Source of the DNA: Escherichia phage vB_EcoM_VR7 | Length of the DNA: 64,000 nt | Sequence record: NC_014792.1 | Direction: 5' to 3' (one strand) | Shown here: positions 1 through 64,000 of the stretch, one piece after another | Layout: each line of letters opens with the position of its first letter | Numbering within the stretch: the first letter of the stretch is position 1 | Translations under genes and position numbers: made by a program | Notes under the pieces: generated by a model | What the model saw: only the letters and a program-made list of their open reading frames with translations | What the model was told of the DNA's origin: nothing | Databases searched by the model: none

Positions 1-317
1 GTCGTCTTACGAATATGCTGAAGAAAAATATCGGTGACGCATCCAAATATAAACTGTTTGAGCTTAACGATAACTTCACTCGTGCATCATTCCGTATGGA
101 AACTTCTCAATACTTGGATGGTATTCGTGCGCTCGGTGGCATTTATGAAGGTCGTGTAGTTTGTGATACTACCAACAACACCCCATCGGTTATTGACCGA
201 AATGAATTTGTTGCTAGCATATATTATAAACCGGCAAGGTCGATAAATTATATCGTGCTTAATTTCGTAGCAACAAGTACGGGCGCTGATTTTGATGAGT
301 TGATTGGGGTGCAATAA
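1..317 (+). CDS. 18: Tail sheath protein gp18, C-terminal fragment (5' end outside window)
   Basis: Reading frame is open from window start to TAA at 315-317; lies immediately upstream of gene 19 as in T4; identity rests on synteny, sequence was not matched from memory. Confidence 0.5.
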   Translation, partial: RLTNMLKKNIGDASKYKLFELNDNFTRASFRMETSQYLDGIRALGGIYEGRVVCDTTNNTPSVIDRNEFVASIYYKPARSINYIVLNFVATSTGADFDELIGVQ

Positions 318-357
318 GACTTTACTTCTGATTTAACTTGGGTTATAATGCGCGTAT

Positions 358-369
358 GATATAAATACG
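358..369 (+). promoter_or_regulatory. T4-type late promoter (TATAAATA) upstream of the HNH gene
   Basis: Exact TATAAATA ~18 nt before the GTG start. Confidence 0.6.
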
Positions 370-384
370 CGCAAGGATTTACAA

Positions 385-990
385 GTGATTATTTCTAAAT
401 TTGTTGAAGTTCAAATACGAAATCATGCAAAGTGGTGGAGCGAATACTTAGGTAAACCTCTAACATACCATGATGTGATTTCTGTTCCAGTTGAACAAAT
501 GCCAGATAATAGTAATAAAAAGATTGAGTGTTCCTGTGATGAATGTGGGATACATTTTGAGCGAGGGATTCAGTTGCTTCGTCGCGTTGATAAACATTTA
601 TGTAAGGCATGTTCAAGAAAAGATATTGGACAAAAGAATGTTATTGCACAAGGCGGTGTGCCAAGACCATGGCAACGTGGTGAAAAACATCATAGCTGGA
701 AAGGCAATAAGCGTGAATTCTATTTGTACGCTCAACGTGTTCATGCATTGACAAGAGCAAAACATCTAAAGAATATTTGGTCAACATGGGAAAATGCAGA
801 TAAGATAGGAAAATGTGGGGAAGAAGGTGCATACCAACTTGACCATAAAGTTTCTATTGCGTATGGATTTTATAATCATATACCAGAGACTGTTATCGCT
901 TCGCTCAACAATTTAGAAATAGTCACTTGGGAATCTAATAGGTCCAAAGGAAAATCAAATAGTATTGACTTATGGGATATATTATCCTGA
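385..990 (+). CDS. HNH-family homing endonuclease (free-standing), N-terminal Cys4 zinc-finger-like motif
   Basis: C-terminal HNH-like motif (QLDHKVSIAYGF...NNLEIVTWESNRSKGKS); N-terminal CxxC...CxxC; GTG start with AAGGA SD ~7 nt upstream; sits between genes 18 and 19 where T4 has no gene. Confidence 0.6.
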   Translation: MIISKFVEVQIRNHAKWWSEYLGKPLTYHDVISVPVEQMPDNSNKKIECSCDECGIHFERGIQLLRRVDKHLCKACSRKDIGQKNVIAQGGVPRPWQRGEKHHSWKGNKREFYLYAQRVHALTRAKHLKNIWSTWENADKIGKCGEEGAYQLDHKVSIAYGFYNHIPETVIASLNNLEIVTWESNRSKGKSNSIDLWDILS

Positions 991-1034
991 CAGTAAATGT
1001 AATTAAGCAGTAAACCGTAGAACCATTATACAAT

Positions 1035-1046
1035 GCTATAAATAAA
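1035..1046 (+). promoter_or_regulatory. T4-type late promoter (TATAAATA) inside the loop of an inverted repeat
   Basis: Exact TATAAATA between the arms ccgtagaacc / ggttctacgg. Confidence 0.55.
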
Positions 1047-1123
1047 AGCATATCATCGGTTCTACGGACTCCTCAGAGCTTCCCCAGCGACCTAAATACA
1101 TTTATTGATGAATCATATTACCT

Positions 1124-1135
1124 AGTATAAATACA
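1124..1135 (+). promoter_or_regulatory. Late promoter for gene 19
   Basis: Exact TATAAATA ~50 nt upstream of the gene 19 ATG. Confidence 0.7.
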
Positions 1136-1185
1136 TGCATCAGGGACGCGTTCGCGCGACCTGTGTCTATAAAGAGGATTCCTTA

Positions 1186-1677
1186 ATGGAGTTGACCGAT
1201 ATCACACGCGCTTTCGAATCCGGTGACTTTGCTCGCCCTAACCTGTTCGAAGTCGAAATCCCATTCCTGGGTAAAAACTTTGCTTTCCATTGTAAAGCAG
1301 CCCCGATGCCAGCAGGCATTGTAGAAAAAGTACCAGTTGGTTACATGAACCGTAAAATCAACGTCGCGGGAGACCGTACATTTGATGACTGGACTATTAC
1401 GATTTATAACGACGATGCTCATAAAGTTCGTCAAGCAATTGTTGATTGGCAAAATATGTGTCACGGTATGACCAACGAAATTACCGGTGCAGCTCCTGCT
1501 GATTATAAGAAAACCGCTACTGTCCGCCAGTTCCATCGTGATGGCAAGACCATTACTAAAGAAGTTGTTATCACCGGTATGTGGCCAACTAACGTTGGGG
1601 AAGTCCAGATGGATTGGGATTCGAATAATGAGATTGAGACATTCGAAACTACGTTTGCAATTGACTGGTGGGAATAA
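1186..1677 (+). CDS. 19: Tail tube protein gp19
   Basis: Near-identical blocks to T4 gp19 (TRAFESGDFARPNLF, MNRKINVAGDRTFDDWT, WPTNVGE, DWDSNNEI); ATG at 1186 with AAGAGGA SD; ORF-track start 1135 is an upstream extension. Confidence 0.95.
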   Translation: MELTDITRAFESGDFARPNLFEVEIPFLGKNFAFHCKAAPMPAGIVEKVPVGYMNRKINVAGDRTFDDWTITIYNDDAHKVRQAIVDWQNMCHGMTNEITGAAPADYKKTATVRQFHRDGKTITKEVVITGMWPTNVGEVQMDWDSNNEIETFETTFAIDWWE

Positions 1678-1712
1678 GTATAAATAAAGTTATTATGAGG
1701 CTTCGGCCTCAT
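1677..1712 (+). promoter_or_regulatory. Late promoter for gene 20 followed by a UUCG-loop hairpin in the 5' leader
   Basis: TATAAATA at ~1679-1686; hairpin gaggc-ttcg-gcctc at ~1697-1710. Confidence 0.7.
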
Positions 1713-1734
1713 TTCCCAAACTTCGGAGACTCTA

Positions 1735-3309
1735 ATGGCAGGTTTTAATACAATACTAAATTTTCTTAAGCCTTGGGCTAAAGAAGATGAACAAGAATAT
1801 AAGCAACAAGAAAAAAATAATTTAGAGTCAATGACCGGGCCGAAGTTTGATGATGGGGCTCGCGAAATTGAGTCACAAGAACAAAACGTCCCGTATAATG
1901 CATTGATGCAACAGATGTTCGGGAGCAACGAACCTGAAGTAAAAAACACCAGGGAATTAATTGACACATACCGCAACCTACTAAATAATTATGAAGTTGA
2001 TAACGCGGTGCAAGAAATTGTGTCTGATGCTATCGTTTTTGAAGATGGTAAAGATGTCGTAGCTCTTAACCTTGATGCTACTGAATTTAGTCAGAAAATT
2101 AAAGACCGAATTCTCGAAGAATTCTCGGAAGTTAATAACCTCCTTAATTTCGAGCGTAAAGGTTCTGACCACTTTAAACGTTGGTATGTGGATTCTCGAA
2201 TTTTCTTCCACAAAATTATCAACCCTTCAAAACTTAAAGAAGGCGTTCAAGAACTTCGTCGCCTTGACCCAAGACAAATCCAGTTCATCCGTGAAATCGT
2301 TACACGCATGGAAAATGGTACGAAAATTGTTGACGGTTACAGAGAATATTTTGTATACGATACAGGTCATGAAAGTTATTGTGCCGATGGTCGTATATAT
2401 GAAGCGGGTACTAAAATAAAAATTCCTCGTGCGGCAATTGTATATGCACATTCCGGATTACTTGATTGTTGTGGTAAGAATATCATCGGATACCTGCAAC
2501 GAGCAATCAAACCTGCAAACCAATTAAAACTATTAGAAGATGCTTTAGTCATTTATCGTATAACTCGTGCGCCAGACCGCCGAGTCTTTTATATCGATAC
2601 TGGGAATATGCCGTCTCGCAAAGCAGCAGCACATATGCAACATATTATGAACACGATGAAAAACCGTGTCGTATATGATGCAACTACGGGTAAAATCAAA
2701 AACCAACAGCATAATATGTCAATGACAGAAGACTATTGGTTGCAACGTCGCGACGGTAAAGCAGTCACCGAAGTTGATACTCTCCCAGGTGCACAAGGCA
2801 TGTCGGATATGGATGATGTTCGCTGGTTTAAGAACAACCTATATCAGGCTCTCAGAATTCCATTATCTCGTATCCCTAATGACCAGAACAGTGGCGTTAT
2901 GTTTGATGCGGGGGCGACAATTACTCGCGATGAATTGAATTTCTCTAAATGGATTAGACAACTACAGAATAAATTTGAAGAAGTTTTCCTCGACCCGCTT
3001 AAAACCAACCTTATCCTGAAAAAAGTTATTTCAGAAGAGGAATGGGACAAGGAACTAAATAATATTAAAGTTACGTTCAACCGTGATAGCTATTTCACCG
3101 AAATGAAAGATGCAGAAATCATGGAACGCAGAATCAATATGCTAACGATGGCTGAACCGTTTATCGGTAAATATATTTCGCATCAAACTGCAATGAAGGA
3201 TTTCCTCCAGATGTCTGATGAAGAAATTAATCAAGAAGCTAAGCAAATTGAATTGGAGTCCAAAGAGGCTCGTTTCCAAAACCCTGAAGAAGAAGAAGAG
3301 GATTTCTAA
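1735..3309 (+). CDS. 20: Portal vertex protein gp20
   Basis: Full-length similarity to T4 gp20 ([56 protein letters not shown]); 524 aa. Confidence 0.97.
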
Positions 3310-3566
3310 TGGATGATTTATTTGAAGCCATTAAATCAAACGACCTCGTAGCCGTTCGCAAATATTTTGCTGAAAACATTGGCCCAGTATGCGGTAGTTT
3401 GATTCAAGAACGTAAGATTGAAATTGCACGTTCCATCATGATTGAAGGCGAAGAGCCTAAAGAAGATGATGAAGACAAGGACGACGACAAAGCAGAAAAG
3501 AAAGACAAAAAAGAATCTGACGACGCTGACGAAGGTGACGACGATGAAGATGAGGACGATGAATAA
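3309..3566 (+). CDS. 67: Prohead core protein gp67
   Basis: 85 aa, highly acidic C-terminal tail; position between 20 and 68; start overlaps gene 20 stop. Confidence 0.8.
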
Positions 3567-3994
3567 TGTTTATTATCCCTGATGATTACGAATTAACTCT
3601 TGAAAACATCGAAAGTGTTTCCGAAGAAGCTCAGGGACAATTTGATTCATTATCCGAAGCCTTAGAAAAAGACGATATAAATATTATTGTAGAAAACATG
3701 TTTGCAGCCGGTGAATATGAAAAAGCAACGGTTATCGGCGCACTGAATGAAGGTGTTCAGCTTAACGAATTTATCGTTAAACATGTATCGTCTCGCGGTG
3801 AGTTAACCCGCACAAAAGACCGAGCTACTCGTAAGCGTAATGCTTTCCAAACAACTGGTCTTTCTAAAGCTAAACGTCGTCAAATTGCCCGACTGGCTAC
3901 TAAAACGAAAAGAGCAAACCCATCTACGCAAATCAGAGCAGAGCGCAAGCGCAAAAAAGCTCGAGCTAAGCGTAAAGCATTCGGACTTGATTAA
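3566..3994 (+). CDS. 68: Prohead core protein gp68
   Basis: 142 aa, basic C-terminus; position between 67 and 21. Confidence 0.75.
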
Positions 3995-4632
3995 TGGAAC
4001 AGAAACCAGAGTTACTAATCGAACACTGGGGTCAACCGGGCGAAATTAAAGATGGTGTACCGATGTTGGAATCTCATGATGGTTCCAGCAGCGGTTTAAA
4101 GCCAGGACTTTATATTGAAGGTATTTTCCTACAAGCTGAAGTTGTTAACCGTAATAAACGACTTTATCCTAAACGTATTTTGGAAAAAGCCGTTGCGGAC
4201 TATATCGCCGAACAGGTTGAAACCAAGCAGTCTCTTGGAGAATTAAACCATCCACCTCGTGCAAACGTTGACCCTATGCAGGCAGCAATTATTATCGAGG
4301 AAATGTGGTGGAAAGGGAATGATGTATATGGCCGTGCGCGTATTATCGAAGGCGACCATGGTCCAGGTGATAAACTTGCTGCGAATATAAGAGCGGGTTG
4401 GATTCCTGGTGTATCTAGTCGTGGGCTCGGTTCCCTGACTAAATCAGCAAAAGGTTATAACATCGTCAATGAAGGTTTTAAATTGACGGTTGGAGTAGAT
4501 GCAGTATGGGGGCCAAGTGCTCCGGACGCTTGGGTCAAACCAAAGCAGATTACAGAATCACAAACGGCGGAAGCCGATACAAGTGCCGACGACGCCTTTA
4601 TGGCTCTCGCAGAGGCTTTAAAGACGTTATAA
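3994..4632 (+). CDS. 21: Prohead core scaffold/protease gp21
   Basis: 212 aa, same length and position as T4 gp21. Confidence 0.9.
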   Translation: MEQKPELLIEHWGQPGEIKDGVPMLESHDGSSSGLKPGLYIEGIFLQAEVVNRNKRLYPKRILEKAVADYIAEQVETKQSLGELNHPPRANVDPMQAAIIIEEMWWKGNDVYGRARIIEGDHGPGDKLAANIRAGWIPGVSSRGLGSLTKSAKGYNIVNEGFKLTVGVDAVWGPSAPDAWVKPKQITESQTAEADTSADDAFMALAEALKTL

Positions 4633-4637
4633 ATAAA
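4626..4637 (+). promoter_or_regulatory. Late promoter for gene 22
   Basis: Exact TATAAATA ~30 nt upstream of the gene 22 ATG. Confidence 0.7.
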
Positions 4638-4664
4638 TGTATATCTTAACAACAGGACTACAAA

Positions 4665-5483
4665 ATGCTTAAAGAACAACTCATTTCTGAAGCTCAAAAC
4701 ATCGATGCTTCCGTTGCTCTCGATAGTATTTTCGAATCAGTTAATTTGTCCCCGGAAGCGAAAGCTACCTTCGGCACTGTATTCGAAGCTACCGTCAAGC
4801 AACACGCCATCAAACTGGCAGAATCTCACATTCACGCCATCGCTGAAAAAGCTGAAGAAGAAGTCGAAAAGAATAAAGAAGAATCCGACGAAAAAGCAGA
4901 GAAAAAACTGAAAGAATCTGCAGCTAAATTCCTGGACCACGTTGCTAAAGAATGGCTTGCTGAAAACAAACTGGCTGTCGACCGTGGCATTAAAGCTGAC
5001 CTGTTCGAATCCATGTTTACCGGCATGAAAGAACTGTTCGTTGAGCACAACGTTGTTGTTCCAGAAGAATCTGTTGATGTTGTTGCAGAAATGCAGGAAG
5101 AACTGGCTGAACAGAAAGAAGAAACCGCTAGTCTATTCGAAGAAGTTTCTAAGCGTGATGCTTATATCAATTATGTCCAACGTGAAGTTGCGTTGACTGA
5201 AGCGACCAAAGACCTGACCGAATCTCAGAAAGAAAAAGTTGGTTCTCTGGTAGAAGGTATGGATTATTCCGATGCGTTCGGTACCAAAATTGGCGCTATC
5301 GTTGAAATGGTTAAAGGTCAGGTAGACACCACCGAAAAACCTATCACCGAAGCAGCTATAAATAATTCTGTAGACGATGCTGCGGCACTGAATTACATTT
5401 CAGAAGCAGTTGAAGAAAAAGGCGCCAAGCCTACCCTGTCCTTCGCGGACTTGTCTGCTCTCGCAGCATCACGAATTTCTTAA
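4665..5483 (+). CDS. 22: Prohead core scaffold protein gp22
   Basis: 272 aa, acidic and helical with E/K-rich repeats; late promoter upstream; position before gene 23. Confidence 0.88.
   Translation: MLKEQLISEAQNIDASVALDSIFESVNLSPEAKATFGTVFEATVKQHAIKLAESHIHAIAEKAEEEVEKNKEESDEKAEKKLKESAAKFLDHVAKEWLAENKLAVDRGIKADLFESMFTGMKELFVEHNVVVPEESVDVVAEMQEELAEQKEETASLFEEVSKRDAYINYVQREVALTEATKDLTESQKEKVGSLVEGMDYSDAFGTKIGAIVEMVKGQVDTTEKPITEAAINNSVDDAAALNYISEAVEEKGAKPTLSFADLSALAASRIS
5355..5366 (+). promoter_or_regulatory. Late promoter for gene 23, embedded in the 3' end of gene 22
   Basis: Exact TATAAATA ~140 nt upstream of the gene 23 ATG, inside the gene 22 coding sequence. Confidence 0.65.
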
Positions 5484-5504
5484 TTTAATAAGGTTATACA
5501 ACAC

Positions 5505-7064
5505 ATGAAAAAGAATGCATTAGTTCAAAAATGGTCCGCTCTGCTGGAAAACGAAGCTCTTCCTGAAATCGTTGGTGCTTCTAAACAAGCTATCATCGCT
5601 AAAATCTTTGAAAACCAGGAACAAGATATCCTGACCGCTCCAGAATACCGTGACGAAAAAATCTCCGAAGCATTTGGTTCTTTCCTGACCGAAGCTGAAA
5701 TCGGTGGTGACCATGGTTATGATGCTACCAATATCGCCGCTGGCCAGACCTCTGGTGCAGTAACTCAGATTGGGCCGGCAGTTATGGGTATGGTTCGTCG
5801 TGCTATCCCGCATCTGATTGCGTTTGATATTTGTGGCGTACAGCCTCTGAACAACCCGACTGGCCAGGTATTTGCCCTGCGTGCAGTTTACGGTAAAGAC
5901 CCTGTAGCTGCTGGTGCTAAAGAAGCTTTCCACCCGATGTATGCTCCGAACGCTATGTTCTCCGGTCAGGGTGCTGCTGAAGCTTTCGAACCTCTGGCTG
6001 CAAGCAAAGTTCTTACCGTTGGTAAAATTTATTCTCACTTCTTCGAAGCAACCGGTTCCGCACACTACCAGGCCGTTGAAGCTGTAACCGTTGATGCCGC
6101 CGCTACTGATGCTGCTAAACTTGACGCTGAAGTTACCAAACTGCTCGAAGCTGGTAAACTGGCAGAAATCGCTGAAGGTATGGCTACCTCTATCGCCGAA
6201 CTGCAGGAAGGTTTCAACGGTTCTCAGGATAACCCGTGGAACGAAATGGGCTTCCGCATCGATAAACAAGTTATCGAAGCTAAATCCCGTCAGCTGAAAG
6301 CAAGCTACTCTATCGAACTGGCACAGGACCTGCGCGCTGTTCACGGTATGGACGCTGATGCCGAATTGAGTGGTATTCTGGCTACTGAAATTATGCTGGA
6401 AATCAACCGCGAAGTTATCGATTGGATTAACTACTCCGCACAGGTTGGTAAATCTGGTATGACCAACACCGTTGGCGCTAAAGCTGGTGTGTTCGACTTC
6501 CAGGACCCGATTGATATCCGTGGTGCTCGTTGGGCTGGTGAAAGCTTCAAAGCTTTACTGTTCCAGATTGATAAAGAAGCCGCTGAAATCGCTCGTCAGA
6601 CCGGTCGTGGTGCAGGTAACTTCATCATCGCTTCCCGTAACGTAGTTAACGTACTGGCTGCAGTTGATACCTCTGTATCTTATGCTGCTCAGGGTCTGGG
6701 TAAAGGTTTCAACGTTGACACCACTAAAGCCGTGTTCGCTGGTGTTCTGGGTGGCAAATACCGTGTCTACATCGACCAGTATGCTCGCGCAGATTACTTC
6801 ACCATCGGTTACAAAGGCGCTAACGAAATGGATGCTGGTATCTACTACGCACCATATGTTGCACTGACCCCGCTGCGTGGCTCTGACCCGAAAAACTTCC
6901 AGCCAGTTATGGGCTTCAAAACCCGTTACGGTATCGGTATTAACCCGTTCGCTGACCCGGCAGCTCAGGCTCCGACCAAGCGTATTCAAAACGGCATGCC
7001 GGACATCGTTAACAGCCTCGGCTTGAACGGTTACTTCCGTCGCGTATATGTTAAAGGAATTTAA
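5505..7064 (+). CDS. 23: Major capsid protein gp23
   Basis: 519 aa; very strong codon bias; position and size as T4 gp23; followed by a strong terminator. Confidence 0.97.
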   Translation: MKKNALVQKWSALLENEALPEIVGASKQAIIAKIFENQEQDILTAPEYRDEKISEAFGSFLTEAEIGGDHGYDATNIAAGQTSGAVTQIGPAVMGMVRRAIPHLIAFDICGVQPLNNPTGQVFALRAVYGKDPVAAGAKEAFHPMYAPNAMFSGQGAAEAFEPLAASKVLTVGKIYSHFFEATGSAHYQAVEAVTVDAAATDAAKLDAEVTKLLEAGKLAEIAEGMATSIAELQEGFNGSQDNPWNEMGFRIDKQVIEAKSRQLKASYSIELAQDLRAVHGMDADAELSGILATEIMLEINREVIDWINYSAQVGKSGMTNTVGAKAGVFDFQDPIDIRGARWAGESFKALLFQIDKEAAEIARQTGRGAGNFIIASRNVVNVLAAVDTSVSYAAQGLGKGFNVDTTKAVFAGVLGGKYRVYIDQYARADYFTIGYKGANEMDAGIYYAPYVALTPLRGSDPKNFQPVMGFKTRYGIGINPFADPAAQAPTKRIQNGMPDIVNSLGLNGYFRRVYVKGI

Positions 7065-7084
7065 TCTTAGATTAAGTTAAATAA

Positions 7085-7115
7085 AAAGGGACCCTTGAGG
7101 TCCCTTTCTTGTTTT
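7085..7115. terminator. Rho-independent terminator after gene 23 (possibly bidirectional)
   Basis: gggacc-cttga-ggtccc hairpin flanked by an A-run and a T-run. Confidence 0.8.
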
Positions 7116-7396
7116 CATACCATACCATTTAAATGAACTTCTACCCGGCGCTTGATGAGGTCTCTGAAATTAACACTGTTCTCTTGAAGTTTCAACCAGT
7201 TACCTGATTTGTCTTTGGTGTGTGTAGAATAATTACCATTCCACCAAAAATCAGTATCATATGCTAAGTTTTCATATTTTTTAACTAGTTTGTTCAGAGC
7301 ATTACCATTAACACCATTTGGGTATTTGTTGACCAATGCAACAACTTCAATTTCCAGATTTTTAAAGGTATTCCGAAGGAAAGATACTTTGTTCAT
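7115..7396 (-). CDS. Hypothetical protein (93 aa from internal ATG; ORF track gives 97 aa to 7408)
   Basis: Opposite strand to the late genes; GGAG SD before the ATG at 7396; early-type promoter (GTTTAC, ~18 nt, CATAAT) directly upstream. Confidence 0.4.
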   Translation of the reverse strand: MNKVSFLRNTFKNLEIEVVALVNKYPNGVNGNALNKLVKKYENLAYDTDFWWNGNYSTHTKDKSGNWLKLQENSVNFRDLIKRRVEVHLNGMV

Positions 7397-7430
7397 TTTA
7401 GACTCCATTGTTTGGTAACTCAGTATGAAA

Positions 7431-7464
7431 TCATTATGTCTTATCTTAATCGGGTTGTAAACAA
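7431..7464 (-). promoter_or_regulatory. T4 early-type promoter for the 7115..7396 ORF
   Basis: Minus strand reads GTTTAC, ~18 nt, CATAAT. Confidence 0.55.
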
Positions 7465-7466
7465 CT

Positions 7467-7478
7467 TTTATAAATAAA
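7467..7478 (+). promoter_or_regulatory. Late promoter for gene 24
   Basis: Exact TATAAATA ~25 nt upstream of the gene 24 ATG. Confidence 0.7.
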
Positions 7479-7501
7479 GTATATCACAAAAGGAAAGCGC
7501 A

Positions 7502-8782
7502 ATGGCAAAGATTAACGAACTGCTGCGCGAGTCAACTACTACATCCAGCAACTCATTAGGCCGCCCGAATCTTGTTGCTTTGACCCGCGCTACAACTAAA
7601 TTGATTTACCGCGATATCATCGCTGAACAACGTACTAACCAGCCTGTTGCTGCGCTGTACGGTGTTAAATATATTACTCCTGATAATGAATTCAGTTTCC
7701 AGACTGGTGCTACTTATGGTGGTGAAGTCGGTTCTAAAGACCGTACAACTATTCCAGAATTAGCCACAGCTACTCAGCCTGTTGCTAAAGGCGAATATGT
7801 AAAATATCAAAATATCGTTTACAAAGCTCTGGTGGATAATCCATTTGCAACGACTACAGAAACAGTATTATCTGATGTTCTACAGGAAGGTCTTATTGCA
7901 TCGACTATTCGTTTAGTTCCTGATGCAGCGCATACCGAGAAATTTGAAGCCGGTGATGTTGAAATTAGCAACGCCGTGTTCCAGGTTAATAAATGGAATG
8001 CTCCTGTTAAATCCCGTAAATTGAAAACTGCACTGACTGTTGAACTTGCTCAGGATATGGAAGCAAACGGTTTTAATGCTCCTGCTTTCCTGGAAGACCT
8101 GCTTGCAACTACCATGGCAGACGAAATTAACAAAGATGTTCTGCAGTCTCTGATTACCGTTTCCAAGCGTTATAAAGTCGCTGGCATTTCTGATAAAGGT
8201 TTCATCGATTTGACATATGATTCAGCTCCAGAAGGCGCACGTAAACTGTACGAACTGGTTTGCGAAATGAACTCTGAAATTCAGAAAACTACATCTTACT
8301 CTGGTACATTCGTTGTTGCCTCAAGTCGTGTGGCCGCGATGCTCGCCGGTTCCGGCTGGTTGAAACATAAACCTGAAGATGAACAATGGCTCCCGGAAAC
8401 CGCGTACGGCTATTTGATTAATGGTCTTCCTGTATTCTGTGATGTTAACAGTCCATTGGATTATGTAACCGTTGGCGTTAAAGAAAATTACGGTGGAAAC
8501 GAAGTCGTAGGCTCAATCTTCTATGCTCCTTATACCGAAGGCCTGGACTTAGATGATGAAGAACACGTAGGTGCGTTTAAGGTCATTGTGGACCCAGACA
8601 GCTTGCAGCCATCTATCTCCCTGATGGTTCGTTATGCACTTTCAGCCAACCCTTATACCGTTGCTAAAGACGACAAAGAAGCTCGTATTATCGATGCAAC
8701 TAATATGGATTTAATGGCCGGCCAGAGCAACATGTCTTATCTGCTCGGTGTTAAACTTCCACCAATCATTTATGAGGCGTAA
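7502..8782 (+). CDS. 24: Capsid vertex protein gp24
   Basis: Near-identical N-terminus to T4 gp24 (MAKINELLRESTTT...GRPNL...TRATTKLIY) and conserved blocks (KSRKLKT, VELAQD, EINKDVLQSLITVSKRYKV, ANPYTVAKDDKEARIID). Confidence 0.95.
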   Translation: MAKINELLRESTTTSSNSLGRPNLVALTRATTKLIYRDIIAEQRTNQPVAALYGVKYITPDNEFSFQTGATYGGEVGSKDRTTIPELATATQPVAKGEYVKYQNIVYKALVDNPFATTTETVLSDVLQEGLIASTIRLVPDAAHTEKFEAGDVEISNAVFQVNKWNAPVKSRKLKTALTVELAQDMEANGFNAPAFLEDLLATTMADEINKDVLQSLITVSKRYKVAGISDKGFIDLTYDSAPEGARKLYELVCEMNSEIQKTTSYSGTFVVASSRVAAMLAGSGWLKHKPEDEQWLPETAYGYLINGLPVFCDVNSPLDYVTVGVKENYGGNEVVGSIFYAPYTEGLDLDDEEHVGAFKVIVDPDSLQPSISLMVRYALSANPYTVAKDDKEARIIDATNMDLMAGQSNMSYLLGVKLPPIIYEA

Positions 8783-10066
8783 ATGCAAAAGATTAACGCA
8801 CTAATTCACGAATCAACATTAACGGCGGCCAACCAGGTCGCCCGTCCTAATTTGCTTTCTTATACTCGGGCTACGAATAAACGAATTTTTAAAGCTCTTG
8901 TGGCCGAACAGAAAACTACTCAGCCAGTCGCAGCGCTGTATGGCGTTCGTGTTCTGAACCCAGATGATAAAATGACTTATCTTGGTGGAGCAACATTTGC
9001 AGGCCAGATTGGTATGTTCGAGCGTAAGAATATTCCAGAATTTACGAACAAAGACGAAGCTTATGCAGTCGGCGACATGTTCCAGTTTGAAAGCATTGTA
9101 TTCAAAGCTTTGGAAGCTTCTCCTTTTGCCGGGACCCTCGAAACTGATTTGGGTGAAGTTATTTCTGAAGCCATTGCGGCTGGCCATATAAGAATGATGT
9201 CAGATGCGGCTTTCACTGATAAATTTGAACAAGGACATCCTGAAATTGCTGAAGCCGGTTTCCGTATCGATAAATGGCAGACTGAAGTTAAATCTAGAAA
9301 ACTGAAAACCTCTTTAACTGTTGAGCTTGCGCAGGACCTGGAAGCAAATGGTTTCGATGCAACAGACTTCATTGATAATATCCTCGGTATTCAAATGGCA
9401 GAGGAAATTAATAAGGACGTACTGCAATCTTTAATTACCGTAAGTTCACGTTTTAAAGTCCAGGGTGTTTCCGAAAAAGGTGTACTTAATCTTACTGATG
9501 CCGCTTATGATAATGCTCAGGACCGTGCTCGAACTCTGTATTATTATATGTGCGAAATGAATTCCGCAGTTCAACGTCAGACTTCGTTCGCTGGTACATA
9601 TGCAGTCGCTTCTTCCCGTTGTGCAGCTATTTTAGCCGCTTCTGGCTGGGTTGAGAAAAAGGAAGACCAAGATGAATTGGCCTATGGTGTTCTGAAGAAC
9701 GGTTTGCCACTTTATGCAGATATGAATAGCCCGTGCGATTATGTTATTGTTGGTGTAAATGCTGATATGGGTGAAGGTCAGACGGTCGCATCTTTGTATT
9801 ATGCGCCTTATACGGAAGGTCTTAGTGAAGTTGATGATGAAGGTGACACCTCGGTTGGGGAATTCAAGGTTATTGTTGACCCTGAAAGTTTACAGCCTAC
9901 AGTTGCACTGTTAGCTCGTTATGCACTGACTGCGAACCCTTATACCGTTGCTAAAGACGATAAAGAAGCTCGCATTATTGATGGAGCTGATATGGATAAG
10001 ATGGCTAACCAAAGCCAATTGAGTTCTTATCTTGGTGTTAAACTTCCACCACTGGAAAAAGAATAA
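8783..10066 (+). CDS. Second gp24-like capsid vertex protein (tandem paralog)
   Basis: 427 aa; shares the same conserved blocks as gp24 but is diverged overall (~55% identity by eye); start 1 nt after gene 24 stop; terminator follows. Confidence 0.9.
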   Translation: MQKINALIHESTLTAANQVARPNLLSYTRATNKRIFKALVAEQKTTQPVAALYGVRVLNPDDKMTYLGGATFAGQIGMFERKNIPEFTNKDEAYAVGDMFQFESIVFKALEASPFAGTLETDLGEVISEAIAAGHIRMMSDAAFTDKFEQGHPEIAEAGFRIDKWQTEVKSRKLKTSLTVELAQDLEANGFDATDFIDNILGIQMAEEINKDVLQSLITVSSRFKVQGVSEKGVLNLTDAAYDNAQDRARTLYYYMCEMNSAVQRQTSFAGTYAVASSRCAAILAASGWVEKKEDQDELAYGVLKNGLPLYADMNSPCDYVIVGVNADMGEGQTVASLYYAPYTEGLSEVDDEGDTSVGEFKVIVDPESLQPTVALLARYALTANPYTVAKDDKEARIIDGADMDKMANQSQLSSYLGVKLPPLEKE

Positions 10067-10088
10067 GGGCCTTGCGGCCCTTTTTCTT
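10064..10088. terminator. Rho-independent terminator after the second gene 24 copy
   Basis: gggcc-ttgc-ggccc followed by TTTTTC. Confidence 0.8.
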
Positions 10089-11091
10089 ATGATACTAATT
10101 CAACCCATACTGGTCGCAATACTTCTTTGACCATTTCAATTAATTCTTTCTTAACTTCTGATGGGTTATCGGTTTGTTCTAGTGTAATTCCTTCACGAGC
10201 CGATTCTTCCAGAATATCCTGGACAGTCAAACCCATTACCTTACCAAAATCTTTAGTAGTTACTTTACCAATCTTACTGATAACGTTATTAACGCGATTT
10301 AATGTAACATAACAAGCCAGAATACTAAGCAAATTATTGTCGATTTCAGACAGTTCTACTTTAGCTTTAATAGGTTTATCAGACTTTTTCTTTTCACTGA
10401 ACTTAGAGTTCTTACATTTAATCGCTACGCGATTACCGTTTGGGGCCCATTTAGGATAACATGGCTTTAGAACATAACCTTCGGCGGTAAATGTCTCGCC
10501 TTTAGCTTCAGCTTTCCAAACATGGCTGTTGGCTTCAGTCAATCCGACATTATCAACCATGAAATTATAATCAGGAACAACTGAATCTAAGTCATTTGGC
10601 AATTGAATAAGGTCTTCAAATTTACCACGCCCTAATAACGGGGCAATTTTAAAACCGAATGATTTACAGAATGAATGCATCATGTAATCATCGACATAAG
10701 TCTCATCACCACTTTCGGTCGTAACGATAATATCGAACACATAAAAGTCTTTTGTGCCATAATCAACGCCTTTCTGGATTCCGCCGCCCGCAAACTCACC
10801 AAATACCTGATAAGATACGGCAGCCGCAGTTTCCATGATTTCTTGTACAGCTTTAATAGAATCAGCGTAATTCTTCAATACAATTTCATAACCATAAAAG
10901 TCTTCAGCTGGAAGAATGGGCCCGGTGCGCTTAGCGCACGTTACTGCATCACGTTCTATGATTAAACTAAAGTTGGTTCCATGAATCTTCTCACGTGCTA
11001 CCCATTCACCATCGGTCATACCATGGGTACGGAGTTTTTCAATGAACTTATTGTTGTAGTGGTTTTCAAGACTCGAATATTTCTTAAACAT
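10087..11091 (-). CDS. rnlB: RNA ligase 2 (Rnl2)
   Basis: N-terminus [13 protein letters not shown]...[15 protein letters not shown]...CAKRTGPIL matches T4 Rnl2 including the ligase KxHGxN motif; 334 aa. Confidence 0.93.
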
Positions 11092-11102
11092 AATTAATTA
11101 AC

Positions 11103-11114
11103 CTTATAAATATC
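11103..11114 (+). promoter_or_regulatory. Late-promoter motif (TATAAATA) on the plus strand, ~700 nt upstream of the collagen-like gene
   Basis: Exact TATAAATA; no exact late-promoter octamer lies closer to the collagen-like gene. Confidence 0.4.
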
Positions 11115-11181
11115 ATTATAAATTATACCCTCTATACTTTCTTTCTCTGAAAGGAATTAATCGTATCGGAAGGTCTAGAAC

Positions 11182-11210
11182 CATTATACCACAATTTTAT
11201 TTGAAGCAAA
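11182..11210 (-). promoter_or_regulatory. MotA-dependent middle promoter for rnlB
   Basis: Minus strand reads TGCTTCA (MotA box), 12 nt, TATAAT. Confidence 0.6.
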
Positions 11211-11214
11211 AAGG

Positions 11215-11478
11215 TCAGAATTTTACATACAATGTTGGCTTGTTTTCTTGCCAATTATAATTCCAGGTAAATGATGTAAATTTTTCTGCCCGCAGAAAAT
11301 CAGATATCTTTGCGCGATTTCCTTCTTCATACTCTTTTTCAGAAACTGCCATATTAACAGCATCTTTGCCATTCTCGGCAGCGGCAATAGCCACTTTGCG
11401 AAATATAACAATAAAGTCATTTGCAACTTTATCTTGTGATTCTTTAGCCATTTGGCGTAGTTCTTCTGCGAATGTCAT
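11215..11478 (-). CDS. Hypothetical protein (87 aa)
   Basis: Start overlaps the stop of the upstream 67-aa ORF (4-nt overlap); no recognisable motif. Confidence 0.4.
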   Translation of the reverse strand: MTFAEELRQMAKESQDKVANDFIVIFRKVAIAAAENGKDAVNMAVSEKEYEEGNRAKISDFLRAEKFTSFTWNYNWQENKPTLYVKF

Positions 11479-11678
11479 TTCTTCACCTTTTTGTTAAACA
11501 ACCGCTTGCGGTATACGATTTTCTCTCGTGACTTGAACTTTTCTTTAGCTTGTTCAACATCAACCCAGGCCTTTGCCATTTCTTTAGCGGTCCCGCCTAA
11601 TACCTTGGCGATTTCAATAAATGTCATACCAGTTTCATGCAGGAAATGTACTTTAACCTTATCCATAATGATTCCCAT
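11475..11678 (-). CDS. Small putative helix-turn-helix protein (67 aa)
   Basis: Segment MTFIEIAKVLGGTAKEMAKAWV resembles an HTH; basic C-terminus; first gene of a two-gene minus-strand module. Confidence 0.4.
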   Translation of the reverse strand: MGIIMDKVKVHFLHETGMTFIEIAKVLGGTAKEMAKAWVDVEQAKEKFKSREKIVYRKRLFNKKVKK

Positions 11679-11815
11679 GGTGAGTTAGGGAAGCTATCTT
11701 AACATGGAATTTTTAACTTGTAAACAGGAGTTTTATGCCAGATATTCTTGAACGTAAAGATTTACTTTACAACCGCCACTACCTTAATAAATATTAAATT
11801 AATAACGGAGGATTT

Positions 11816-13099
<1,284 letters not shown>

Positions 13100-13226
13100 T
13101 GCTACTGGGACTACACAACACGCCCACGAAGTAAAATATTTTATAATAGGACGCGACGGTTATACGGAAAATACTTCTGTTGGTGCTACTGTTACTATTG
13201 AAAAACTCTATAACTAAGGACTACAA

Positions 13227-14045
13227 ATGGCTATTACATTAAGTCCATCTTCAATAGACGTAGAATACGGTGACTCTTATACAGTCACTGCTAATATTCC
13301 AGATATTAGCCCTGGTTCATCTATTGTGTATAACTGGACTAAGAATAAAAAATTTATTAGTTCCGGAACTAATGTATTCACTGAAATAGCATCATCGGTA
13401 GAAACATTCAGTATTGCGTGCCGAATTGAAATTATATCACCGGATAAAAACACTGAATATATTTTATCGGATTCTTGCTTGGTTAATGTTAGTAAAAACA
13501 CAAAAGCGGACGGTATAAATTCTCAGCTAGTTTATTCACCAGATGTTCATAAAATAGGTGACCAAGTTATTCTTTCTGTAGAATCCCATCATGTAGACCC
13601 TGGCTATATTAAAGGAGTTATTTGGAAAGATCCATCGGGTAATGTCGTGTCAATTGGTAAAGAATATACGCATAAGATTAAGACGACAGAAGATGTTGTA
13701 GATGTAAAAATAGATTTGGCTTCTGAAAATTATGCCTATTACAATAAAACACTTCAAATTGTTCTTAAAGCTGTTGAAGAAGATAATTCGGAGTGTAGTG
13801 TAAGATATATTCATCCTTTAGACCACAGGGATTCAGGATACATCTGGATGGGTTGGTGGGTTATGGACGAAATTGAAAGGGCGACGGTAGAAGGATTAAA
13901 TTGGAAAGCGCCGGACGGTACTGACCTGAAGTATAAGTGTGACTTGAAAACTCTTTCTATAATGCTTGACTTATATAATAATGTTGAAGTACAAGAATCA
14001 AGGAATGGTTATATTCTAAACAGGGCAGATTTACTTCCAAAATAA
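13227..14045 (+). CDS. Hoc-like protein paralog (Ig-like domains plus Hoc-type C-terminal capsid-binding domain)
   Basis: C-terminus (YIHPLDHRDSGYIWMGWWVMDEIERA...YNNVEVQESRNGYILNRADL) parallels the C-terminus of the canonical Hoc here and in T4 (YVHPLP..SAYIWCGWWVMDEIQK...YPEVDVQESRNGYIIH). Confidence 0.8.
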   Translation: MAITLSPSSIDVEYGDSYTVTANIPDISPGSSIVYNWTKNKKFISSGTNVFTEIASSVETFSIACRIEIISPDKNTEYILSDSCLVNVSKNTKADGINSQLVYSPDVHKIGDQVILSVESHHVDPGYIKGVIWKDPSGNVVSIGKEYTHKIKTTEDVVDVKIDLASENYAYYNKTLQIVLKAVEEDNSECSVRYIHPLDHRDSGYIWMGWWVMDEIERATVEGLNWKAPDGTDLKYKCDLKTLSIMLDLYNNVEVQESRNGYILNRADLLPK

Positions 14046-14068
14046 AAAAGGGCCGCAAGGCCCTTTAT
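14043..14068. terminator. Bidirectional terminator between the Hoc-like paralog and hoc
   Basis: gggcc-gcaa-ggccc with an A-run on one side and a T-run on the other, between convergent genes. Confidence 0.8.
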
Positions 14069-14070
14069 CA

Positions 14071-15174
14071 TTAATAGACGTAATCGTATATAATACCAGC
14101 TTCCAATGCCGAACGGTGGACGATACGACCGTTACGAGATTCCTGTACATCAACTTCCGGGTAATCACTAAGCATTTTGGCTAATACCGCCAGATGACAA
14201 TAATATGGTGTATCCTCTTTAGTGGCTTTTTTCCAATCTGTACTTTCAGATGTTAATTTCTGAATAGCGTCCATAACCCACCAGCCACACCAAATATACG
14301 CAGTATTACGGACAGGAAGTGGATGTACATAAATTAAAGGGCATTCTTCTGGAATAACAGGCTCTGCTTCTTCCACCGTAACAGACTTATTACCTGATTT
14401 AACTGAATTTGTAAAGCCTGTTTGCGATGCGGTAACTTCACAAGTATATGACTTCAAGCCTTCAGTGGATTCCGTTATTGCTCTTGTTGCTTCTGTTGAG
14501 TTGTCGTCCCATTTATATGCAAGAGTAGCACCAGGGATAGCAGGAGACACAGAAGCTGTCAAATTGAATGGAACATCAACCGTCGCAGTAGACGGGCCTG
14601 AAATCTCAACAGTGAACTCAGGAAATGTATTGTTTTCGACCGTAACAACTACTGCCTCAGGATTAATAACTTGATTGTCATAATCTGCAGCAGAAACGGT
14701 AATTTGACAAGTTAAAGAAACTGGTCCTGCGACAGTAGCAGTACGAGTAATATCTTTAGTAATTTCACCGGTAGACCACAAATATGCTATTGTAGCTCCA
14801 CCAGGTTCACCTGTTACGTCGGCCGAAGCGTTATATTCCTCGCCAACTTTAACGGTTGGAGTGGAAGTTGTTAATGTTGCAGTTGCAGACATAGTCTTGT
14901 TATTAACTGTAATAGTTGTTTGAGCCTCTGCCGTTTCAGGCTCTCCTTCTTCCGGCGTTGTGGTGGCAACAACTTTAATTACTTTTGAACCTGCTGGGCC
15001 AGCTGCAATATAATCCATAGTAGCAATAACAGAAGCTTGTGGAACATCATCAACGGTCCATACAAAAGATTCGGTACCAGCGACAGCGGCTCCAGCTCCA
15101 GTGGCAGTAAAATTAGTTGTTGCACCTATAACCGCTGTAGGTGTTAAAGGGGCAATTGATACAGTATAAGCCAT
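14071..15174 (-). CDS. hoc: Hoc, highly immunogenic outer capsid protein
   Basis: Ig-like repeats plus C-terminal capsid-binding domain near-identical to T4 Hoc; start moved to internal ATG (MAYTVSIAP..., GGAG SD). Confidence 0.9.
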   Translation of the reverse strand: MAYTVSIAPLTPTAVIGATTNFTATGAGAAVAGTESFVWTVDDVPQASVIATMDYIAAGPAGSKVIKVVATTTPEEGEPETAEAQTTITVNNKTMSATATLTTSTPTVKVGEEYNASADVTGEPGGATIAYLWSTGEITKDITRTATVAGPVSLTCQITVSAADYDNQVINPEAVVVTVENNTFPEFTVEISGPSTATVDVPFNLTASVSPAIPGATLAYKWDDNSTEATRAITESTEGLKSYTCEVTASQTGFTNSVKSGNKSVTVEEAEPVIPEECPLIYVHPLPVRNTAYIWCGWWVMDAIQKLTSESTDWKKATKEDTPYYCHLAVLAKMLSDYPEVDVQESRNGRIVHRSALEAGIIYDYVY

Positions 15175-15201
15175 AAAAATCTCCAAAAGGCCATAGTGGC
15201 C

Positions 15202-15882
15202 TTAGTTTAAACGAATAAAAGATGAGTTACGTGTTTCACGAATAAGAATGGAACCGTCACGATTGATATAGTAAATCAAACTAAACAATGTTTGGTGTGC
15301 GCTTGCATGAGTAAAAGAAGTAGGGCGTTCTTTCCAGTCCGGGGTCTCTTTAATCCACTGGTAAATCCACCAAGGGAGAGTACAATATCCAGGAGCTTTG
15401 CCCAGCATAAGCAGATTGGGGCTAAAATTTTTAGGCAGTGTAAATTTAGGAGTTTCAGCTTCGATGATTTGAGCGACAGCTTCTTCAAAGTCTTCGGAAA
15501 CAAACGGCACTTCAATTTCAACGAGTTTAACTTCTGATTCAGGAACAACTGCCTGGGTAACTTCGACTACTTCAACGGGTGCTTCTGGAGCATCAAACAA
15601 AAGAACAGCTTCAGGTTTAGCTGATTCTTCACCTTCAAACTTACTACCTGATAATTCATCATCAGCATTAATAAGGTCGGTGATGCTTAAGCCTTCGTTA
15701 TCGTCCGGCATAGGCATGTCAGCAAATGCTTTAAGTCCTGCTTCCAGGTCAATCAACATATTATTGAAAGTTTTTGTTTTCTTAACATCAACACCAAGCG
15801 ATGATGCATATTCAGCTAATTTTTCTTTGGCTTCTTTTTTCTCGAGGACACGAATTTCCTCAATATAGTTCTTATCAATCAT
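15202..15882 (-). CDS. inh: Inh-like protein (inhibitor of prohead protease)
   Basis: 226 aa, same size and position (between hoc and uvsW) as T4 inh; sequence not independently recalled. Confidence 0.6.
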   Translation of the reverse strand: MIDKNYIEEIRVLEKKEAKEKLAEYASSLGVDVKKTKTFNNMLIDLEAGLKAFADMPMPDDNEGLSITDLINADDELSGSKFEGEESAKPEAVLLFDAPEAPVEVVEVTQAVVPESEVKLVEIEVPFVSEDFEEAVAQIIEAETPKFTLPKNFSPNLLMLGKAPGYCTLPWWIYQWIKETPDWKERPTSFTHASAHQTLFSLIYYINRDGSILIRETRNSSFIRLN

Positions 15883-15897
15883 AATGAACCTCGGTTA

Positions 15898-15910
15898 TTG
15901 TATAAATATA
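15898..15910 (+). promoter_or_regulatory. Late promoter for uvsW
   Basis: Exact TATAAATA ~30 nt upstream of the uvsW ATG. Confidence 0.65.
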
Positions 15911-15936
15911 GATATATTTATTACCTTGGAATCATC

Positions 15937-17436
15937 ATGGATATCAAAATCAACTTTTTAAATTTTAGTCATGTACATGTTGAATGTGAAGATAGTATCT
16001 TCTATGAACTCCGTGACTATTTCAGTTTTGAAGCCGAAAACTATCGGTTTAACCCTAAATTCAAAGCGGGAGTTTGGGACGGACGTATCCGTCTCCTGGA
16101 TTATAACCGTAAATTACCATACGGCTTAGTTAACCAGATTAAAAAATTCGCTGACCAGTTTGGTTATTCATTTTGGATTGACCCTCAAATCACCGAGAAA
16201 GAGGAAATCTCTCGTGCGGATTTCGATAAATGGGTCGAGTCAAAAGAAATCTATTCAGGCCATACCAAGATTACTCCCCATTGGTACCAAACAGACGCCG
16301 TATACGACGGTCTGGTCAACAGAAGAAAGATATTGAACTTACCTACGTCTGCAGGTAAAAGCCTCATCCAGGCGCTTCTGGCGCGATATTATCTCGAGAA
16401 CTATGAAGGCAAGGTTCTTATCCTTGTACCTACAACCGCGCTTGTTGACCAGATGATTAACGATTTCGTCGATTACAGATTGTTCCCTCGAGAAGCTTGT
16501 CTCGGTATCCGTTCCGGAACTAAACGTGATTCAGATGCAATGATTTATGTGTCTACTTATCAGACGGCAGTAAAACAACCTAAAGAATGGTTTTCACAGT
16601 TCGGTCAGTTTATGAATGATGAATGCCATATGGCTACTGGTAAATCCATTTCGACTGTTATCGAAGGCCTGACTAATTGTATGTTTAAATTTGGTCTCTC
16701 TGGTTCTCTCCGTGACGGCAAAGCAAACCTTATGCAATATATGGGTCTGTTTGGTGATATCTTTAAACCAGTATCCACATCCCAATTAATGGATGAAGGC
16801 CAAGTTACTGACCTTAAGATAAATAGTATTTTCCTTCGTTACCCTGATGAATTCACCGTTAAAATGAAAGGCAAATCTTATCAAGATGAAATCAAGGTAA
16901 TTACAAAAGCTACACGTAGAAATAAATGGGTAACAAACCTCGCACTCAAGCTTGCTAAAAAAGATGAAAACGTCTTTTTGATGTTTAAGAATATCGAGCA
17001 TGGTAAATCGATGTTTGAAATGCTTAAGGAAGCAGGTCATGAGAACGTGTATTATGTTTCTGGGGAAGTTGATACAGAAACACGTAACGCATTAAAGGTC
17101 ATGGCAGAGAATGGAAAGGGAATTATCGTTGTAGCTTCATATGGTGTATTCTCGACGGGGATTTCCGTTAAAAACCTCCATCATATTATTTTCGCTCACC
17201 CGGTCAAGTCAAAGGTAATTGTACTCCAGACAATTGGTCGTGTACTTCGAAAACATGAATCCAAATCGCAAGCAAACGTTTTTGATATCGTGGATGATAT
17301 GGGTGTTAAACCTAAATCGGCAAATGCTAAAAAGAAATATGTTCATTTGAACTTCGCCCTAAAACATGGCCTTGAACGTATACAACGATATGCTGATGAA
17401 CGTTTTAACTATGTAATTAAACAGGTGGAAATATAA
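15937..17436 (+). CDS. uvsW: UvsW DNA/RNA helicase
   Basis: Matches T4 UvsW from MDIK...; helicase motifs (LNLPTSAGKS, DECH); ORF-track start 15898 is a TTG extension overlapping the promoter. Confidence 0.95.
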   Translation: MDIKINFLNFSHVHVECEDSIFYELRDYFSFEAENYRFNPKFKAGVWDGRIRLLDYNRKLPYGLVNQIKKFADQFGYSFWIDPQITEKEEISRADFDKWVESKEIYSGHTKITPHWYQTDAVYDGLVNRRKILNLPTSAGKSLIQALLARYYLENYEGKVLILVPTTALVDQMINDFVDYRLFPREACLGIRSGTKRDSDAMIYVSTYQTAVKQPKEWFSQFGQFMNDECHMATGKSISTVIEGLTNCMFKFGLSGSLRDGKANLMQYMGLFGDIFKPVSTSQLMDEGQVTDLKINSIFLRYPDEFTVKMKGKSYQDEIKVITKATRRNKWVTNLALKLAKKDENVFLMFKNIEHGKSMFEMLKEAGHENVYYVSGEVDTETRNALKVMAENGKGIIVVASYGVFSTGISVKNLHHIIFAHPVKSKVIVLQTIGRVLRKHESKSQANVFDIVDDMGVKPKSANAKKKYVHLNFALKHGLERIQRYADERFNYVIKQVEI

Positions 17437-17663
17437 TGAAGTCATTTGAAGAAATTATGTATGAAGCGGCAATTGAAAGCTTCATGTCTAAGATAGGTTC
17501 TTGTCAGACCATGGACGGTCTGAAGGAGCTGGAAGGTTATTATAAAAAGCGCAGCAAAGAAGCTGAATTGAAAGATTCCGATGATATCAGTGTTCGCGAT
17601 GCTCTAGCAGGTAAACGTGCCGAGCTTGAGGATATGGACGACGAAGAAGACGAAGATTTCTAA
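17436..17663 (+). CDS. uvsW.1: UvsW.1
   Basis: 75 aa with acidic tail directly after uvsW, as in T4. Confidence 0.8.
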   Translation: MKSFEEIMYEAAIESFMSKIGSCQTMDGLKELEGYYKKRSKEAELKDSDDISVRDALAGKRAELEDMDDEEDEDF

Positions 17664-17720
17664 ATAAAAAGGCCCCAACCAAAAAGGAAGGGGCAAAACC
17701 AAAATGGTTAACAACACTAG

Positions 17721-17888
17721 CTAAATTAAAAGTTGGGTCTCGTTCAGTTGCTCTTGAGTATTTTCCGTAACTGGCAAACTCTGAACATAATTATAACAGG
17801 CGCCCGGATGCACCGGACCTTGGTCTGTATCCACAACCAATGCAGAATCGATTGGAGTTTTACAGACAACACAAATCTTATCTGACAT
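17721..17888 (-). CDS. Small Cys-containing protein (55 aa), possible uvsY.-2 equivalent
   Basis: Manually translated, below ORF-track cutoff: MSDKICVVCKTPIDSALVVDTDQGPVHPGACYNYVQSLPVTENTQEQLNETQLLI; GAGGAG SD; downstream of uvsY on the same strand. Confidence 0.4.
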   Translation of the reverse strand: MSDKICVVCKTPIDSALVVDTDQGPVHPGACYNYVQSLPVTENTQEQLNETQLLI

Positions 17889-18021
17889 GATTGTCTCCTC
17901 AGTTAAACTTACATATCTATTTAGTGCTTCTTTAATGCGGCATTAATAAACTGTTGAAATTCACGCATCTTCTCTTCAGAAGGTTTTAATGGTTTTCTAA
18001 TATTTGCTTTACGACAACCCA

Positions 18022-18456
18022 TCATTTACCTGCCTCAAATTGTCTTATTTCTAACATATGTTTAAGTGCGAAACTTCGTGACTTAACACCATCTAATGCA
18101 GCGCTACAGAAGTCCTGGAGCAGTGCCCAATATTGAATTGAAGTATCAATCTTAAGCACGCTTGAATCTGCAGCCATGACTGTTTTCAATTCTGACTTCT
18201 CGTACACATCCATGCATACTTCTTCCCCTGGGTCACCCCTTCCTGTATAATGGTCTAGTCGTTTTTTCAGTGCAGTCTTCTTCTGAATCTCAAGACGCAT
18301 TATTTCTTTCTTGCAGTTAGTATACAATCTCAACCATTTGCTATGCAACAAAACGTTGTTTTGTGTTTCATATTGAATTTGTGTACCATCAATTTTTAAA
18401 TCTGCATCCAACTCATCCTGAAATACTTCCAACTTATATTCAATCTCTGTTTTCAT
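18022..18456 (-). CDS. uvsY: UvsY recombination mediator
   Basis: Strong similarity to T4 UvsY (YSKWL, KKEMLRIE.QKK.ALK.RLD.Y.GRGD, KSE.KTV..AD..VLK.DTS.QYW); start at internal ATG; MotA-type middle promoter upstream. Confidence 0.93.
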   Translation of the reverse strand: MKTEIEYKLEVFQDELDADLKIDGTQIQYETQNNVLLHSKWLRLYTNCKKEIMRLEIQKKTALKKRLDHYTGRGDPGEEVCMDVYEKSELKTVMAADSSVLKIDTSIQYWALLQDFCSAALDGVKSRSFALKHMLEIRQFEAGK

Positions 18457-18482
18457 AATGTATCCAATGTAAGGGTCTAGAA

Positions 18483-18511
18483 CCATTATACAGCCATAAA
18501 ATTAAAGCATT
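18483..18511 (-). promoter_or_regulatory. MotA-dependent middle promoter for uvsY
   Basis: Minus strand reads TGCTTTA, 12 nt, TATAAT. Confidence 0.65.
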
Positions 18512-18899
18512 AACCGTTTTGACTTAACTGAATCCTGATTTGTTCGAGGGTGTCAGGGTCATCAACAATGCTGAACTGAACCGTTACGATGATGGAGTTA
18601 TCATCATACATAGGGACAACCGCAACCTGTAGATTGCTTATCCTTGGTTCGAAGTTCCGCACCGCGGAGACGATGTTGCGTTTAATAGTATCTGTGATTA
18701 ATGGAGTGATATTCTCAAAAAGCTGATTACTTATATCACATCCAAATTCAGGCATAAAAGGCCTTGACCCTTTTCTTGTGGTGATTATTCCCAGAAGACT
18801 GTTCTTAACAGACCTTGCACCAGTTACTTTAGCAACGTCTTTATCCCAACTCATTGACAAGTCGGGAGGCACATCGCTATACATTTTGTTTATATTCAT
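18510..18899 (-). CDS. 25: Baseplate wedge subunit gp25
   Basis: NINK.YSD...KNSLLGIITTRKGSRPF.PEFGCD.S.QLFEN.TPL..DT..RNI.SAVRN.EPRI, near-identical to T4 gp25. Confidence 0.93.
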   Translation of the reverse strand: MNINKMYSDVPPDLSMSWDKDVAKVTGARSVKNSLLGIITTRKGSRPFMPEFGCDISNQLFENITPLITDTIKRNIVSAVRNFEPRISNLQVAVVPMYDDNSIIVTVQFSIVDDPDTLEQIRIQLSQNG

Positions 18900-19529
18900 T
18901 TACATAAACTTAAACTTAAAGAATTCTTTAAGCCCCTTAATTACATGGACAGAATGCGCTCCACACTCACAAGAGATAGGAATAGCCATTTGGACCTGTG
19001 GCTTGAGAAGTTCTTCCGTTAGTGCATTGATATCATCGAGGGTAATTGCATTGTACAGGTCCTCGATTTCGGCCTCATTTAAGTCATCAACAACGATGCG
19101 CTCGCCGCCTTCGGTGATAATATATTCAATGCAACAAGCAATCATTTTTCCTTTATCACCGTCTTCAAACAGTCCAGGATAACGGAATTTGATTTTAAAC
19201 GACCCAAAATCACGAATAACTTCAGACTCGTCCACGATGCTCGCACGGCTAATCGTTACCGGAATATCTTGTTCCTTTCCACACTCACATACCCATGTAT
19301 GCTCGACGTTGACAGCTCCGAGACTATTTGCCCAGAGATTAATAAGAAGCAGCTCGGCTTCCTGTTTGTTTAACCCTTTAGCATCAGTGCATTTATTAAG
19401 CAGTTCAATTATTGCAGGTTCCATACGCTTTTCTAATTTTGCCTGAAGCAAATCTTTATATTCGCGCAAGGTAAAAGCCCTACAATTTATAGTTTTATTT
19501 TTAATTTGGACAATAAATTCATAAGTCAT
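18900..19529 (-). CDS. 26: Baseplate hub subunit gp26
   Basis: Position and size (209 aa from MTYEF...); GGAG SD; a minus-strand TATAAATA lies ~18 nt upstream of this start, so the longer ORF-track start at 19562 is unlikely. Confidence 0.75.
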   Translation of the reverse strand: MTYEFIVQIKNKTINCRAFTLREYKDLLQAKLEKRMEPAIIELLNKCTDAKGLNKQEAELLLINLWANSLGAVNVEHTWVCECGKEQDIPVTISRASIVDESEVIRDFGSFKIKFRYPGLFEDGDKGKMIACCIEYIITEGGERIVVDDLNEAEIEDLYNAITLDDINALTEELLKPQVQMAIPISCECGAHSVHVIKGLKEFFKFKFM

Positions 19530-19543
19530 AATTTGCTCCTTTA

Positions 19544-19560
19544 CTGTATTTATAAATATC
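19544..19560. promoter_or_regulatory. Overlapping divergent late promoters for genes 26 (minus) and 51 (plus)
   Basis: Sequence TATTTATAAATA holds TATAAATA on both strands, offset by 4 nt. Confidence 0.65.
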
Positions 19561-19582
19561 AATAAAGATAAAAGGGGATTCT

Positions 19583-20335
19583 ATGGCCAATATCGTAAGA
19601 TGTGAAATGCCAGACGGAGTTCATCGTTTCAAACCGTTTACAGTCGCTGATTACCGTGATTTACTGCTTGTGCGAAACGACATGAACAACAAACCCGTCG
19701 AAGAACAAAAACAATTATTAGACGAACTGTTAGAAGATTATTTTGGAGAGTATCCGAAAGCATGGAGACCTTACATATTCCTGAAGGTATTCACTTCCTC
19801 TATCGGCAAGACGAAAGTCCCGGTAGCGTTCGAATGTCAAAAATGTAAAAAGACAAAGCAGACTTTGTTTAACATGAGCCAAGGTCCATTGATAAATCCA
19901 ACGATGGAAACCGCAGGGATAAAAATACAATTTAAGTTCCCTGAAGTGGAATATAAAGATAAGTCGGAGCTTGTTCTAAACACCATCCAGACTGTCGAAG
20001 ACTCGGAACAAAAGTACAATTGGGAAGACCTTCCTGAAGAAACGAAGATGCAGGTTATTGATGCCATTGATATAGAGAGCCTCGAAGAGCTCCTTAAGAA
20101 AATGCACTCGATTTATCTTCCATTTACATATGGTTGTTGCGAAAAGCACAAAACCGAATACACTGACCTGCTTGATGTCTTTAAGCTCATCCTTAACCCG
20201 GATGAAGTCTTTGTATTTTATCAAATTAACCACTTGCTGGTAAAGAATCAATATTCGCTGGATAGCATCATGCAAATGATTCCTATCGAACGAGGTATCG
20301 CTTTATCGTTAGTTGAGAAGGACTTGAAGAAATGA
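19583..20335 (+). CDS. 51: Baseplate hub assembly protein gp51
   Basis: 250 aa; divergent from 26 with its own late promoter; T4 gene order. Confidence 0.7.
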
Positions 20336-21501
20336 CAGCTAAATCTATGCAGCGCGAAGGCTTTCCTAATATCAGCATACGCCTTTATGAAGATTATGAT
20401 GCCTGGCTTGAACACCGTTTTGTAGAACTGGCTGCAACATTTACAACGTTAACCATGCGTGATTCCCTTTATGGAAGAAACGAGGGGCTGTTGCAATTCT
20501 ATGACACAAAGAACTTACATACAAAAATGAATGGCGAACAAATTATTCAGGTCTCCGTTAAGAATGCCAACTCAGACCGAACCCAATCCAGGATATATGG
20601 AAGCAAGCACTTTGCTGTTTCTGTGGATGCAAAGGGTGATAACATAATTACAATTCAACTGGCGCCCATTCACGAAATTGAAGACCTGAAATTTAGTCGT
20701 ATGTTTTACCCGAGTGTACAAGAAACATTAGTCGAAATGACCGGGGTAATTTATCAGGACCGACCATTACTTGCTCCTCCGATAAACGGCATAAACGTTT
20801 ATGCTCCTAATGTTCCATGGTGTGATTCGATGAACCAATATATGGAATTCATAAGGGAAGTAGGTCTTGCAGTTGAGTCTGATAAATTTGTATTTGTATG
20901 GGAAGATATCGATGGCATAAGTATTCAGGATTATGAATGGTTAACTACACAAGAGCCGATTAATTTTGTGGTGGGTGAACCTCGATTGGTTGGTCAGTTT
21001 GTACAAAACCTCGAGACTCCGTTAGCCTTCGATTTTGAATGGTTAACAAAGGCAAACCAACATACAAGAAAACCATATGAAAACGCAACCGTGTACGCAC
21101 ATTCATTCCTTGACAAGAATGCAACCAGAATAACTTTTGGGGAAGGACAAAACAGCATTCTGGTATCTCGTTCCGGGGGATATTCGGATTACACATACCG
21201 AAATGGTTTCGAGGAAGCACAACGATTAATAACCATGTCTCAATATGATGGTTACGCGCACTGCAAAACATACGGGAACTTTGAATTAACCCCGGGTGAT
21301 AAGATTAACTTCTATGACCCGAAGAACCAATTCAAATATGATTTTTACGTAGACGAAGTTATTCATGAAGTGAGTAACAATACATCAATTACAAACCTCT
21401 ATATGTTTACCAATGGTAAGCCTATCGAAGTTGAAGAACCACCGAAGGTTAAAAATGAACTTAAAACTGATTCTGCCGACGAAGAAAATACAGCTGGGTG
21501 A
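20332..21501 (+). CDS. 27: Baseplate hub subunit gp27
   Basis: 389 aa; position and size as T4 gp27. Confidence 0.8.
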
Positions 21502-21973
21502 TAAAGAGATTCATGTACCTAAGCTTGGACTTAAGCATCACAATCTGATTAAAAACGAACCTAATCCTTATGCTGCATTAAGAAAGATTATGCAATCGGT
21601 ATTCCCTAATCTTACAGCAGCCGAATCCGACTTTGTATCTTTACATCTTCTGGAATTCAATGGTAAGCTAAAAGACAAACGCGAGATTAATGGATTTACA
21701 TATAAGCTGGATGATGTTTATATCTGTCAGCGCCTTGAATTCTCTTATCAAGGAAAGACATTTAAATTCCGCTCTAATAAACCGTATGAAGAATTCGGAC
21801 CAGTTGACAATCTCCTGGAGACCCTTTATCTCGGGGAAGATGTTCCAGACTTTCTGGATATGCCTGCTTTTGTTGCTAAGTGGGCAGACGATATCACAAG
21901 CACATTAGCAATCCCGGGTCCAAATGGTCCTGTTAAGGGGTTACTGAAAATAATGGAACTCCTAAATGAATAA
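21455..21973 (+). CDS. 28: Baseplate hub distal subunit gp28
   Basis: 172 aa from ATG with GAAGG SD; overlaps the end of gene 27; position as T4 gp28. Confidence 0.7.
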
Positions 21974-23711
21974 GAACTCCGAACAAACGAGCTTCAGACG
22001 CGGTGGACCTAATAAAAAGCTTATCGAAGAATTAGCACCACAAAGGAGGGCGGAAGCCCTCTCTGCTGAACAGAATGATGAATTATCGAATCTGAATACA
22101 ACTCTTACAAATACTCAGGCTGCAACCGAACTTGTATCGGAAGCTATTGAGGATAAGGGTAATCAGATTATTGAGAATATCCAGACCAACAATGGAGTCC
22201 TCCAGGACATCAGTGCTGGGGTTGAACTGACGGCCGAAGCCACCGAGAAGACTCAACAAGGGATTAAAAACCTCACGGATATTCTCTCGGATAAGCTCGA
22301 CAAACTCAGTGCAATGATAAGCGGTAAAATAGGCGTCACGTCTCCTGTGGCTGGTTCTGAAAGCCTTAAACCTGTGGAGGACGCACTACCAGAGCCTGAA
22401 GAGAATAAGCCCACAGCGAGCGTTCCAGCGCTCATACCGCCAGAAGAACAAAAGCCCGACGCTGACTTCATTCCGGAACCAGAGCAACCAAAAACCGATG
22501 CAGAAGGTAAAGAGACTAATACCTGGTCACTTGGCGATAAGCTTGACACACTTTCGAAGATAACCGAAAAAGGATTTAAGGCATCGATTTCTGTTGCCGA
22601 CCGAATCTCCGGGATGCTGTTCAAATATACAATTACGGCAGCAGCCGAAGCGGCCAAGCTTATTGGTGGATTATTGTTGTTGGTATTCGGTATCGATGCA
22701 ATACGAGTTTACTTCCAATATTTCATGAAGCAATTCGAAAAAGGATGGGCCGAATTTAATGACAAGTTCAAAGAATGGGGACCGTTGCTCGAAGGACTAA
22801 TGACTTGGGCTAAGAATGCTGAAGCAATGTTTAGTGAAAGAAATTGGCTTGGGCTGGCAGAAGCTATTATCCGTGGAATGGTTAACTTAACGAAGAATAT
22901 GGCTCAACTTCTTATGCTTGGCATTTCAAAATTAATCTCGGCTATCTTAAGTAAAATCCCCGGGATGGGTGATTTGGCAGATAATGTGGAAGCCTCTGCG
23001 TTGATGTCTTATCAGCAAAACACGGGCGCAACCCTTGATGATGAAGACCAAACGAAGATAGCTAAGTATCACGATAAACGTTCGGCCGAAGCAATGAAAA
23101 CTGCGGAGAAGATGAATAAGAAGTATAAGGATAAACCTGAACTGATTAATCAAGCCGAAAAATATGGCAACCTTACCAAGGAACAAGCTGACCAGCTTCG
23201 TGCGGGTGGTATTGACACAAGCTTCAGAGACCTTCCAGAAGAAGAACGTCTGGACTATTTCAAGAAGCGTGATAAAACCCAAGCCGATATTATTCGTTTA
23301 ACCCAGACTGCAGATAACTTAATGAAGCCAGATGCAACCGATAAAAAGAATGCTGAAGCCTCATATAAAGCAATCCAGGAACAGTTGGCTGACCCTGTTA
23401 TGGCAAAAGGTGGAGCCCCGAAAGACCTTAATATGCATGCCCTCCTGGAAAAACTCGATAAGTCTCTTGAGAAGTTCAAAGACGAACCGAAAGTTAAACC
23501 ACCTGATGTTAAGGCTTCTCCGGATGCACAACAAGCTGCGAAGGTTGACGAAGGCATGAAGGCCAAAGAAAATAAATACAAGGATGCACCAGCTAATGCG
23601 CAAATTAACACGGTCAATAATATTCAGAAGACTTCCAGGACGCAATACAATATGCCTCCTCAAAGTTCAACCCCTGCCCCTGGTATGAGACAAGCCACGA
23701 GAATTAACTAA
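21966..23711 (+). CDS. 29: Baseplate hub / tail length determinator gp29
   Basis: 581 aa; position and size as T4 gp29. Confidence 0.8.
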   Translation: MNKNSEQTSFRRGGPNKKLIEELAPQRRAEALSAEQNDELSNLNTTLTNTQAATELVSEAIEDKGNQIIENIQTNNGVLQDISAGVELTAEATEKTQQGIKNLTDILSDKLDKLSAMISGKIGVTSPVAGSESLKPVEDALPEPEENKPTASVPALIPPEEQKPDADFIPEPEQPKTDAEGKETNTWSLGDKLDTLSKITEKGFKASISVADRISGMLFKYTITAAAEAAKLIGGLLLLVFGIDAIRVYFQYFMKQFEKGWAEFNDKFKEWGPLLEGLMTWAKNAEAMFSERNWLGLAEAIIRGMVNLTKNMAQLLMLGISKLISAILSKIPGMGDLADNVEASALMSYQQNTGATLDDEDQTKIAKYHDKRSAEAMKTAEKMNKKYKDKPELINQAEKYGNLTKEQADQLRAGGIDTSFRDLPEEERLDYFKKRDKTQADIIRLTQTADNLMKPDATDKKNAEASYKAIQEQLADPVMAKGGAPKDLNMHALLEKLDKSLEKFKDEPKVKPPDVKASPDAQQAAKVDEGMKAKENKYKDAPANAQINTVNNIQKTSRTQYNMPPQSSTPAPGMRQATRIN

Positions 23712-23719
23712 GGAATAAC

Positions 23720-24826
23720 ATGAAAGTAAAAGAACTCGATTTCGATTTCGATATTGCGGGTTTATTTAACGGAGGTTCTAAGACCTCCGCTGGGCAGTCA
23801 AAAGCTGCCCAGACTCAAGCTACTATTGTGGCGCAATATCCAGCAGAACGAGCTTCCGGTAATGATTCTTCAGATGATATGCGAGTTAATGACCTTTATA
23901 AAAATGGTCTGTTATTCACGGCATACAATTTCAGTTCAAGAACATCTCCGGAATTACGCTCAGACAGGTCAAGCCAATTGACTTCATTAAAGAAAGTTTC
24001 CAATGGTGCTTCATTTAACCCGGTTAAAAGTTTAACATCTTTTGCTAAATCAAAATTAACCGGCTCCGGTTCAACAGGTAAAAGTTTTGATTCAAACGCT
24101 GTTGCAAATATCCTGTTGCCTCGTTCGAAGTCTGATGTAGAATCCGTATCGCATCGATTCAACGATGTTGGCGAATCTCTTATTACGAAAGGTGGCGGCT
24201 CAGCTACTGGTATTCTTAGTAACATCGCATCGACTGCAGTTTTTGGCGCGCTCGAATCAGTTACAAACGGTGTAATGGCCGACCATGGTGAACAGATTTA
24301 CACAACGGCAAGAAGCATGTATGCTGGTCCGGATAACAGGACAAAAGTTTACACATGGGAAATGACTCCACGTAGCGCGCAAGACTTAATCCAGATAGTG
24401 AAGATATACGAGATTTTCAACTATTATTCTTATGGTGAAACTGGTAAAAGCTCCTTTGCTTCCGAGCTGAAAGATAAAATCGATACGTGGTATAAATCCA
24501 CCTTCCCTTCAAAAAGGAAAGCAATCGATAACTTTGACGGTAAGTTGCTCGGTGAAGAGATAACAAGCTTCTTAACGAACGTTCTGGTGGTCTCTAACCC
24601 TACTATCTGGTATATCCGCAACTTCGGTGATACAAGCTCATACGATGGCCGTGGGGAGCTATTTGGGCCATGTCAGATTCAGAGCATAAGATTCGATAAA
24701 TCTCCGGATGGTCATTTCGGTGGATTAGCTATTGCTCCTAACCTGCCATCGACTTTTGTACTTGAAATCACTTTCCGTGAAATCATTACGCTTAACCGTG
24801 GCTCACTATATGCGGAAGGTTTCTAA
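23720..24826 (+). CDS. 48: Baseplate tail tube cap gp48
   Basis: 368 aa; position and size as T4 gp48. Confidence 0.8.
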   Translation: MKVKELDFDFDIAGLFNGGSKTSAGQSKAAQTQATIVAQYPAERASGNDSSDDMRVNDLYKNGLLFTAYNFSSRTSPELRSDRSSQLTSLKKVSNGASFNPVKSLTSFAKSKLTGSGSTGKSFDSNAVANILLPRSKSDVESVSHRFNDVGESLITKGGGSATGILSNIASTAVFGALESVTNGVMADHGEQIYTTARSMYAGPDNRTKVYTWEMTPRSAQDLIQIVKIYEIFNYYSYGETGKSSFASELKDKIDTWYKSTFPSKRKAIDNFDGKLLGEEITSFLTNVLVVSNPTIWYIRNFGDTSSYDGRGELFGPCQIQSIRFDKSPDGHFGGLAIAPNLPSTFVLEITFREIITLNRGSLYAEGF

Positions 24827-25785
24827 TGTTTACTTTACAAGAATTTCAAACACAAGCGATTAATATCGACTTGCAGAGGAATAACCTTTTTAGCGTGGTC
24901 TTCGCGACCGCGCCTTCCTCTAAATCTCAGAATCTTCTGGACCAGTTCGGTGGTGCGTTATTCAGCAACCTTCCTGTTAACTCGGATTGGTTTGGTTTAA
25001 CGCAAGGCGACTTAACCCAGGGAATAACAACTCTTGTTACTGCAGGAACTCAAAAGCTTATTCGTAAATCAGGGATAAGCAAATATCTTATCGGGGCAAT
25101 GAGTAACCGTGTTGTGCAATCATTATTAGGGGAATTTGAGGTTGGTACTTACCTGCTTGATTTCTTTAATATGGCTTATCCAACGGCCGGGCTATTAGTT
25201 CACTCCGTTAAGCTTCCGGACAACACATTGAACTACGAAATGGACCTTAACCATAACGCGCCAAATATCAAGATAACAGGGAGAGAATATTCTCCGTTGG
25301 TATTAAGCTTTAGAATGGATTCAGAGGCAGGGAACTTCAGAGCATTTAACGATTGGGTCAACTCTGTACAGGACCCAGTTACCCAGCTAAGGGCTTTGCC
25401 TGAAGATGTTGAAGCAGATATTCAGGTTAACCTTCACTCACGTAATGGATTGCCACACACGGTTGTTATGTTAACTGGTTGTGTTCCTGTAAGTGTATCT
25501 GCACCTGAATTGAGTTATGAAGGGGATAATCAGATAGCTACATTTGATGTGACTTTTGCTTATCGCGTTATGTCAACTGGGGCGGTGGGAAGAAATGCTG
25601 CATTAGAATGGTTGGAAGATAAGGTTATTAAGGGTGTATCTGGTATTAGTTCAGATAACAACTTGAACGCAGAAGTTGCCAAATTGAGTCGCTTGTCTGG
25701 TGCCCAATCTGGATTAACAAGTCTGTACAATACGTTCACTGGTTCTGGAAGAGCCGTCTCTGGTGGAAGTCAACGTATATTATAA
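24826..25785 (+). CDS. 54: Baseplate tail tube initiator gp54
   Basis: 319 aa; position and size as T4 gp54; strong terminator follows. Confidence 0.8.
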   Translation: MFTLQEFQTQAINIDLQRNNLFSVVFATAPSSKSQNLLDQFGGALFSNLPVNSDWFGLTQGDLTQGITTLVTAGTQKLIRKSGISKYLIGAMSNRVVQSLLGEFEVGTYLLDFFNMAYPTAGLLVHSVKLPDNTLNYEMDLNHNAPNIKITGREYSPLVLSFRMDSEAGNFRAFNDWVNSVQDPVTQLRALPEDVEADIQVNLHSRNGLPHTVVMLTGCVPVSVSAPELSYEGDNQIATFDVTFAYRVMSTGAVGRNAALEWLEDKVIKGVSGISSDNNLNAEVAKLSRLSGAQSGLTSLYNTFTGSGRAVSGGSQRIL

Positions 25786-25816
25786 AAAGAAAGGGACCCG
25801 AAGGTCCCTTTTTTAT
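25786..25816. terminator. Rho-independent terminator after gene 54
   Basis: gggacc-cgaa-ggtccc followed by TTTTTT. Confidence 0.85.
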
Positions 25817-26103
25817 TTGCGGAATGAAATGAAACCTGCTACAGTCATTACAGCTTCTTTCTTAACAAAGACTGTAATCGCAATTGGTGCTTCAGATTCA
25901 AGCTGTCCAGTTACTATACCATTAAAAATATTTTCTGTTTGTTCAGAATTTACAAAGTTTTCAACAGGGCGAAGGTCGAATTTCTTATCTTCACCAAATA
26001 CACGTCGTAATTCATTACCCACTGCGCTGTCAAACTCTTCTGAAGCTGGGATAACATTCTCAACTACCAGTTCCTGACCATTAAAGCGAAAAGATGATTT
26101 CAT
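25813..26103 (-). CDS. Hypothetical protein (alt.-x position)
   Basis: 96 aa from internal ATG with GAGGA SD; early-type promoter (GTTTAC, 18 nt, TACAAT) upstream. Confidence 0.45.
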   Translation of the reverse strand: MKSSFRFNGQELVVENVIPASEEFDSAVGNELRRVFGEDKKFDLRPVENFVNSEQTENIFNGIVTGQLESEAPIAITVFVKKEAVMTVAGFISFRK

Positions 26104-26132
26104 TTTGTTTTCCTCATGTGCAATTGATATGA

Positions 26133-26166
26133 ACATTGTATCGCACTTCCTTGTGCTTGTAAACCC
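26133..26166 (-). promoter_or_regulatory. Early-type promoter for the 25813..26103 ORF
   Basis: Minus strand reads GTTTAC, 18 nt, TACAAT. Confidence 0.5.
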
Positions 26167-26167
26167 C

Positions 26168-28219
26168 CTATGAAAGGAATTTAGGAGGAATACTTTCCAA
26201 ATTAATACAACTAGCAAGAATACCAAGGCCTTGGTTGACTTTCTTCGTCACCCTGGAGGATGCAAACGATGCGAAGTCAACAGATTCTTCTGGTTCCTCG
26301 CCTTTATAAACGACAAGCTCGCCAGTTTCCATCAACACATCACCATCATAGATAACTGCATTTTCATCCAGTTGGTCAGTGGTCTGAATGTCAGGTTCCA
26401 GCATTTTGACGTTCGCATTTCCTTGATACGACGCATCCGTAATTTTTGTAATCTTAACTATAGTTCCACGAGGAAGAATAACTTCTTGCTCGGTCGGGTT
26501 TCCTGACAATTCACCAGGAACAATTACGTTAATTAAGTCCGCTCCAGAAATTTTCCAACCGACATGCATCATTACGTGGTCGCGGCGGGCATCCGGCATA
26601 TCTGGTAAAACAATTTCGTCATCAGCCTGGAAAGATGTCCCATCACGATAGTCCTGATGAACTGCGGCCATAGCAACGTTCGCCACCCAGCCACCAAAGA
26701 TAATCGGTTTAAACGACGTTGATACATAGTTCCTGAAATAAAATAATTTAGATTTCTTAATTTTATCAAATGTAGGAACGTTTAAATATTGACCACGCCA
26801 AAGAGTTGTATTAGGCGGCAACTTATGTCCAATTTCAAAGGCCGAATCCAATTCCTTAATTGTTTCGACAACTCTGTCTAGATTTAGGAATTCAGCTTCT
26901 TCTTCATAATATTTGCCCATCAAATAATTATTAATATCGGCATAGTTTGCTCCACAATAATCTGCAATTGCTTCTCGCTGGCCATAATGGAAACGGTTGT
27001 CAGTATACCCTGCTGTGAAATTAAGAGTATTTTCTGATGCTTCTTCGGCAAAGTCTTTAACTGCAACACGAATGGCGCTTGTGTATTCTTTTTCCCAGAG
27101 CGAGGCTGCATAAGTGGCTGCATCTAGGTTAGGAGGAGCATCATTCATTTTTCTTTCGATAAATGCGGCTTTGCGAAGGTTAAGAATCTCTGCGCATGAT
27201 TCGGCAAAAATCTGCATCTGCTTCATGCTACCAACTGGGGCACGTTTAAGTTCACGATGCATACGGTTAAAAATTGGGTCAGAGTCTTCAACACGAATTT
27301 CTTCTTTCCAAACACCATTTGCGCGCATAGCCGTATCCGCGGCGCGCATACGAGCCATAGTATTCGTTTCGGAAGGTCGAACAAAAATTTCCAGTTCTTC
27401 GGCATCATCAATTAATTCAGCAGTTGCAGGTCGACTAAACTTAGCAGCTTCTGCATCAATTTCGTCCCAACCTTCTGGCACGGAATCACTTGGTGCGTAC
27501 TGGGCTTGTGCAATAGCTCGGCGACTGATTTTAGTTTTCTGGGCAACAGCAGCGTCGGTCTTTTTGTTTGCTGCGTCAATCAGAACTTCGGCTGCGATTT
27601 CTTGTTTGGAGACTTGCGCACCGTTATCTTTATTAGTGAATACGTCGCCAACTTTTGTTGTGACTTTTTGATATTTCTCAGGGACAGGTGGCATACCATC
27701 AACCGACAGCAGGTCAACGCCCTTTTTGTACATAATTACATAAGCGTTCTTTTTACCGAGACCAGAAGCATTCGGAAGAACATGATAACGCCCGGAAGTT
27801 TTCATTTGAATCAGTCGATTCATAATACGAATAACAGCTTGCTCTTGACCTTTCATCTTTTTGGAAGGGAAACGGAACAAGACTACATCAGGTTTGCCTA
27901 GTTTGATACTTTCCCAGACTGTGGTAAAAATCAGGTTAATCGCATCAAGAGGTTTTTCACCTAGGCCACCCTTCAGAGGAACAGCATGGCCGTGTGAAGT
28001 CCCAGAGAGCAGGAATACCTCGGCAATTGCATCACCACGTTTATATTGTTTAACAGTTTCTTTGCCCGTGAATTGCATTAAACGGGCCATAAGAGAATTG
28101 GTCCCAGGAACACCGAATTGCCAAACCTGCGGGACCTTGTATTTTGGATTCATATTAATGACAGGATAACCGAAGGCTTCGATATATTTGTCAAAGAGTT
28201 CATTTAATTGTTCAGACAT
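26168..28219 (-). CDS. alt: Alt-like ADP-ribosyltransferase (virion-packaged in T4)
   Basis: 683 aa, same size and position (between 54 and 30) as T4 Alt; minus-strand late promoter directly upstream. Confidence 0.65.
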   Translation of the reverse strand: MSEQLNELFDKYIEAFGYPVINMNPKYKVPQVWQFGVPGTNSLMARLMQFTGKETVKQYKRGDAIAEVFLLSGTSHGHAVPLKGGLGEKPLDAINLIFTTVWESIKLGKPDVVLFRFPSKKMKGQEQAVIRIMNRLIQMKTSGRYHVLPNASGLGKKNAYVIMYKKGVDLLSVDGMPPVPEKYQKVTTKVGDVFTNKDNGAQVSKQEIAAEVLIDAANKKTDAAVAQKTKISRRAIAQAQYAPSDSVPEGWDEIDAEAAKFSRPATAELIDDAEELEIFVRPSETNTMARMRAADTAMRANGVWKEEIRVEDSDPIFNRMHRELKRAPVGSMKQMQIFAESCAEILNLRKAAFIERKMNDAPPNLDAATYAASLWEKEYTSAIRVAVKDFAEEASENTLNFTAGYTDNRFHYGQREAIADYCGANYADINNYLMGKYYEEEAEFLNLDRVVETIKELDSAFEIGHKLPPNTTLWRGQYLNVPTFDKIKKSKLFYFRNYVSTSFKPIIFGGWVANVAMAAVHQDYRDGTSFQADDEIVLPDMPDARRDHVMMHVGWKISGADLINVIVPGELSGNPTEQEVILPRGTIVKITKITDASYQGNANVKMLEPDIQTTDQLDENAVIYDGDVLMETGELVVYKGEEPEESVDFASFASSRVTKKVNQGLGILASCINLESIPPKFLS

Positions 28220-28242
28220 AATAGGTTCCTTATAAAATATGA

Positions 28243-28280
28243 TGTATTTATACTAAAAAAGGGCCGAAGCCCTTTTGTTA
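28243..28280 (-). promoter_or_regulatory. Ligase terminator hairpin followed by a late promoter for alt
   Basis: gggcc-gaag-ccc hairpin with T-run, then minus-strand TATAAATA ~25 nt before the alt ATG. Confidence 0.6.
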
Positions 28281-29810
28281 TTTTAACCCCGTCTGTGACC
28301 AGTCGCCAAATACTTCTTCGAAAGTATCTGCCTTATCTTTATCGAATCTGAACCCTTTGATAATCGGAAGGAACAGTTTAACAGTATTATCTTTACGAGT
28401 TTCAGAAGTCAACCAACCATTACATTCACAGTCAGCAATCATTCCAACCAATTCACCTTTACGAGCCTTAATCATAAGAGCTTCGCGGTCCATTTCATGA
28501 CGCTCATCAATTGGGATAATAGCCCATTTCTTAGTCTTCGGGTCTTTGACTTGTGTTGTATCTTTGAAGCCTGACCCACAATTGGTAACAATTTTACCGC
28601 AAGAAGATTGAAGCACAACACCACCAATTTTATTTGGGTCTTTCTCGTGCTCATAGAATCCGATAATTTCCAAAGCGATGTCAATAACTTCTTTGAACTT
28701 GTACATATTCTTAGAACGCTTGTTTTCCCAAGGAGCTGCAGTGTTTTTAAGAATAATACCTTCGAGCTTTAAAGCAATATATTTCTTATAGATGGCTTTG
28801 GCTTCTTCGAGGTTATTAACCACGTGGTTTTCAATCAGAATCATGCGGTCGTAGCCATGAAGCACCACGTTATCTGCAATCATCTTCTCTAATACCGCGA
28901 ACCGCACATCATATTTCAGAGGGTTAAGAATTTTAACATCTGAATACACTTCAATCAACGGAACATAATCCCAGACCTGGAATTTCATGCCAGCTGCTTC
29001 AACCGCAGTGATAGTTCCTTTTAATGATTTGTTCGCTAGACCGTTTGACTTAGTACGAGATTCCGCAGATTCAATTTGAGTCTCGGCTTGCTCTGTATCA
29101 TCAAAAAGGAAGGCCAACCCATCATCCTGGACAACTGTTTTCTGTTCATGGTATACTAACTCACCATCAATCAAAACGCCCTCAGGATGTCTCTCACGCG
29201 CTTCACGGGTGGCTTCAATCAATTCCTTTTTAAGAAGGTCAAGCTTAAGATACTCATTTCCAGCGCGGGATAACAATCGAACATCATCCAACTCATCGCC
29301 ACGAACTTCTGCAAAACACCGGGCGCCATCGGCTTTCAATTGTGCAAAGGCCGGGAACTTAATGTTTTTAGCAATACCTGCTTCATCGTAAGAAGAAGCA
29401 AGCATCTGTGGCTGTTCAGGAATTAAACCTTTCCAAACTTTATTCGCAATCGATACGGATGCCCCACATTCCAGGTCACGCATCATCACACGACGCAGGA
29501 CTTCAACATCATCTTTTTTACCATCAGCAATATAGCCAGATAATTCCTCGATTGCCGCATTACCTGTTAATTTACGAGGGGCTAATGTAAATTCGATAAA
29601 GTCAAGCATATCACTTATATTCAACATGCCAAAGCTTTGAGTCGTTGTCCCAGGTTTTGGCCATTTCTTGATATAGAACTGAATGCCTTTGGAATATGTC
29701 AAACGATACACACGTTTAAGCGTTTCATTTTCAGAATACGATTCCAGGATAGCTTGTTTCTCTTTCGTAGAATCGGTTGCAGCAATTTCATTTAAAATAT
29801 CTAAAATCAT
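28278..29810 (-). CDS. 30: ATP-dependent DNA ligase gp30
   Basis: Very high similarity to T4 DNA ligase over the full length (MILDILNEIA...KQAILE, KFPAFAQLKADGARCFAEVRGDELDDVRLLSRAGNEY, ECECNGWL). Confidence 0.97.
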   Translation of the reverse strand: MILDILNEIAATDSTKEKQAILESYSENETLKRVYRLTYSKGIQFYIKKWPKPGTTTQSFGMLNISDMLDFIEFTLAPRKLTGNAAIEELSGYIADGKKDDVEVLRRVMMRDLECGASVSIANKVWKGLIPEQPQMLASSYDEAGIAKNIKFPAFAQLKADGARCFAEVRGDELDDVRLLSRAGNEYLKLDLLKKELIEATREARERHPEGVLIDGELVYHEQKTVVQDDGLAFLFDDTEQAETQIESAESRTKSNGLANKSLKGTITAVEAAGMKFQVWDYVPLIEVYSDVKILNPLKYDVRFAVLEKMIADNVVLHGYDRMILIENHVVNNLEEAKAIYKKYIALKLEGIILKNTAAPWENKRSKNMYKFKEVIDIALEIIGFYEHEKDPNKIGGVVLQSSCGKIVTNCGSGFKDTTQVKDPKTKKWAIIPIDERHEMDREALMIKARKGELVGMIADCECNGWLTSETRKDNTVKLFLPIIKGFRFDKDKADTFEEVFGDWSQTGLK

Positions 29811-29820
29811 TAATCACCTC

Positions 29821-30099
29821 TTAGTCGTTGGCTCTATTATATGCCACGTCTTCCAAAAGCAAATCCAGACGCTTATGATAAGTGAACACAAATTTCGTGG
29901 CACCGTCTGGTTTCATTTTAGTCATGAAGTGAACATAAATGAATCCTTGCTCAACACATTCACGCCAAACGGGATTATCTTTAGCCGGATTAATATCAAA
30001 CGAGTAATCATGATTCACATGACGAATAAACTGGTTAACATGACCATAATCCATCGTGGTGGTTGGACCACGGTCAGAAATAGTATGAACGACAAACAT
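29821..30099 (-). CDS. Hypothetical protein (30.1 position)
   Basis: 92 aa from internal ATG adjacent to the stop of the upstream gene. Confidence 0.4.
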   Translation of the reverse strand: MFVVHTISDRGPTTTMDYGHVNQFIRHVNHDYSFDINPAKDNPVWRECVEQGFIYVHFMTKMKPDGATKFVFTYHKRLDLLLEDVAYNRAND

Positions 30100-30100
30100 A

Positions 30101-30913
30101 TTAACCCCTTCCACAGGTCGGTTGATTATACCAGTATTCAATACCAGTACCTACGCCATATTGGTATGGATATGCTGGATTATATCCAGGAGTCCATGGC
30201 TGACCTGGCTGCCAGCCTTGTTGCATTTGTTGCTGAAGACGTCGAGTTTCACGAAACAGTTCTTCCAGTTTACGGAGTTCATCTGGTGTGAATTCTGGTT
30301 TGGTCGGTTCATCTTTGTGTTTCAGTTTAAGCTGTCCAGCAACATCGTCCCAATTAAAAACTTTGGAAGCTGTTTTAGGAATAGCATCACGTTCACCACG
30401 AGCCATCCAATAAACCGGAACTGCAAGGATTTCACTCGCATGGTCGCAATGGTGAGCAAGGTCATCAATATAACAAATGACATTATATTTGTCTTTTGCC
30501 TTCTGGAACAACTCCTCTTTAGAGGCTGTATGACCACACATCATAACTTCTTTAAACGCACCAGGGAACAAAGCATTCAGGTTGAATTGACGATTCAGGC
30601 GGGCGTCAATGGAATCACCCAGGGCTGTAACGGCCACAAAATCATATTGTTCTTTGAGGTTATTAATAACCCTTAACGCATCTGCATAAGGAGACAAATA
30701 ACGAATAAAATCCGAACAGTTATATTTCTCAATCAACTGTGCGCCCAACTCTTCATCACAATTGAACAGTTTGCCCGGGGTCACAAATTTTTCATCCTGA
30801 ATCATCTTAAGGATATGTTCCAGGGGTAAATTGTATTTTTGAGCGAAATAAGGCAAGCCAGATTGCCATGACAAACATACGCCATCAATGTCTGTTAAAA
30901 TAACGGGTTTCAT
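30101..30913 (-). CDS. HAD-like hydrolase-fold protein (30.2 position) with Q/P/Y-rich low-complexity C-terminal tail
   Basis: N-terminal ILTDIDGV motif (HAD motif I, DxDG); C-terminus QQQMQQGWQPGQPWTPGYNPAYPYQYG. Confidence 0.55.
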   Translation of the reverse strand: MKPVILTDIDGVCLSWQSGLPYFAQKYNLPLEHILKMIQDEKFVTPGKLFNCDEELGAQLIEKYNCSDFIRYLSPYADALRVINNLKEQYDFVAVTALGDSIDARLNRQFNLNALFPGAFKEVMMCGHTASKEELFQKAKDKYNVICYIDDLAHHCDHASEILAVPVYWMARGERDAIPKTASKVFNWDDVAGQLKLKHKDEPTKPEFTPDELRKLEELFRETRRLQQQMQQGWQPGQPWTPGYNPAYPYQYGVGTGIEYWYNQPTCGRG

Positions 30914-31377
30914 AATGCATCTCTCAATTGGTTAAGTATGTCAATAAATTCTTGTTCAGTCAATATTGTATCATGAACAGTAAGGTGGCTCGCCATCGAA
31001 TGCTTTAAAACTTTGCCCTTTGTAGCTTGTAATGCGTCGCGGAATCCTTTGTTTTGGAGAGCTGCTTCAAAATATGCACTTGTATACAACTCTTTCCATG
31101 CTGCAGAGTATCTTGAAAAGGGAATTCCAAGCCAGAAAAGCGTCCCACGGTCCGCAGCTCTTGCATAAGCTCTTCCAGTTTGTTGTGCGACCAGCCCGGA
31201 CATCCCAAATATACGTTTTTGTTGTTCATAATTTCTCACCTTGCACCCTTGTAGGAAGCCTTCAAGACCTCCAAACTGGATACCATCCATAACAAAAGGC
31301 CATTTGGCAAAGTTACTTAATGCGCATGATGGCCACGGGAAATTGCTTCTGATTTCTAACTCAGACATCTTTGACAC
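30910..31377 (-). CDS. NADAR/YbiA-like domain protein (30.3 position)
   Basis: 155 aa with SNFPWP...FWLGIPFSRYS-type motifs that resemble the NADAR (DUF1768) family; position matches T4 30.3. Confidence 0.55.
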   Translation of the reverse strand: MSKMSELEIRSNFPWPSCALSNFAKWPFVMDGIQFGGLEGFLQGCKVRNYEQQKRIFGMSGLVAQQTGRAYARAADRGTLFWLGIPFSRYSAAWKELYTSAYFEAALQNKGFRDALQATKGKVLKHSMASHLTVHDTILTEQEFIDILNQLRDAL

Positions 31378-31573
31378 TTATAATTTCGACATCAGCCCAA
31401 TGGCCATAACCCGGTAGACGGTCCGCAATGGATAATCCGCCGTCAGTTTTGAGCATTTTAATTGTCTTAGTATATGGTTCAATATTTCGGGCCCATGGAC
31501 TTACGTCAGTCACGCGATAAGTCACTTCAACCATTTCTGTGCCCAAAATTTTCTGAATCAATTTCTTAAACAT
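31361..31573 (-). CDS. Hypothetical protein (70 aa)
   Basis: ORF in the minus-strand operon; no motif. Confidence 0.35.
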   Translation of the reverse strand: MFKKLIQKILGTEMVEVTYRVTDVSPWARNIEPYTKTIKMLKTDGGLSIADRLPGYGHWADVEIISVKDV

Positions 31574-31574
31574 A

Positions 31575-31769
31575 TTATCCTCGCTTTAAACATTTGATTA
31601 CAGACAATTCTTGCCCCATGCGGACGTCTTCAGTTCCATCAACCCACAGGACTGCATAGGCTTCTTTAATGGAAATATTACTCAATTTGAAAGCAGGCAG
31701 GACCTTGGAAATCATTCCAGGAATACCCACACCTTTTAACTGAACAGTTTGTGATAAGAATAGTTGCAT
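31575..31769 (-). CDS. Hypothetical protein (64 aa)
   Basis: ORF in the minus-strand operon; tightly packed. Confidence 0.35.
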   Translation of the reverse strand: MQLFLSQTVQLKGVGIPGMISKVLPAFKLSNISIKEAYAVLWVDGTEDVRMGQELSVIKCLKRG

Positions 31770-32086
31770 TAGAACCTCATCTGGAAACCATGTGATTTGA
31801 CATTCTTGCCATTAATATCAGATGAATTAATTTCACGTGCCGCGATTGGGTCAATATCAATGTCACGACTAAGCTTGGTGATTGCCAGAGTATCGCGCCC
31901 ATTAACAGTCCTGAATTCAACTGGGCAAACTATATCCACATAGTTTTTAATGGATTCTTTAGTTGGTTGCTTATCAGCAGGTACACCTGGACCAGCTTTG
32001 GAGAAAACAACTTCACAGAAATTTTTACGTGTATCAAAGTAAGTAGTCATAAACATAGTATTTTCCTCAAGGGGCTTTCGCCCCAT
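31769..32086 (-). CDS. Hypothetical protein (105 aa)
   Basis: ORF in the minus-strand operon. Confidence 0.4.
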   Translation of the reverse strand: MGRKPLEENTMFMTTYFDTRKNFCEVVFSKAGPGVPADKQPTKESIKNYVDIVCPVEFRTVNGRDTLAITKLSRDIDIDPIAAREINSSDINGKNVKSHGFQMRF

Positions 32087-32092
32087 TTAAGA

Positions 32093-32458
32093 TTAGATAT
32101 CAAATTCATTAAGAACTACATCAAAGATTGCTTCCAGGTGTTCAGGTTTTGCTTTGTTGCTCAGAATATGGCGAATCCAAGTTTTAACCAACAGCTTGCG
32201 ATTAACACCATTCCAGCAAGGATGAGTACCTAAATCACGTTCGCGGAAATCATCATCTAAAGCAATTTTAAAGTTAGAACCAGTCATAGTGATTGAAAGA
32301 GTGATACCATTTTCAAATCGCATATAAACGTAGTTGGGAGTCATATACTGTTCAATTTCACACACTGAACCATTTTTATGTTTCCATAAACAAATAACTT
32401 CAGAAGAACCTGGGATACAGTTAGAAACATATTTGCGTTCAAAGTTGATGTAGTTCAT
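32093..32458 (-). CDS. Hypothetical protein (121 aa)
   Basis: GGAG SD; early promoter with hairpin upstream. Confidence 0.45.
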   Translation of the reverse strand: MNYINFERKYVSNCIPGSSEVICLWKHKNGSVCEIEQYMTPNYVYMRFENGITLSITMTGSNFKIALDDDFRERDLGTHPCWNGVNRKLLVKTWIRHILSNKAKPEHLEAIFDVVLNEFDI

Positions 32459-32481
32459 TTTATTCTCCAGTTGTTTTCATT

Positions 32482-32527
32482 TGTTGGTACAGGTCTATAA
32501 TATCATAACCTGTACCAAAGTAAACTG
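32482..32527 (-). promoter_or_regulatory. Early promoter embedded in a stem-loop (PeSL-like)
   Basis: Inverted repeat ttggtacaggt / acctgtaccaa around a TATAAT-like hexamer; GTTTAC on the minus strand. Confidence 0.5.
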
Positions 32528-32529
32528 TT

Positions 32530-32898
32530 TTATGCGACTTTAATCCAATTATCTAAATTTAATTCACCCTTAGCTTTCATTTTTTCAATCAGATTATCTG
32601 CAGTGGTGCGACCATTTTGATACCAGGTTACATCTTCAGAATAACCAGTTTCTTCATCTTCATAGGTCTTACAACGAATCTTACCAAGAATTAAAGTTTT
32701 CAGTTCGTAGGTATCACCAGTAAAAAAGTTTGTTACCATAATTTTCCAGGAGAAGTCATCAGAAGGACCTTCTGGAGTCATGCAAGAAACGAATTCAAAT
32801 TGTTCTTTATACAAGTGCCATTGCATTTCTTTAGTTTCAATGGCTTTGTAACCGTCGTGGTCTTTACCTTTGATGTATGAGTTAAGATTGATTTTCAT
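32530..32898 (-). CDS. Hypothetical protein (122 aa)
   Basis: GGAG SD; early promoter (GTTTAC, 18 nt, CATAAT) upstream; 5' leader nearly identical to that of 32093..32458. Confidence 0.45.
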   Translation of the reverse strand: MKINLNSYIKGKDHDGYKAIETKEMQWHLYKEQFEFVSCMTPEGPSDDFSWKIMVTNFFTGDTYELKTLILGKIRCKTYEDEETGYSEDVTWYQNGRTTADNLIEKMKAKGELNLDNWIKVA

Positions 32899-33014
32899 TT
32901 TATTCTCCAGTGTTTTATTGTGTAACTCAGTATGGAATCATTATGCACTGGACCAACCCTGTTGTAAACCCCTTTATGGAAAATAAAAAAAGGGACTCCG
33001 AAGAGTCCCTGAAC

Positions 33015-33176
33015 TTATGCTTTCGGCTTACCAAAGCAAGCTGCATCGGCACGCAATACCGCACGAGCACGAGCCTGAAGTTTATCAGTTACCTGATTGA
33101 TTCGCTTGTTGGACGCACGCTTGTAACCAGCGCGTTTGGAGGAGCCATCAACAACTTTAACTTCTTTCTTAGCCAT
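33015..33176 (-). CDS. Small basic protein (53 aa)
   Basis: Manually translated: MAKKEVKVVDGSSKRAGYKRASNKRINQVTDKLQARARAVLRADAACFGKPKA; followed on the minus strand by a hairpin plus T-run terminator; weak SD. Confidence 0.3.
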   Translation of the reverse strand: MAKKEVKVVDGSSKRAGYKRASNKRINQVTDKLQARARAVLRADAACFGKPKA

Positions 33177-33472
33177 ATTAAATTCTCTTTAAAATAGAAT
33201 GCAGGACTTATTGACATTGCCTGCGCAAGCCCTCGAAGGGAACATTAGGTTTCGGATATTTAACGACAGGATAACCATAAACCTCGTCATCATACCAACC
33301 ACGACTTAGACAGATAACCTTTTTCTGACGCGGGGTAGTACAAAATACATTCAAGAGGTACACCACAAAATTATCGGGGTCTAAAACTATAATGATTCGC
33401 AAATCATTAATCAGATAATTCGGTGGCTCCTCGATTTTCTAGCCGCACTTAAGGTAGCGAATCACCTACAGC

Positions 33473-33727
33473 TTACTTCAGGGTTACGACAAAATGGCGA
33501 ACAGCTTTGCGCGCAGCAGATGCCAGCGGCTTAGCAAATTTCAGTTCATCTTTTGCTTCGAGCACTGCGCGAAGGTCGGTTTGAATCGGGTTAAGATGTT
33601 TGAAATACTGCAGAATTTCCAGTGCTTCGGCTTCAACATCAATAGATGCGCCGTAGTTTTCGTGACCGTTATTCCATGCAGTGCGTTGCAGTTCGAGAGC
33701 GTGTTGTAATTGTTTGTTTAAAGACAT
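33473..33727 (-). CDS. rIII: rIII-like protein (lysis inhibition accessory)
   Basis: 84 aa from internal ATG with GAGG SD; same size and position (next to gene 31) as T4 rIII; the ORF-track start at 33862 would sit at the late-promoter start site. Confidence 0.6.
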   Translation of the reverse strand: MSLNKQLQHALELQRTAWNNGHENYGASIDVEAEALEILQYFKHLNPIQTDLRAVLEAKDELKFAKPLASAARKAVRHFVVTLK

Positions 33728-33865
33728 TTTAGAAGCCTCAATATGAGGTGAATATTTGGTGGACACGTTCTTCTGAATTTCACTTCCTTTCGGCAAGTCT
33801 CTCAGTTGTAGTCCACCGTTTAGGATTCTCCGGGTAACTAACTGGTCCGGCAGCCAATCCATATT

Positions 33866-33877
33866 ATTATTTATAAC
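33866..33877 (-). promoter_or_regulatory. Late promoter between gene 31 and rIII
   Basis: Minus-strand TATAAATA just downstream of the gene 31 stop. Confidence 0.55.
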
Positions 33878-33884
33878 GCTAATT

Positions 33885-34232
33885 TTACTTATAAAGACAA
33901 GGAACAGCTTTATAATGACAGGTCACAAATTTCTGCTTAACTTCTTTAGCCTGCTTAAGTCCCAGAGCAACCAGAGGATGTGGAACGTTTGCAATCTTGC
34001 CAACCGGAAGAGGAGTCAAATCACCTACTTCACAGAAGCCTTCAGGAACATCTGGACCAATCGAAAATACTTCACACATCTCTGGGATTTCACCCTGATG
34101 GAGTTTTCCGATAACAATACCTGATGCCGTAGTTTCTTCATCGCCAGCTTGCTTTGGCTCAGAAACCAAAATAATATATTCACCTACTGCTTTAATTGGT
34201 AATTCCATATTTAATCCATGTTGTTTGGTCAT
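33885..34232 (-). CDS. 31: Co-chaperonin gp31 (GroES-like)
   Basis: [22 protein letters not shown]...[50 protein letters not shown], near-identical to T4 gp31; exact start (MTKQ... or MELP...) unresolved. Confidence 0.93.
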
Positions 34233-34263
34233 GTATTAATAATAACACGCGTTGTTTGAAGCA

Positions 34264-34563
34264 TTAAAGGACGAGCAGAGTCTCGGTCTGTAATCCATTC
34301 ACAGAAATCAATTTATTGAAACAGAATGAACGCCACTCATTAAGCTTGGTATCAAATACCCTGATATAGCTAACCGGTTCTTTACTAGCTTCTGGGCCAG
34401 GGGCCTGGATTTCTTTATACGGCAACAGGTCCAGGTCGCGAGTGCAAGTCATACGACGGATACTTCCATCTGCTTTTTCAAACAGAACTTCGTGAAAACC
34501 AACAGACAAGATAGTCTTGACTTTTTCACGGAGGCGAATTGTTTCTTGTTCAGTTAAAATCAT
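34264..34563 (-). CDS. Hypothetical protein (99 aa)
   Basis: ORF in operon. Confidence 0.4.
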   Translation of the reverse strand: MILTEQETIRLREKVKTILSVGFHEVLFEKADGSIRRMTCTRDLDLLPYKEIQAPGPEASKEPVSYIRVFDTKLNEWRSFCFNKLISVNGLQTETLLVL

Positions 34564-34565
34564 AA

Positions 34566-34799
34566 TTATTCCAAAACAGTTTTAATGGTGGTTGTACCGC
34601 GCGATTTTAAAGCGCTCAACAGGTTTTTACATTTTTCAAAAACTGGGTCCGTTTTATACCGGATGCTTTCATCAATCCATTCGGATTTATAGTAAGACTT
34701 CCAGCGAGAGAAAAAGTTCTTTTTGTATTCTACTGAAAAAGCAATTATACCAGTTCCTCTTGAACTAAGCCCGGATATTTTAACCATACGAAATTTCAT
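34566..34799 (-). CDS. Hypothetical protein (77 aa)
   Basis: ORF in operon; start adjacent to the cd stop. Confidence 0.4.
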   Translation of the reverse strand: MKFRMVKISGLSSRGTGIIAFSVEYKKNFFSRWKSYYKSEWIDESIRYKTDPVFEKCKNLLSALKSRGTTTIKTVLE

Positions 34800-35380
34800 T
34801 ATTCACCACAAAATTCGTTAATGTTTTCCCAGTTCAATTTGTCTAGACTACGCTTAGGCACATTGAACACCTCAATTCCTGCATTCTTCAAGATATCATC
34901 CCAACCAGGAATATTCTTGTCATACGTTTCACAGTAAACCAATTTCTTGATTCCTGATTGAGAAATTGCCTTCGCACAATCAGGGCAAGGAGAAAGCGTT
35001 ACATACATAGTCGCTCCCTCAATTGACGAACCCATTCTTGCTGCAAACAGAATCGCATTAAGTTCTGCGTGGATTTCGTTGTTCTTTGACCATGCAGAAT
35101 GTTCTTCACGATGAGCTTTCGCCAATACAAAACGGTCAACCTTACTGAATCTCACACATTCTGGCTTGTGGCCAGGGACGAGAACAGGTTTAGGTTTATT
35201 CAGTAACCAACCTTGCTCCTCTGCATGCTCGCAACAGTTAACCCCACCTGCAGGGGAACCATTATACCCTGTAGAAATAATGCGACCATTCTTTTCAATA
35301 ACAGCTCCCACTTTCCAGGAGCAACATTTTGATTCTTGAGATACAAGGTATGCGATTTGCAGAACAGTAGTTGGTTTCAT
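34799..35380 (-). CDS. cd: dCMP deaminase
   Basis: 193 aa; cytidine/dCMP deaminase zinc motifs (CxHAE...PCxxC); position as T4 cd. Confidence 0.92.
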   Translation of the reverse strand: MKPTTVLQIAYLVSQESKCCSWKVGAVIEKNGRIISTGYNGSPAGGVNCCEHAEEQGWLLNKPKPVLVPGHKPECVRFSKVDRFVLAKAHREEHSAWSKNNEIHAELNAILFAARMGSSIEGATMYVTLSPCPDCAKAISQSGIKKLVYCETYDKNIPGWDDILKNAGIEVFNVPKRSLDKLNWENINEFCGE

Positions 35381-35719
35381 TTACATCACCATGATATAGG
35401 CAGATTTATCAGTTTCAACACGATATAATTCATGTCGCAATTTCGTGATTGATTTAACACGTGAGGTTAATATACCATAACCATCTTTAAAGCGTTTTTT
35501 CTTATCAAAGAATACCACGCCTGCTAATGAATTACCGATTTCAACTGGTAACATAGTCAACAACACGCCATCATAATCAGCTGGGCTAATGCTTTTAAAC
35601 AAAGTATCATTCATCAACAAAGCCCGGATAAATTGTATAGCACCATCAGAGAGACCGCGATGGTCTCCATCCTTGTCTTCCTGTAATGCAGTGGTAATAG
35701 CTTCTACTAAACTAATCAT
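35381..35719 (-). CDS. Hypothetical protein (112 aa)
   Basis: ORF in operon (cd.x position). Confidence 0.4.
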   Translation of the reverse strand: MISLVEAITTALQEDKDGDHRGLSDGAIQFIRALLMNDTLFKSISPADYDGVLLTMLPVEIGNSLAGVVFFDKKKRFKDGYGILTSRVKSITKLRHELYRVETDKSAYIMVM

Positions 35720-35949
35720 TGAATATACACTCGCTGCGCTTCAACCAGACCATCAGAACCCAATTTCAATTGAGTAAACTGGTCACCATCTTTTGGATTA
35801 ATGACAATCATAAAACTGCGTGCAGATTCCTGAATAACTTTCAAAGTTGCATCAGGAAATCGCTGTGATACGCGGTTAATCATCGCTTGAGCAAATGCCT
35901 TCACTTTTTCATGGAACTCTTCAACAGTAATTGGGGTTTCGCTAAGCAT
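35716..35949 (-). CDS. Hypothetical protein (77 aa)
   Basis: ORF; 4-nt overlap with neighbour. Confidence 0.4.
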   Translation of the reverse strand: MLSETPITVEEFHEKVKAFAQAMINRVSQRFPDATLKVIQESARSFMIVINPKDGDQFTQLKLGSDGLVEAQRVYIQ

Positions 35950-36491
35950 CAGATTGTCTCCTGTTTTACTTGTTTAACGATAGAAGCTTTTGTTATATCG
36001 CCTTTGATAATATAACAATCTTCTGCAGTACCACGGTTTAACAGGCGCTCTGCTTCGTCTTCCGCATATTCTTTTGACACATGACGAGAGTTAATCTCAA
36101 TCTTGCCATTTTTAACCACAAGCAATTTCCAAACTGATGCAAGTTTTACTGGCACAGGTTCAACTTCTGGCTTAACACCAACTTCCGCCTGGATGAAATA
36201 ATCAAATTCATCAGACAATGGACCAGCAGAAACAAACAGCGCACCATGATGCCTGTTCTGTGTGCTAGATATTTTTGCCAAATCCACAAAATCATTTTCA
36301 TCAATCAAACGAATCTCACAAACTTTTCTTCCACCGCTGATGGTATCAGGTACAATTTTCACTTCAAACGGAGTCATACCGATGTATCCAGCAATTTGGT
36401 AATTAGCTGCCCAGCCTCCGGCAATAAATTGTTTTTTGGCATTTTCAGACGTGAACTTGTAAAACTTACCTTCTTCAAAGAAATCACTCAT
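35949..36491 (-). CDS. Hypothetical protein (180 aa)
   Basis: GAGGA SD; consensus early promoter (GTTTAC, 17 nt, TATAAT) upstream. Confidence 0.45.
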   Translation of the reverse strand: MSDFFEEGKFYKFTSENAKKQFIAGGWAANYQIAGYIGMTPFEVKIVPDTISGGRKVCEIRLIDENDFVDLAKISSTQNRHHGALFVSAGPLSDEFDYFIQAEVGVKPEVEPVPVKLASVWKLLVVKNGKIEINSRHVSKEYAEDEAERLLNRGTAEDCYIIKGDITKASIVKQVKQETI

Positions 36492-36518
36492 TTTGTTTTC
36501 CTCATGTGTTGATGAAAT

Positions 36519-36551
36519 TCATTATACACCATCCATGGTGAAAGTAAACAC
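36519..36551 (-). promoter_or_regulatory. Consensus early promoter for the 35949..36491 ORF
   Basis: Minus strand reads GTTTAC, 17 nt, TATAAT; leader cacatgaggaaaacaaaATG is also found upstream of the 25813..26103 ORF. Confidence 0.6.
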
Positions 36552-36557
36552 TTTAAA

Positions 36558-36836
36558 TTAAATTGCTTCTGCAATTGCAGTTTGATTCTGGAAGTCAACC
36601 TTACAAGAAACAGTCAAGGTAGCTCCATCAATTTTGAATGGAACAATTGCAAATGCTGCACCAGGGTGGAGCTGGACAGTGATTGCATCAACTGCATCCG
36701 GGAACATGATTTCCAGAATAGCAGACAAACGACCATGCACTTTTAGTTCAGTCGACACGTCGACGATTTCGTATAGATAATCAGATACAATCTGACTAAA
36801 AACTAATTTAACAATTTCAGAATATGTAGGAAACAT
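36558..36836 (-). CDS. Hypothetical protein (92 aa)
   Basis: MotA-box middle promoter upstream. Confidence 0.4.
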   Translation of the reverse strand: MFPTYSEIVKLVFSQIVSDYLYEIVDVSTELKVHGRLSAILEIMFPDAVDAITVQLHPGAAFAIVPFKIDGATLTVSCKVDFQNQTAIAEAI

Positions 36837-36881
36837 TTCTTTTCTCGCTTAGTTATTGGGGTTATCCAAAGGACCTAGACC

Positions 36882-36909
36882 CATTATAACATAAAATTTT
36901 TAAAGCATT
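36882..36909 (-). promoter_or_regulatory. MotA-dependent middle promoter
   Basis: Minus strand reads TGCTTTA, 11 nt, TATAAT. Confidence 0.55.
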
Positions 36910-37123
36910 AATGGACGGTGTGAACCCGAACATCAACAACGAATCGGTCGGTGATTTCGACCATCGGTGCAAACTCTACATGATATTCACCTTTATATCT
37001 TGTGTTCATATCATTACGAATTTTTACCAGCTCATTAATCAGGGCAGGTGACATTCCTTGCCCAGCTAGTTTGTTAAGGAAGCCGTATGCTTCCTCTTTA
37101 ATTTCATCGTGTTTATCGTACAT
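36908..37123 (-). CDS. Hypothetical protein (~71 aa from internal ATG)
   Basis: ORF track 36908..37192 overlaps its neighbour, so an internal start is assumed. Confidence 0.3.
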   Translation of the reverse strand: MYDKHDEIKEEAYGFLNKLAGQGMSPALINELVKIRNDMNTRYKGEYHVEFAPMVEITDRFVVDVRVHTVH

Positions 37124-37370
37124 AATGCTCTTCCAGGAAGTCCAGGAGGGCCGTGGCGGAGGTAAAGATACCACCATCAACCTTGTCTTCATCTTGATAG
37201 TCCATCACATCCAGACCGATACGTCCATCAGTTAGCGGCCATACGCTGAAAAAGTATTCATAACCTTTTTCAATTTCTTCAATCTTGCGAAAAATCTTTT
37301 CGATATTGTTCATAGGTTTCCACATCTCTACTACTTGAGTATAAATATAGTATATCACCAAAGAGGACAT
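37113..37370 (-). CDS. Hypothetical protein (85 aa or shorter)
   Basis: ORF; start uncertain. Confidence 0.3.
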   Translation of the reverse strand: MSSLVIYYIYTQVVEMWKPMNNIEKIFRKIEEIEKGYEYFFSVWPLTDGRIGLDVMDYQDEDKVDGGIFTSATALLDFLEEHYVR

Positions 37371-37373
37371 ACA

Positions 37374-39213
<1,840 letters not shown>

Positions 39214-39217
<4 letters not shown>

Positions 39218-39696
39218 ACACCAAGCTCCTTATAAAGTTCTTCGCGACAAGTTTTCAGAATTTTACCAGTTTCATAAGCTGTGCTTTCAGAAACATCACC
39301 AAGTGCAGCGGCAGCTTGCATTTGGCCATGGCGTTTAGCAGCATATTCAAAACTTTTTACTAGCTCACGAATACGTTCTTTTTCATTGTATTCTTCAATA
39401 AATTCTGGATATTCCCAAACAGGTCGCATCATACGATACCACAGTTGGATGGTAATATAATTACTTCCATCCAGATTAATAATTTGTGAAGGCTTAATAG
39501 CGCCAGGAGCATAAAAAGTTACCTGTCTTACTACATCAATACCATCCACAATAGCCCAAGCAAAATCGAAGGTGGCCTTCTTTTCAATTGGCGTGCTCGC
39601 ACAAGACCCTAACTTTAAGAGCTTTTGTAATACAGGAGATTTAACTCCTGAAATGTACACAGGATTAGCTACAAAGCTGTTATCACGTAATGACAT
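39214..39696 (-). CDS. Hypothetical protein (~160 aa from internal ATG)
   Basis: ORF-track start 39750 is a TTG; first ATG gives MSLRDNSF... Confidence 0.4.
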
Positions 39697-39761
39697 AATA
39701 GTTTCCTCAAATATTTTATAATCCGTAGGAGCATTATACTCTGCTCCCAAGAGTTTGTAAA

Positions 39762-39869
39762 CTACTTACCAAAAAGACCATCAATACACATGCTGAATAC
39801 AATTCCAAAACAAAAGCATGCAAAACCCAATCTAAAAACATCCCAGCCATCGATACAGGCTTCAATCAT
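39762..39869 (-). CDS. Putative small hydrophobic membrane peptide (35 aa)
   Basis: Manually translated: MIEACIDGWDVFRLGFACFCFGIVFSMCIDGLFGK; strong GAGGAG SD ~7 nt upstream; start overlaps the last codons of the o-spanin gene. Confidence 0.3.
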   Translation of the reverse strand: MIEACIDGWDVFRLGFACFCFGIVFSMCIDGLFGK

Positions 39870-40155
39870 GGCAACGCTCCTCTTTTAGTTCAGAACGATA
39901 ATAACATAACATACCTTTTTGGTCATGTACATATCTTTTTACATCATTCATCCAAATCCTGAATTCTTGCGATGCTTCAAAAGGCATACCAACCCAGGCT
40001 TGACCGTCAATAACCTTCACTTCCCATTGCTGACGGTATTCCATTAATGTCTGTGGCCAATTAGGATGAACTTGAATTGTGGGCTCCGCAACGGGCTTCT
40101 GGGCACATGAAACGAGTCCAATAGCCAAACATACTGCCATGATAGATTTCATCAT
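39862..40155 (-). CDS. Outer-membrane spanin (o-spanin lipoprotein)
   Basis: Signal peptide ending in lipobox LVSC (MMKSIMAVCLAIGLVSC); 97 aa; directly downstream of and overlapping the i-spanin gene. Confidence 0.7.
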   Translation of the reverse strand: MMKSIMAVCLAIGLVSCAQKPVAEPTIQVHPNWPQTLMEYRQQWEVKVIDGQAWVGMPFEASQEFRIWMNDVKRYVHDQKGMLCYYRSELKEERCHD

Positions 40156-40505
40156 TTGGTGAGCTCCTGGAAGTCCTGGGCGAACTTATCAAAGGACTGA
40201 TTAATCTGTTTTTCAACTAATTTAGGCTTAGCTGCCACAACCTTAGTACGTTTTGCATCTACACGAAGTTTATCATTTTCCTTCTGCAGAAGTTCAACAT
40301 ATTCCTGGCGCTCCTGGTCAAGGAGATTAATTTGATTAACCTGGTCTTTTACTGATTGCAGATTTTTCGCGTTATCTTCTGCAACTTTGGTGACCGCAGC
40401 CACCTCTGTCTTGAGATTATCCACTTTTGCTTTTAGATAGAAACCACTACCAGCAGTTACTACCAGGGCGAGCATAAGCCCCGCAGTGATATTACTTATT
40501 TGCAT
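40152..40505 (-). CDS. Inner-membrane spanin (i-spanin)
   Basis: N-terminal TM helix (ITAGLMLALVVTAGSGFYL) followed by a charged coiled-coil region; 117 aa; paired with the o-spanin. Confidence 0.7.
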   Translation of the reverse strand: MQISNITAGLMLALVVTAGSGFYLKAKVDNLKTEVAAVTKVAEDNAKNLQSVKDQVNQINLLDQERQEYVELLQKENDKLRVDAKRTKVVAAKPKLVEKQINQSFDKFAQDFQELTK

Positions 40506-40999
40506 AACTTGATGATTACCTCAACAATATCATCCTGGGATAAACCATTCAGGAGGATGTGATTTGTACTGTCAGATGCTGAAATGCGGAACTGATTACC
40601 AACTTCATCCGCCATATCATCCTGGGTTAACACTGGATGTTTAATTCCCAGGCGGTGTTGAAGTGTCAGGGGTTCAACCACAACATAACAAACACATCCA
40701 TTGATATGCACATTAGGTTGGGTCTGATTGATGAACACTTCTGCATCATATTTAACCAAATGGTTCTTTAAGAAGTCAACCATTTCAGGAACAGATTCAT
40801 GAAGTGCTTCTTTACGCTCTTCTGATTTCTTATTGCGATATTCCTTCTGTTTGGTCTTCAACTTATTATCAGACGCCAGTTTCTTTCTTAAGTCAGTAAG
40901 GAACCCAACATTTTTGGAACCTTTATAAACATAGATTCCGTCATGGCGGTCACCATATACATCAACAATCATTTCATTTGAAATCAGTTGCATATTCAT
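40496..40999 (-). CDS. alc: Alc-like protein (167 aa from internal ATG)
   Basis: Position between the spanins and rnlA and 167-aa length match T4 alc; sequence identity not recalled, so the call rests on synteny and size. Confidence 0.4.
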   Translation of the reverse strand: MNMQLISNEMIVDVYGDRHDGIYVYKGSKNVGFLTDLRKKLASDNKLKTKQKEYRNKKSEERKEALHESVPEMVDFLKNHLVKYDAEVFINQTQPNVHINGCVCYVVVEPLTLQHRLGIKHPVLTQDDMADEVGNQFRISASDSTNHILLNGLSQDDIVEVIIKLCK

Positions 41000-41009
41000 A
41001 ATATTTTCC

Positions 41010-41276
41010 TCAATAGCGGTTATAACCTCTAGGACCAAAAGAGTTTGCACCCAGGCGCTCATCTTTCTTTTTGGCTCTTGCTCTAAACCCAGAATCACCT
41101 GTTTGGTCTTTCAGTTCTTTTAACAATTTGGCCTTCAGGTCAGTAATGAAACCAATCCGGCGGTCTCCCTTGTAGACATAGATTCCATCATTTCTGTCAC
41201 CATATGCCTTTGTAACTCTGTCATTTGAAATTAAGTTTAACATGTTTTGGTCCTCATCAGTAGTTGATGGAACCAT
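41010..41276 (-). CDS. Truncated paralog of the Alc-like N-terminal domain (88 aa)
   Basis: LISNDRVTKAYGDRNDGIYVYKGDRRIGFITDLKAKL aligns with LISNEMIVDVYGDRHDGIYVYKGSKNVGFLTDLRKKL of the downstream gene. Confidence 0.4.
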   Translation of the reverse strand: MVPSTTDEDQNMLNLISNDRVTKAYGDRNDGIYVYKGDRRIGFITDLKAKLLKELKDQTGDSGFRARAKKKDERLGANSFGPRGYNRY

Positions 41277-41287
41277 TATGTATAGAA

Positions 41288-41316
41288 AGAAGGGGCTTGT
41301 ACACCCCTTTTTTATT
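41288..41316. terminator. Hairpin plus T-run terminator downstream of rnlA
   Basis: gggg-cttgtaca-cccc flanked by T-runs on both strands. Confidence 0.6.
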
Positions 41317-42451
41317 ATTCAGGCAGGATTACATCCGCTTGGTAGTCCGCTGGGATGTAAAGTTTATGATTTTTAAGGAAAACATTATTGATTTGAGCGA
41401 TGGTTTGCTCTGTTTCCTGGGGACGTTGATACGTGTTCATTAATACGGAGAACAAACCCGGATATGGTTTACACAGTTCTTGACCTTTAATCGCAAACTC
41501 GCGTCGGTCTTTTCCTGCCAACTGTTTCTGGGCATCAAGCAACAGTCCCAGGGTATTGGACAGATAATCCAGATGGGTCAAAGTAAAGGCATTAACTTTT
41601 TCACGAGCATAATCATCGCCAGTAAACATGGCAATAACATCATCTGCACCGCCTGCGACAACAACTTCAAAAAGACGCTGGTTATTGTTAACAGAATCCT
41701 TTGTATGGTGTAAAGCACAATACCATTCTGTCTTAACTTTAAATTTGCGACCATCGACCAGCTCATAGACAAAGCCTTCAATCTCTTTCATATCACGGAC
41801 GTTTTCAATTGTAGCCGGGTCATATGCTTCAACCAGGAATGGGCGAAGCGCGGCATCTTTAAACAAATCCCGATAAGGGATATATTCACCAGTTTCATTA
41901 TGGCGAACGTTCAGTAAAATCAGGTCACGTTCCTGGTAAGGCAAAACAATGCGGTTGGTTGGCGCAACATATTCCATATTGCATGTATAACCAGCTTCAG
42001 TAATTTCAGTTACACGCTCACGGAAAGCTATACGGTGTTCTTGTTTGAATACCTGCAGGGCTTCTGCTGCCTGGGAGCTTTTGATTGACCCTTTGGATTT
42101 AAAAGCAATATTGGTCTGGTCCATATAAGTGGAGACAAGAGAGCCATCAGCCTTGGTCATGACCAGCGCAACTTCATCCATATTGATATCCATGGTCAAC
42201 GGATTTTCGCCCAAGTTAAAGAACTTTTCCATAGGACGAGCCGCAATACGAACTGGACCATCTGCATCCATTTCAAACATAATGCCACGGCACTCTAATG
42301 CATCATCAAGGAGCCAATCACTATAGGAAGCATAGTTATAGCTAAAGATGCGGAACTTAGTTTCAAATGGAGAAACGAAATCAGTATAGAAAAACTTACC
42401 TTTTTCAGATTCAGCGCACAGCTTCATTAAGTTGTCATATAATTCAATCAT
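41315..42451 (-). CDS. rnlA: RNA ligase 1
   Basis: Strong similarity to T4 gp63 (FRIFSYNYASYSDWLL.DALECRGIMFEMD...PVRIA.RPMEKFFNL.ENP, KADGSLVSTY, GKDRK). Confidence 0.95.
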   Translation of the reverse strand: MIELYDNLMKLCAESEKGKFFYTDFVSPFETKFRIFSYNYASYSDWLLDDALECRGIMFEMDADGPVRIAARPMEKFFNLGENPLTMDINMDEVALVMTKADGSLVSTYMDQTNIAFKSKGSIKSSQAAEALQVFKQEHRIAFRERVTEITEAGYTCNMEYVAPTNRIVLPYQERDLILLNVRHNETGEYIPYRDLFKDAALRPFLVEAYDPATIENVRDMKEIEGFVYELVDGRKFKVKTEWYCALHHTKDSVNNNQRLFEVVVAGGADDVIAMFTGDDYAREKVNAFTLTHLDYLSNTLGLLLDAQKQLAGKDRREFAIKGQELCKPYPGLFSVLMNTYQRPQETEQTIAQINNVFLKNHKLYIPADYQADVILPE

Positions 42452-42864
42452 TTCTTCACCTTATGTTGGTAGTTCCACGGGGGATTAAAAAGCTTTATGA
42501 ACATCGGCTCTTCCAGAGACATAGTTTCGACTGACATCGTACCAAGTTCATTGGTCATTGATAGATTGAAACATTGTCGTGCATAGAATACCACCTTTTG
42601 ACCTGCATGTAAAGCTTCATGTATCATCCGGGATTTGTTTGAATCACTCGTTTGTTCTATACGATTGATTGCAGTCCGGTAATAATTGATTCGCTTCTTC
42701 AGGTTGTTCGTCTTACCAATATACACTAGTTCATCGTCAACTGAAATAGCGTAGATAACATTTTTCTTGTTCGCGAGTGTAAGGGTAGGGATTTTACCAT
42801 CGACTAACTCTAACTCCGCATATTTTATAAAACTGTATTCGTCAGCGATTTGTTTCATAGACAA
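42448..42864 (-). CDS. denA: Endonuclease II (GIY-YIG family)
   Basis: Near-identical to T4 DenA (EYSFIKY.ELEL, NVIYAI...DELVYIGKT.NL.KRINYYRTAINR, VFYARQCFNLSMTNELGTM, FIKLFNPPWN). Confidence 0.92.
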   Translation of the reverse strand: MSMKQIADEYSFIKYAELELVDGKIPTLTLANKKNVIYAISVDDELVYIGKTNNLKKRINYYRTAINRIEQTSDSNKSRMIHEALHAGQKVVFYARQCFNLSMTNELGTMSVETMSLEEPMFIKLFNPPWNYQHKVKK

Positions 42865-42886
42865 AAAGGGCCGAAGCCCTTTCCTT
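42862..42886. terminator. Terminator hairpin between nrdB and denA
   Basis: gggcc-gaag-ccc with flanking A/T runs. Confidence 0.65.
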
Positions 42887-44063
42887 ATAGATATTTACGG
42901 AAACCAGCAAGAACATTCTCATCGACGTCATTGTCAATCTGGGCTACCAGGTAAGCGGACAACTCAACTTCTTGTGGCGCAGATTGCACATTATCAGAAT
43001 TGAGATATTCGCGAATCCATGGAATCGGGTGCTTAGTAGATTCTAACACGATTTCACAAGGGAGACCGCATTGCTTCATACGAGAAACTGTCAGGTAATC
43101 GATGAACCGGTTAAGAATCTCGACGCTCAGCCCGGGGAGTCCACCATCTTTAAACAGATGCACAGCCCATTCTTTTTCCTGACGATTGACTTCCATGAAA
43201 ATAGCTGCGGCTTCTGCTTCACATTCGTGAGCAATTTTAACCCATTCGTCACCGTCAACACCAGTCTGCAGCTGACGAAGAATATATTGGGTTCCCTTAA
43301 GGTGGAGCTGCTCATCACGTGCGATGAACTTCATTATCTTCGCATTGCCTTCCATGATTTCCATGTTCTTATGGAAGTTGAAAGTACAAGCAAAAGATAC
43401 ATAAAAACGAATTGCTTCCAGGGCGTTAATGACATGCAGGCAGAGATAAAGAGATTTCATCAATGCTCGTTTGGCAATAGCTTCTTGTTTGATAGCTCGT
43501 TCCAAACGTTGGTCCACTTCGGGAGTTTCTTTGGCCAGTTCAACAAAAGCAATCTGGTTTTGCCATTGACGAGTTTTATTCAGAACATCATCATAGTAAT
43601 AGCCAATTGATTCGGCTCGCTTCATGATTGCATCATCTAACAGGATTTCGTCGAATACCTTCGCCGGGTCTGTATAGAGATTTCGCATGATGTGTGTATA
43701 AGAACGAGAGTGAATTGTCTCGCTGAATGTCCAGGTCTGAATCCATGTATCAAGACTCGGGTCAGAAACTAATGCGGCTAATGCTGCAGCCGGAGCACGA
43801 CCCTGGATACTGTCCAGAAGTGATTGGTACTTCAGGTTATTGGTAAAAATATTTTGTTGATGTTCAGGAAGCTTATTAAATTGAGCTCCGTCCATCATCA
43901 GGTTTACTTCCTCGGGCCGCCAGAAGAATGACAATTGCTTTTCTGTTAATTCTTCAAAAACTTTATGACGCTGGATATCATAACGGGCGATGCCCAATCC
44001 TGAACCAAAAAACATCGGCTCGGCTAAAACATCCACCGGAGTGGTATTAAAAACTGTACTCAT
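42885..44063 (-). CDS. nrdB: Ribonucleotide reductase small subunit
   Basis: 392 aa, class Ia R2 fold; position as T4 nrdB; uninterrupted (no intron). Confidence 0.93.
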   Translation of the reverse strand: MSTVFNTTPVDVLAEPMFFGSGLGIARYDIQRHKVFEELTEKQLSFFWRPEEVNLMMDGAQFNKLPEHQQNIFTNNLKYQSLLDSIQGRAPAAALAALVSDPSLDTWIQTWTFSETIHSRSYTHIMRNLYTDPAKVFDEILLDDAIMKRAESIGYYYDDVLNKTRQWQNQIAFVELAKETPEVDQRLERAIKQEAIAKRALMKSLYLCLHVINALEAIRFYVSFACTFNFHKNMEIMEGNAKIMKFIARDEQLHLKGTQYILRQLQTGVDGDEWVKIAHECEAEAAAIFMEVNRQEKEWAVHLFKDGGLPGLSVEILNRFIDYLTVSRMKQCGLPCEIVLESTKHPIPWIREYLNSDNVQSAPQEVELSAYLVAQIDNDVDENVLAGFRKYL

Positions 44064-44101
44064 TTTATTTCCTCAATAGCTCATCCATGAGCATAATTAT
44101 A

Positions 44102-46357
44102 TCAAAGTTTACAAGCGGAGCAGTCTTCTGCTTTAGGAGCTTCGATTTCGTAATCGTCTGTTCCGGAACCGTCTCTAGTGTTATGATAATAAAGGTTTTT
44201 TCCACCAAAATACCAGAAGTACATCAAGTCGTCAAGCATAACTGACATCGGAACTTTTCCTTTCGGAAAAATCTGTGGGTCATAGTATGTGTTTGCTGAA
44301 GCTGATTGACATACCCATTTCAACATAATAGCTACCATCGTAAGATAAGGTTTATTACCTTTCTTAGCTAGCACCCATGCATAATCGTACAATCCTTTAT
44401 TGTGCTCAATATTGGGCACGACTTGATTAAAGGAACCCTCTTTTGACTCTTTAATAGAGACTGGTCCACGCGGAGGTTCGATACCGTTTGTACTGTTAGA
44501 AACTTGGGAAGATGACTCACAAGGCATAAGTGCTGATAATGTGCTATTACGGATGCCATATGCAACCAGGTCTTCCCGCAACTGCGCCCAGTCACAAACG
44601 TAGTTTGGAGCTGCGATTTGGTCAATCTTTTTATTGTACCAGTCGATAGGTAATTCGCCTCGAGCCCAACGAGTGTCTGAATAATATTCGCAAGGTCCTT
44701 TTTCTTTGGCGAGCTTGATTGATGCTCGGATAAGGCCATATTGTAATCTCTCAAATAATTCATGGGTTAAATCGTTTGCATCAGCGTAAGAAGCGAAATT
44801 GCTTGCCAGCCATGCAGCATAGTTAGTAACCCCAACACCCAGGTTACGGCGTTTTTTGGCTTTCAGAGCTTCTTTAACCGGATAACCTTGGTAGTCCAAC
44901 AGGTTATCAAGAGCACGAACTTGAACTTCAGCCAGCTCGTTAATCTTGTCTTGGTCCTGCCAGTCAAAACTATCCAGAACAAATGCAGACAATGTGCACA
45001 ATCCGATTTCAGCGTCTTCACTGTTTACATCAGTAGTCGGGATTGCAATTTCACAACATAAATTCGATTGACGAATCGGAGCCTTATCGCGGATGAACGG
45101 AGTATAGTCATTCACATTATCAACGAACTGCGGATAAACTCGGGCAGTGCCGGAACGTTCGGTCATGAATAATTCGAACAGGTCTTTTGCTTTGATGCGC
45201 TTCTTACGAACTGTCGGGTCTTTTTCCAAGGCTTCGTATAACTCACGGAATTTATCCGGGTTATCAAAATATGAATAATACAATTCACCACCGGCTTCGT
45301 GTGGACTAAACAGAGTGATGTAATCATTCTTAGCCAGTCGTTCCATCATCAGGTTATTCAACTGAACACCATAGTCCATATGTCTGATGCGGTTTTCTTC
45401 AACGCCCTTGTTGTTCTTCAGAACGAGTAAATTTTCAACTTCCAAATGCCATAAAGGATAATAAGCAGTAGCAGCGCCGCCACGGATTCCACCTTGTGAA
45501 CAGGATTTAACAGCCGTTTGGAAATGTTTCCAGAACGGAATAACACCAGTATGCTTGACTTCACCCATACCGATTTTCGAACCTTCAGCACGAATCATGC
45601 CAACGTTGATACCGATACCCGCCCGCTTACTGATATATTCGATGATTGAATTGGCGGTCTTATTGATTGACTTCAGGGAGTCAGCAGCTTCGATAACCAC
45701 ACAGGAACTGAACTGCCGGGTAGGTGTTCTGGCGCCCGCCATGATAGGTGTGGGCAACGAAACCTGTCTTGTGGATACTGCATCATAAAAACGGCAAACG
45801 TGCTTCAGACGGTCCGTTGGTTCATCCTGGTGCAGTGCCATGCCGATAGCCATGATAGCGAATTGCGGAGTCTCGTAGATTTTACCGGTGGTTTTATCTT
45901 TAACCAGGTATTTCTCTTTCAACTGCATCGCGCCTGCATAAGTCAGGTCAAAATCACGTTCGTGTTTGATACGAGATTCCAGATAAGTAATCTCTTCGGC
46001 GGAGTAGCTTGACAACAGTTCCGGGTCATATTTGCCTTCATTGACACAATAAGAAATCTGGTCAATAAAAGAACGTGGCTCGAACTGACCATAGACATCT
46101 TTACGCAGAGCAAACATCGTAGCTTTGGCCGCAACATATTGGTAATCTGGTTCTTCAACCGAGATAAGTCCAGCAGACACTTTGATGATAACCGTCTGAA
46201 TATCGCGAGTAGTCATACCATCGCGCAGATGTGGTTTGATTGTTTCGTATAATTCATACGGGTCGATATTAGTTCCTTCACATGACCAGGAAAGAACTTT
46301 AATAATTTTCTGGCCATCAAAATCTTGAGATACGCCACTACTTTTTTGTACTTGCAT
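44102..46357 (-). CDS. nrdA: Ribonucleotide reductase large subunit
   Basis: 751 aa; conserved RNR catalytic motifs (e.g. NLCCEI); position as T4 nrdA. Confidence 0.95.
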   Translation of the reverse strand: MQVQKSSGVSQDFDGQKIIKVLSWSCEGTNIDPYELYETIKPHLRDGMTTRDIQTVIIKVSAGLISVEEPDYQYVAAKATMFALRKDVYGQFEPRSFIDQISYCVNEGKYDPELLSSYSAEEITYLESRIKHERDFDLTYAGAMQLKEKYLVKDKTTGKIYETPQFAIMAIGMALHQDEPTDRLKHVCRFYDAVSTRQVSLPTPIMAGARTPTRQFSSCVVIEAADSLKSINKTANSIIEYISKRAGIGINVGMIRAEGSKIGMGEVKHTGVIPFWKHFQTAVKSCSQGGIRGGAATAYYPLWHLEVENLLVLKNNKGVEENRIRHMDYGVQLNNLMMERLAKNDYITLFSPHEAGGELYYSYFDNPDKFRELYEALEKDPTVRKKRIKAKDLFELFMTERSGTARVYPQFVDNVNDYTPFIRDKAPIRQSNLCCEIAIPTTDVNSEDAEIGLCTLSAFVLDSFDWQDQDKINELAEVQVRALDNLLDYQGYPVKEALKAKKRRNLGVGVTNYAAWLASNFASYADANDLTHELFERLQYGLIRASIKLAKEKGPCEYYSDTRWARGELPIDWYNKKIDQIAAPNYVCDWAQLREDLVAYGIRNSTLSALMPCESSSQVSNSTNGIEPPRGPVSIKESKEGSFNQVVPNIEHNKGLYDYAWVLAKKGNKPYLTMVAIMLKWVCQSASANTYYDPQIFPKGKVPMSVMLDDLMYFWYFGGKNLYYHNTRDGSGTDDYEIEAPKAEDCSACKL

Positions 46358-46377
46358 GTTTTCCTCTGTTATAAAAT

Positions 46378-46430
46378 GGGGTCATGCTTATACTAACACA
46401 TGACCCCTGGAGCGGAATCGTATTTATAGA
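46378..46430 (-). promoter_or_regulatory. 9-bp stem hairpin plus a late-promoter-like TATAAATA between td and nrdA
   Basis: ggggtcatg-cttatactaaca-catgacccc; minus-strand TATAAATA at ~46421-46428. Confidence 0.4.
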
Positions 46431-46488
46431 AGGAAGTTAAGTCCGACCATTACGACCAAAAATAAAATGCCAGCAATTTGAATTTTCA

Positions 46489-48147
<1,659 letters not shown>

Positions 48148-48151
<4 letters not shown>

Positions 48152-48486
48152 TTTAATTCCTTAACTGCCTTTTTAATGGCAGTAAAATCTTTGCGAATAT
48201 CGAGAACCAATTTGTAAAGATGTTTAATTGTATCTGTATCAAAATATGATACCGCGCAACGTGATTGGCGAATATCTTCTAATGAATATTTGCTTTCGCT
48301 TGTGCCATATCCAATGATACCACTAATGCACTTGTCATTAAGCGTATACTTCTGGGGGACATCAATAATATTTTTAGGATAGATGTAAAGGCTCCAATCA
48401 AATTTTTGTTCAAGCGTATTAACCTTAACTTCAAGAACCAGTTCAGGATGCGCATCATCTTTAGCAAAACAAGTGTATTCAACAAG
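48148..48486 (-). CDS. Hypothetical protein (~113 aa from internal ATG)
   Basis: ORF-track 48148..48726 overlaps the neighbouring ORF in another frame, so an internal start is assumed. Confidence 0.3.
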
Positions 48487-48499
48487 CATTATATTTTCC

Positions 48500-48739
48500 T
48501 CACGCTTTCTTAGCGATTTTCCAGTCAGCTTTAAATTGGTCAACATCAGAGTGGTGAATCCAGAAACCAGATGAGCTACCATCTTCATAAAGAGGACAAC
48601 CATCACACTCATCTTTCCAACCCATTGCACACAAAGTTTCTTCTGCTTTTTCCAGAGCTTCTGGATTGTTACCTTGGATTGTGAAGTACCATTTGCCTTT
48701 AACTTCTGAATCTTTGATGCTCTCACGTTTTAATTTCAT
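48500..48739 (-). CDS. Hypothetical protein (79 aa)
   Basis: ORF; early promoter and hairpin upstream. Confidence 0.35.
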   Translation of the reverse strand: MKLKRESIKDSEVKGKWYFTIQGNNPEALEKAEETLCAMGWKDECDGCPLYEDGSSSGFWIHHSDVDQFKADWKIAKKA

Positions 48740-48798
48740 TTTATTCTCCTCAAGTTGGTAAGGCTATAGTATCACTACCATAGCCCTGTTGTAAACAT

Positions 48799-49026
48799 TT
48801 ATTTTTGAATTAAGCCCATATAAAATTCAGCATCTTCAACATGCATACCATCACAATACTCGTCAGTCATAAAACGAGTCAGGTCTTCAAGAGGGCCTTG
48901 AACTTCAATTTGGATACTAAAGAATTGAGTATCTTTTATGTAAGTCATACTCAAAGAAGGATAACGATTACGGATAACTTCGTAAGTGTATTCAAAATCA
49001 ACAATATCAATATTAACTTTAGCCAT
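48799..49026 (-). CDS. Hypothetical protein (75 aa)
   Basis: ORF; early promoter and hairpin upstream. Confidence 0.4.
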
Positions 49027-49090
49027 TTTATTTTCCTCATGTAGTTGATAGGTCTATAGTATCTCAACCATAGACAGTGTACACTACTTT

Positions 49091-49357
49091 TTAAATTTTA
49101 TCAAGCCATTTGCCAAGTTTAGTCATTTCTTTAGTAGCTTTTTCTAGACTTCTGAACTTGACTAACAAAGGATAAGTATCTACACCCATAACTAAAGTGG
49201 TTACAAGACTATGCTCGCCTACAAGCCATAGAGAATACGTTTGAACATCAAGTCCGTAATTTCGGTCTTTATGAACACGTACACCCATCACTTCAAACTG
49301 TTCGCTGGCTTTTTCTACTGCATCCAGGAAATCATCTTTAGTCATATTAAATTCCAA
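49091..49357 (-). CDS. Hypothetical protein (88 aa)
   Basis: ORF. Confidence 0.4.
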   Translation of the reverse strand: MEFNMTKDDFLDAVEKASEQFEVMGVRVHKDRNYGLDVQTYSLWLVGEHSLVTTLVMGVDTYPLLVKFRSLEKATKEMTKLGKWLDKI

Positions 49358-49718
49358 AGGTAGCTTTAATCAAGGCAATGACTTCCGCTGCATTTTTGTG
49401 ATTAACCTGCACATGAATGGTTTGCGTGTCAACAACAGGAGCTGGAGCTTCATCCACTTCTAAGAAGTATTGGAATTCACCTTCAGCGAGCTCGAAATAG
49501 TATTCACCTTTCATGTCCATGGAAGTAAAGATTGTCCCGTCTTTCATTTCAATCATTTCAACAAAATACTCACCATAATAGCATCCCATATCCAGAACTT
49601 TAAAGGTGTCACCACACTCTGCCATCCGCTTAACCATAAGTGCATTATCATCTGGACAGTCAGCGATGAAACGTTTTTTAGCAGCGGGGTCTAATACGTA
49701 AGTTTTACCAGTTTCCAT
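49347..49718 (-). CDS. Hypothetical protein (123 aa)
   Basis: ORF; early promoter and hairpin upstream. Confidence 0.4.
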   Translation of the reverse strand: METGKTYVLDPAAKKRFIADCPDDNALMVKRMAECGDTFKVLDMGCYYGEYFVEMIEMKDGTIFTSMDMKGEYYFELAEGEFQYFLEVDEAPAPVVDTQTIHVQVNHKNAAEVIALIKATFGI

Positions 49719-49792
49719 TTTTATTTCCTCAGTTGTTATCAGCAGTTGATGGAATCATTATGCCTTAGCTCAAGGAGCTTGTACACTACTTT

Positions 49793-49826
49793 TTGAAAAT
49801 AAAAAAGGGACCCGAAGGTCCCCTTA
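49793..49826 (-). terminator. Rho-independent terminator after gene 32
   Basis: gggaccc-gaa-ggtcccc with a T-run on the minus strand. Confidence 0.8.
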
Positions 49827-49828
49827 TA

Positions 49829-50740
49829 TTAAAGGCCAGCCAGAAGGTCGTCAAGACCATCATCAGAAGGCTCTGGAGTGCTTGGAGCAGTCGCAGTGCG
49901 TTCAGACTTAGCAGGTTTGTTGGAAGTGAAGTCTTCCATATCTTTATCAAAATCGTCCAGGTCAGCGCCCAGTTTATCAGCTTGTGCAGCAGCTTTAGAA
50001 GCAGCACCGCCGAGAGCAGCCGTACCCATTACTTTAGAGAATTTCTTCTGATTCTCTTCAAGGGATTTAAACACCAGCAATTCATTCAGGTCAGACATTT
50101 CGTCCCAAAGTTTTTTCTGGAACGCTTCATCATTGATGCCAGCGATTTCAGACTGGTTCATGAATTTGGAATCATCGTAGTTTTTATAACCGGAAACCAT
50201 TTTAGATTTCAGTACGAAGTTCGCACCTTCAAAAGGACAAGTTACATCAATAGCTGTTTCGCCCATGTCAACATCGACTTCAACCATCTGGTTGATTTTG
50301 TCCATGATTTTCTTACCGAAGCGGTATTTGAATACTTGACCTTCGTTAGACGGAACAGCAGGGTCTTTAATGACCAGGATGTTAGCCCAGTAAGAAGTAT
50401 TACGCTTCAGTTTACGATATTCGGATTCGTTTGTATTGTACAGGTCATTCTTATTCATGTACGCACACACAGGACAGTTTTCATAGTCGCCGTGAGTAGA
50501 AGTACAGTTTTCAATATACCATTGACCAGCATTTTTAAAGCCGTGGTTAACCAACTTAATGAACGGAGATGGATTTTCTTCATTCTTAGAAGGCAGGAAA
50601 CGAATAACCGCAGAGCCGACGCCATCAGTATCTTTCAGTTTCCATTCTTTTTTATCGTCAGAAGAGAAACCGGCACCACCTTTCAGAGCGTTCAGGGAAG
50701 CGGCGAGGTCAGCTGGGTTACGACGTTTAAACATAGACAT
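49829..50740 (-). CDS. 32: Single-stranded DNA-binding protein gp32
   Basis: Strong similarity to T4 gp32 ([78 protein letters not shown]); acidic C-terminus. Confidence 0.97.
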
Positions 50741-50921
50741 AGTGATTTCCTTAGATTATTTGATTTTAACAGTTGTTTTGATTACGTATTAATTATACTA
50801 CTTTTTATTTAAAGCGCATTTATCACGGTGACGTTTTAAATGATTTATAGATGTTTCATATCCACATAAATCACAAATGGCCCTTGGTAATTTTTTACCT
50901 TTAAACCCTTTGGGATGAATA

Positions 50922-51470
50922 TTATCTGGGTTTGAGTAACGGCGCTTTAGCAGAATCACTAAGAGTTTTTATCACTTCAATACCTCTGATATTATTTATT
51001 TTATCATCTTTTTCATAAAAGCGATTTAAGCCTTCAGAAATTGATTTCTTATGCTCCGTGCTTTTTGGAACATCCTTTTGTGCTTCCGAAATACATTGAT
51101 TTGTGTATATGGAATTTTTCATTCCATATCTTGGTGCGCGTTCACCGGCACCACCAAATGCACCATGAGCTGTTGCTTTATTAAAGAATAGCGGTGATTT
51201 TGGTATATTATAATGAGAGTGGTACCACTCTTCCTCGTCCAAAACATCTTCACAGACATCGAGTATTTTAACTGTCGGCTTTTCGAGTTGAATAGCTTCA
51301 AGAAAATCAGCTTGCTCACATGAGGACCAATATTCTCTTCTTGAAGTATATTTCAAATCAATTATAACACCATTTTCAAAAGCGCAATTATGCTTTGACC
51401 CAATGTAAAAATAAGGAGGTGTTTTATTTTTCAGACGAGTTTCAAATGTAAACCAATATACAACATTCAA
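50922..51470 (-). CDS. Putative GIY-YIG-type homing endonuclease (SegG-like position next to gene 32)
   Basis: N-terminal VVYWFTFETRLKNKTPPYFYIGSKHN resembles a degenerate GIY...YIG motif; sits between genes 59 and 32 where T4 has segG. Confidence 0.45.
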   Translation of the reverse strand: MNVVYWFTFETRLKNKTPPYFYIGSKHNCAFENGVIIDLKYTSRREYWSSCEQADFLEAIQLEKPTVKILDVCEDVLDEEEWYHSHYNIPKSPLFFNKATAHGAFGGAGERAPRYGMKNSIYTNQCISEAQKDVPKSTEHKKSISEGLNRFYEKDDKINNIRGIEVIKTLSDSAKAPLLKPR

Positions 51471-52120
51471 AACTTACACCCTTTAACAGTCTCGATGAAC
51501 AATTTACGAGCTTCAAGAGCATCTATATTTAAGATTTTCTTATAAGCATTTAGTTTGGTTGAATACTTATCCCAAACCAAATCGTTAGTCTGTTCATCAT
51601 GTTTATTTATTATATGCAAAAATGAGTCAAGCAAACAAAACGTTTCAAATGAGATAACATTCGATTGGAGAAGTTTGAAAATATAACTTGTGTTCACTTT
51701 AGTATTATACTCAAAAATCTCTTGAAGCGATTTGACTTCACTTTTCTTACTAAAGTAATAGATGTTCTTTATATCATCTTCGTATACTTGTTTAATTCTT
51801 TTAAGTCTGCCGATGTATTCCCTATAAAATATCAGAGCATCGGCATCACTTATATCACCTATCCATGCATCCTGGTTCGCGACCAGGTTTGACATGAATA
51901 TTAACGTTAATTCTTTGAGAGTGTACTTATCGCTAAGCTTTTCGAAAAAATACTTGTCACGACGTTTTTGATAAGCACTATCGGAGATTCGCATGGTCCA
52001 GTTATATTTGATAATATCATAACGACCCGAAAAATGCTGTTTGATGGATAAGTACAGTTGATATACTGATTTACCATTTATGTATCGGTTGTTATTTGGA
52101 GGCATGCGAATCGTAATCAT
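51467..52120 (-). CDS. 59: Helicase loader gp59
   Basis: Near-identical to T4 gp59 (GKSVY.LYL.IKQH..G.YD.IKYNW.MR.SD.AYQKRRDKYFF.KLS.KY.LKEL.LIF.SNLVANQDAWIGDISDADAL.FYREYIGRLK); 217 aa. Confidence 0.95.
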   Translation of the reverse strand: MITIRMPPNNNRYINGKSVYQLYLSIKQHFSGRYDIIKYNWTMRISDSAYQKRRDKYFFEKLSDKYTLKELTLIFMSNLVANQDAWIGDISDADALIFYREYIGRLKRIKQVYEDDIKNIYYFSKKSEVKSLQEIFEYNTKVNTSYIFKLLQSNVISFETFCLLDSFLHIINKHDEQTNDLVWDKYSTKLNAYKKILNIDALEARKLFIETVKGCKF

Positions 52121-52437
52121 AACAAAAAGTCCAGCGTATTAGTTTTCTGTGTACGAGACATACTTGGACGAAGCAGGTTATCATCATATGCTTCGTTCAT
52201 AATCTTATCAATGATTCCTGCCGGGATATATCGAGCAAAATTACCCTCAGGAACACCACGTTCTTCTAACCAGGCAGTCGTAGCTTCCAGATAAGACATT
52301 TCAGTTGACTCAACCATGGCTTCAATATCAAGCCCGTTTTGCTGTTTACTAATCGCCCCGGAAGGCGATTCAGTTTTCTGTGTATCAAAATTAACTAAAG
52401 AGGACATCATAGAGCTCCACAGCTTCGGTTTTTTCAT
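52117..52437 (-). CDS. 33: Late transcription accessory protein gp33 (start uncertain)
   Basis: Position between 59 and dsbA as in T4; ORF-track start 52506 would overlap dsbA extensively, so an internal Met is assumed. Confidence 0.55.
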   Translation of the reverse strand: MKKPKLWSSMMSSLVNFDTQKTESPSGAISKQQNGLDIEAMVESTEMSYLEATTAWLEERGVPEGNFARYIPAGIIDKIMNEAYDDNLLRPSMSRTQKTNTLDFLL

Positions 52438-52660
52438 CTTCAAAACGCTCACGAGTACCTTTATGATACAGGCCGAGCTGTGTATTGAACATCTTACCGT
52501 CAACACCTAATTCAGTTTTTGCCTTATCTTTAAGGTCTTTAATTTCGTCTGCATATGCTTCCATTTTTAATTTAGTATCGGAAGCAGCTTTAATCAGCTT
52601 GGCCAGTTCAGCACCGTGAGTATCAGGACAAAATTCAACTTTCACTTTTTTCTCTTTCAT
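52391..52660 (-). CDS. dsbA: dsDNA-binding late transcription enhancer
   Basis: 89 aa, same length and position as T4 DsbA. Confidence 0.65.
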   Translation of the reverse strand: MKEKKVKVEFCPDTHGAELAKLIKAASDTKLKMEAYADEIKDLKDKAKTELGVDGKMFNTQLGLYHKGTRERFEDEKTEAVELYDVLFS

Positions 52661-52668
52661 AATATACC

Positions 52669-53613
52669 TTAATAAAATTCAGCAATATTTGCAGTTAGTT
52701 TAGACAGACCAGACTTAACAAAGTAAGGATAAACTTTACTTTTGGCTGGGATAGTGTAGTTATTATATCGTTCTAAGATTGAAGCGGATATTTCCGTTGG
52801 GATAAAGTCCATATCAATCAACAATTGGTTTTCACAGAATCTATTATATTGCTCTTCTGTTAAAAGCGTTTTCAGGACGTCATGGTCGTAATAGTTGAGC
52901 GCAATTTGTTCAAGCTCAGCAGCACGGGTCGGTGGAGTACGTTCACCTTCTTCGTGAGTGTAATAAAAATCACCACGAACTTTGATGCTTGACACGTTAT
53001 CTTTTTTGTCGCCTTTAACAACTTTTGTTACGCAATCCATAAGGGCATCGCCAGATTTTGTTTTTACATATTTTTTCTGCATCGGGGACCATTGTTTTAC
53101 CCCAGGGAATTTATGCAACTGGGTAAAGTCACCATCCGAAGAAACAATCATAACCGGATGTCCGAGACCGGTGAGCAACTTCGTTAATACTGCAATATGG
53201 TCGTCTGCCTCAACTTTATCCATATTCATCACGATGTAAGGCATGTATTTTTCCATTTCATCAATGATGATGTGCATGGCAGCATGTAGACCTTCCCAAT
53301 CGAATTGAGACTCTTCACGAGCTTTCGCACGGTTTTTCTTATAATAATAAGATTTCGTCCGGCGCCAATAACCATTCTTCGAGTTATCAACACAAATAAT
53401 TGGAATCGTATAACCGAGCTTCTTGAACTGCACAATATTTTTTCTGATGGAGTTCAGAACCAGGTGGCGGGTCATTGCGGTTGTTACCTTTGGATAACCA
53501 GCGTCTTTGCCGAATTCCTGGAATGCCGCAGCCATGATTAGCTGACTAAAATCGAGTAACTGAAAACCTTCTTTTTGACGGTCTTCTTCAGGGAGTAAAA
53601 AATCTAAATTCAT
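52669..53613 (-). CDS. rnh: RNase H (FEN-1 family 5' nuclease)
   Basis: 314 aa; acidic active-site clusters typical of 5' nucleases; position as T4 rnh. Confidence 0.9.
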   Translation of the reverse strand: MNLDFLLPEEDRQKEGFQLLDFSQLIMAAAFQEFGKDAGYPKVTTAMTRHLVLNSIRKNIVQFKKLGYTIPIICVDNSKNGYWRRTKSYYYKKNRAKAREESQFDWEGLHAAMHIIIDEMEKYMPYIVMNMDKVEADDHIAVLTKLLTGLGHPVMIVSSDGDFTQLHKFPGVKQWSPMQKKYVKTKSGDALMDCVTKVVKGDKKDNVSSIKVRGDFYYTHEEGERTPPTRAAELEQIALNYYDHDVLKTLLTEEQYNRFCENQLLIDMDFIPTEISASILERYNNYTIPAKSKVYPYFVKSGLSKLTANIAEFY

Positions 53614-53668
53614 ATGAACCTCTGTTCAATTAGTTGACTCGATTATATTAGCATAAAATTTTTAAAGC

Positions 53669-53680
53669 AATATAAATACA
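53669..53680 (+). promoter_or_regulatory. Late promoter for gene 34
   Basis: Exact TATAAATA ~30 nt upstream of the gene 34 ATG. Confidence 0.7.
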
Positions 53681-53708
53681 CGTATACCAATCAATAAGGA
53701 TAAAGCAC

Positions 53709-56700
53709 ATGGCCGATATTTTAAAACCAGCATTCAGAGCAACATCCGGTCTCGATGCTGCTGGTGAGAAAGTCATTAATGTCGCTAAAGCTGATTACTC
53801 AGTTTTGTCAGACGGCGTGAACGTAAACTTCTTTATAGAAGAAAACACAATTCAACAATATGATGCAACACGCGGATATAAGAAAGATTTTGCAGTTATT
53901 TATGATAACCGTATTTGGGTTTCCCAACGCGAAATCGCAGAACCAGCAGGCTCATTTGTTCAGCAATATTGGACTGCAACCCGTACTGACCCGAAATGGG
54001 AAACTGTTGCATCACCGACTCGTCAGCTTAATTCCGGGGAATTTATCGCGGTCGACTCAGCTGCAAGCTTTACCACATTTACATTGCCTCCGAACCCGAC
54101 TGATGGTGATACCATCGTTATTAAAGATATCGGCGGCAATACCGGTTATAATGAAATCAAAGTTCAATCTAGCAATGTGCCGGGGCAAGGTAACCAAAAA
54201 ATTGTTCGTTTTGGTAATCAGTATTCAGAAGTTTTAATTACCAAACCGTTCTCTTATAACATGCTTATTTTCTCCAACCGTTTATGGCAGTTCTGGGAAG
54301 CAGGGAACGAAGAACGTGGAATAAGAATTGAACCAAGCTCTGGTAAATATCGTGCTCAGGCTGCAGACTTTATTATGCGCCGCTACACGACTGCAGAGAA
54401 GATTACATTTGTTCTTCCTAAGTATGCTAACCAAGGTGATATTGTCAAATCGGTAGATATAGATGGATTAGGGCCATTATATCACCTGGATGTTGAAACG
54501 TTTGACGAGTCAAGCTCTCTGGGTAAACAGGGACAGCACAGTATGGAATTCCGTACAACTGGTGATGGCTTCTTCGTTTATAATGCCACTGAAAAACTGT
54601 GGGTGACTTGGGATGGTGATAACAAAACTCGCCTGCGTGTAATCCGTGACAGTGTGAAATTGCTGCCAAACGAAAGCATTATCGTATTTGGTAATGATAA
54701 CAGCACTCCACAGACAATTAACATCGACCTTCCAACGGGTGTTCGTCCTGGGGACGTAGTTAAGATTGCTCTGAACTATCTTCGCAAGGCACAGACTGTT
54801 AATATTAAGGCCACCGCGCTTGATAAAATCGCGTCTTCTGTTCAGCTGCTTCAGTTCCCGAAACGTTCGGAATATCCACCTGACACTGAATGGGTATTGG
54901 TTGACTCTTTGACTTTCAATGGCAACATAAGTTATACGCCGGTTATCGAATTAAGTTATCTTGAAGATACGGTTAAGAACATTAACTATTGGGTTGTTGC
55001 ACAAAACGTTCCGACTGTTGAGCGTGTTGACTCAAAAGATGATTTGACCCGAGCTCGTCTGGGTGTTATTGCACTGGCTAACCAGGCTCAGGTTAACGTT
55101 GACCATGAAAATAACCCTGAAAAAGAATTAGCAATTACCCCGCAAACTTTAGCTAACCGTGTGGCTACTGAATCACGCCGCGGTATTGCACGAATCGCTA
55201 ACACAGCACAGGTTAACCAGGATACGACTTTTGCTTTCCAGGATGATATTATCGTTTCTCCGAAAAAGTTAAACGAACGTACAGCTACAGAAACAAGACG
55301 TGGGCTCGCAGAAATCGCCACACAGCAAGAAACTGATGCAGGTATAGATGATACCACAATCATCACTCCACGCAAGCTACAAGCTCGCCAGGGCTCCGAA
55401 AGCTTATCGGGTATTGTCAAGTATGTTCCTACTACTGGGACTACTCCAGCTGCAAGTCGTATAACTGTTGGGACTAACGTTTATAATAAGAACACAACTA
55501 ATTTAGTTATTTCTCCTAAAGCTTTAGACCAATATAAAGCTGACCAGAATAACCAAGGTGCTGTATATCTAGCAACTCAGTCAGAAGTTAACGCAGGGGC
55601 AACAAATACAGGATTCAGTAACTCGGCAGTAACTCCTGAAACATTAGGTGCTCGCAGAGCAACAGATTCAAACCACGGTTTAATCGAGATTGCAACTCAG
55701 GTTGAAACTAATGCCGGTACTGATTATACCAGAGCTGTAACTCCTAAAACGTTGAATGACCGTAAAGCAACAGAATCATTATCCGGCATAGCCGAGATTG
55801 CTACGCAATCAGAATTTGATACTGGAACTGATGATACTCGTATTGCAACGCCATTAAAAATTAAAACTAGATTTAATAATACTGCTCGTACTTCTGTTAT
55901 TGCAGCAAGTGGTTTAGTAGAAACAGGGACGCTCTGGGACCATTATACGCTGAATATTCTTGAAGCAAATGAGACTCAACGTGGCACCGCAAGACTGGCT
56001 ACTCAGTTGGAAGTAAACACGGGTACTGACGATAAAACAATCGTTACTCCGCTTAAGTTGATGTCGAAAAAAGCTACAGAAGGCACCGAAGGTATTGTTC
56101 GCATCGCTACTCGCGCAGAAACCATCGCAGGAACAAGTTCAGTTCTGGCTGTTTCTCCGGTAAGTCTGAAATGGATTGTACAGTCCGAACCAACATGGGC
56201 AGCAACCACGACGACACGCGGCTTTGTTAAGATGTCTGAAGGCGCAATTACTTTTGTCGGTAATGCAACCGCAGGTTCCACTCAGGCTCTTGACCTGTAC
56301 GAGAAAAATAGCTATGCTATTTCGCCATACGAGTTAAACAAAACCCTTGGTAACTTCCTGCCGCGTTTGGCAAAAGCGGTAGACTCTGATAAATTGGACA
56401 ACCTGGACAGTACGCAGTTCGTTCGTCGTGATGTAGCCCAGGATATTAACGCTGCTATGACATTTAAACAGCCTGTAAGAATTGAAAGTACTTTAACCGT
56501 TACAGGTGTGGTTAATTTGAGTGGTTCTATTACTTCAAATAATACTACATTAACCGGTTCTACTACAATCAATAGCAATTCTACAGTAGGTGCTCTGAAT
56601 TACATTGAGTTTACTTCAGAATCTCAAGGCTCCGGTACTTGGAACTCCCAACATGATAGTAATGTTAAAGCTCCTGTATTTTTAAATATAACTACTCCGG

Positions 56701-57584
56701 TAGGCTCATCTAGATATGTTCCTTTAATTAAGCAACGTTATAAAGATGGGACATTTACCTTTGGTACATTGATAAATGAACCCACCTCAAATGATGAGGG
56801 TGCTTTTATTCTTCACTATATAGATGCGGTAAAACCCCAGCGCAAATGGACCTTTAGACGTAACGGCGATTTAGAAATAACTGCAGGTAATTTCGTTCTT
56901 GGTAATGGGTCTGCTATAATTAACGGGGGTCTTAGTGTTACTAAAGCTTCAGGTATCACAACCACCGGGCTAGTTGCTAATAGTGAATCTAGATTCGAAG
57001 GCGCTGTTACTATTAACAACTTCCTTACGGTAAGCAACAAAGCTACACTTAACAACGGCTTAGCTGTTCAGAAATATGCAAGGGTTGCAGGAGATAAGAC
57101 TTCTGATATCTATAGTAGAAAACCTACAATGGATACCGCAGGTTTTTGGTCTGTTGACATTAATGATTCAGCCACATATAATCAGTTCCCGGGTTATTTC
57201 AAAATGGTTGAAAAGACCAACGAAGTAACTGGTCTGCCTTATTTGGAGCGTGGTGAAGAAGTTAAATCACCGGGTACATTAACTCAGTTTGGTAACACAC
57301 TGAATTCACTCTATCAAGATTGGATTACTTATCCGAATACGACCACGGCAAGCACCACTCGCTGGACTCGTACATGGCAGCAGAACAAAAATGCATGGTC
57401 TGGTTTTGTTCAGGTCTTTGATGGTGGTAACCCACCGCAGCCTTCGGATATCGGTGCATTGCCTGCTGATAACGCTTCGATGAGCAACCTGACTATCAGA
57501 GATTGGTTAAGAATCGGTAACGTACGTATTGTTCCGGACCCAGTAACTAAATCCGTTAAATTCGAATGGATTGATACACCATAA
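53709..57584 (+). CDS. 34: Long tail fibre proximal subunit gp34
   Basis: 1291 aa; many near-identical blocks to T4 gp34 (LLQFPKRSEYPP, TAVTPKTLNDRKATESLSGIAEIATQ, WDHYTLNILEANETQRGT, FPGYFKMVEKTNEVTGLPYLERGEEVKSPGTLTQFGNTL, GNVRIVPDP). Confidence 0.97.
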   Translation: MADILKPAFRATSGLDAAGEKVINVAKADYSVLSDGVNVNFFIEENTIQQYDATRGYKKDFAVIYDNRIWVSQREIAEPAGSFVQQYWTATRTDPKWETVASPTRQLNSGEFIAVDSAASFTTFTLPPNPTDGDTIVIKDIGGNTGYNEIKVQSSNVPGQGNQKIVRFGNQYSEVLITKPFSYNMLIFSNRLWQFWEAGNEERGIRIEPSSGKYRAQAADFIMRRYTTAEKITFVLPKYANQGDIVKSVDIDGLGPLYHLDVETFDESSSLGKQGQHSMEFRTTGDGFFVYNATEKLWVTWDGDNKTRLRVIRDSVKLLPNESIIVFGNDNSTPQTINIDLPTGVRPGDVVKIALNYLRKAQTVNIKATALDKIASSVQLLQFPKRSEYPPDTEWVLVDSLTFNGNISYTPVIELSYLEDTVKNINYWVVAQNVPTVERVDSKDDLTRARLGVIALANQAQVNVDHENNPEKELAITPQTLANRVATESRRGIARIANTAQVNQDTTFAFQDDIIVSPKKLNERTATETRRGLAEIATQQETDAGIDDTTIITPRKLQARQGSESLSGIVKYVPTTGTTPAASRITVGTNVYNKNTTNLVISPKALDQYKADQNNQGAVYLATQSEVNAGATNTGFSNSAVTPETLGARRATDSNHGLIEIATQVETNAGTDYTRAVTPKTLNDRKATESLSGIAEIATQSEFDTGTDDTRIATPLKIKTRFNNTARTSVIAASGLVETGTLWDHYTLNILEANETQRGTARLATQLEVNTGTDDKTIVTPLKLMSKKATEGTEGIVRIATRAETIAGTSSVLAVSPVSLKWIVQSEPTWAATTTTRGFVKMSEGAITFVGNATAGSTQALDLYEKNSYAISPYELNKTLGNFLPRLAKAVDSDKLDNLDSTQFVRRDVAQDINAAMTFKQPVRIESTLTVTGVVNLSGSITSNNTTLTGSTTINSNSTVGALNYIEFTSESQGSGTWNSQHDSNVKAPVFLNITTPVGSSRYVPLIKQRYKDGTFTFGTLINEPTSNDEGAFILHYIDAVKPQRKWTFRRNGDLEITAGNFVLGNGSAIINGGLSVTKASGITTTGLVANSESRFEGAVTINNFLTVSNKATLNNGLAVQKYARVAGDKTSDIYSRKPTMDTAGFWSVDINDSATYNQFPGYFKMVEKTNEVTGLPYLERGEEVKSPGTLTQFGNTLNSLYQDWITYPNTTTASTTRWTRTWQQNKNAWSGFVQVFDGGNPPQPSDIGALPADNASMSNLTIRDWLRIGNVRIVPDPVTKSVKFEWIDTP

Positions 57585-57592
57585 GAGGTATT

Positions 57593-58729
57593 ATGGAAAA
57601 ATTTATGGCTGAATTTGGACAGGGATATGTCCAGGTTCCCGTGCTTTCTGAAAATAACGCAGTAAGATATAAATTGTCGATTGCAGGGACTTGTACTAAA
57701 TCGCCAAACTATCCCTACGTTAAGTTTCAAGATGAGGCCTTCGGGCCTCAGAACTTCCAGAATGGATTAAACCTTATTGAAATCGACCCGGTAACAAATA
57801 CAATTACAGCAACCAAAAACTATGGTTTCACAAAGGATTATGATGTAATTTCACAAGCTTTTGTGACTTACATTAATTCAATCCCGGCTGGTAGAATTGT
57901 TTGTTTGATATCACAGGGTAAATTAAATGCATCACAGACTTTAATAAATTGGTTTCGTACCCATGGTTCGACTGCATTCCCAGATAAGTGGTTAATCGAC
58001 CAGGTTGACACATCTTATGCAGCCTTTTATATCTCAGGTCGAAATGCAATCGTTAAAGAACATGTGCTGTATAATGATGGGGTAACTGTTGAGGATGTAT
58101 TGACTCCATTGGAAATGGTGTACGACGACTTTGCTGATGTGGGTGGCACAGGCTTCCCTGTACGAGTCGTGGAAGACGAAAATACATATTACAATAATGT
58201 TACACAAGAAATAAAACGCTTCCCCACAGACGACCCTATCACTCCTGTGGCCGCATATAATATGGCTCCTGGTGATACATTTTATCTGAAGTTTCAATTG
58301 ACATATGACCAGGCCCTTAAAGACCTTGGGACAACTCAAATGTCTGTACGATTCTTTACTGGTCAGACAATGATTCAGTCAAATGATTATGATATCCCGG
58401 CGACTGGTCAGGCAAGTCCGCCAGCTGGTGCATGGATGACGTTTGAACGTTATGTAGTTGTTCCACCGAATGCTGATGGATTTACATTATATGCAAGGAA
58501 GACTGTAACCGCAGGTCAGGGTGGAGTAAGGAATATTTTCTTCACAGAAATAGCGAGACAAGAAACTCAAGCCAAATCTGCTGAAATCGGTGTCAACGGT
58601 ATAAGAATGGTTGTTGCCGGAGAACCAGGTAATATGGGTAATGTCATTGCACAATTGAATGATAAAAATGCAACAAGGTCCAGTCAAGCTGGATTCGTAT
58701 TTGCGGCTGAATTCAGAGAAAAACAATAA
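57593..58729 (+). CDS. 35: Tail fibre hinge connector gp35
   Basis: 378 aa; position and size as T4 gp35; terminator follows. Confidence 0.8.
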   Translation: MEKFMAEFGQGYVQVPVLSENNAVRYKLSIAGTCTKSPNYPYVKFQDEAFGPQNFQNGLNLIEIDPVTNTITATKNYGFTKDYDVISQAFVTYINSIPAGRIVCLISQGKLNASQTLINWFRTHGSTAFPDKWLIDQVDTSYAAFYISGRNAIVKEHVLYNDGVTVEDVLTPLEMVYDDFADVGGTGFPVRVVEDENTYYNNVTQEIKRFPTDDPITPVAAYNMAPGDTFYLKFQLTYDQALKDLGTTQMSVRFFTGQTMIQSNDYDIPATGQASPPAGAWMTFERYVVVPPNADGFTLYARKTVTAGQGGVRNIFFTEIARQETQAKSAEIGVNGIRMVVAGEPGNMGNVIAQLNDKNATRSSQAGFVFAAEFREKQ

Positions 58730-58762
58730 GGGCCTTCGGGTCCTTTTTTCGTTATAAATACT
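58727..58762 (+). promoter_or_regulatory. Terminator after gene 35 followed by a late promoter for gene 36
   Basis: gggcc-ttcg-ggtcc hairpin with TTTTTT, then TATAAATA at ~58753-58760. Confidence 0.75.
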
Positions 58763-58785
58763 CCTATCTAATAAGGGGAACTAAT

Positions 58786-59445
58786 ATGGCCGATTTAAGA
58801 GTAGGCTCAACGACTGGCGGGTCAGTAATATGGCACCAGGGTAATTTTCCGTTGACGCCGGTTAGCAACGATGTTTTTTACAAAACATACAAAGTATACA
58901 CAGAATTCAATAAACCACAAGCAGCAGATAACGACTTTGTTTCTAAAGCAGCAGGTGGGACATATCTGAACACTGTAGGGTTTGATAAAGATTTACAGTT
59001 TAAAGACACCGATGGGTATTGGGTTAAATTAGGACGTAAAGTAAACAACTCCCCAATGTCTGCTACATATTCTTTCTCTTTTAGAATGAGTAAAGGAATG
59101 GGCCTTGAGACATCTGATGGTACTCCGTTTGTAATTTTTGACCCGACTACTGTTGTAGGTGCAAACCGTCTTACTGTAATGGGCGATATCCTTGGTCGTC
59201 AAATTAAAGACGAATCAGGTCGAGTGTTTTCTCCAGGGAATACTCCGTCAAAAGCACAAGTTGGCTTGAGTGATGTGGATAACGCCAAACAGGTCCAAAT
59301 AAATAATAGTAACATACAATCAATGGCTGGTGTTCTTTCAGCCCCAAATTTTATATCTAGGAACCCAGGTACGTTGAACGAACACGTTCCTCGTATTGAC
59401 CAGGTTGTTCTTAGAGGTACATACGAAGATTTTGGATATTATTAA
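58786..59445 (+). CDS. 36: Long tail fibre distal connector gp36
   Basis: 219 aa; late promoter upstream; position as T4 gp36. Confidence 0.8.
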
Positions 59446-59453
59446 GAGGCAAT

Positions 59454-62400
59454 ATGGCTACTTTAAAAGCGATACAATTTAAAAGAAGTAAGACAGCTGG
59501 TGCCAAGCCTACTGTAGACCAGTTGGTTGAAGGTGAACTGGCTATTAACTTACGCGACCGTACTATTTTTACCAAGTCTGACCAGAACCAGATTATTGAC
59601 CTTGGTTTTGCTAAAGGTGGTCAGGTTGACGGCAACGTTACTATTAACGGACTTTTGACCCTTAATGGCGATTACACCCAAACTGGTGGGATGCAAGTAA
59701 CTGGTGATATTTACTCTGGTGCAGGCGTTAGCGCCTTAGTTTATCGAGCAAGAAATGGCTCTTTTTATTCAAGAGCATCAAATGAGACGTCTAACGCCCA
59801 CATGTGGTTTGAAAATGCAAATGGTTCTGAACGTGGTGTTTTATATGCCAAACCACAGCTTGAAAATGAAGGTACTATTACCATGCGAGTTAAGCAGGGT
59901 ACAGCAGCAGGTGCCGGCAATATAGAATTCCATTTTATTTCTTCAGGTGGTGGTATTTTTCAGGCCCCTATTTTAAAGGCTACGACATCTATCACCACTC
60001 CTACTATTACGGTTAACCTGGTCAATCATGATTTCAAAGCGTTTGGTCAATACGACAGTCAGTCTTTAGTTAACTATGTTTATCCTGGAACCGGCGAAAC
60101 GAATGGTGTAAACTATCTTCGTAAAGTTCGCGCTAAGTCCGGTGGCACTATGTGGCATGAGCTTTGTACTGCTCAATTAGGCCAAGCTGATGAAATTTCT
60201 TGGTGGACAGGTAATACTCCACAGTCAAAACAGTATGGTATTCGTAACGACGGACGAATGGCCGGCCGTAATAGCCTTGCATTAGGTACATTCACTGAAG
60301 GTTTCCCATCTAGTGATTATGGTAGCTTCGGTGCAATGGGCGATAAGTATCTTGTTCTCGGTGACATTGCAACTGGTCTGAAATATATCAAACAAGGTAA
60401 TTTTGATTTAGTTGGCGGCGGATATTCTGTTGCGTCAATTACCACAGACGGGTTCCGTGGCACAAGTAAAACCTTATTTGGCCGTAGTAATGACCAAGGT
60501 TTAACATGGCTTCTTCCCGGCCAAAACTCCTCAATGGTTTCAATTCGTACAGAAATTGATGGTAATAACTCCGGTGACGGACAAACCCACCTTGGTTATA
60601 ACAGTAATGGTAAACTTTATCACTATTTTCGTGGTACAGGTCGTGTAGCTATTTCAATGGCTGAGGGGCTTATTGTTGAGCCAGGAATTTTAGATATTAA
60701 AACCGGTTCCAATGGCGTTGCTATTAGAGCGGACGGAACAGTATCTTCAATACAAAGAATTAAATTTGATAACGGATTAGTTCTTACTGGTGCTAGACCC
60801 GACGGTATTCAACTTGACGCTCCTACAGCAGCAGATGGCACTAAAACTATACTGTGGGCTGGTGGTACTCGCACAGGTCAGAATAAAAGTTATGTATCTA
60901 TTAAAGCGTGGGGTAATTCATTTAATGCCACTGGTGATAAATCTCGTGAATCTGTTTTCGAGGTTGCTGATGGTAACGGTTATTATTTTTATGCTCAACG
61001 CGTAGCTCCTACTGGTGTTGAAACGGTTGGTCCTGTGGTTATGCAATTAGCGGGTAGTTTATTGGCCCGTGGTACATTAAACACTGATAGCAATCTTTAT
61101 GTGAAAGGATTGAGTACACATGAAGGTGCTGTGACCATGAATAATGGTCTTCGCTTAGTCGGTGGTTCTTCTATTACCGGCCAAGTTAAAATCGGCGGAA
61201 CTGCTAATGCATTAAGAATTTGGAATGCCGAATACGGTGCTATTTTCCGTCGTTCTGAAAGTAACTTTTATATTGTTCCAACCAATCAAAATGAAGGCGA
61301 AAGTGGAGACATTCACAGCTCTTTAAGACCAGTGAGAATAGGATTAAGCGATGGTGCAGTTGGGTTAGGAAGAGATTCTTTTATAGTAGATCAAAATAAT
61401 GCTTTAACTACGATAAACAGTAACTCTCGCATTAATGCTAACTTTAGAATGCAATTAGGACAATCCGCTTATATTGATGCTGAATGTACTAACACAGTTA
61501 GCCCGGCTGGTGCAGGGACTTTTGCTTCACAAAATAATGAAAACGTTCGTGCTCCATTCTATATGAATATTAATCGTACAGATACAAGTACTTACGTTCC
61601 TATTTTGAAACAACGATATGTCCAAGGAAACAGTTGTTATTCTCTGGGAACTCTACTTAACGGCGGTAACTTCAGAGTTCATTATCATGAAGGCGGCGAC
61701 AATGATTCAACAGGCCCTTTAGTTAAATACTATGGGTGGGAATTCAATAGAACAGGCGATTTTATTTCCCCTGGTAAATTAGGTGCTGGTGCGGTTCGTA
61801 TTGGTACTGACGGTAATATTACAGGTGGTTCTGGCAACTTTGCTAACTTGAACAGTACAATCGAATCGCTTAAAATCGATATTGTATCAAGCTATCCAAT
61901 TGGTGCCCCTATTCCATGGCCAACAGATACTCCTCCTGCTGGTTATGCTTTAATGACGGGTCAAACCTTTGATACCGGAGCTTATCCTAAACTGGCTGTT
62001 GCGTATCCTAGTGGGGTTATTCCGGATATGCGTGGACAAACTATCAAAGGTAAACCAAGTGGTCGAGCTGTGTTGAGTGCGGAAGCTGATGGTATTAAGT
62101 CTCACAACCATGGCGGCTCTGTTGCGAGTACTGATTTAGGTACTAAGACCACCTCATCATTTGATTATGGTACTAAGACCACCTCATCATTTGATTATGG
62201 TACTAAAACCAGTAACACAACAGGTAACCATAACCATAGCGTTAGTGGTACTACTAGCTCGGCTGGTGCTCATACCCATACACTTACATTTCATAATGGC
62301 GCTTCCAGCGGTGGTTCTGTGGTCGGTGCAAGTCCTTCCGATTATACGGCAAAAACTACAACTACTAGTTCAGCCGGTGCTCATACTCATACTTGGTCAG

Positions 62401-62594
62401 GTACTACCAACACTACCGGTAACCATGCCCACACCGTTGGTATTGGTGCTCATAGCCATTCGGTCGGCATTGGTGCTCATACGCACACAGTAGCAATCGG
62501 GTCCCACGGTCATGGTCTTACCATAAATAGTACAGGTAATACAGAAAACACGGTTAAAAACATTGCTTTTAACTATATCGTTCGTTTAGCATAA
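59454..62594 (+). CDS. 37: Long tail fibre distal subunit gp37 (receptor-binding fibre) with His-rich C-terminal repeats
   Basis: 1046 aa; position and size as T4 gp37; C-terminal HxH-type repeats (GAHTHT, GNHAHT, GAHSHS, GSHGHG). Confidence 0.9.
62139..62216 (+). repeat. 30-bp in-frame tandem repeat in the gp37 C-terminal tip region
   Basis: ggtactaagaccacctcatcatttgattat x2 plus a partial third copy; encodes [10 protein letters not shown] repeats next to the His-rich motifs. Confidence 0.85.
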
Positions 62595-62597
62595 GGA

Positions 62598-62616
62598 GAG
62601 GGGCTTCGGCCCCTTC
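62598..62616 (+). promoter_or_regulatory. UUCG-loop hairpin immediately upstream of the gene 38 start
   Basis: ggggc-ttcg-gcccc between the gene 37 stop and the gene 38 ATG. Confidence 0.45.
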
Positions 62617-62621
62617 TGAAT

Positions 62622-63167
62622 ATGAAAATTTATCACTTTTATTTTGACACAAAAGAATTTTACAAAGAAGAAAATTATAAACCCATTAAAGGTCTTGGTC
62701 TTCCTGCTCATTCAACAATTAAAAAACCTTTAGAACCTAAAGAAGGTTTCGCTGTTATATTTGATGAACGCACTCAAGACTGGATTTATGAAGAAGACCA
62801 TCGAGGCAAACGTGCATGGACTTTTAATAAAGAAGAAATCTTAATAAATGACATAGGAAGTCCGATTGGTATAACTTTCGATAAACCTGGTGAGTTTGAT
62901 ATATGGACAGATGATGGCTGGAAAGAAGACGAAACATATAAACGAGTAATGATTCGTAATCGGAAAATCGAGGGGTTTTATAAAGAATTCCAGGTATTAA
63001 GTAATATGGTTGAAGCCTCTGTTGCTGATAAGAAAGAAAAATTCTATCACCAGAATCTTAAACGTTTCTTTGCTCTTTTAGAAAAACACGAACACTTAGG
63101 TGGTGAATTTCCGGCTTGGCCAGAGAAAGAGAAAAAATCCTTTTTCAAAAGATTGTTTAAAAAATAA
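62622..63167 (+). CDS. 38: Tail fibre assembly chaperone gp38 (T4 type)
   Basis: Near-identical to T4 gp38 from the N-terminus (MKIYH.YFDTKEFYKEENYKP.KGLGLPAHSTIKKPLEPKEG.AV.FDERTQDWIYEEDHRGKRAWTFNKEEI). Confidence 0.95.
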   Translation: MKIYHFYFDTKEFYKEENYKPIKGLGLPAHSTIKKPLEPKEGFAVIFDERTQDWIYEEDHRGKRAWTFNKEEILINDIGSPIGITFDKPGEFDIWTDDGWKEDETYKRVMIRNRKIEGFYKEFQVLSNMVEASVADKKEKFYHQNLKRFFALLEKHEHLGGEFPAWPEKEKKSFFKRLFKK

Positions 63168-63179
63168 TAACGCAAAAGC

Positions 63180-63191
63180 ATTATAAATATC
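63180..63191 (+). promoter_or_regulatory. Late promoter for holin gene t
   Basis: Exact TATAAATA ~20 nt upstream of the t ATG. Confidence 0.7.
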
Positions 63192-63207
63192 TTTAAAGGA
63201 GAAAAGT

Positions 63208-63861
63208 ATGGAACCAAAAGTAGGAATCTCAATTCCCGACCTACTTTTTGGACTTCTTGATAGAATTTTTAAAGATAATGCAACCGGGAAAGTTGTTTTT
63301 TCCCGGGTACTAGTTATTGTTCTATTATTTTTAATGGCGGTAATCTGGTATAAAGGTGATGCAATTTTAGATGCGTATAGGGATGCTTCATATGCCTCGT
63401 ACACAGAAATGATAAGGCAAGACCAGGATAACAGATTTAAAATTGCAGCTATCGAGCAAATCCAGATAGTTCACTCATCAAGCGGAGCAGACTTTACAGC
63501 GATATATTCCTTTAGACCCACTAACCTTAACTACTTCGTGGATATGGTGGGGTATGAGGGGATATTACCTGAATCAGTTGACGAAAAAAATTTGGGTGGG
63601 TTTCCAATAGATAAGACTTCAGCGGAATATTTGGCGGGGGTTAATGGTAATTATTTTGAATCTGGTACGGAATCTGTATTCTTACCAACAAAGAAAAAAA
63701 GCAGCTTCGCATATATGTTCAGCTGCCCATTCTTTAATTTGGAAAACGTTTATGCTGGCACGGTTTCGCTGTACTGGTATAAGCAAAAACCCGACCTTGG
63801 TTTTGATAGACTTTCTGCTATGTGTGGACAAGCAGGTCGTACGCTCGGGCGTACACGTTAG
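63208..63861 (+). CDS. t: Holin T
   Basis: Strong similarity to T4 T (D.LFG.LDR.FKDNATGKV, one N-terminal TM helix, VYSFRP.NLNYFVD, CPFFNL.N.YAGT...YWY); 217 aa; late promoter upstream. Confidence 0.95.
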   Translation: MEPKVGISIPDLLFGLLDRIFKDNATGKVVFSRVLVIVLLFLMAVIWYKGDAILDAYRDASYASYTEMIRQDQDNRFKIAAIEQIQIVHSSSGADFTAIYSFRPTNLNYFVDMVGYEGILPESVDEKNLGGFPIDKTSAEYLAGVNGNYFESGTESVFLPTKKKSSFAYMFSCPFFNLENVYAGTVSLYWYKQKPDLGFDRLSAMCGQAGRTLGRTR

Positions 63862-63862
63862 A

Positions 63863-64000
63863 ATCCGGAGGTATACATCATCAGATATCGGTGTATATCT
63901 TCGAATCCTTCGTTAAATTGTTCAATGATTTGTTCAATTTCATCTTCAGATAAACTTTTAAACAACTTGTTAAACGATACATTGTTTAACTCATTCCCAT
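63863..64000 (-). CDS. asiA: Anti-sigma factor AsiA, C-terminal portion (5' end outside window)
   Basis: Minus-strand frame ends ...EQFNEGFEDIHRYLMMYTSGF*, matching the T4 AsiA C-terminus (...DEFNEGFEGVYRYLEMYT..). Confidence 0.7.

Follow-up and report, generated by a model that had tools for sequence, protein, structure and literature searches.

Short modules that precede small genes on the minus strand of Escherichia phage vB_EcoM_VR7 are probably early transcription and translation cassettes of the T4 type which, judged from their sequences, fit the description of promoter-early stem-loop elements (PeSLs) and are points of gene exchange among relatives. The window (64,000 nt of record NC_014792.1) belongs to the Gaprivervirus group of T4-like coliphages and is 97.6% identical to phage VR25; its genes between 26 and 50 kb lie on the minus strand. 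PeSLs are defined as an A/T-rich stretch, a −35/−10 pair, and a stem-loop that lies between or over these boxes or just upstream of them as a terminator, followed by a Shine-Dalgarno sequence and an ATG, and they stand before small genes of unknown function (PMC2839356; PMC4122927). The layout of the modules described here agrees with that published definition, as a preliminary description of this DNA had proposed.

Predicted early promoters and leaders

The pattern GT[GT]TAC N16–19 [TC]A[CT][AT]AT, which represents the T4 early promoter consensus (PMC1524935) and was partly tuned on its own ten matches, is present ten times in the window, always on the minus strand and always with an ATG 30–50 nt downstream (Table 1); in 100 dinucleotide-shuffled versions it matched 0.69 times on average and never more than three times. 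A generic σ70 scan of the window showed no enrichment (61 matches, 51.7 expected), and its top match, at 11/12, is the gp239-like promoter. An independent repeat search returned promoter family D4, leader families D6 and D13, and terminator families D9, D12, and D20. The preliminary description had listed four promoters of this kind, here assigned to 30.7, frd.1, frd.3, and frd.2; all four are present, but on the minus strand. Five more modules (before alt.-3, 30.8, and the gp232-like, gp239-like, and gp243-like genes) lie within the span it covered, and one lies outside it at 7462, where the promoter is the sixth copy of family D4. The unit that begins there is antisense and lies between late genes 23 and 24.

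Table 1. Predicted early promoter modules in the window (all positions are those of the window)
Module	Span	Strand	−35	Spacer	−10	ATG	Other features
alt.-3 (DUF5498)	26101..26164	−	GTTTAC 26164–26159		TACAAT 26140–26135	26103	class-1 leader cacATGAGGAAAACAAA
30.7	32456..32525	−	GTTTAC 32525–32520	N17	TATTAT 32502–32497	32458	leader contains GGAGAATAAAATG
30.8	32896..33010	−	32969–32964		CATAAT 32945–32940	32898	composite terminator + promoter; terminator GGGACTCttcgGAGTCCC + T-run, 33010–32991
gp232-like	36489..36549	−	36549–36544		TATAAT 36526–36521	36491	
gp239-like	39694..39762	−	GTTTAC 39762–39757		TATAAT 39738–39733	39696	
gp243-like	41241..41309	−	GTGTAC 41304–41299		CATAAT 41280–41275	41243	
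frd.1 (DUF5417)	48737..48796	−	GTTTAC 48796–48791	N19	TACTAT 48771–48766	48739	leader GAGGAGAATAAA
frd.3	49024..49084	−	GTGTAC 49084–49079	N17	TACTAT 49061–49056	49026	class-1 leader
frd.2	49716..49825	−	GTGTAC 49786–49781	N18	CATAAT 49762–49757	49718	composite terminator + promoter; terminator 49825–49804
7462 unit	7082..7462	−				7396	promoter 7462–7433; GGAG Shine-Dalgarno; 93-aa ORF; terminator 7107–7082

The predicted order of a cassette is an A/T-rich stretch (at times after an intrinsic terminator), a −35 box GT(T/G)TAC, a 17–19 nt spacer, a −10 box TAYWAT or CATAAT, a leader of 25–35 nt up to a stereotyped ribosome site, and then a small, nonessential early gene. The A/T-rich tract can be read upstream of the −35 box (for example aaaaataaat, ttaaaaagta, and tttttattttcaaaaagta) and is weaker at the alt.-3 module, which is kept in eight relatives. 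The proteins encoded are 75–180 amino acids long, their genes are preceded by a Shine-Dalgarno sequence and start codon, and they fall in Pfam families DUF5498, Gp30.7, Gp30.8, DUF5417, FRD3, and FRD2, or in no family; the gp243-like gene is a paralogue of the N-terminal part of Alc. There is no match to any Rfam family anywhere in the window.

The leaders end in one of two ribosome sites, ATGAGGAAAAyAAAATG (class-1) or GGAGAATAAAATG. A leader said to be shared near 26104 and 36492 is indeed exact over 21 nt (26100–26120 and 36488–36508, family D6) and belongs to the alt.-3 and gp232-like modules. Before 30.7, 30.8, and frd.1, GGAGAATAAAA matches the strong-site consensus GG*AGRAYARAA of RegB, the T4 early-mRNA endoribonuclease, and is thus a candidate target of such an enzyme. 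At the position of the gp232-like module, the orthologous cd.3/cd.2 gap in T4 carries a record note that names early promoter Pe133295. From the consensus and from orthology to T4, the putative promoters and terminators should be active in this phage.

Predicted hairpins and terminators

A stable stem lies over the −10 box at four modules and over the −35 box at a fifth. At 30.7 its arms (32516–32508 and 32494–32486; 9 bp plus inner pairs, −17.4 kcal/mol, z −3.70) enclose the −10; at frd.1 (48787–48760; 12 bp, −16.4 kcal/mol, z −3.84) the −10 is in the 3′ arm; at frd.3 (49075–49052; 9 bp, −10.7 kcal/mol) the stem overlaps the −10 with a modest z of −1.17; and at the gp239-like module (39749–39726, GGGAGCA/TGCTCCT; z −2.55) the −10 is in the loop. 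The gp243-like module has a terminator-like GGGG..CCCC hairpin (41309–41290) with the −35 in its loop (module fold z −3.07), and a hairpin in its leader (41275–41248) pairs the Shine-Dalgarno sequence. The strong z values are those of the 30.7, frd.1, gp239-like, and gp243-like modules, four of the ten; T4 modules gave −5.2, −4.8, and −5.4. In the fold scan, stems were weak at alt.-3 (a 4-bp inverted repeat only, z −0.16) and at the gp232-like gene (short stem CACCA/TGGTG, z −1.25), and none was found inside the promoter itself at the 30.8 and 7462 modules. The stems of 30.8 and frd.2 are putative upstream terminators. G+C-rich stems followed by a U-run, as in intrinsic terminators, occur at 49825–49804, 33010–32991, and 41309–41290; the four stems that bracket a −10 are without a U-run and are therefore not canonical intrinsic terminators.

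It had been proposed that the promoters of 30.7, frd.1, frd.3, and frd.2 are partly inside inverted repeats. This holds strongly for the first two and modestly, though with conservation, for frd.3; the 5-bp repeat AGCTC/GAGCT at frd.2 (49779–49767) was rejected as a chance occurrence (z +0.36, broken in all nine relatives). The other three of these hairpins are conserved. Across 23 genomes, T4 among them, the 30.7 stem does not change apart from one G·U variant, whereas its loop and leader vary. The frd.3 stem is found in 13 of 15 genomes and absent from the other two; its 5′ arm has three different solutions, and one of its pairs occurs as G-C, G·U, and A-U among the genomes. Conservation was judged from pair changes read by hand and from per-genome folds, since IMG/VR searches returned only 14 close relatives for gp30.7 and eight for Frd.3, numbers too small and sequences too alike for covariation to be assessed formally.

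Predicted folds are more stable for the sense strand than for the antisense strand (−16.4 vs −9.2, −10.7 vs −6.6, and −12.9 vs −9.1 kcal/mol), which points to RNA. The position of the stems around the −10 and their strong conservation, with that of 30.7 the same from this phage to T4, would also allow them to be imagined as palindromic operators in DNA, at which a dimer of some phage or host protein binds and turns the early promoters off. Such a role seems to us highly improbable, and we rejected it on the unequal folding of the strands and the differences among the stems (GGTACAGGT, GGGCTATGGTA, GGGAGCA, and GGGAACAT), which have no common half-site. The G·U pairs that stabilize the sense strand far above the antisense strand would not be needed by a site in duplex DNA, and the frd.3 5′ arm has been replaced by nonidentical sequences with pairing kept.

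About half of the modules have a spacer that can pair with the −10 box or with the bases that directly follow it, so that the promoter sits in a hairpin. Host RNA polymerase would be expected to start ∼7 nt after the −10, within the 3′ arm, and the full hairpin would then form only in RNA read through from upstream. In such RNA it might attenuate read-through, mark or stabilize a 3′ end, or, at one module, hide the ribosome site, which would make each small gene an insulated expression unit. Masking of the ribosome site could be imagined as the general function, with only RNA from the embedded promoter being translated, as at T4 genes e, soc, 49, and I-TevI (PMC3014915); both arms are present only in upstream-initiated RNA, and the Shine-Dalgarno sequence lies in a 3′ arm at the gp243-like leader and in the T4 alt.-3 and alc modules. 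However, the folds predicted for 30.7, frd.1, frd.3, and the gp239-like module leave both the Shine-Dalgarno sequence and the AUG free, and the known precedents are late promoters rather than early ones, so we regard this general function as unlikely.

A more elaborate proposal treats the −10-enclosing hairpins as a selected RNA device, not as incidental attenuators; together with the RegB-consensus leader ∼20 nt downstream they would form a processing and 3′-end-stabilizing boundary that insulates every small early gene. We are decidedly skeptical of this proposal. If it were true, the near-perfect conservation of the element amid coding flanks that are 82% identical would reflect selection or gene conversion acting on the boundary, and in a more radical variant a structure-specific nuclease may recognize the stems and start cassette exchange.

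Gene exchange at the modules

Alignment with relatives shows that exchanges took place at the cassettes. The frd.2, frd.3, and frd.1 genes are permuted across nine relatives and T4, and gene order downstream of gene 32 varies among the window, VR25, TH57/TH15, TH40/44/22/54, SP18, and T4. Comparison of cassette boundaries with indels, which the preliminary description had recommended, finds that breakpoints of indels or replacements in the nine relatives coincide with the boundaries at five of nine modules. With three of the four listed hairpins conserved as well, the outcome that the preliminary description had named as grounds for rejection did not occur. At the nucleotide level there are chimeras with joints immediately behind the −35 hexamer or within the leader that carries the ribosome site. 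For example, downstream of the gp254 3′ end and AAAAAGTAGTGTACA the window continues into the frd.3 promoter body, whereas TH44 continues into another body and frd.1, which places the joint right after the −35. An frd.1 joint lies at GGAGAATAAAATG, and in five relatives the frd.1 module has a different promoter body joined at the Shine-Dalgarno sequence; SP18 has no frd.3, and its joint is within the shared leader ATGAGGAAAwTAAAATG.

Several insertions have module sequences at their edges. A 372-nt frd.2a insert in TH57 and TH15 is flanked by a 53-nt copy of the frd.3 module (49023–49075), the gp30.6A insertion at the 30.8 module in TH57, TH54, and SP18 has a duplicated terminator (23-nt repeat) on its flanks, a 34-nt stretch made up of the ribosome site and opening codons of frd.2 can be aligned with either edge of an insert in VR25, and the replacement of gp238/239 in TH15 and SP18 has its right edge at 39693–39715 in the gp239-like module. 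The frd.2 promoter stands before three different genes in relatives, and identity falls from 94–98% in the frd.2 module to 75–77% in the coding sequence; the 30.7 module is 100% identical and the adjoining coding sequence 82%. Some joints are in homologous N-terminal codons of frd.2 paralogues and not in the promoter.

The −35 region, the −10 and leader, and the ribosome site are nearly identical from one cassette to another and have served as points for insertion, deletion, swapping, and reordering of small genes, and we infer that the modules raise the rate of exchange. It is also possible, though we do not favor it, that the cassettes mark where exchange is tolerated without promoting it: the modules would resemble one another through a common need for a promoter consensus, a ribosome site, and a RegB target, and recombination by microhomology, between paralogues, or by homing could occur at any gene boundary, with selection sparing only the boundary events. 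Indels do occur at nonpromoter junctions with repeats of 5–18 nt (8–18 nt at 30.3/30.4, the td 3′ end, gp250, and gp251/frd.1) and at a homing endonuclease gene (mobE). Switches in identity average 7.3 points at module junctions and 5.8 at other gene junctions, a difference that is not significant (p=0.19), and both classes exceed intragenic controls. By a rough tally from coordinates rather than a computed test, the modules make up ∼40% of the intergenic DNA and hold ∼8 of 21 breakpoints, a share that is no higher. Since GGAGAATAAAA equals the RegB consensus, identity among leaders can be functional. On the other hand, mere tolerance does not readily account for the 53-nt module repeat around the frd.2a insert, for chimeric joints that hit the −35 hexamer precisely and link unrelated genes, or for promoter bodies that re-assort independently of both flanking genes, and there is published mini-circle evidence for PeSL–PeSL exchange in RB49/phi1. 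The earlier suggestion that the cassettes may drive gene shuffling thus stands insofar as they are sites of exchange among the relatives compared; a driving role is not shown by the comparison with other junctions.

Relationship to known systems

These modules add a further T4-like genus, Gaprivervirus, to those with PeSL-type cassettes; the kind is already known from RB49/phi1, T4/PST, and KVP40/nt-1, and nothing here should surprise the specialist, but a search of the available literature library turned up no paper on PeSLs in Gaprivervirus. Their value lies in clean nucleotide-level examples, with joints that coincide exactly with the −35 hexamer or fall in a shared leader, one promoter before three different genes, and one gene behind two different promoters. 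Such examples help account for the reshuffling of small host-takeover genes and offer concrete sites for the question of whether regulatory motifs act as recombination linkers.

The PeSLs of RB49 and phi1 (Arbiol et al. 2010; PMC2839356) have the same composite layout, in which the stem may be placed between the two boxes or may cover either the −10 or the −35. They too precede small genes without a known function and border indels that distinguish close relatives, and their classic stem form recurs here in the GGGG..CCCC hairpin of the gp243-like module. They differ in a −35 of TTGACA, where the phage studied here has the T4-early GTTTAC or GTGTAC, and in their polyG/polyC stems, which here are mostly A/T-rich. 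The T-even consensus TTTACW N17 TAYWAT from the PeSLs of T4/PST and KVP40/nt-1 (Comeau et al. 2014; PMC4122927) fits most of our sites, and location in hyperplastic regions and association with gene swaps are common to both. The T4 orthologues of the 30.7, 30.8, cd.2, and frd.3 promoters have the same or analogous stems. However, the T4/PST stems lie just upstream of the promoter as AGNA-loop-TCNT (PMC4122927), whereas the best stems here bracket or include the −10, and the part of T4 that we examined contained no member of the CATAATGRTYCCAT subfamily (repeat family D4).

At T4 e, soc, 49, and I-TevI (PMC3014915) a promoter similarly lies within an inverted repeat and only read-through RNA folds, but there the promoters are late and the ribosome site is masked, whereas here they are early and the ribosome site is mostly free. 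As in the morons of lambdoid phages and in integron cassettes, single genes move with their own promoter and terminator, and the 7462–7082 unit, which runs antisense inside the late operon, resembles a moron; unlike those systems, there is no integrase or attC-type site here, and the regulatory motifs themselves are the exchange points.

Predicted early promoters and the gene block they serve

Positions 30000-50000 of the window share 97.6% identity with Escherichia phage vB_EcoM_VR25 (Gaprivervirus, Tevenvirinae) and 91-94% with SP18, VR20, VR26 and several TH phages; a 20-kb query matched >1,000 T4-like phage records in several genera. According to the VR25 annotation, the early/middle block in the span 26100-49790 comprises alt.-3, alt, 30, 30.1-30.9, rIII, 31, cd and pseT, followed by alc, rnlA, denA, nrdB, nrdA, td, frd and frd.1-3, and ends at gene 32. 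All of these genes lie on the minus strand, and the promoter motifs first noticed there are therefore reverse complements of the plus-strand sequence.

The four promoter sites of the preliminary description, which precede 30.7, frd.1, frd.3 and frd.2, are all present, on the minus strand; further modules (an early promoter and leader, with or without a hairpin) precede other small early genes (see table). The T4 early consensus has GTTTAC at -36 to -31, and G at -33 is favored in some T4-like phages (PMC1524935). The pattern GT[GT]TAC N16-19 [TC]A[CT][AT]AT, tuned in part on its own matches, occurs 10 times in the 64 kb, always on the minus strand and with a start codon 30-50 nt downstream; 100 dinucleotide shuffles averaged 0.69 hits and never exceeded 3. 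A loose generic sigma-70 scan of the window gave no enrichment. An independent repeat search returned a 58-nt promoter family (D4; copies at 7425, 32932, 41267 and 49749), leader families D6 and D13, and three terminator families (D9, D12 and D20). D6 includes the leader that had been noted as shared by two genes (26100-26120 and 36488-36508 are 100% identical).

Early promoter modules, named by downstream gene, with folds of 60 nt starting at the -35 (positions in the window)
Module	Strand	-35 (or module position)	Spacer	-10	GGAGAATAAAA leader	Fold (kcal/mol)	z	Stem
30.7	minus	GTTTAC 32525-32520	N17	TATTAT 32502-32497	32467-32477	-17.4	-3.70	strong
frd.1	minus	GTTTAC 48796-48791	N19	TACTAT 48771-48766	48748-48758	-16.4	-3.84	strong
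frd.3	minus	GTGTAC 49084-49079	N17	TACTAT 49061-49056		-11.3	-1.17	modest
frd.2	minus	GTGTAC 49786-49781	N18	CATAAT 49762-49757				
alt.-3		26164					-0.16	none
30.8	minus	32969			32907-32917			
gp232-like		36549					-1.25	weak
gp239-like		39762				-13.7	-2.55	strong
gp243-like		41304				-14.7	-3.07	leader hairpin, Shine-Dalgarno sequence paired
small ORF		7462						

The small ORF belongs to a self-contained unit of moron-like layout (7082-7462, minus strand), placed in antisense orientation between late genes 23 and 24. Its parts are a predicted early promoter (7462-7433), a ribosome site reading GGAG, the 93-aa ORF (ATG at 7396) and an intrinsic terminator (7107-7082). Three middle-promoter-like modules (1018-1050, 11176-11208 and 18478-18510, minus strand) have a MotA box (TGCTT) ~12 nt upstream of GTATAATGGTTCTA, and past the -10 they are similar to the early subfamily with CATAATGRTYCCAT. 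Elsewhere in the window, a fiber-like gene carries collagen-like Gly-X-Y repeat arrays (11888-12763, plus strand), and gene 24 has a tandem duplicate (8567-8764 and 9854-10051; 76% identity over 198 nt).

Stem-loops at the promoters

The hairpins that had been proposed at the four promoters fared unequally: those at 30.7 and frd.1 are strong and that at frd.3 is modest, but the frd.2 hairpin is at chance level (z +0.36) and its stem is disrupted in each of the nine relatives. In the 30.7 and gp239-like modules the loop holds the -10, which at frd.1 and frd.3 is part of the 3' arm. At the gp243-like gene the -35 lies in the loop of a terminator-like GGGG..CCCC stem (41309-41290), and 30.8 and frd.2 have a canonical terminator ~20 nt upstream of the -35. 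Owing to G.U pairs, predicted folds are more stable for the sense strand than for the antisense (-16.4 vs -9.2, -10.7 vs -6.6 and -12.9 vs -9.1 kcal/mol), an indication of RNA-level structure in sense transcripts.

The 30.7 stem, GGTACAGG/CCTGTACC, is kept in 23 of the 23 genomes examined, T4 included (with a G.U variant in one), while its loop and leader vary among them. Across the 90-nt 30.7 module, TH57, TH54 and TH44 share 99-100% identity with the window, against 82% in the first 120-150 nt of coding sequence. The frd.3 stem is found in 13 of 15 Gaprivervirus-type genomes (-8.8 to -17.6 kcal/mol), with three different solutions of the 5' arm and one pair that appears as G-C, G.U, A-U and once A.C; the other two genomes lack it and have an unrelated spacer. 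Analogous stems occur in T4 at the promoters of 30.7, cd.2 and alt.-3/alc (z -5.2, -4.8 and -5.4). From this conservation and the T4 analogs, together with the two stemless genomes, we infer that the stems are recurrent, selected features at several promoters and are not obligatory.

On the plus strand, the 30.7 hairpin loop reads as a perfect TATAAT, and GTTTTC precedes it by 17 nt (32473-32501); this antisense promoter-like site is directed into 30.8.

Promoter-early stem-loops (PeSLs) have been described in RB49/phi1 (PMC2839356) and in T4/PST and KVP40/nt-1 (PMC4122927); the literature searched contained no PeSL description for Gaprivervirus. As a set, the modules have all the sequence-level defining features of PeSLs, and so the original reading of them as such, in a genus for which no description was found, is well supported.

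The gp243-like gene (41013-41243, minus strand; see also 40920-40984 and 41167-41231), which lies just upstream of alc with its own terminator/promoter module, encodes a 77-aa protein paralogous to the N-terminal part of Alc (Pfam ALC, positions 3-62 of 177).

Gene order and exchange joints

Cassette boundaries and gene content were compared among nine Gapriverviruses and T4. After the gene 32 terminator the order is [frd.2b+gp254]-frd.3-frd.1 in the window and VR26, gp188-[frd.2b+gp254]-frd.3-frd.1 in VR25, [frd.2b+gp254]-frd.2a-frd.3-frd.1 in TH57 and TH15, frd.2a-frd.3-[frd.2b(+gp254)]-frd.1 in TH40, TH44, TH22 and TH54, frd.2a-[frd.2b+gp254]-frd.1 in SP18, and frd.3-frd.2-frd.1 in T4. The promoter after the terminator is fixed in position and the gene behind it varies; frd.1 has two alternative promoter bodies, according to its upstream neighbor.

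Joints fall after the -35, in the leader, and at module or terminator repeats. In pairwise alignments the gp254 3' end plus AAAAAGTAGTGTACA leads into the frd.3 body in the window and into a different body and frd.1 in TH44, which places the joint directly after the -35. For frd.3, body and leader stay the same and the -35 side tracks the upstream gene; the two frd.1 promoters become alike at GGAGAATAAAATG. Loss of frd.3 in SP18 has its joint within the shared leader ATGAGGAAAwTAAAATG. The 372-nt frd.2a insert (TH57, TH15) lies between copies of a 53-nt repeat (window 49023-49075), a duplicated terminator borders the gp30.6A insert, and both edges of the VR25 gp188 insert align with a 34-nt stretch made up of the frd.2 ribosome site and first codons. 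Compared with T4, the gp232-like gene is placed precisely between cd.2 and its conserved promoter-leader.

Among 50,697 phage records, none matches the window's own frd.2+gp254 cassette (49091-49830, minus strand) at more than ~88% over its length. Against all nine relatives, identity is 75-77% in the first 150 nt of frd.2 and 94-99% in the promoter and the gene 32 end.

As judged from these alignments, exchange has taken place within modules. The suggestion that the cassettes may drive shuffling goes further than these data do: the mean identity step is 7.3 points at module junctions versus 5.8 at other junctions, not a significant difference (p=0.19), both exceeding intragenic controls (3.4; p<0.001). 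By a rough tally from coordinates, with no computed test, modules make up ~40% of intergenic DNA and hold ~8 of 21 breakpoints. Indels also lie away from early promoters, for example at the 30.3/30.4 junction, upstream of nrdA, at the td 3' end, gp250 and the gp251/frd.1 junction, at a duplicated alt (SP18) and at the homing endonuclease gene mobE, and the repeats flanking such indels are only 5-18 nt. The data do not show modules to be hotter than other tolerated exchange sites.

Upstream of nrdA (46368-46430, minus strand) there is a hairpin, GGGGTCATG..CATGACCCC, with a late-promoter-like box, TATAAATA; seven relatives have insertions of 295-622 nt with nrdA.1/nrdA.2-type genes here. The MobE-type gene (37314-38031, plus strand) overlaps the pseT 3' end and is missing in VR26, TH15 and TH44; a divergent patch in pseT (38178-38412) adjoins it. 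The unusually long (~296 nt) 30.9-rIII intergenic region has a 50-100 nt length polymorphism among relatives (33294-33346).

Possible roles and comparison with known systems

The promoter, stem and leader elements recur, are consistently oriented and conserved, and carry chimeric joints. By analogy with T4 biology, host RNA polymerase would start ~7 nt after the -10, inside the 3' arm, in which case the full stem would be carried only by read-through RNA. One PeSL stem is reported to have cut expression of a downstream reporter to the same extent as rrnB T1 (PMC2839356). Part of the leader identity may be explained by function, since the GGAGAATAAAA leaders match exactly the strong RegB cleavage consensus GG*AGRAYARAA (PMC3014915) and are predicted sites. 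The stem takes in the ribosome site both in the gp243-like leader and in the T4 alt.-3/alc modules, an arrangement reminiscent of the way T4 genes e, soc, 49 and I-TevI are controlled (PMC3014915).

What the first reader, a model, noticed from the sequence alone, without database searches (positions are those of the whole stretch)
30101..30260. Q/P/Y-rich low-complexity tail on the HAD-like protein
The 270-aa protein with the DxDG HAD motif ends in QQQMQQGWQPGQPWTPGYNPAYPYQYGVGTGIEYWYNQPTCGRG, an unusual low-complexity extension for a phage early enzyme.
Basis: seen in the sequence. Interest (0 to 1): 0.3.

Follow-up and report, generated by a model that had tools for sequence, protein, structure and literature searches.

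The report
Portable peptide motif on phosphatase tail
The odd Q/P/Y-rich end of this T4-type phage phosphatase is real: it is a flexible tail ending in a short, strongly conserved peptide motif that also occurs on unrelated phage proteins, so it looks like an undescribed address tag whose binding partner is still unknown.

Summary
The window is Escherichia phage vB_EcoM_VR25 (T4-like). ORF 30101-30913 (-) is the ortholog of T4 gene 30.2, two genes upstream of DNA ligase.

The last 44 residues are 73% Q/P/Y/G/W, the most extreme of 28,709 windows tested. The tail is not a frameshift: named orthologs (RB68, an Enterobacter phage) keep it in frame.

It is also not plain low complexity. It has three parts:
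- a helix (residues 210-232);
- a predicted disordered aromatic/Pro/Gly/Gln linker;
- a conserved motif, GxGTG-IEY[WL]xxQPT.

The same motif turns up in unrelated phage proteins:
- a CCHC zinc-knuckle protein directly downstream of the DNA ligase of Salmonella phage 7-11;
- 73-81-aa proteins ending GTGIEYLxxQPTSK;
- a 90-aa protein ending GIEYLKNQPTC.

Synonymous sites differ between carriers, so selection acts on the peptide.

Best reading: a flexible tether carrying a portable docking motif. The partner is unknown. The T4 sliding clamp gp45 was my first candidate but is disfavoured. A gp45-tail fusion model showed no docking, and no gp45-like clamp was found in the 32 kb of phage 7-11 that I searched.

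The core is an intact HAD phosphatase with a C1 cap; its substrate is unassigned. No paper in the searched library mentions the motif.

The parts
30101..30913 (-). Gene 30.2 ortholog (VR25_216), 270 aa: HAD phosphatase core plus C-terminal tail. The stop codon is at 30101-30103.
   Evidence: ORF list. GenBank annotation of the identical record. phrog_420 match, E 7.8e-80. Same gene order as T4: 30.3 - 30.2 - 30.1 - 30.
30314..30913 (-). HAD core, residues 1-200, a Rossmann-like fold with a C1 cap. Catalytic residues: D8 and D10 (motif I), T96 (II), K132 (III), D150 and D151 (IV).
30218..30286 (-). Charged helix, residues 210-232 (TPDELRKLEELFRETRRLQQQMQ).
   Evidence: AF2 predicts helix 210-232 at pLDDT about 90 in the full-length model. 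The same helix appears when the tail is fused to gp45 instead. Helix-prone charged segments sit at this position in other tail classes.
30158..30217 (-). Disordered Q/P/G/W/Y-rich linker, residues 233-252 (QGWQPGQPWTPGYNPAYPYQY). It includes the WxxPG-like element seen in many orthologs.
   Evidence: pLDDT is 52-68 in the full-length model and below 45 in the fusion model. Length and sequence vary between genera. The recurrent W[KRVT]xPG element is visible.
30116..30157 (-). Conserved motif, residues 253-266: GVGTGIEYWYNQPT. This is the portable module.
   Evidence: In alignment A5, E is invariant and Y, P and T are at least 90% conserved. AF2 puts a one-turn helix at 259-262. The same motif occurs in phage 7-11 gp042 and relatives and at the C-terminus of small unrelated proteins. 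Differences between carriers lie at wobble positions.
30104..30115 (-). Last four residues, CGRG.
   Evidence: Read directly from the sequence. The residues after QPT vary between lineages: GGQGGN, AKTTIGKA, SGDNIFQGAF, SK.
29821..30099 (-). Gene 30.1 ortholog (DUF3045). Its ATG lies one base after the 30.2 stop codon.
   Evidence: Pfam PF11243, E 5e-18. Annotation. Sequence. In one lineage the 30.2 core is fused to this domain (P0022).
28278..29810 (-). DNA ligase, gene 30 ortholog.
   Evidence: Annotation of the identical record. 25% identity to the phage 7-11 ligase over the nucleotidyltransferase domain.
30910..31377 (-). Gene 30.3 ortholog. Its stop codon overlaps the 30.2 start codon.
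   Evidence: Pfam Phage_30_3, E 4e-64. ORF coordinates.

Best explanation
gp30.2 is a catalytically intact HAD-family phosphatase. Its C-terminal 70 residues form a tether: one helix, then an intrinsically disordered aromatic/Pro/Gly/Gln-rich linker, then a short linear motif (GxGTG-IEY[WL]xxQPT). I propose that the motif is a portable docking peptide that recruits whatever protein carries it to one common partner in the infected cell. The same peptide sits on unrelated proteins of phages that share no replication machinery with T4, so the partner is more likely host-encoded or generic (for example a host hub protein, or DNA itself) than T4-specific. Shown here: the composition, the predicted disorder, conservation of the motif against a variable linker, its recurrence in other protein families, and peptide-level selection. 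Inferred: that the motif binds a partner, and what that partner is.
For: (1) The tail is kept in frame in orthologs from several genera. The linker varies in length and sequence while the motif is conserved: RB68 GGIEYLYNRPT, Enterobacter phage GTGIEYLNRQPT, VR25 GTGIEYWYNQPT.
(2) AF2 gives pLDDT 89-98 (mostly above 94) for the core and 52-68 for residues 233-270, with a single helical turn on IEYW. This is typical of a motif that folds on binding.
(3) A degenerate DNA scan for GIEYxxxQPT found the identical 10-mer GIEYWYNQPT in Salmonella phage 7-11 gp042, a small CCHC zinc-knuckle protein unrelated to HAD enzymes. Eight of ten members of that family keep [GD]IEYW[YR]NQPT. One member has PYGVGTGIEYWYNQPTS, against QYGVGTGIEYWYNQPTC in VR25.
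(4) The coding DNA of the motif differs at 9 of 45 bases between VR25 and that protein, at third codon positions. This points to selection on the peptide rather than recent DNA transfer.
(5) Further carriers all bear the motif at the extreme C-terminus: five 73-81-aa proteins ending GTGIEYLxxQPTSK, and a 90-aa protein ending ETGIEYLKNQPTC.
(6) Relatives of 7-11 gp042 in other phages match only its N-terminal 69 residues, so the motif-bearing half is an appended module there too.
(7) The arrangement (a divergent unstructured linker plus a short conserved terminal epitope) is the one documented for the clamp-binding tails of T4 gp55, gp33 and gp43 (PMC2988020; VR25 sequences).
Against: - No partner was identified and no binding was tested.
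- The one partner I could test in silico, gp45, gave no predicted docking.
- About half of the family representatives have no long tail, and other long-tail classes end differently: DLRAYYG, SALRASF, PDYVLLNKVTANDSD. The motif is therefore dispensable for the enzyme.
- Some T4-like phages have mutated the core of the motif: GIEYLYNRPT has become DAGYF-NRLT.
- In the gp042 family the motif is internal and close to the zinc knuckle, so there it could be part of a small fold rather than a free peptide.
- Aromatic-rich disordered tails can also act by self-association, without a specific partner.
Confidence: 0.5

Rival explanations
1. The motif is a sliding-clamp (gp45) binding peptide, like the C-termini of T4 DNA polymerase gp43, late sigma gp55 and co-activator gp33. 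It would tether the phosphatase to the replisome.
For: IEYWY has the same pattern (aliphatic, acidic, aromatic, hydrophobic, aromatic) as VR25 gp55 LDFLY and gp33 LDFLL and as distant gp43 tails such as SLEYFFG and SIEDFFT. A regular expression for this pattern in the last 22 residues hit 7 of 255 six-frame ORFs. Four of the seven were gp43, gp55, gp33 and gp30.2. Clamp-binding epitopes also sit on divergent unstructured linkers (PMC2988020).
Against: An AF2 model of gp45-(GGGGS)5-tail folded gp45 at pLDDT 90-97 but left the motif at pLDDT 38-44, lower than in the free protein. No positive control was run, and only a gp45 monomer was modelled. The same motif is conserved in phage 7-11-type proteins. 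The 7-11 replication region (30-62 kb) encodes a family-A polymerase, and a 42-sequence gp45 HMM that recovers VR25 gp45 at E 2e-87 finds no clamp there. The conserved QPT half of the motif has no counterpart in gp43, gp55 or gp33.
Confidence: 0.07
2. The tail is a prion-like 'stickers and spacers' domain. The aromatic residues and the IEYWYNQ segment drive homotypic or heterotypic self-association (condensates or reversible cross-beta contacts), which concentrates the carriers together.
For: Extreme Q/G/P/Y/W composition. No stable fold is predicted. In the gp042 family the motif is flanked by G/S/Y/Q-rich stretches such as GYGVSYGQGKGTGSAGAG. A motif that pairs with itself would be unusually constrained, which fits its near identity across families.
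Against: In the 73-90-aa carriers the motif follows an ordinary helical domain with little aromatic-rich sequence. In JS98-size genomes the 30.2 tail is cut down to about 20 residues ending AVEWIARG. So the sticky linker is dispensable while a motif-like end is kept. Nothing was tested experimentally.
Confidence: 0.2
3. The tail is a degradation tag. A disordered initiation region plus a terminal recognition motif would give timed removal of early proteins by a host AAA+ protease.
For: Most carriers have the motif at or near the C-terminus, after a disordered segment. All carriers lie among early or non-structural genes.
Against: The motif does not resemble the ClpX, ClpA or SspB tags I know of (my own knowledge, not tested). 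It is internal in the gp042 family, with 20-45 residues after it. The residues after QPT vary freely. T4-like phages, including VR25, encode a putative Lon inhibitor, PinA.
Confidence: 0.1
4. The motif binds the product of the neighbouring gene 30.1 (DUF3045), forming a 30.2-30.1 complex.
For: The 30.1 start codon lies one base after the 30.2 stop codon. In one lineage the tail-less 30.2 core is fused directly to the DUF3045 domain (P0022, 302 aa). A natural deletion variant keeps the last 20 tail residues in frame immediately upstream of 30.1 (P0129).
Against: No DUF3045 protein lies next to the motif carriers in phage 7-11 or in the metagenomic contigs examined. Tail-less orthologs also sit beside 30.1-type genes.
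Confidence: 0.08
5. The tail is an artefact (frameshift or read-through) or a neutral low-complexity extension with no function.
For: Half of the family lacks a long tail. The linker evolves fast.
Against: The deposited VR25 genome has the identical sequence. Orthologs in four or more genera keep the same frame and motif. The motif is conserved with synonymous changes and recurs in other families.
Confidence: 0.03

Closest known systems
Sliding-clamp-binding C-terminal tails of T4 gp43, gp55 and gp33
   Same: A short hydrophobic and acidic motif at or near the C-terminus, on a divergent unstructured linker, shared by otherwise unrelated proteins (PMC2988020; VR25 sequences). The IEYWY core resembles LDFLY and LDFLL.
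   Different: The motif is longer and has an invariant QPT half that the clamp binders lack. No docking on gp45 was predicted. It occurs in phage 7-11, where no gp45-type clamp was found in the 32 kb searched.
E. coli SSB C-terminal tail: G/Q/P-rich disordered linker plus the acidic tip DDDIPF (from my own knowledge)
   Same: A Gly/Gln/Pro/Trp-rich disordered linker that ends in a short docking peptide for partner proteins.
   Different: The tip sequence is unrelated and not acidic. The body here is an enzyme, not an OB fold. No evidence of DNA binding was obtained.
Encapsulin cargo-loading peptides and similar portable C-terminal targeting tags (from my own knowledge)
   Same: One short C-terminal peptide, preceded by a flexible linker, appended to unrelated proteins.
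   Different: There is no evidence of packaging. The carriers are encoded among early or non-structural genes. The capsid proteins of the carrier phages are not expected to be closely related (not tested).
5'(3')-deoxyribonucleotidases (NT5C/NT5M type HAD enzymes) and the deoxyribonucleotidase-like protein 3bwv
   Different: No Pfam or NCBIfam match. Generic subfamily-IA HAD hydrolases score as high or higher. Those enzymes have no such tail.
WW domain beta2-beta3 (GRVYYFNHIT) and choline-binding repeats (GTWYYLNSSG), recalled from memory
   Same: The pattern G-x-x-Y-[YW]-x-N-x-x-T of an aromatic beta-hairpin.
   Different: No Pfam WW or cell-wall-binding hit even at E up to 10. No second Trp-Pro element. 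AF2 predicts no hairpin.

Membership tests
T4 gene 30.2 orthologous group (phrog_420) | Sequence similarity over the core, and a position between 30.3 and 30.1/ligase | tested here: met
   phrog_420, E 7.8e-80. 67-68% identity to Tequatrovirus orthologs. Gene order 30.3 - 30.2 - 30.1 - 30 in VR25 and RB68.
HAD superfamily phosphatase | Motif I DxD, motif II Thr/Ser, motif III Lys, motif IV DD | tested here: met
   D8, D10, K132, D150 and D151 are invariant and T96 is nearly invariant across 106 sequences.
HAD superfamily phosphatase | Rossmann-like core fold with a cap inserted after motif I (C1 type) | tested here: met
HAD superfamily phosphatase | Mg-dependent phosphoryl transfer activity | not testable with these tools
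   Needs an enzyme assay.
5'(3')-deoxyribonucleotidase family (NT5C) | Significant match to the family profile or sequences | tested here: not met
   No Pfam family at E up to 0.1. phmmer and profile hits to 2jao reach only E 0.31 and 0.24. The fold similarity is no better than to other HAD-IA enzymes.
T4 polynucleotide kinase 3'-phosphatase type HAD | Profile similarity beyond motif I | tested here: not met
gp45 sliding-clamp-binding tails | Hydrophobic/acidic motif near the C-terminus on an unstructured linker | tested here: met
   IEYWY lies 8 residues from the end. Tail pLDDT is 52-68.
gp45 sliding-clamp-binding tails | Docks onto the clamp | tested here: inconclusive
   The AF2 fusion left the motif at pLDDT 38-44. 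This is negative, but there was no positive control, gp45 was modelled as a monomer, and no coordinates were available.
gp45 sliding-clamp-binding tails | Confined to phages that encode the clamp | tested here: not met
   The motif is conserved in phage 7-11 gp042 and relatives. No gp45-like ORF was found in 7-11 positions 30-62 kb. The rest of that genome was not searched.
WW domain | Match to the Pfam WW profile; two Trp about 20 residues apart and a C-terminal Pro | tested here: not met
   No hit at E up to 10 for two tails and for gp042.
Simple low-complexity or repeat region | Biased composition without position-specific conservation; DNA repeats | tested here: not met
   The composition is biased. 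However, E is invariant and Y, P and T are at least 90% conserved in the motif, and no tandem repeat was found.

The most novel reading that the evidence does not exclude
GxGTG-IEY[WL]xxQPT is a previously unrecognised phage 'address tag'. It is a portable peptide that virulent phages of different families append to diverse early proteins: a phosphatase, a zinc-knuckle protein beside DNA ligase, and several very small proteins. All would then dock onto one host hub, or onto DNA ends, during takeover. This would define a new interaction node comparable to the clamp-binding or SSB-tip systems.
Probability: 0.3. Interest if true: 0.75.

Novelty: new variant of a known kind. Interest (0 to 1): 0.5.

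Why it matters
Gene 30.2 is one of many conserved T4-family genes with no known function. This work splits it into two testable parts: an intact HAD phosphatase and a tethered peptide motif.

The motif is also carried by unrelated proteins in other phages. Finding its partner could therefore reveal a shared host-takeover or DNA-metabolism hub, and would give a handle on several unnamed proteins at once.

Two of the carriers lie close to a DNA ligase gene. That gives a concrete lead to test: recruitment to sites of nick processing or replication. If the partner turns out to be trivial, or the tail only aggregates, the finding remains a useful annotation of a very common phage protein.

Tried and rejected
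- **Frameshift or assembly artefact.** Rejected. The deposited genome is identical, and orthologs keep the frame.
- **Tandem repeat expansion.** None found.
- **gp45 clamp binding.** This was my first hypothesis, from the resemblance to LDFLY/LDFLL and a regular-expression scan. It is now disfavoured by the AF2 gp45-tail fusion and by the motif's presence in phage 7-11, where no gp45-like clamp was found in the 32 kb searched.
- **Co-variation of tail class with the phage's own gp43 and gp55 termini.** None seen. gp43 and gp55 termini are nearly constant while 30.2 tails switch class. The Erwinia phage Cronus tail end ANLPIITG does not copy its gp43 (SLFDMFDM) or gp55 (LDFLYEDDN).
- **Known domain in the tail.** Pfam at E up to 10, NCBIfam and PDB sequence searches gave nothing but chance hits.
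- **Mimicry of a host protein.** An exact scan for IEYWYNQPT in one genome from each of 100,044 bacterial and archaeal species gave 0 hits. I did not run looser patterns because the expected chance hits were too many.
- **Profile search of 1.84 billion representatives with the 34-position motif profile.** Only one hit passed E 0.001 (P0116). The 30.2 proteins themselves fell below threshold, so this search is insensitive for so short a motif.
- **DUF3045 or other shared neighbours next to the other carriers.** None found.
- **Isolate, plasmid or E. coli sources for the small carriers.** None found.
- **Literature.** No paper holds gp30.2 or the motif strings. A 2026 preprint on a dNMP-sensing HAD defence system does not mention this gene.
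- **Polynucleotide-kinase-type phosphatase.** Only motif I aligns.

Full report

The ORF at 30101..30913 (minus strand) encodes 270 residues and ends exactly as quoted. A tblastn search shows the window is Escherichia phage vB_EcoM_VR25 (Gaprivervirus, T4-like) at 100% identity. The gene is annotated there as VR25_216, 'similar to T4 gp30.2'. It lies in the conserved run 30.3 - 30.2 - 30.1 - 30 (DNA ligase). The 30.3 stop codon overlaps its start, and the 30.1 ATG lies one base after its stop.

The composition is exceptional. Q+P+Y+G+W make up 72.7% of the last 44 residues. That is the highest value among 28,709 windows from 255 ORFs of this phage, whose mean is 19%. There is no DNA tandem repeat and only a modest GC rise.

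**The tail is not a frameshift**

The tail is kept in frame in named isolates:
- RB68 30.2 ends ...WRTPGFNPYNLYHPYQTHPFQTWNYIKPGGIEYLYNRPTGGDNIFQGAF.
- An Enterobacter Karamvirus ortholog ends ...KKWVNPGPSDYKPWYEHPGNLPVHRPNFGIGTGIEYLNRQPTAKTTIGKV.

Of 1,437 phage records with a match, 863 match at least 80% of the query, so the match runs beyond the roughly 200-aa core.

**The core enzyme**

Pfam and NCBIfam give no family. PHROGs files the protein in phrog_420, function unknown.

A 106-sequence alignment shows that the four HAD motifs are intact: D8, D10, K132, D150 and D151 are invariant and T96 is nearly invariant. AF2 models residues 1-200 at pLDDT 89-98 (mostly above 94), with a helical cap between strand 1 and strand 2.

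Structure searches place it among subfamily-IA, C1-cap HAD hydrolases:
- Foldseek hits include cytosolic and mitochondrial 5'(3')-deoxyribonucleotidases.

At sequence level those enzymes are the best PDB relatives, but only at E 0.2-0.3. The T4 polynucleotide-kinase phosphatase type aligns only at motif I. I therefore call the core an intact HAD phosphatase. A deoxyribonucleotidase-like substrate is a lead, not a finding.

**Anatomy of the tail**

Across 115 cluster representatives the core is constant and the C-terminus is modular:
- 56 are short (about 200-235 aa).
- 18 end in [ILVT]E[YW][LWY]xx[QR]P[T].
- 11 end in L[RK]A[YF][YF].
- 8 carry a [DE]W..P[RK]xT variant, often with a further extension.
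- 22 have other long tails.

In VR25 the tail has four parts:
- a charged helix (residues 210-232, pLDDT about 90);
- a linker (233-252);
- the motif GVGTGIEYWYNQPT (253-266);
- the last four residues, CGRG.

AF2 gives residues 233-270 a pLDDT of 52-68, with one helical turn on EYWY. In an alignment of 18 tails the linker is gappy and variable, while E is invariant and Y, P and T are at least 90% conserved. An upstream W[KRVT]xPG element recurs at variable distance. This is the signature of a short linear motif on a disordered tether, not of featureless low complexity.

**First hypothesis: the sliding clamp**

The core IEYWY resembles the clamp-binding ends of VR25 gp55 (...GDLDFLYGTSI), gp33 (...TNTLDFLL) and gp43 (...TLFDMFDF). 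It also resembles more distant gp43 tails such as SLEYFFG and SIEDFFT. The T4 late-transcription review describes those epitopes as hydrophobic and acidic C-termini on divergent unstructured linkers (PMC2988020). A pattern scan of the last 22 residues of 255 ORFs hit seven, four of them gp43, gp55, gp33 and gp30.2.

Two tests went against this hypothesis:
- An AF2 model of VR25 gp45 joined by (GGGGS)5 to tail residues 196-270, with a 44-row alignment that included paired sequences, folded gp45 at pLDDT 90-97 but left the motif at 38-44. I had no second job for a positive control, so this result is weak on its own.
- The motif occurs in phage 7-11, where no gp45-type clamp was found in the part searched (next section).

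**The motif is portable**

A degenerate DNA scan of IMG/VR for GIEYxxxQPT returned 27 places. Ten are T4-like 30.2 genes. Two are a 134-aa ORF of Salmonella phage 7-11 (Grimontviridae, phiEco32-like) that reads ...GGGIPWRNPGAGGIEYWYNQPTAIGGQ.... This is gp042, which overlaps the 3' end of the ATP-dependent DNA ligase gene gp043.

Findings on the gp042 family:
- Its relatives in other phages match only the N-terminal 69 residues.
- A profile search of 1.84 billion representatives found one more member, P0116, with PYGVGTGIEYWYNQPTS. That is 15 of 16 residues identical to VR25.
- Eight of ten family members keep [GD]IEYW[YR]NQPT, placed 8-30 residues after a CxxC...HxC knuckle.
- The coding DNA differs from VR25 at 9 of 45 positions, at wobble sites. 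Selection is therefore on the peptide.

On the clamp question, the 7-11 replication region encodes a family-A polymerase and a primase-helicase. A gp45 HMM that recovers VR25 gp45 at E 2e-87 finds nothing there. The two ligases are only 25% identical.

A word-index search with a longer tail alignment then found further carriers, all with the motif at the extreme C-terminus:
- five 73-81-aa proteins ending GTGIEYL[KRS][RH]QPTSK;
- a 90-aa protein ending ETGIEYLKNQPTC, on a contig with NAMPT, NAD synthase, guanylate kinase and RtcB genes;
- a natural deletion product in which the N-terminus of gp30.7 is fused in frame to the last 20 residues of a T4-type 30.2 tail, followed by 30.1 and ligase.

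An exact scan of one genome from each of 100,044 bacterial and archaeal species for IEYWYNQPT found nothing. The peptide is therefore not copied from a cellular protein, at least not exactly, and it is not common in prophages. No other ORF in the 99 kb of VR25 or the 32 kb of 7-11 that I examined carries it.

**Interpretation**

The evidence supports a flexible tether that carries a portable recognition peptide. I commit to heterotypic docking onto a partner common to these phages (confidence 0.5). That partner is most likely host-encoded or generic, because the carrier phages do not share replication proteins. In two independent phage lineages a carrier lies close to a ligase gene, immediately downstream in 7-11 and one gene away in VR25, which hints at DNA-end or replication-site recruitment. 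With two cases this remains a hint.

The rivals are:
- self-association of an aromatic-rich prion-like tail (0.2);
- a degradation tag (0.1);
- binding to the neighbouring gp30.1, suggested by a 30.2-DUF3045 fusion protein (0.08);
- clamp binding (0.07);
- no function (0.03).

Several facts argue that the motif is an accessory module and is not required for catalysis. Half the family lacks a long tail. Other tail classes exist. Some T4-like phages carry an in-frame 3-nt deletion plus substitutions that turn GIEYLYNRPT into DAGYF-NRLT.

**Novelty**

Searches of the paper library for gp30.2 and for the motif strings returned nothing. The general kind, a short docking motif on a disordered tail, is well known. 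This particular motif, its spread over unrelated phage proteins, and its presence on a very widespread T4-family gene appear to be undescribed.

Noticed in passing
P0022 (302 aa; tail shown): In one lineage a tail-less 30.2 core runs straight into the DUF3045 (gene 30.1) domain as a single ORF. This is either a gene fusion suggesting that 30.2 and 30.1 work together, or a lost stop codon.
   Followed up: partly
L209:270-482 (P0129): A natural deletion in a T4-like contig fuses the N-terminus of gp30.7 (PF06919) in frame to the last 20 residues of the 30.2 tail (GIEYLYNRPTGGDNIFQGAF). Genes 30.1 and ligase follow directly.
   Followed up: partly
L025:3200-3360 and L026:3200-3354: Some T4-like contigs carry an in-frame 3-nt deletion plus substitutions that change GIEYLYNRPT to DAGYF-NRLT. 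They keep the extreme C-terminus SGDNIFQGAF, which may be a second conserved element of the T4-type tail.
   Followed up: partly
L027-L032: In 170.5-kb E. coli phage genomes (JS98-sized) the 30.2 ortholog is 212 aa. Its tail is only about 20 residues long and ends AVEW[IV]ARG, which looks like a minimal version of the IEYW...GRG ending.
   Followed up: no
L195-L199, L203, L204: A 340-375-aa protein family from freshwater viral contigs (GC about 55%, one contig 135 kb) contains DVEYWYNQPTCRR internally, in what looks like an ordered region. It could be a chance 8-mer match or another use of the motif.
   Followed up: no
L201:1-456 minus strand: A 152-aa ORF on a 3-kb, GC 36% contig begins MSVNQLEYWYNQPTQTGGST. 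Here the motif is at the N-terminus, and the neighbours look like structural and membrane proteins.
   Followed up: partly
L168:4253-5143: A 295-aa protein of phrog_38413 (function unknown), on a 44.5-kb viral contig, ends ...KIEDWSGIEYINYQPTE. This may be another C-terminal instance or a chance match.
   Followed up: partly
window 385-990 (+): This ORF ends ...SNSIDLWDILS. It was the only other plausible gene among 255 ORFs to match the clamp-tail-like C-terminal pattern. I did not determine what it is.
   Followed up: no
P0036-P0042, P0048, P0057, P0059: An Erwinia-phage-related tail class adds a second terminal element: PDYVLLNKVTANDSD, EYALLNLKVANDE or FDFLTLKAANDDSNSL. From memory, this recalls both the gp55 ending LDFLYEAND and the ssrA/SspB tag AANDENY. 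Not tested.
   Followed up: no
L207:898-1161: The gene after the small motif carrier P0128 encodes a 78-aa protein with two CxxCxGxG repeats (DnaJ-type zinc finger; PF27659).
   Followed up: no
P0063, P0065, L052, L090: In Yersinia phage phiR1-RT-like genomes the 30.2 core carries a different C-terminal extension of about 120 residues that looks folded (...KHPKGFGWVYCSNRKNLEEEYTKRFL) instead of the disordered tail.
   Followed up: no

Follow-up and report, generated by a model that had tools for sequence, protein, structure and literature searches.

The window – the whole 64,000-nucleotide stretch of DNA analysed here – comes, judging by its sequence, from a T4-like phage whose nearest relatives are the Gaprivervirus phages vB_EcoM_VR25 and VR26. 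Over the 2.5 kb surrounding the gene under discussion, identity is 96.6% to Escherichia phage vB_EcoM_VR25 (Straboviridae, Tevenvirinae, genus Gaprivervirus) and 94.6% to VR26. The gene order is that of T4, namely alt – 30 (ligase) – 30.1 – 30.2 – 30.3 – 30.4 – 30.5 – 30.6 – 30.7 – 30.8 – 30.9 – rIII – 31 – cd, of which the segment 30 – 30.1 – 30.2 – 30.3 – 30.4 is common to the window, T4, VR25 and RB69. The gene at the 30.3 position, whose neighbours in the window are all T4 30.x orthologues, is referred to below as adfN, from the name AdfN that Johannesman et al. gave to T4 gp30.3 (preprint 2024; Nat Commun 2025, PMC11825919). The features of this locus are as follows:

30910-31377, minus strand: open reading frame of 155 aa with a GTG start, as given in the mechanical ORF list
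30910..31368, minus strand: adfN, the T4 gene 30.3 orthologue, 152 codons plus stop, encoding a predicted single-domain NADAR-fold DNA ADP-ribosylglycohydrolase
31369..31377, minus strand: three extra codons (GTG-TCA-AAG) of the 155-aa ORF, lying ahead of the ATG at which the T4 and VR25 gene begins
31361..31368, minus strand: 8-nt overlap ATGTCTGA between the stop of gene 30.4 and the start of adfN, read from the sequence and alike in T4 and VR25
30910..30913, minus strand: ATGA overlap between the stop of adfN and the start of gene 30.2, read from the sequence and alike in T4 (6308/6311) and VR25
30101-30913: gene 30.2 (gp30.2), joined to the adfN stop by the ATGA overlap
31005..31229, minus strand: nested ORF 30.3' within adfN, in its +1 frame, 74 aa; both T4 and VR25 annotate it

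The first-pass annotation had placed a 155-aa protein at 30910-31377, and while the reading frame holds, its start and length do not: the ATG at 31368 lies three codons inside the GTG-started ORF. Because this downstream ATG is the annotated start of the orthologue in T4 and VR25 (459 nt, 152 aa), the AdfN of the window is likely 152 aa long (30910-31368) and not 155, and the GTG-TCA-AAG codons are probably not translated as part of it. The homologues close to the window protein measure 150–153 aa and share the N-terminus M-S-E-L-E.

By the usual sequence measures, the ORF is clearly a genuine gene and no chance reading frame. Its product matches the Pfam family PF08010 (Phage_30_3) with E=4e-64 and 215 bits, against a curated cut-off of 36 bits, over profile positions 2-138 of 138, and it also matches phrog_652 (E=3.6e-51); tblastn finds homologues of the gene in 1509 phage records. 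In comparisons with T4, RB69 and VR25, the substitution rate of adfN is 0.37-0.39 at third positions and 0.07-0.17 at positions 1 and 2, a third-position bias that points to purifying selection on the adfN frame. The VR26 protein is 100% identical to that of the window, and T4 gp30.3 is 85% identical over 152/152 residues, without gaps, none of the 23 substitutions falling at a family-invariant position. The overlaps with genes 30.4 and 30.2 suggest that adfN is translationally coupled to both. A promoter and terminator scan of the window returned consensus-level sites only, and nothing firm can be said of early timing from the sequence apart from the position of adfN in a minus-strand block with alt, ligase gene 30, cd and pseT – a content taken from the annotation of the near-identical VR25. 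A search of the window for tRNA genes found none.

The nested ORF 30.3', which has a Pfam match of its own (PF11097, E=8e-24), is probably not a selected gene, and its pattern of change resembles that of a by-product not under selection. Its frame is interrupted in RB69 and in homologues from Slopekvirus, Krischvirus and Vibrio phages; it retains 58% identity between the T4 and window copies, compared with 85% for adfN; and the third-position divergence of adfN is much the same inside the overlap (0.37) as outside it (0.39; p=0.87). The ORF was accordingly rejected as a second functional gene, being interrupted in RB69 and the distant homologues, faster to diverge and associated with no extra wobble constraint. 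It was likewise rejected as a partner of AdfN, since it is interrupted in RB69, a phage that supports AdfN function, and is broken in the distant homologues as well.

Family membership and fold

The NADAR/YbiA-like motifs reported in the first-pass annotation turn out to be real, although they are weak when a single sequence is searched and become significant only with profiles. The Pfam NADAR model, PF08719, gives no match to the window protein at E<=1, and PF08010 is its sole Pfam match; on sequence, the protein is a member of this sister family and not of PF08719. A phmmer search of the PDB with the single sequence reaches YbiA (2b3w) at E=0.61 over residues 17-69, and TIGR02464, the riboflavin-intermediate N-glycosidase family, is matched at E=0.13 with 12.5 bits, far under its cut-off of 73.7. 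Single-sequence searches alone therefore cannot establish a NADAR relationship. A profile of the gp30.3 family, by comparison, finds YbiA in the PDB at E=0.0045, or at E=3.6e-4 when the alignment is made more diverse. Aligned by hhalign to the YbiA family, the gp30.3 family scores a probability of 94.2% (E=1.1e-7), rising to 97.3% (E=2.4e-11) once distant phage homologues are added; the latter match covers 140 columns and spans nearly the whole window protein, including its C-terminal helix. Moreover, some genuine YbiA-family proteins carry precomputed matches to both PF08010 and PF08719.

The fold comparison is decisive. In the AlphaFold2 model of the window protein (pLDDT 84, pTM 0.79), an alpha-helical core is flanked by small beta-sheets, as in YbiA, and Foldseek pairs this model with the three solved NADARs at probabilities of 1.00, 0.99 and 0.97, all other matches scoring <=0.03. 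The window protein is thus predicted to have the NADAR fold, the outcome that the first pass had named as the check on its own suggestion.

Active-site residues and the C-terminal helix

Four elements of the protein bear on whether a NADAR-type enzyme encoded here would be active, and on which kind of NADAR it would be:

31261..31263, minus strand: Glu36 codon (GAA), predicted catalytic residue coordinating the distal ribose, invariant in the homologue alignment and aligned to YbiA E48
31240..31242, minus strand: Lys43 codon (AAG), predicted to bind the ADP-ribose phosphates and adenine, aligned to YbiA K55
31000..31002, minus strand: His123 codon (CAT), in the last beta-strand, a mark of the phage (gp30.3) NADAR clade
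30913..30957, minus strand: C-terminal alpha-helix, residues 138-152 (138-151 in the model), aligned to the C-terminal helix of YbiA

The motif GGLEGFLQGCKV, which holds both Glu36 and Lys43, is identical in the window protein and T4. Among homologues down to 38% identity, Glu36 is invariant, and position 43 is K or R in all of those aligned. According to Schuller et al. (2023), the equivalents of Glu36 are E43 in the P. nicotianae NADAR and E88 in E. coli C7 DarG1, and those of Lys43 are K50 in the P. nicotianae NADAR and K95 in the E. coli C7 NADAR; these counterparts contact the distal ribose and the ADP-ribose phosphates, respectively. In T4 AdfN, E36A and K43A each abolish function (PMC11825919).

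His123 is invariant across 13 sequences, again down to 38% identity, and the literature (including PMC11125620) describes phage NADARs as having His at the position taken by Glu in YbiA and by Asp in DarG1. In the hhalign alignment, His123 falls one column after YbiA Glu125, the aligned column being occupied by Lys122 (a variable position: K, R or T), so that an exact placement of His123 at the catalytic Glu/Asp position would have to allow for a sequence-profile register that is off by one column. The Glu that defines the YbiA family in this last strand (E125 in YbiA and in the P. nicotianae NADAR) is absent from the window protein.

This absence bears directly on the idea that the protein is a YbiA-type housekeeping N-glycosidase, destroying reactive intermediates of the riboflavin pathway and playing no role in defence. 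Such a reading draws on the fact that in both structure and sequence the window protein matches E. coli YbiA best, and on the sub-threshold match to TIGR02464. It is nevertheless largely refuted, and we consider it highly improbable: with Lys122/His123 in place of the family-defining Glu, the window protein is not of the YbiA type; its T4 orthologue has both a clear DarTG1 phenotype and a DNA de-ADP-ribosylation activity; and the published tree groups the phage clade with the DarG1 NADARs, not with YbiA.

The integrity of the C-terminus matters for a different reason. In RB69, a single-T insertion at nt 411 of adfN yields a 137-aa product, and the resulting loss of the C-terminal helix inactivates the allele (PMC11825919). 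Database copies of the gene are often truncated or fused fragments, and RB69 illustrates that a phage can survive losing the gene; one might hence suspect the window copy of being a similar relic. Very little weight can be given to this suspicion, given that the window gene is full length (152 aa), has an intact C-terminal helix and lacks any frameshift or RB69-type T insertion at the corresponding site, while every invariant residue of the family is kept and the substitutions are third-position-biased. All features of the PF08010/AdfN family that can be read from sequence or fold are present in the window protein.

Function and proposed mechanism

Schuller et al. (2023) established that NADARs hydrolyse guanine-ADP-ribose and serve as antitoxins to DarT1, and they also noted a phage clade. 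Purified T4 gp30.3 was subsequently found to hydrolyse guanosine-ADPr, though not thymidine-ADPr (Toxins 2024, PMC11125620), and in a 2026 study the T4 NADAR took off G-ADPr and left C-ADPr in place. [quoted passage not shown] In a T4 transposon screen, adfN was dispensable on K-12, whereas insertions in it were completely lost on a DarTG1 host (bioRxiv 10.1101/2025.11.20.689424). The first-pass annotation had linked the window protein to ADP-ribose processing and to a counter-defence function against DarTG-type systems, suggesting a fold prediction, a hydrolase assay and a knockout on a DarTG host as checks; both ideas are borne out, and all three checks have given positive answers for the 85%-identical T4 orthologue.

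For the window protein itself, orthology, fold, catalytic-residue conservation, an intact C-terminus and synteny were obtained here. Taken together with the T4 work, these lead us to conclude that the window gene very probably encodes AdfN, a NADAR-superfamily anti-DarT factor orthologous to T4 gp30.3, which would reverse the guanine ADP-ribosylation caused by DarT1. The phages tested experimentally in the AdfN literature examined include none with a Gaprivervirus AdfN, and at 85% identity the window protein would be expected to behave in its own phage as AdfN does in T4. The function as such is already known, having been published for the family, and GenBank already contains an identical protein.

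When a host with DarTG1 is infected, the DarT1 toxin would ADP-ribosylate guanines of the phage DNA and block its replication. AdfN, as a minimal single-domain NADAR, would then bind the ADP-ribose, with Lys43 at the phosphates and adenine and with Glu36 and probably His123 contacting the distal ribose, and would hydrolyse the N-glycosidic bond between ribose and guanine, leaving unmodified DNA on which the phage can replicate. The target of AdfN would in this scheme be the lesion and not the toxin, and its specificity would be for guanine-ADPr, so that the thymine-ADPr made by DarT2, as well as cytidine-ADPr, would be left alone.

An enzyme directed at the lesion raises the question of whose lesions it removes. 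The same protein could be a general eraser of guanine-ADPr on DNA and/or RNA, for which DarT1 is not the main natural target and other ADP-ribosylating toxins or defences – ScARP-, pierisin- or YarT-like enzymes, or RNA-targeting ADP-ribosyltransferases (ARTs) – are sources of the modification; this possibility overlaps with the AdfN explanation and does not exclude it. The T4 NADAR does clear G-ADPr installed by ScARP and not only that made by DarT1 (PMC11125620; 2026 study), the AdfN authors themselves point out that a lesion-acting enzyme works whichever toxin placed the ADPr (PMC11825919), and the gene is kept in those 1509 phage records with hosts as distant as Vibrio, Acinetobacter and Sinorhizobium. 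Even so, we regard it as unlikely that DarT1 is not the main target: the sole phenotype reported in vivo is that against DarTG1 (PMC11825919; bioRxiv 10.1101/2025.11.20.689424), and no other guanine-specific defence ART that restricts T-even phages appears in the literature examined.

A source closer to home would be the phage itself. No DarT1 toxin adjoins adfN, and the nearest ART is the phage's own Alt (PF03496, E=2.7e-19), encoded at 26168-28219 on the same strand and 2.7 kb downstream, in an alt – 30 – 30.x arrangement that is kept in T4, VR25 and RB69. From this proximity it might be argued that adfN cleans up collateral ADP-ribosylation by the phage's own ARTs, namely Alt nearby and ModA and ModB elsewhere. 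The proposal is hardly credible when set against the dispensability of adfN on hosts without DarTG1 (PMC11825919; bioRxiv 10.1101/2025.11.20.689424); Alt, besides, is annotated as targeting proteins such as RNA polymerase, and nothing ties it to guanine modification. Reversal of DarT1 damage remains the preferred explanation of the gene.

One aspect of the published work concerns the surroundings in which AdfN acts. T4 gp30.3 does not rescue DarT1 toxicity in uninfected cells (PMC11125620, PMC11825919), T5 and Bas25 are barely rescued by T4 AdfN, and the published version of the AdfN study states that full in vivo activity requires a further T-even factor (PMC11825919). The preprint had proposed that AdfN acts specifically on DNA containing hydroxymethyl-cytosine; the published version rejects this, as the unmodified T4-GT7 is still protected (PMC11825919). 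That the missing factor is one of the two coupled neighbours, gp30.2 being likelier than gp30.4, is a long shot. No Pfam family was matched by gp30.2, but its model (pLDDT 84) is paired by Foldseek with hydrolases of the HAD superfamily, including 5'(3')-deoxyribonucleotidases, at E-values of 5e-8 to 1e-6, and the HAD catalytic residues D8, D10, K132, D150 and D151 do not vary among 24 homologues; the protein is thus predicted to have a HAD-hydrolase (phosphatase/nucleotidase-like) fold. As a low-probability lead, gp30.2 would stabilise or localise AdfN, or dispose of the ADP-ribose released. Speaking for such a link are the conserved start/stop overlaps with adfN, an Acinetobacter phage in which a 49%-identical gp30.2 comes after adfN, and a Vibrio phage in which an annotated 5'(3')-deoxyribonucleotidase does so. 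Speaking against it are the Krischvirus and Slopekvirus adfN genes, which have no gp30.2-type neighbour, and the text of the transposon screen, which lists adfN alone as conditionally essential on DarTG1 (bioRxiv 10.1101/2025.11.20.689424).

In practical terms, the label 'hypothetical protein' can give way to AdfN for the window gene, and resistance to hosts with DarTG1 can be predicted for the phage, which is of some use when the host range of T4-like therapeutic phages is judged. There is also a lag in annotation: the function has been in print since 2024-2025, yet among the 40 records listed, of the 1509 with a homologue, almost every one still reads 'hypothetical'.

Comparison with known systems

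With E. coli YbiA, the riboflavin-intermediate N-glycosidase of family PF08719 (PDB 2b3w), the window protein shares about 20% identity. YbiA has a housekeeping role and the last-strand Glu, whereas the window protein has neither this Glu nor a PF08719 match.

[quoted passage not shown] Where DarG1 has a catalytic Asp (D171 in E. coli C7), the window protein has His123, and T4 AdfN cannot replace DarG1 in uninfected cells (PMC11125620, PMC11825919). The AdfN of the window works like DarG1 but is no DarG1, because it has no adjoining DarT, no N-terminal extension, and His for Asp.

Phages counter the DarTG family by other routes too, including AdfA (T4 61.2), AdfB (ICP1) and AdfM (T4 tk.4), the last of which is a macrodomain that, unlike AdfN, acts against the thymine-ADPr of DarTG2 (bioRxiv 10.1101/2025.11.20.689424). 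AdfN(Bas32) and AdfN(Bas60) of T5-like and Vequintavirinae phages are also phage-encoded orphan NADARs reversing the effect of DarTG1. These fall into different clades of NADARs (archaeal-like and bacterial non-YbiA) and neutralise DarT1 without phage infection, which AdfN of the T4 type does not.

The closest counterpart is T4 AdfN itself, with which the window protein shares its 152-aa length, its neighbours, the overlapping start and stop signals, E36/K43/H123, the C-terminal helix and the predicted fold. What sets the two apart is the genus – Tequatrovirus for T4 and, for the window phage, the VR25/VR26-like Gaprivervirus – and 23 substitutions.

A HAD-type gene directly downstream of adfN

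The gene for AdfN, the NADAR-fold counter to DarTG1, is directly followed by gene 30.2, whose start overlaps the adfN stop in an ATGA.

30101-30913, minus strand: gp30.2, 270 aa, labelled 'hypothetical' in T4

A Pfam search of gp30.2 returned no match, leaving phrog_420 – a family of unknown function – as its sole family match. Its AlphaFold model (pLDDT 84), however, has the fold of a HAD-superfamily hydrolase, with Foldseek similarity (E 5e-8 to 1e-6) to 5'(3')-deoxyribonucleotidases and to phosphatases of the HAD type; D8, D10, K132, D150 and D151 are invariant, and the last ~70 residues are modelled as a long helix followed by a disordered C-terminal tail rich in Q, P, W and Y.

A HAD-type gene also directly follows adfN in distant Straboviridae, namely Vibrio phage 6E35.1a and Acinetobacter phage fHyAci03, and is absent from this position in Krischvirus and Slopekvirus.

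L009 1501-2459, Vibrio phage 6E35.1a: annotated 5'(3')-deoxyribonucleotidase, sharing with gp30.2 only the DxD motif region
L005 1501-2644, Acinetobacter phage fHyAci03: gp30.2, 49% identical

The nested ORF and the surrounding gene block

A second reading frame lies within adfN itself.

31005-31229, minus strand: ORF 30.3', 74 aa, +1 frame within adfN; Pfam DUF2883/PF11097, E=8e-24

This ORF carries a gene annotation in T4 and in the near-identical Gaprivervirus VR25, and both Pfam and PHROG hold families for it. Its frame is interrupted in RB69 – the phage with a truncated, inactive adfN allele – and in distant homologues, its identity to the T4 copy is only 58%, and the wobble positions of adfN show no added constraint from the overlap. 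Despite its Pfam and PHROG families, 30.3' is, judging from sequence comparison, probably not a selected gene.

Further upstream, a hairpin and promoter-like sites together span 32897-33010 (minus strand), directly upstream of gene 30.8, and the transcription unit that includes adfN may start there.

33010-32991, minus strand: strong terminator-like hairpin, 8 bp stem and T-run
32968-32940 and 32926-32897, minus strand: sigma-70-like sites following the hairpin, consensus matches only

Elsewhere, the long minus-strand gene block is interrupted by an ORF on the plus strand (37335-38099), whose counterpart by position in VR25 bears the annotation MobE-like mobile nuclease; the ORF is likely a homing endonuclease insertion.

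The same block holds, on the adfN strand and 2.7 kb downstream of adfN, another gene of ADP-ribose biochemistry.

26168-28219, minus strand: Alt-type ADP-ribosyltransferase, 683 aa; PF03496, E=2.7e-19

The phage thus has both an ADP-ribose 'writer', the Alt-type enzyme that targets proteins, and an 'eraser', AdfN, that targets DNA; the two are not known to be functionally linked.

AdfN homologues and the NADAR family

AdfN (30913-31368 in the window) has a homologue in 1509 records of the phage collection, with hosts including Escherichia, Klebsiella, Shigella, Aeromonas, Acinetobacter, Vibrio and Sinorhizobium. Among the 40 records listed, nearly all matched features are named 'hypothetical protein', some are wrongly named 'putative baseplate hub', and NADAR or Phage_30_3 is mentioned in a few only.

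Several bacterial YbiA-family proteins (P0054, P0097, P0104, P0130, P0134 and P0141), ~65-70% identical to E. coli YbiA, match both PF08010 (Phage_30_3, the family of AdfN) and PF08719 (NADAR) among precomputed hits, so that the phage family and the NADAR domain overlap at sequence level.

Follow-up and report, generated by a model that had tools for sequence, protein, structure and literature searches.

A conserved 35-codon gene behind the spanin genes of a T4-like phage, probably a swappable cassette for a single-helix membrane peptide

Within the 64,000-nucleotide stretch of Escherichia phage vB_EcoM_VR7 analysed here (NC_014792.1; subsequently designated the window), an open reading frame of only 35 codons begins inside the end of the o-spanin gene. 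This arrangement raises the questions whether the ORF encodes a functional peptide and whether such a peptide, expressed with the spanin pair, could affect lysis, as suggested in an initial annotation of the locus. The source phage is T4-like and belongs to the Gaprivervirus group, and its locus is 98.7% identical to that of Escherichia phage vB_EcoM_VR25. The relevant features are as follows.

39214..39696, minus strand: 160-aa gene, phrog_4482, with its own Shine-Dalgarno (SD) sequence past the promoter (ORF list, VR25, PHROG match).
39727..39761, minus strand: early sigma-70-type promoter TTTACA-N17-TATAAT, the 3' boundary of the slot taken by the 35-codon gene (consensus scan and fold).
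39762..39869, minus strand: 35-codon gene for a small hydrophobic peptide, phrog_23289 member (sequence and comparative tests).
39862..40155, minus strand: 97-aa o-spanin gene, homologous to pseT.2 (labelled in VR25 as Rz-like spanin, similar to T4 PseT.2).
39877..39882, minus strand: GAGGAG SD within the last o-spanin codons (read from sequence).
40152..40505, minus strand: i-spanin gene, pseT.3 homolog, 117 aa (ORF list and VR25 annotation).
41275..41309, minus strand: promoter-like site TGTACA-N17-CATAAT over a GC-rich hairpin (consensus scan only).

Position and coding status of the 35-codon ORF

The ORF runs from the ATG at 39869-39867 to the TAG at 39764-39762 and specifies the product MIEACIDGWDVFRLGFACFCFGIVFSMCIDGLFGK. 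The spacer between GAGGAG and the ATG comprises 7 nt (CGTTGCC), and the start overlaps the o-spanin TGA (39864-39862) by 8 nt, ATGATTGA. The initial annotation had described an ORF just past the o-spanin gene on the same strand, a strong GAGGAG approximately 7 nt upstream and a start overlapping the o-spanin end, and all three are borne out (ORF at 39762-39869 on the minus strand, GAGGAG at 39882-39877). Translational coupling to o-spanin, which had also been claimed, is plausible given this SD and the overlapping start.

On the minus strand, the genes are arranged in the order rnlA, a short alc-like ORF, alc, pseT.3, pseT.2 and the 35-codon ORF, which is followed by the promoter, the 160-aa phrog_4482 gene as next gene downstream, a 99-aa phrog_2364 gene and pseT encoding polynucleotide kinase. 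Start/stop overlaps are common in this array and are also present at the alc/pseT.3 and pseT.3/pseT.2 junctions and at three genes downstream of the 35-codon ORF. The alc-like ORF (88 aa; 41010-41276, minus strand) repeats the N-terminal region of alc (40496-41098, minus strand), as seen from YGDRNDGIYVYKGDRRIGFITDLKAKL versus YGDRHDGIYVYKGSKNVGFLTDLRKKL, and looks like a partial alc duplication; the VR25 counterparts of both are labelled "inhibitor of host transcription". On the opposite strand, a 254-aa ORF (37335-38099, plus strand) overlaps the 3' end of pseT (pnk), and its VR25 label is MobE-like homing endonuclease.

For an ORF of 35 codons size alone is uninformative, since 62 ORFs of 25 aa or more overlap the surrounding 5-kb stretch. 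We therefore rely on comparison among relatives. When the peptide was used as tblastn query, 85 of 85 phage records matched at full length with 57-100% identity. Among 26 related loci that were extracted, representing 22 nucleotide and 18 protein alleles, the frame is intact from ATG to TAG in every case (34-35 codons), and the length differences consist of single-codon in-frame indels only. Conservation of the ORF in relatives, the check proposed with the initial annotation, has thus been run and revealed no interruption in any of the 26 loci. The ratio pN/pS, summed pairwise, was 0.34 for the 35-codon gene (0.38 for the T4-likes alone), as compared to 0.34 for o-spanin and 0.56 for i-spanin in the same genomes. 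The five other frames over the gene yielded ratios of 0.52-1.55 and contained 7-51 stops. Variable columns are distributed 15/16/29 over codon positions 1/2/3, i.e. with a third-position bias. At 10 of 13 invariant residues the codon varies synonymously, e.g. GGA/GGT/GGG at G22 and TGT/TGC at C20, and therefore selection acts on the peptide rather than on a nucleic-acid motif.

By these comparative measures, the ORF is a genuine conserved gene under protein-level purifying selection. One could argue that it gives rise to no functional protein and is a conserved spacer or an RNA/DNA element that stays open by chance, as it is very short and goes uncalled in many curated records (VR25, JS98, RB-type RefSeq). 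However, the frame-specific purifying selection, the synonymous variation at invariant residues and the restriction of indels to in-frame events speak against a spacer, as does the fact that the gene has been kept independently, with its own SD, after transfer into an unrelated phage family (see below). This explanation is already strongly disfavoured and we regard it as very improbable.

The profile HMM of phrog_23289 matches the product from end to end (E=5.8e-21, residues 1-35 versus profile positions 1-35 of 35), and matches were likewise obtained with the Kuravirus allele (E=2.3e-14) and the divergent T4-like allele of the VR26 type (E=2.2e-16). Judged by these matches, the peptide is a member of a family that is catalogued already, albeit with no assigned function, and we found no paper on phrog_23289. 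Searches of Pfam, NCBIfam, PADLOC and the PDB sequences returned no relatives of the peptide. The description of the ORF as unannotated consequently stands for VR25, the closest RefSeq record, as well as for JS98, IME08, Bp7, VR5, KIT01, AnYang, SP18, 172-1 and NJ01, in all of which the gene is uncalled; it falls short for pEC-M719-6WT.2, CLB_P2, P479, UGJNEcP3, MX01, P896, UPEC07 and ABTNLsp5, where it is called as a hypothetical protein, and in view of the PHROG match. Hence, the RefSeq records of VR25, JS98, IME08, Bp7, VR5, 172-1 and NJ01 leave out a gene for which selection is evident. In Yersinia phage vB_YenM_P8 (XAO54605.1; 801-908 of the extracted locus) and in ESCO10 (WEY10244.1), the 35-aa peptide carries the label "thioredoxin", which is likewise attached to an unrelated downstream protein of 106 aa. 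This label is unsupported, because the peptide has no Pfam match and its PHROG is without function, and it appears to be a spreading annotation error.

Exchange of the gene between phages

In T4, T2 and RB69, the slot right past pseT.2 is filled by pseT.1, which encodes a soluble, conserved hypothetical protein of 72-76 aa. The flanks are common to the source phage and RB69/T2: on the 5' side, the end of the o-spanin gene with the AAGAGGA SD and the ATG that overlaps it, and on the 3' side, the TAG/TTTACAAACTC..GGGAGCAGAGTATAATGCTCC promoter immediately past the stop codon. The SD lies in conserved C-terminal codons of o-spanin, and AAGAGGA(G/A) is kept in relatives, the pseT.1 carriers included. 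Derivation of the peptide gene from pseT.1 was considered and rejected for want of similarity: blastp produced no alignment between PseT.1 and the peptide at E<=100, and no PseT.1 homolog was detected within the 64-kb window. PseT.1 occurs in about 800 records and reaches out to Klebsiella and Serratia T4-likes (35-47% identity). In view of this far wider spread, PseT.1 is the older occupant of the slot, and the 35-codon gene is its lineage-specific replacement in Dhakavirus and Gaprivervirus.

The promoter at 39727-39761 begins 1 nt past the stop of the ORF and is the best of the region (11/12 match). Its -10 box lies in the loop of a stem-loop, GGGAGCA...TGCTCC(T), with a 7-bp stem, whose fold z-score is only -1.7. 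Promoter and stem-loop are kept in relatives and are found at the same place in RB69, past pseT.1. The element occurs a single time in the 64-kb window; records of other genomes each have 2-4 places that match the blastn piece spanning it. For the promoter/stem-loop elements (PeSLs) of T4/PST-type phages the consensus TTTACW-N17-TAYWAT has been published (Comeau et al. 2014, PMC4122927), and PeSLs are reported to act as promoter/terminator linkers by means of which ORFans are shuffled in T4-type phages (Arbiol et al. 2010, PMC2839356; PMC4122927). Movement of the cassette between T4-likes agrees with this published shuffling (PMC2839356, PMC4122927). The promoter-like site at 41275-41309 overlies the hairpin AAGGGGTGTACAAGCCCCTT directly past rnlA. 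It is the probable start of a transcription unit comprising the alc-like ORF, alc, pseT.3, pseT.2 and the 35-codon ORF, and by its sequence it may be another PeSL-like boundary.

Downstream of the promoter, the phrog_4482 gene is kept in the source phage, VR25, VR5 and KIT01 and is absent from P479, Bp7, AnYang and SP18, in which a 111-118-aa form of phrog_2364 lies directly past the promoter (approximately 936-1290 of the extracted loci). According to this comparison, presence or absence of phrog_4482 is a second indel polymorphism of the same plastic region.

A homolog of 34 codons, MNEVCTGWDLIRFAAACFCFGI(V/I)FSMCMHGIFGK, is encoded by the Kuravirus podophages 172-1 (941-1076 of the extracted locus) and NJ01 (1485-1620). 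It possesses its own GAGG SD and occupies an unannotated gap between two small genes. Among 89 related records, 172-1 and NJ01 are the only carriers. In relatives lacking the gene, e.g. pEC-N1203-2Af.1 and CHD5UKE1, the flanks are joined seamlessly (around 560-580 of the compared loci), which identifies the Kuravirus gene as an exact 117-bp insertion. The insertion is bounded by a direct duplication, TTGAGGTTAA(T/CT)ATG, that is made up of the next gene's RBS and start. The site is equivalent to the gp106/gp105 junction of SU10, where CDS 69-125, including this junction, have been assigned to the sigma-70-transcribed early genes (PMC4281155). The Kuravirus copy accordingly resides among small early genes, and the spanins are not located there. 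Judged by these surroundings, the peptide gene belongs to early-type transcription units in both the T4-like and the Kuravirus contexts.

Two observations thus come together: replacement of one ORF by another between relatives with identical flanks (pseT.1 versus the 35-codon gene), and presence or absence of the gene at one site in Kuraviruses. As far as sequence comparison can tell, the 35-codon gene is a discrete cassette that has been exchanged between unrelated virulent coliphages. This illustrates micro-gene mobility: one 35-codon module replaces pseT.1 in T4-likes and reappears as a 117-bp insertion in an unrelated podophage.

The family has a very narrow distribution. When 1.84 billion representatives at 50% identity were searched with a profile, a single true cluster was retrieved; the second match was a spurious repeat protein whose similarity is restricted to "AFCFGN" and was discarded. 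A DNA pattern derived from the invariant residues only matched 10 viral contigs, all of them known isolates. In metagenomes, 2 of 7 matches to this pattern are true contigs, both in T4-like context, and the other five were dismissed as chance matches with stops or without an ORF. In bacterial and archaeal genomes of 100,044 species, no real copy was found, both matches (2/2) being due to chance; the peptide gene was likewise absent from the 72,556 plasmids and the 5,426 complete E. coli genomes searched. A strict core pattern obtained by back-translation matched VR25 solely, and an o-spanin query of IMG/VR recovered three near-identical isolates only. Across the collections searched, the family is confined to virulent coliphages, namely Dhakavirus and Gaprivervirus T4-likes and two Kuraviruses. 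One Logan contig (1,168 bp) carries a 156-aa variant, in which a TAG to CAG change fuses the peptide via the promoter region to the phrog_2364 protein. This fusion, which could be a sequencing error or a true variant, explains why 35-aa and 99-156-aa proteins are mixed in clusters at 90% identity.

The peptide product and its relation to the spanins

Among the 18 protein alleles, the invariant residues are M1, E3, C5, G8, F19-C20-F21-G22-I23, G31 and F33-G34-K35, and D10 and C28 are nearly so; FCFGI and GxFGK stand out as conserved motifs. The source-phage peptide does contain the four cysteines noted initially (C5, C18, C20, C28), but these do not represent a conserved trait as a set: C5 and C20 never vary and C28 hardly does, whereas C18 is replaced by F in VR5-type alleles, which have C7 instead, and some alleles have only three cysteines. 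AlphaFold2, run on the alignment of the 18 sequences, predicted a single helix spanning residues 8-33 (mean pLDDT 75.5). Maximal Kyte-Doolittle values over 19 residues range from 1.65 to 2.52 across all alleles. Predicted helix and hydropathy maxima bear out the initial view, a product made almost entirely of one transmembrane helix, insofar as the peptide is essentially a single hydrophobic helix. On the Hessa scale, the centre sums lie close to zero (-2.5 to +1.7), i.e. not strongly favourable. The flanks carry net charges of -1 to -3 at the N-terminal and 0 to +1 at the C-terminal side. A transmembrane segment agrees with both the hydrophobicity and the charges of the flanks, and the slight charge asymmetry weakly suggests an N-out/C-in orientation. 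A signature of helix docking through one face was looked for and not found (helical moment 0.043 as compared to 0.095 for shuffles). The conserved residues rather form blocks, a mid-membrane ring and both ends; as they are not collected on any single face, simple one-face docking is not specifically supported.

Could this peptide be part of the spanin machinery? An i-spanin has a TMD at its N-terminus and reaches the o-spanin through a subsequent periplasmic domain, most of which is coiled coil. This class was rejected for the peptide, as the helix at 8-33 nearly fills the 35 aa and leaves no room for a periplasmic domain. For an o-spanin, a lipoprotein signal with the lipobox [LVI][ASTVI][GAS]C is expected. 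The peptide has G-F-A before C18 and A-C-F before C20, thus no lipobox, and it is also devoid of a basic n-region; o-spanin, lipoprotein and signal peptide were rejected as well.

The initial annotation suggested that a membrane peptide expressed with the spanin pair could affect lysis or envelope function. In a fuller form of this idea, the peptide is co-translated with PseT.2 and modulates the spanin complex or the timing of lysis. It could do so by packing against the TMD of the i-spanin, or Cys5 could interfere with disulfide isomerisation of PseT.2. Indeed, in about 80 T4-like records (Dhakavirus, Gaprivervirus) the peptide gene always adjoins pseT.2 with an overlapping start. Cys5 is invariant and predicted on the periplasmic side. 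In T4 PseT.2, both C-terminal cysteines are essential and undergo disulfide rearrangement (PMC6139136), and the source-phage o-spanin has two cysteines equivalent to this pair. A more exotic variant of the idea is an "anti-spanin", in which periplasmic Cys5 would trap the essential C-terminal cysteines of PseT.2.

However, several observations let the link appear positional only, and a role in lysis is not supported. Overlapping starts are generic in the gene array. The SD belongs to conserved o-spanin codons and also serves pseT.1, and it is the unrelated soluble PseT.1 that accompanies the orthologous spanins of T4, T2 and RB69. T4 PseT.3 and PseT.2 alone complement the lambda Rz/Rz1 defect (PMC6139136) and hence suffice for spanin function in the lambda background. 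The Kuravirus homologs are encoded away from the spanins, in an early-gene array. Finally, vB_EcoM_005 retains the peptide gene despite an o-spanin truncated to 63 aa. For these reasons, we consider a spanin or lysis modulator quite unlikely, and the present analysis supports no change to the understanding of spanins or lysis. In vB_EcoM_005 (MK295203.1; 1013-1204 of the extracted locus), an internal or 3' deletion has removed the C-terminal Cys region of o-spanin together with the SD; the genome has only 155 kb, and the truncation may reflect either a true deletion or faulty assembly.

Proposed mode of action and comparison with known systems

We favour the explanation that the locus contains a real gene for an inner-membrane peptide of 34-35 residues with a single helix, which is carried as a swappable cassette and acts apart from the spanins; on balance we hold this to be probable. 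The gene would be transcribed early as last cistron of the alc-spanin unit, from the promoter-like site at approximately 41303 to the promoter/stem-loop at 39761, and would be translated from GAGGAG, probably coupled to termination of o-spanin translation. Once inserted into the membrane, the peptide would have K35 on the inside, whereas its acidic N-terminus (E3, C5, D10) would lie on the outside. It would probably act alone, as an accessory moron-like effector and not as a third spanin subunit, and the invariant mid-membrane FCFGI ring and the GxFGK end would pack against another copy of the peptide or against a host inner-membrane protein. Among the candidate roles, the peptide might exclude superinfecting phages, inhibit a host function bound to the membrane or perturb the membrane itself.

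A more specific version, which we put forward tentatively and consider rather unlikely, is that of a self-contained 35-residue effector directed at a specific host inner-membrane target and travelling from myovirus to podovirus as a cassette of approximately 105-117 bp. It might block DNA entry of superinfecting phages or a membrane-anchored defence or transport function, and its transfer would rely on recombination at sequences of translation initiation or at PeSL linkers. If this were true, the gene would be among the smallest autonomous, horizontally mobile phage genes.

Alternatively, the peptide might be a generic membrane-damaging small toxin, similar to a type I toxin or a viroporin, which oligomerises and depolarises the inner membrane without a specific protein target, thereby aiding host shut-off or setting the timing of lysis. 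Its size of 34-35 aa, the one hydrophobic helix and the early-gene context are in agreement with such a toxin, and absence from host chromosomes and plasmids is compatible with toxicity. However, strict conservation concerns specific residues (FCFGI, GxFGK, C5, G8) and not mere hydrophobicity, which argues for specific contacts. Unlike most amphipathic or cationic pore formers, the peptide has one basic residue per end, and it has no homology to known toxin, holin or defence families. Altogether, a generic toxin appears unlikely. Assignment as a holin or antiholin was also discarded, as there is no Pfam or NCBIfam match, and to our knowledge all known holins are longer than 35 aa. Type I toxins come from chromosomal or plasmid loci that also specify an antisense RNA antitoxin, and they are toxic when overexpressed; the peptide was not classed as one of them either, given that 5,426 E. 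coli genomes, 72,556 plasmids and genomes of 100,044 species contained no copy.

The value of the favoured explanation, an effector-type membrane peptide on a swappable cassette, presently lies in a corrected annotation and a neat example of micro-cassette mobility. It is a modest finding and does not amount to a new mechanism; if a membrane target were identified, the peptide would join the few phage micro-proteins that have been characterised.

Comparison with known systems places the gene as follows. With two-component spanins (Rz/Rz1; T4 PseT.3/PseT.2) it shares adjacency, probable co-transcription and a membrane-associated product, but in T4 the spanins function without the peptide (PMC6139136). 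PseT.1 has the same slot, a start overlapping the pseT.2 stop, the same SD and a stop abutting the same TTTACA...GGGAGCAGAGTATAATGCTCC promoter/stem-loop, but is twice as long, soluble, charged, unrelated in sequence and far more widespread; since slot but not sequence is shared, PseT.1 is a positional analog and not a homolog. PeSL-bounded ORFan cassettes resemble the locus in that, within a plastic region, a small ORF that is not essential is replaced between relatives and is followed by an early promoter and stem-loop at its 3' side. They differ in that a PeSL is lacking on the 5' side here: the ORF directly adjoins the o-spanin gene, whose 3' end with the RBS forms this boundary; moreover, the Kuravirus insertion uses a duplicated RBS/start instead of a PeSL.

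Helix packing is the mode of action of certain small single-pass membrane proteins, among them AcrZ, MgrB and MgtS of E. coli and, of the phage superinfection-exclusion proteins, Imm and Sp of T4. They have no sequence similarity to the peptide, and the parallel is one of working manner, an analogy only. In this restricted sense, the peptide would resemble all five in size class, in its one hydrophobic helix and in the conserved residues within the membrane segment, and Imm and Sp in early expression as well.
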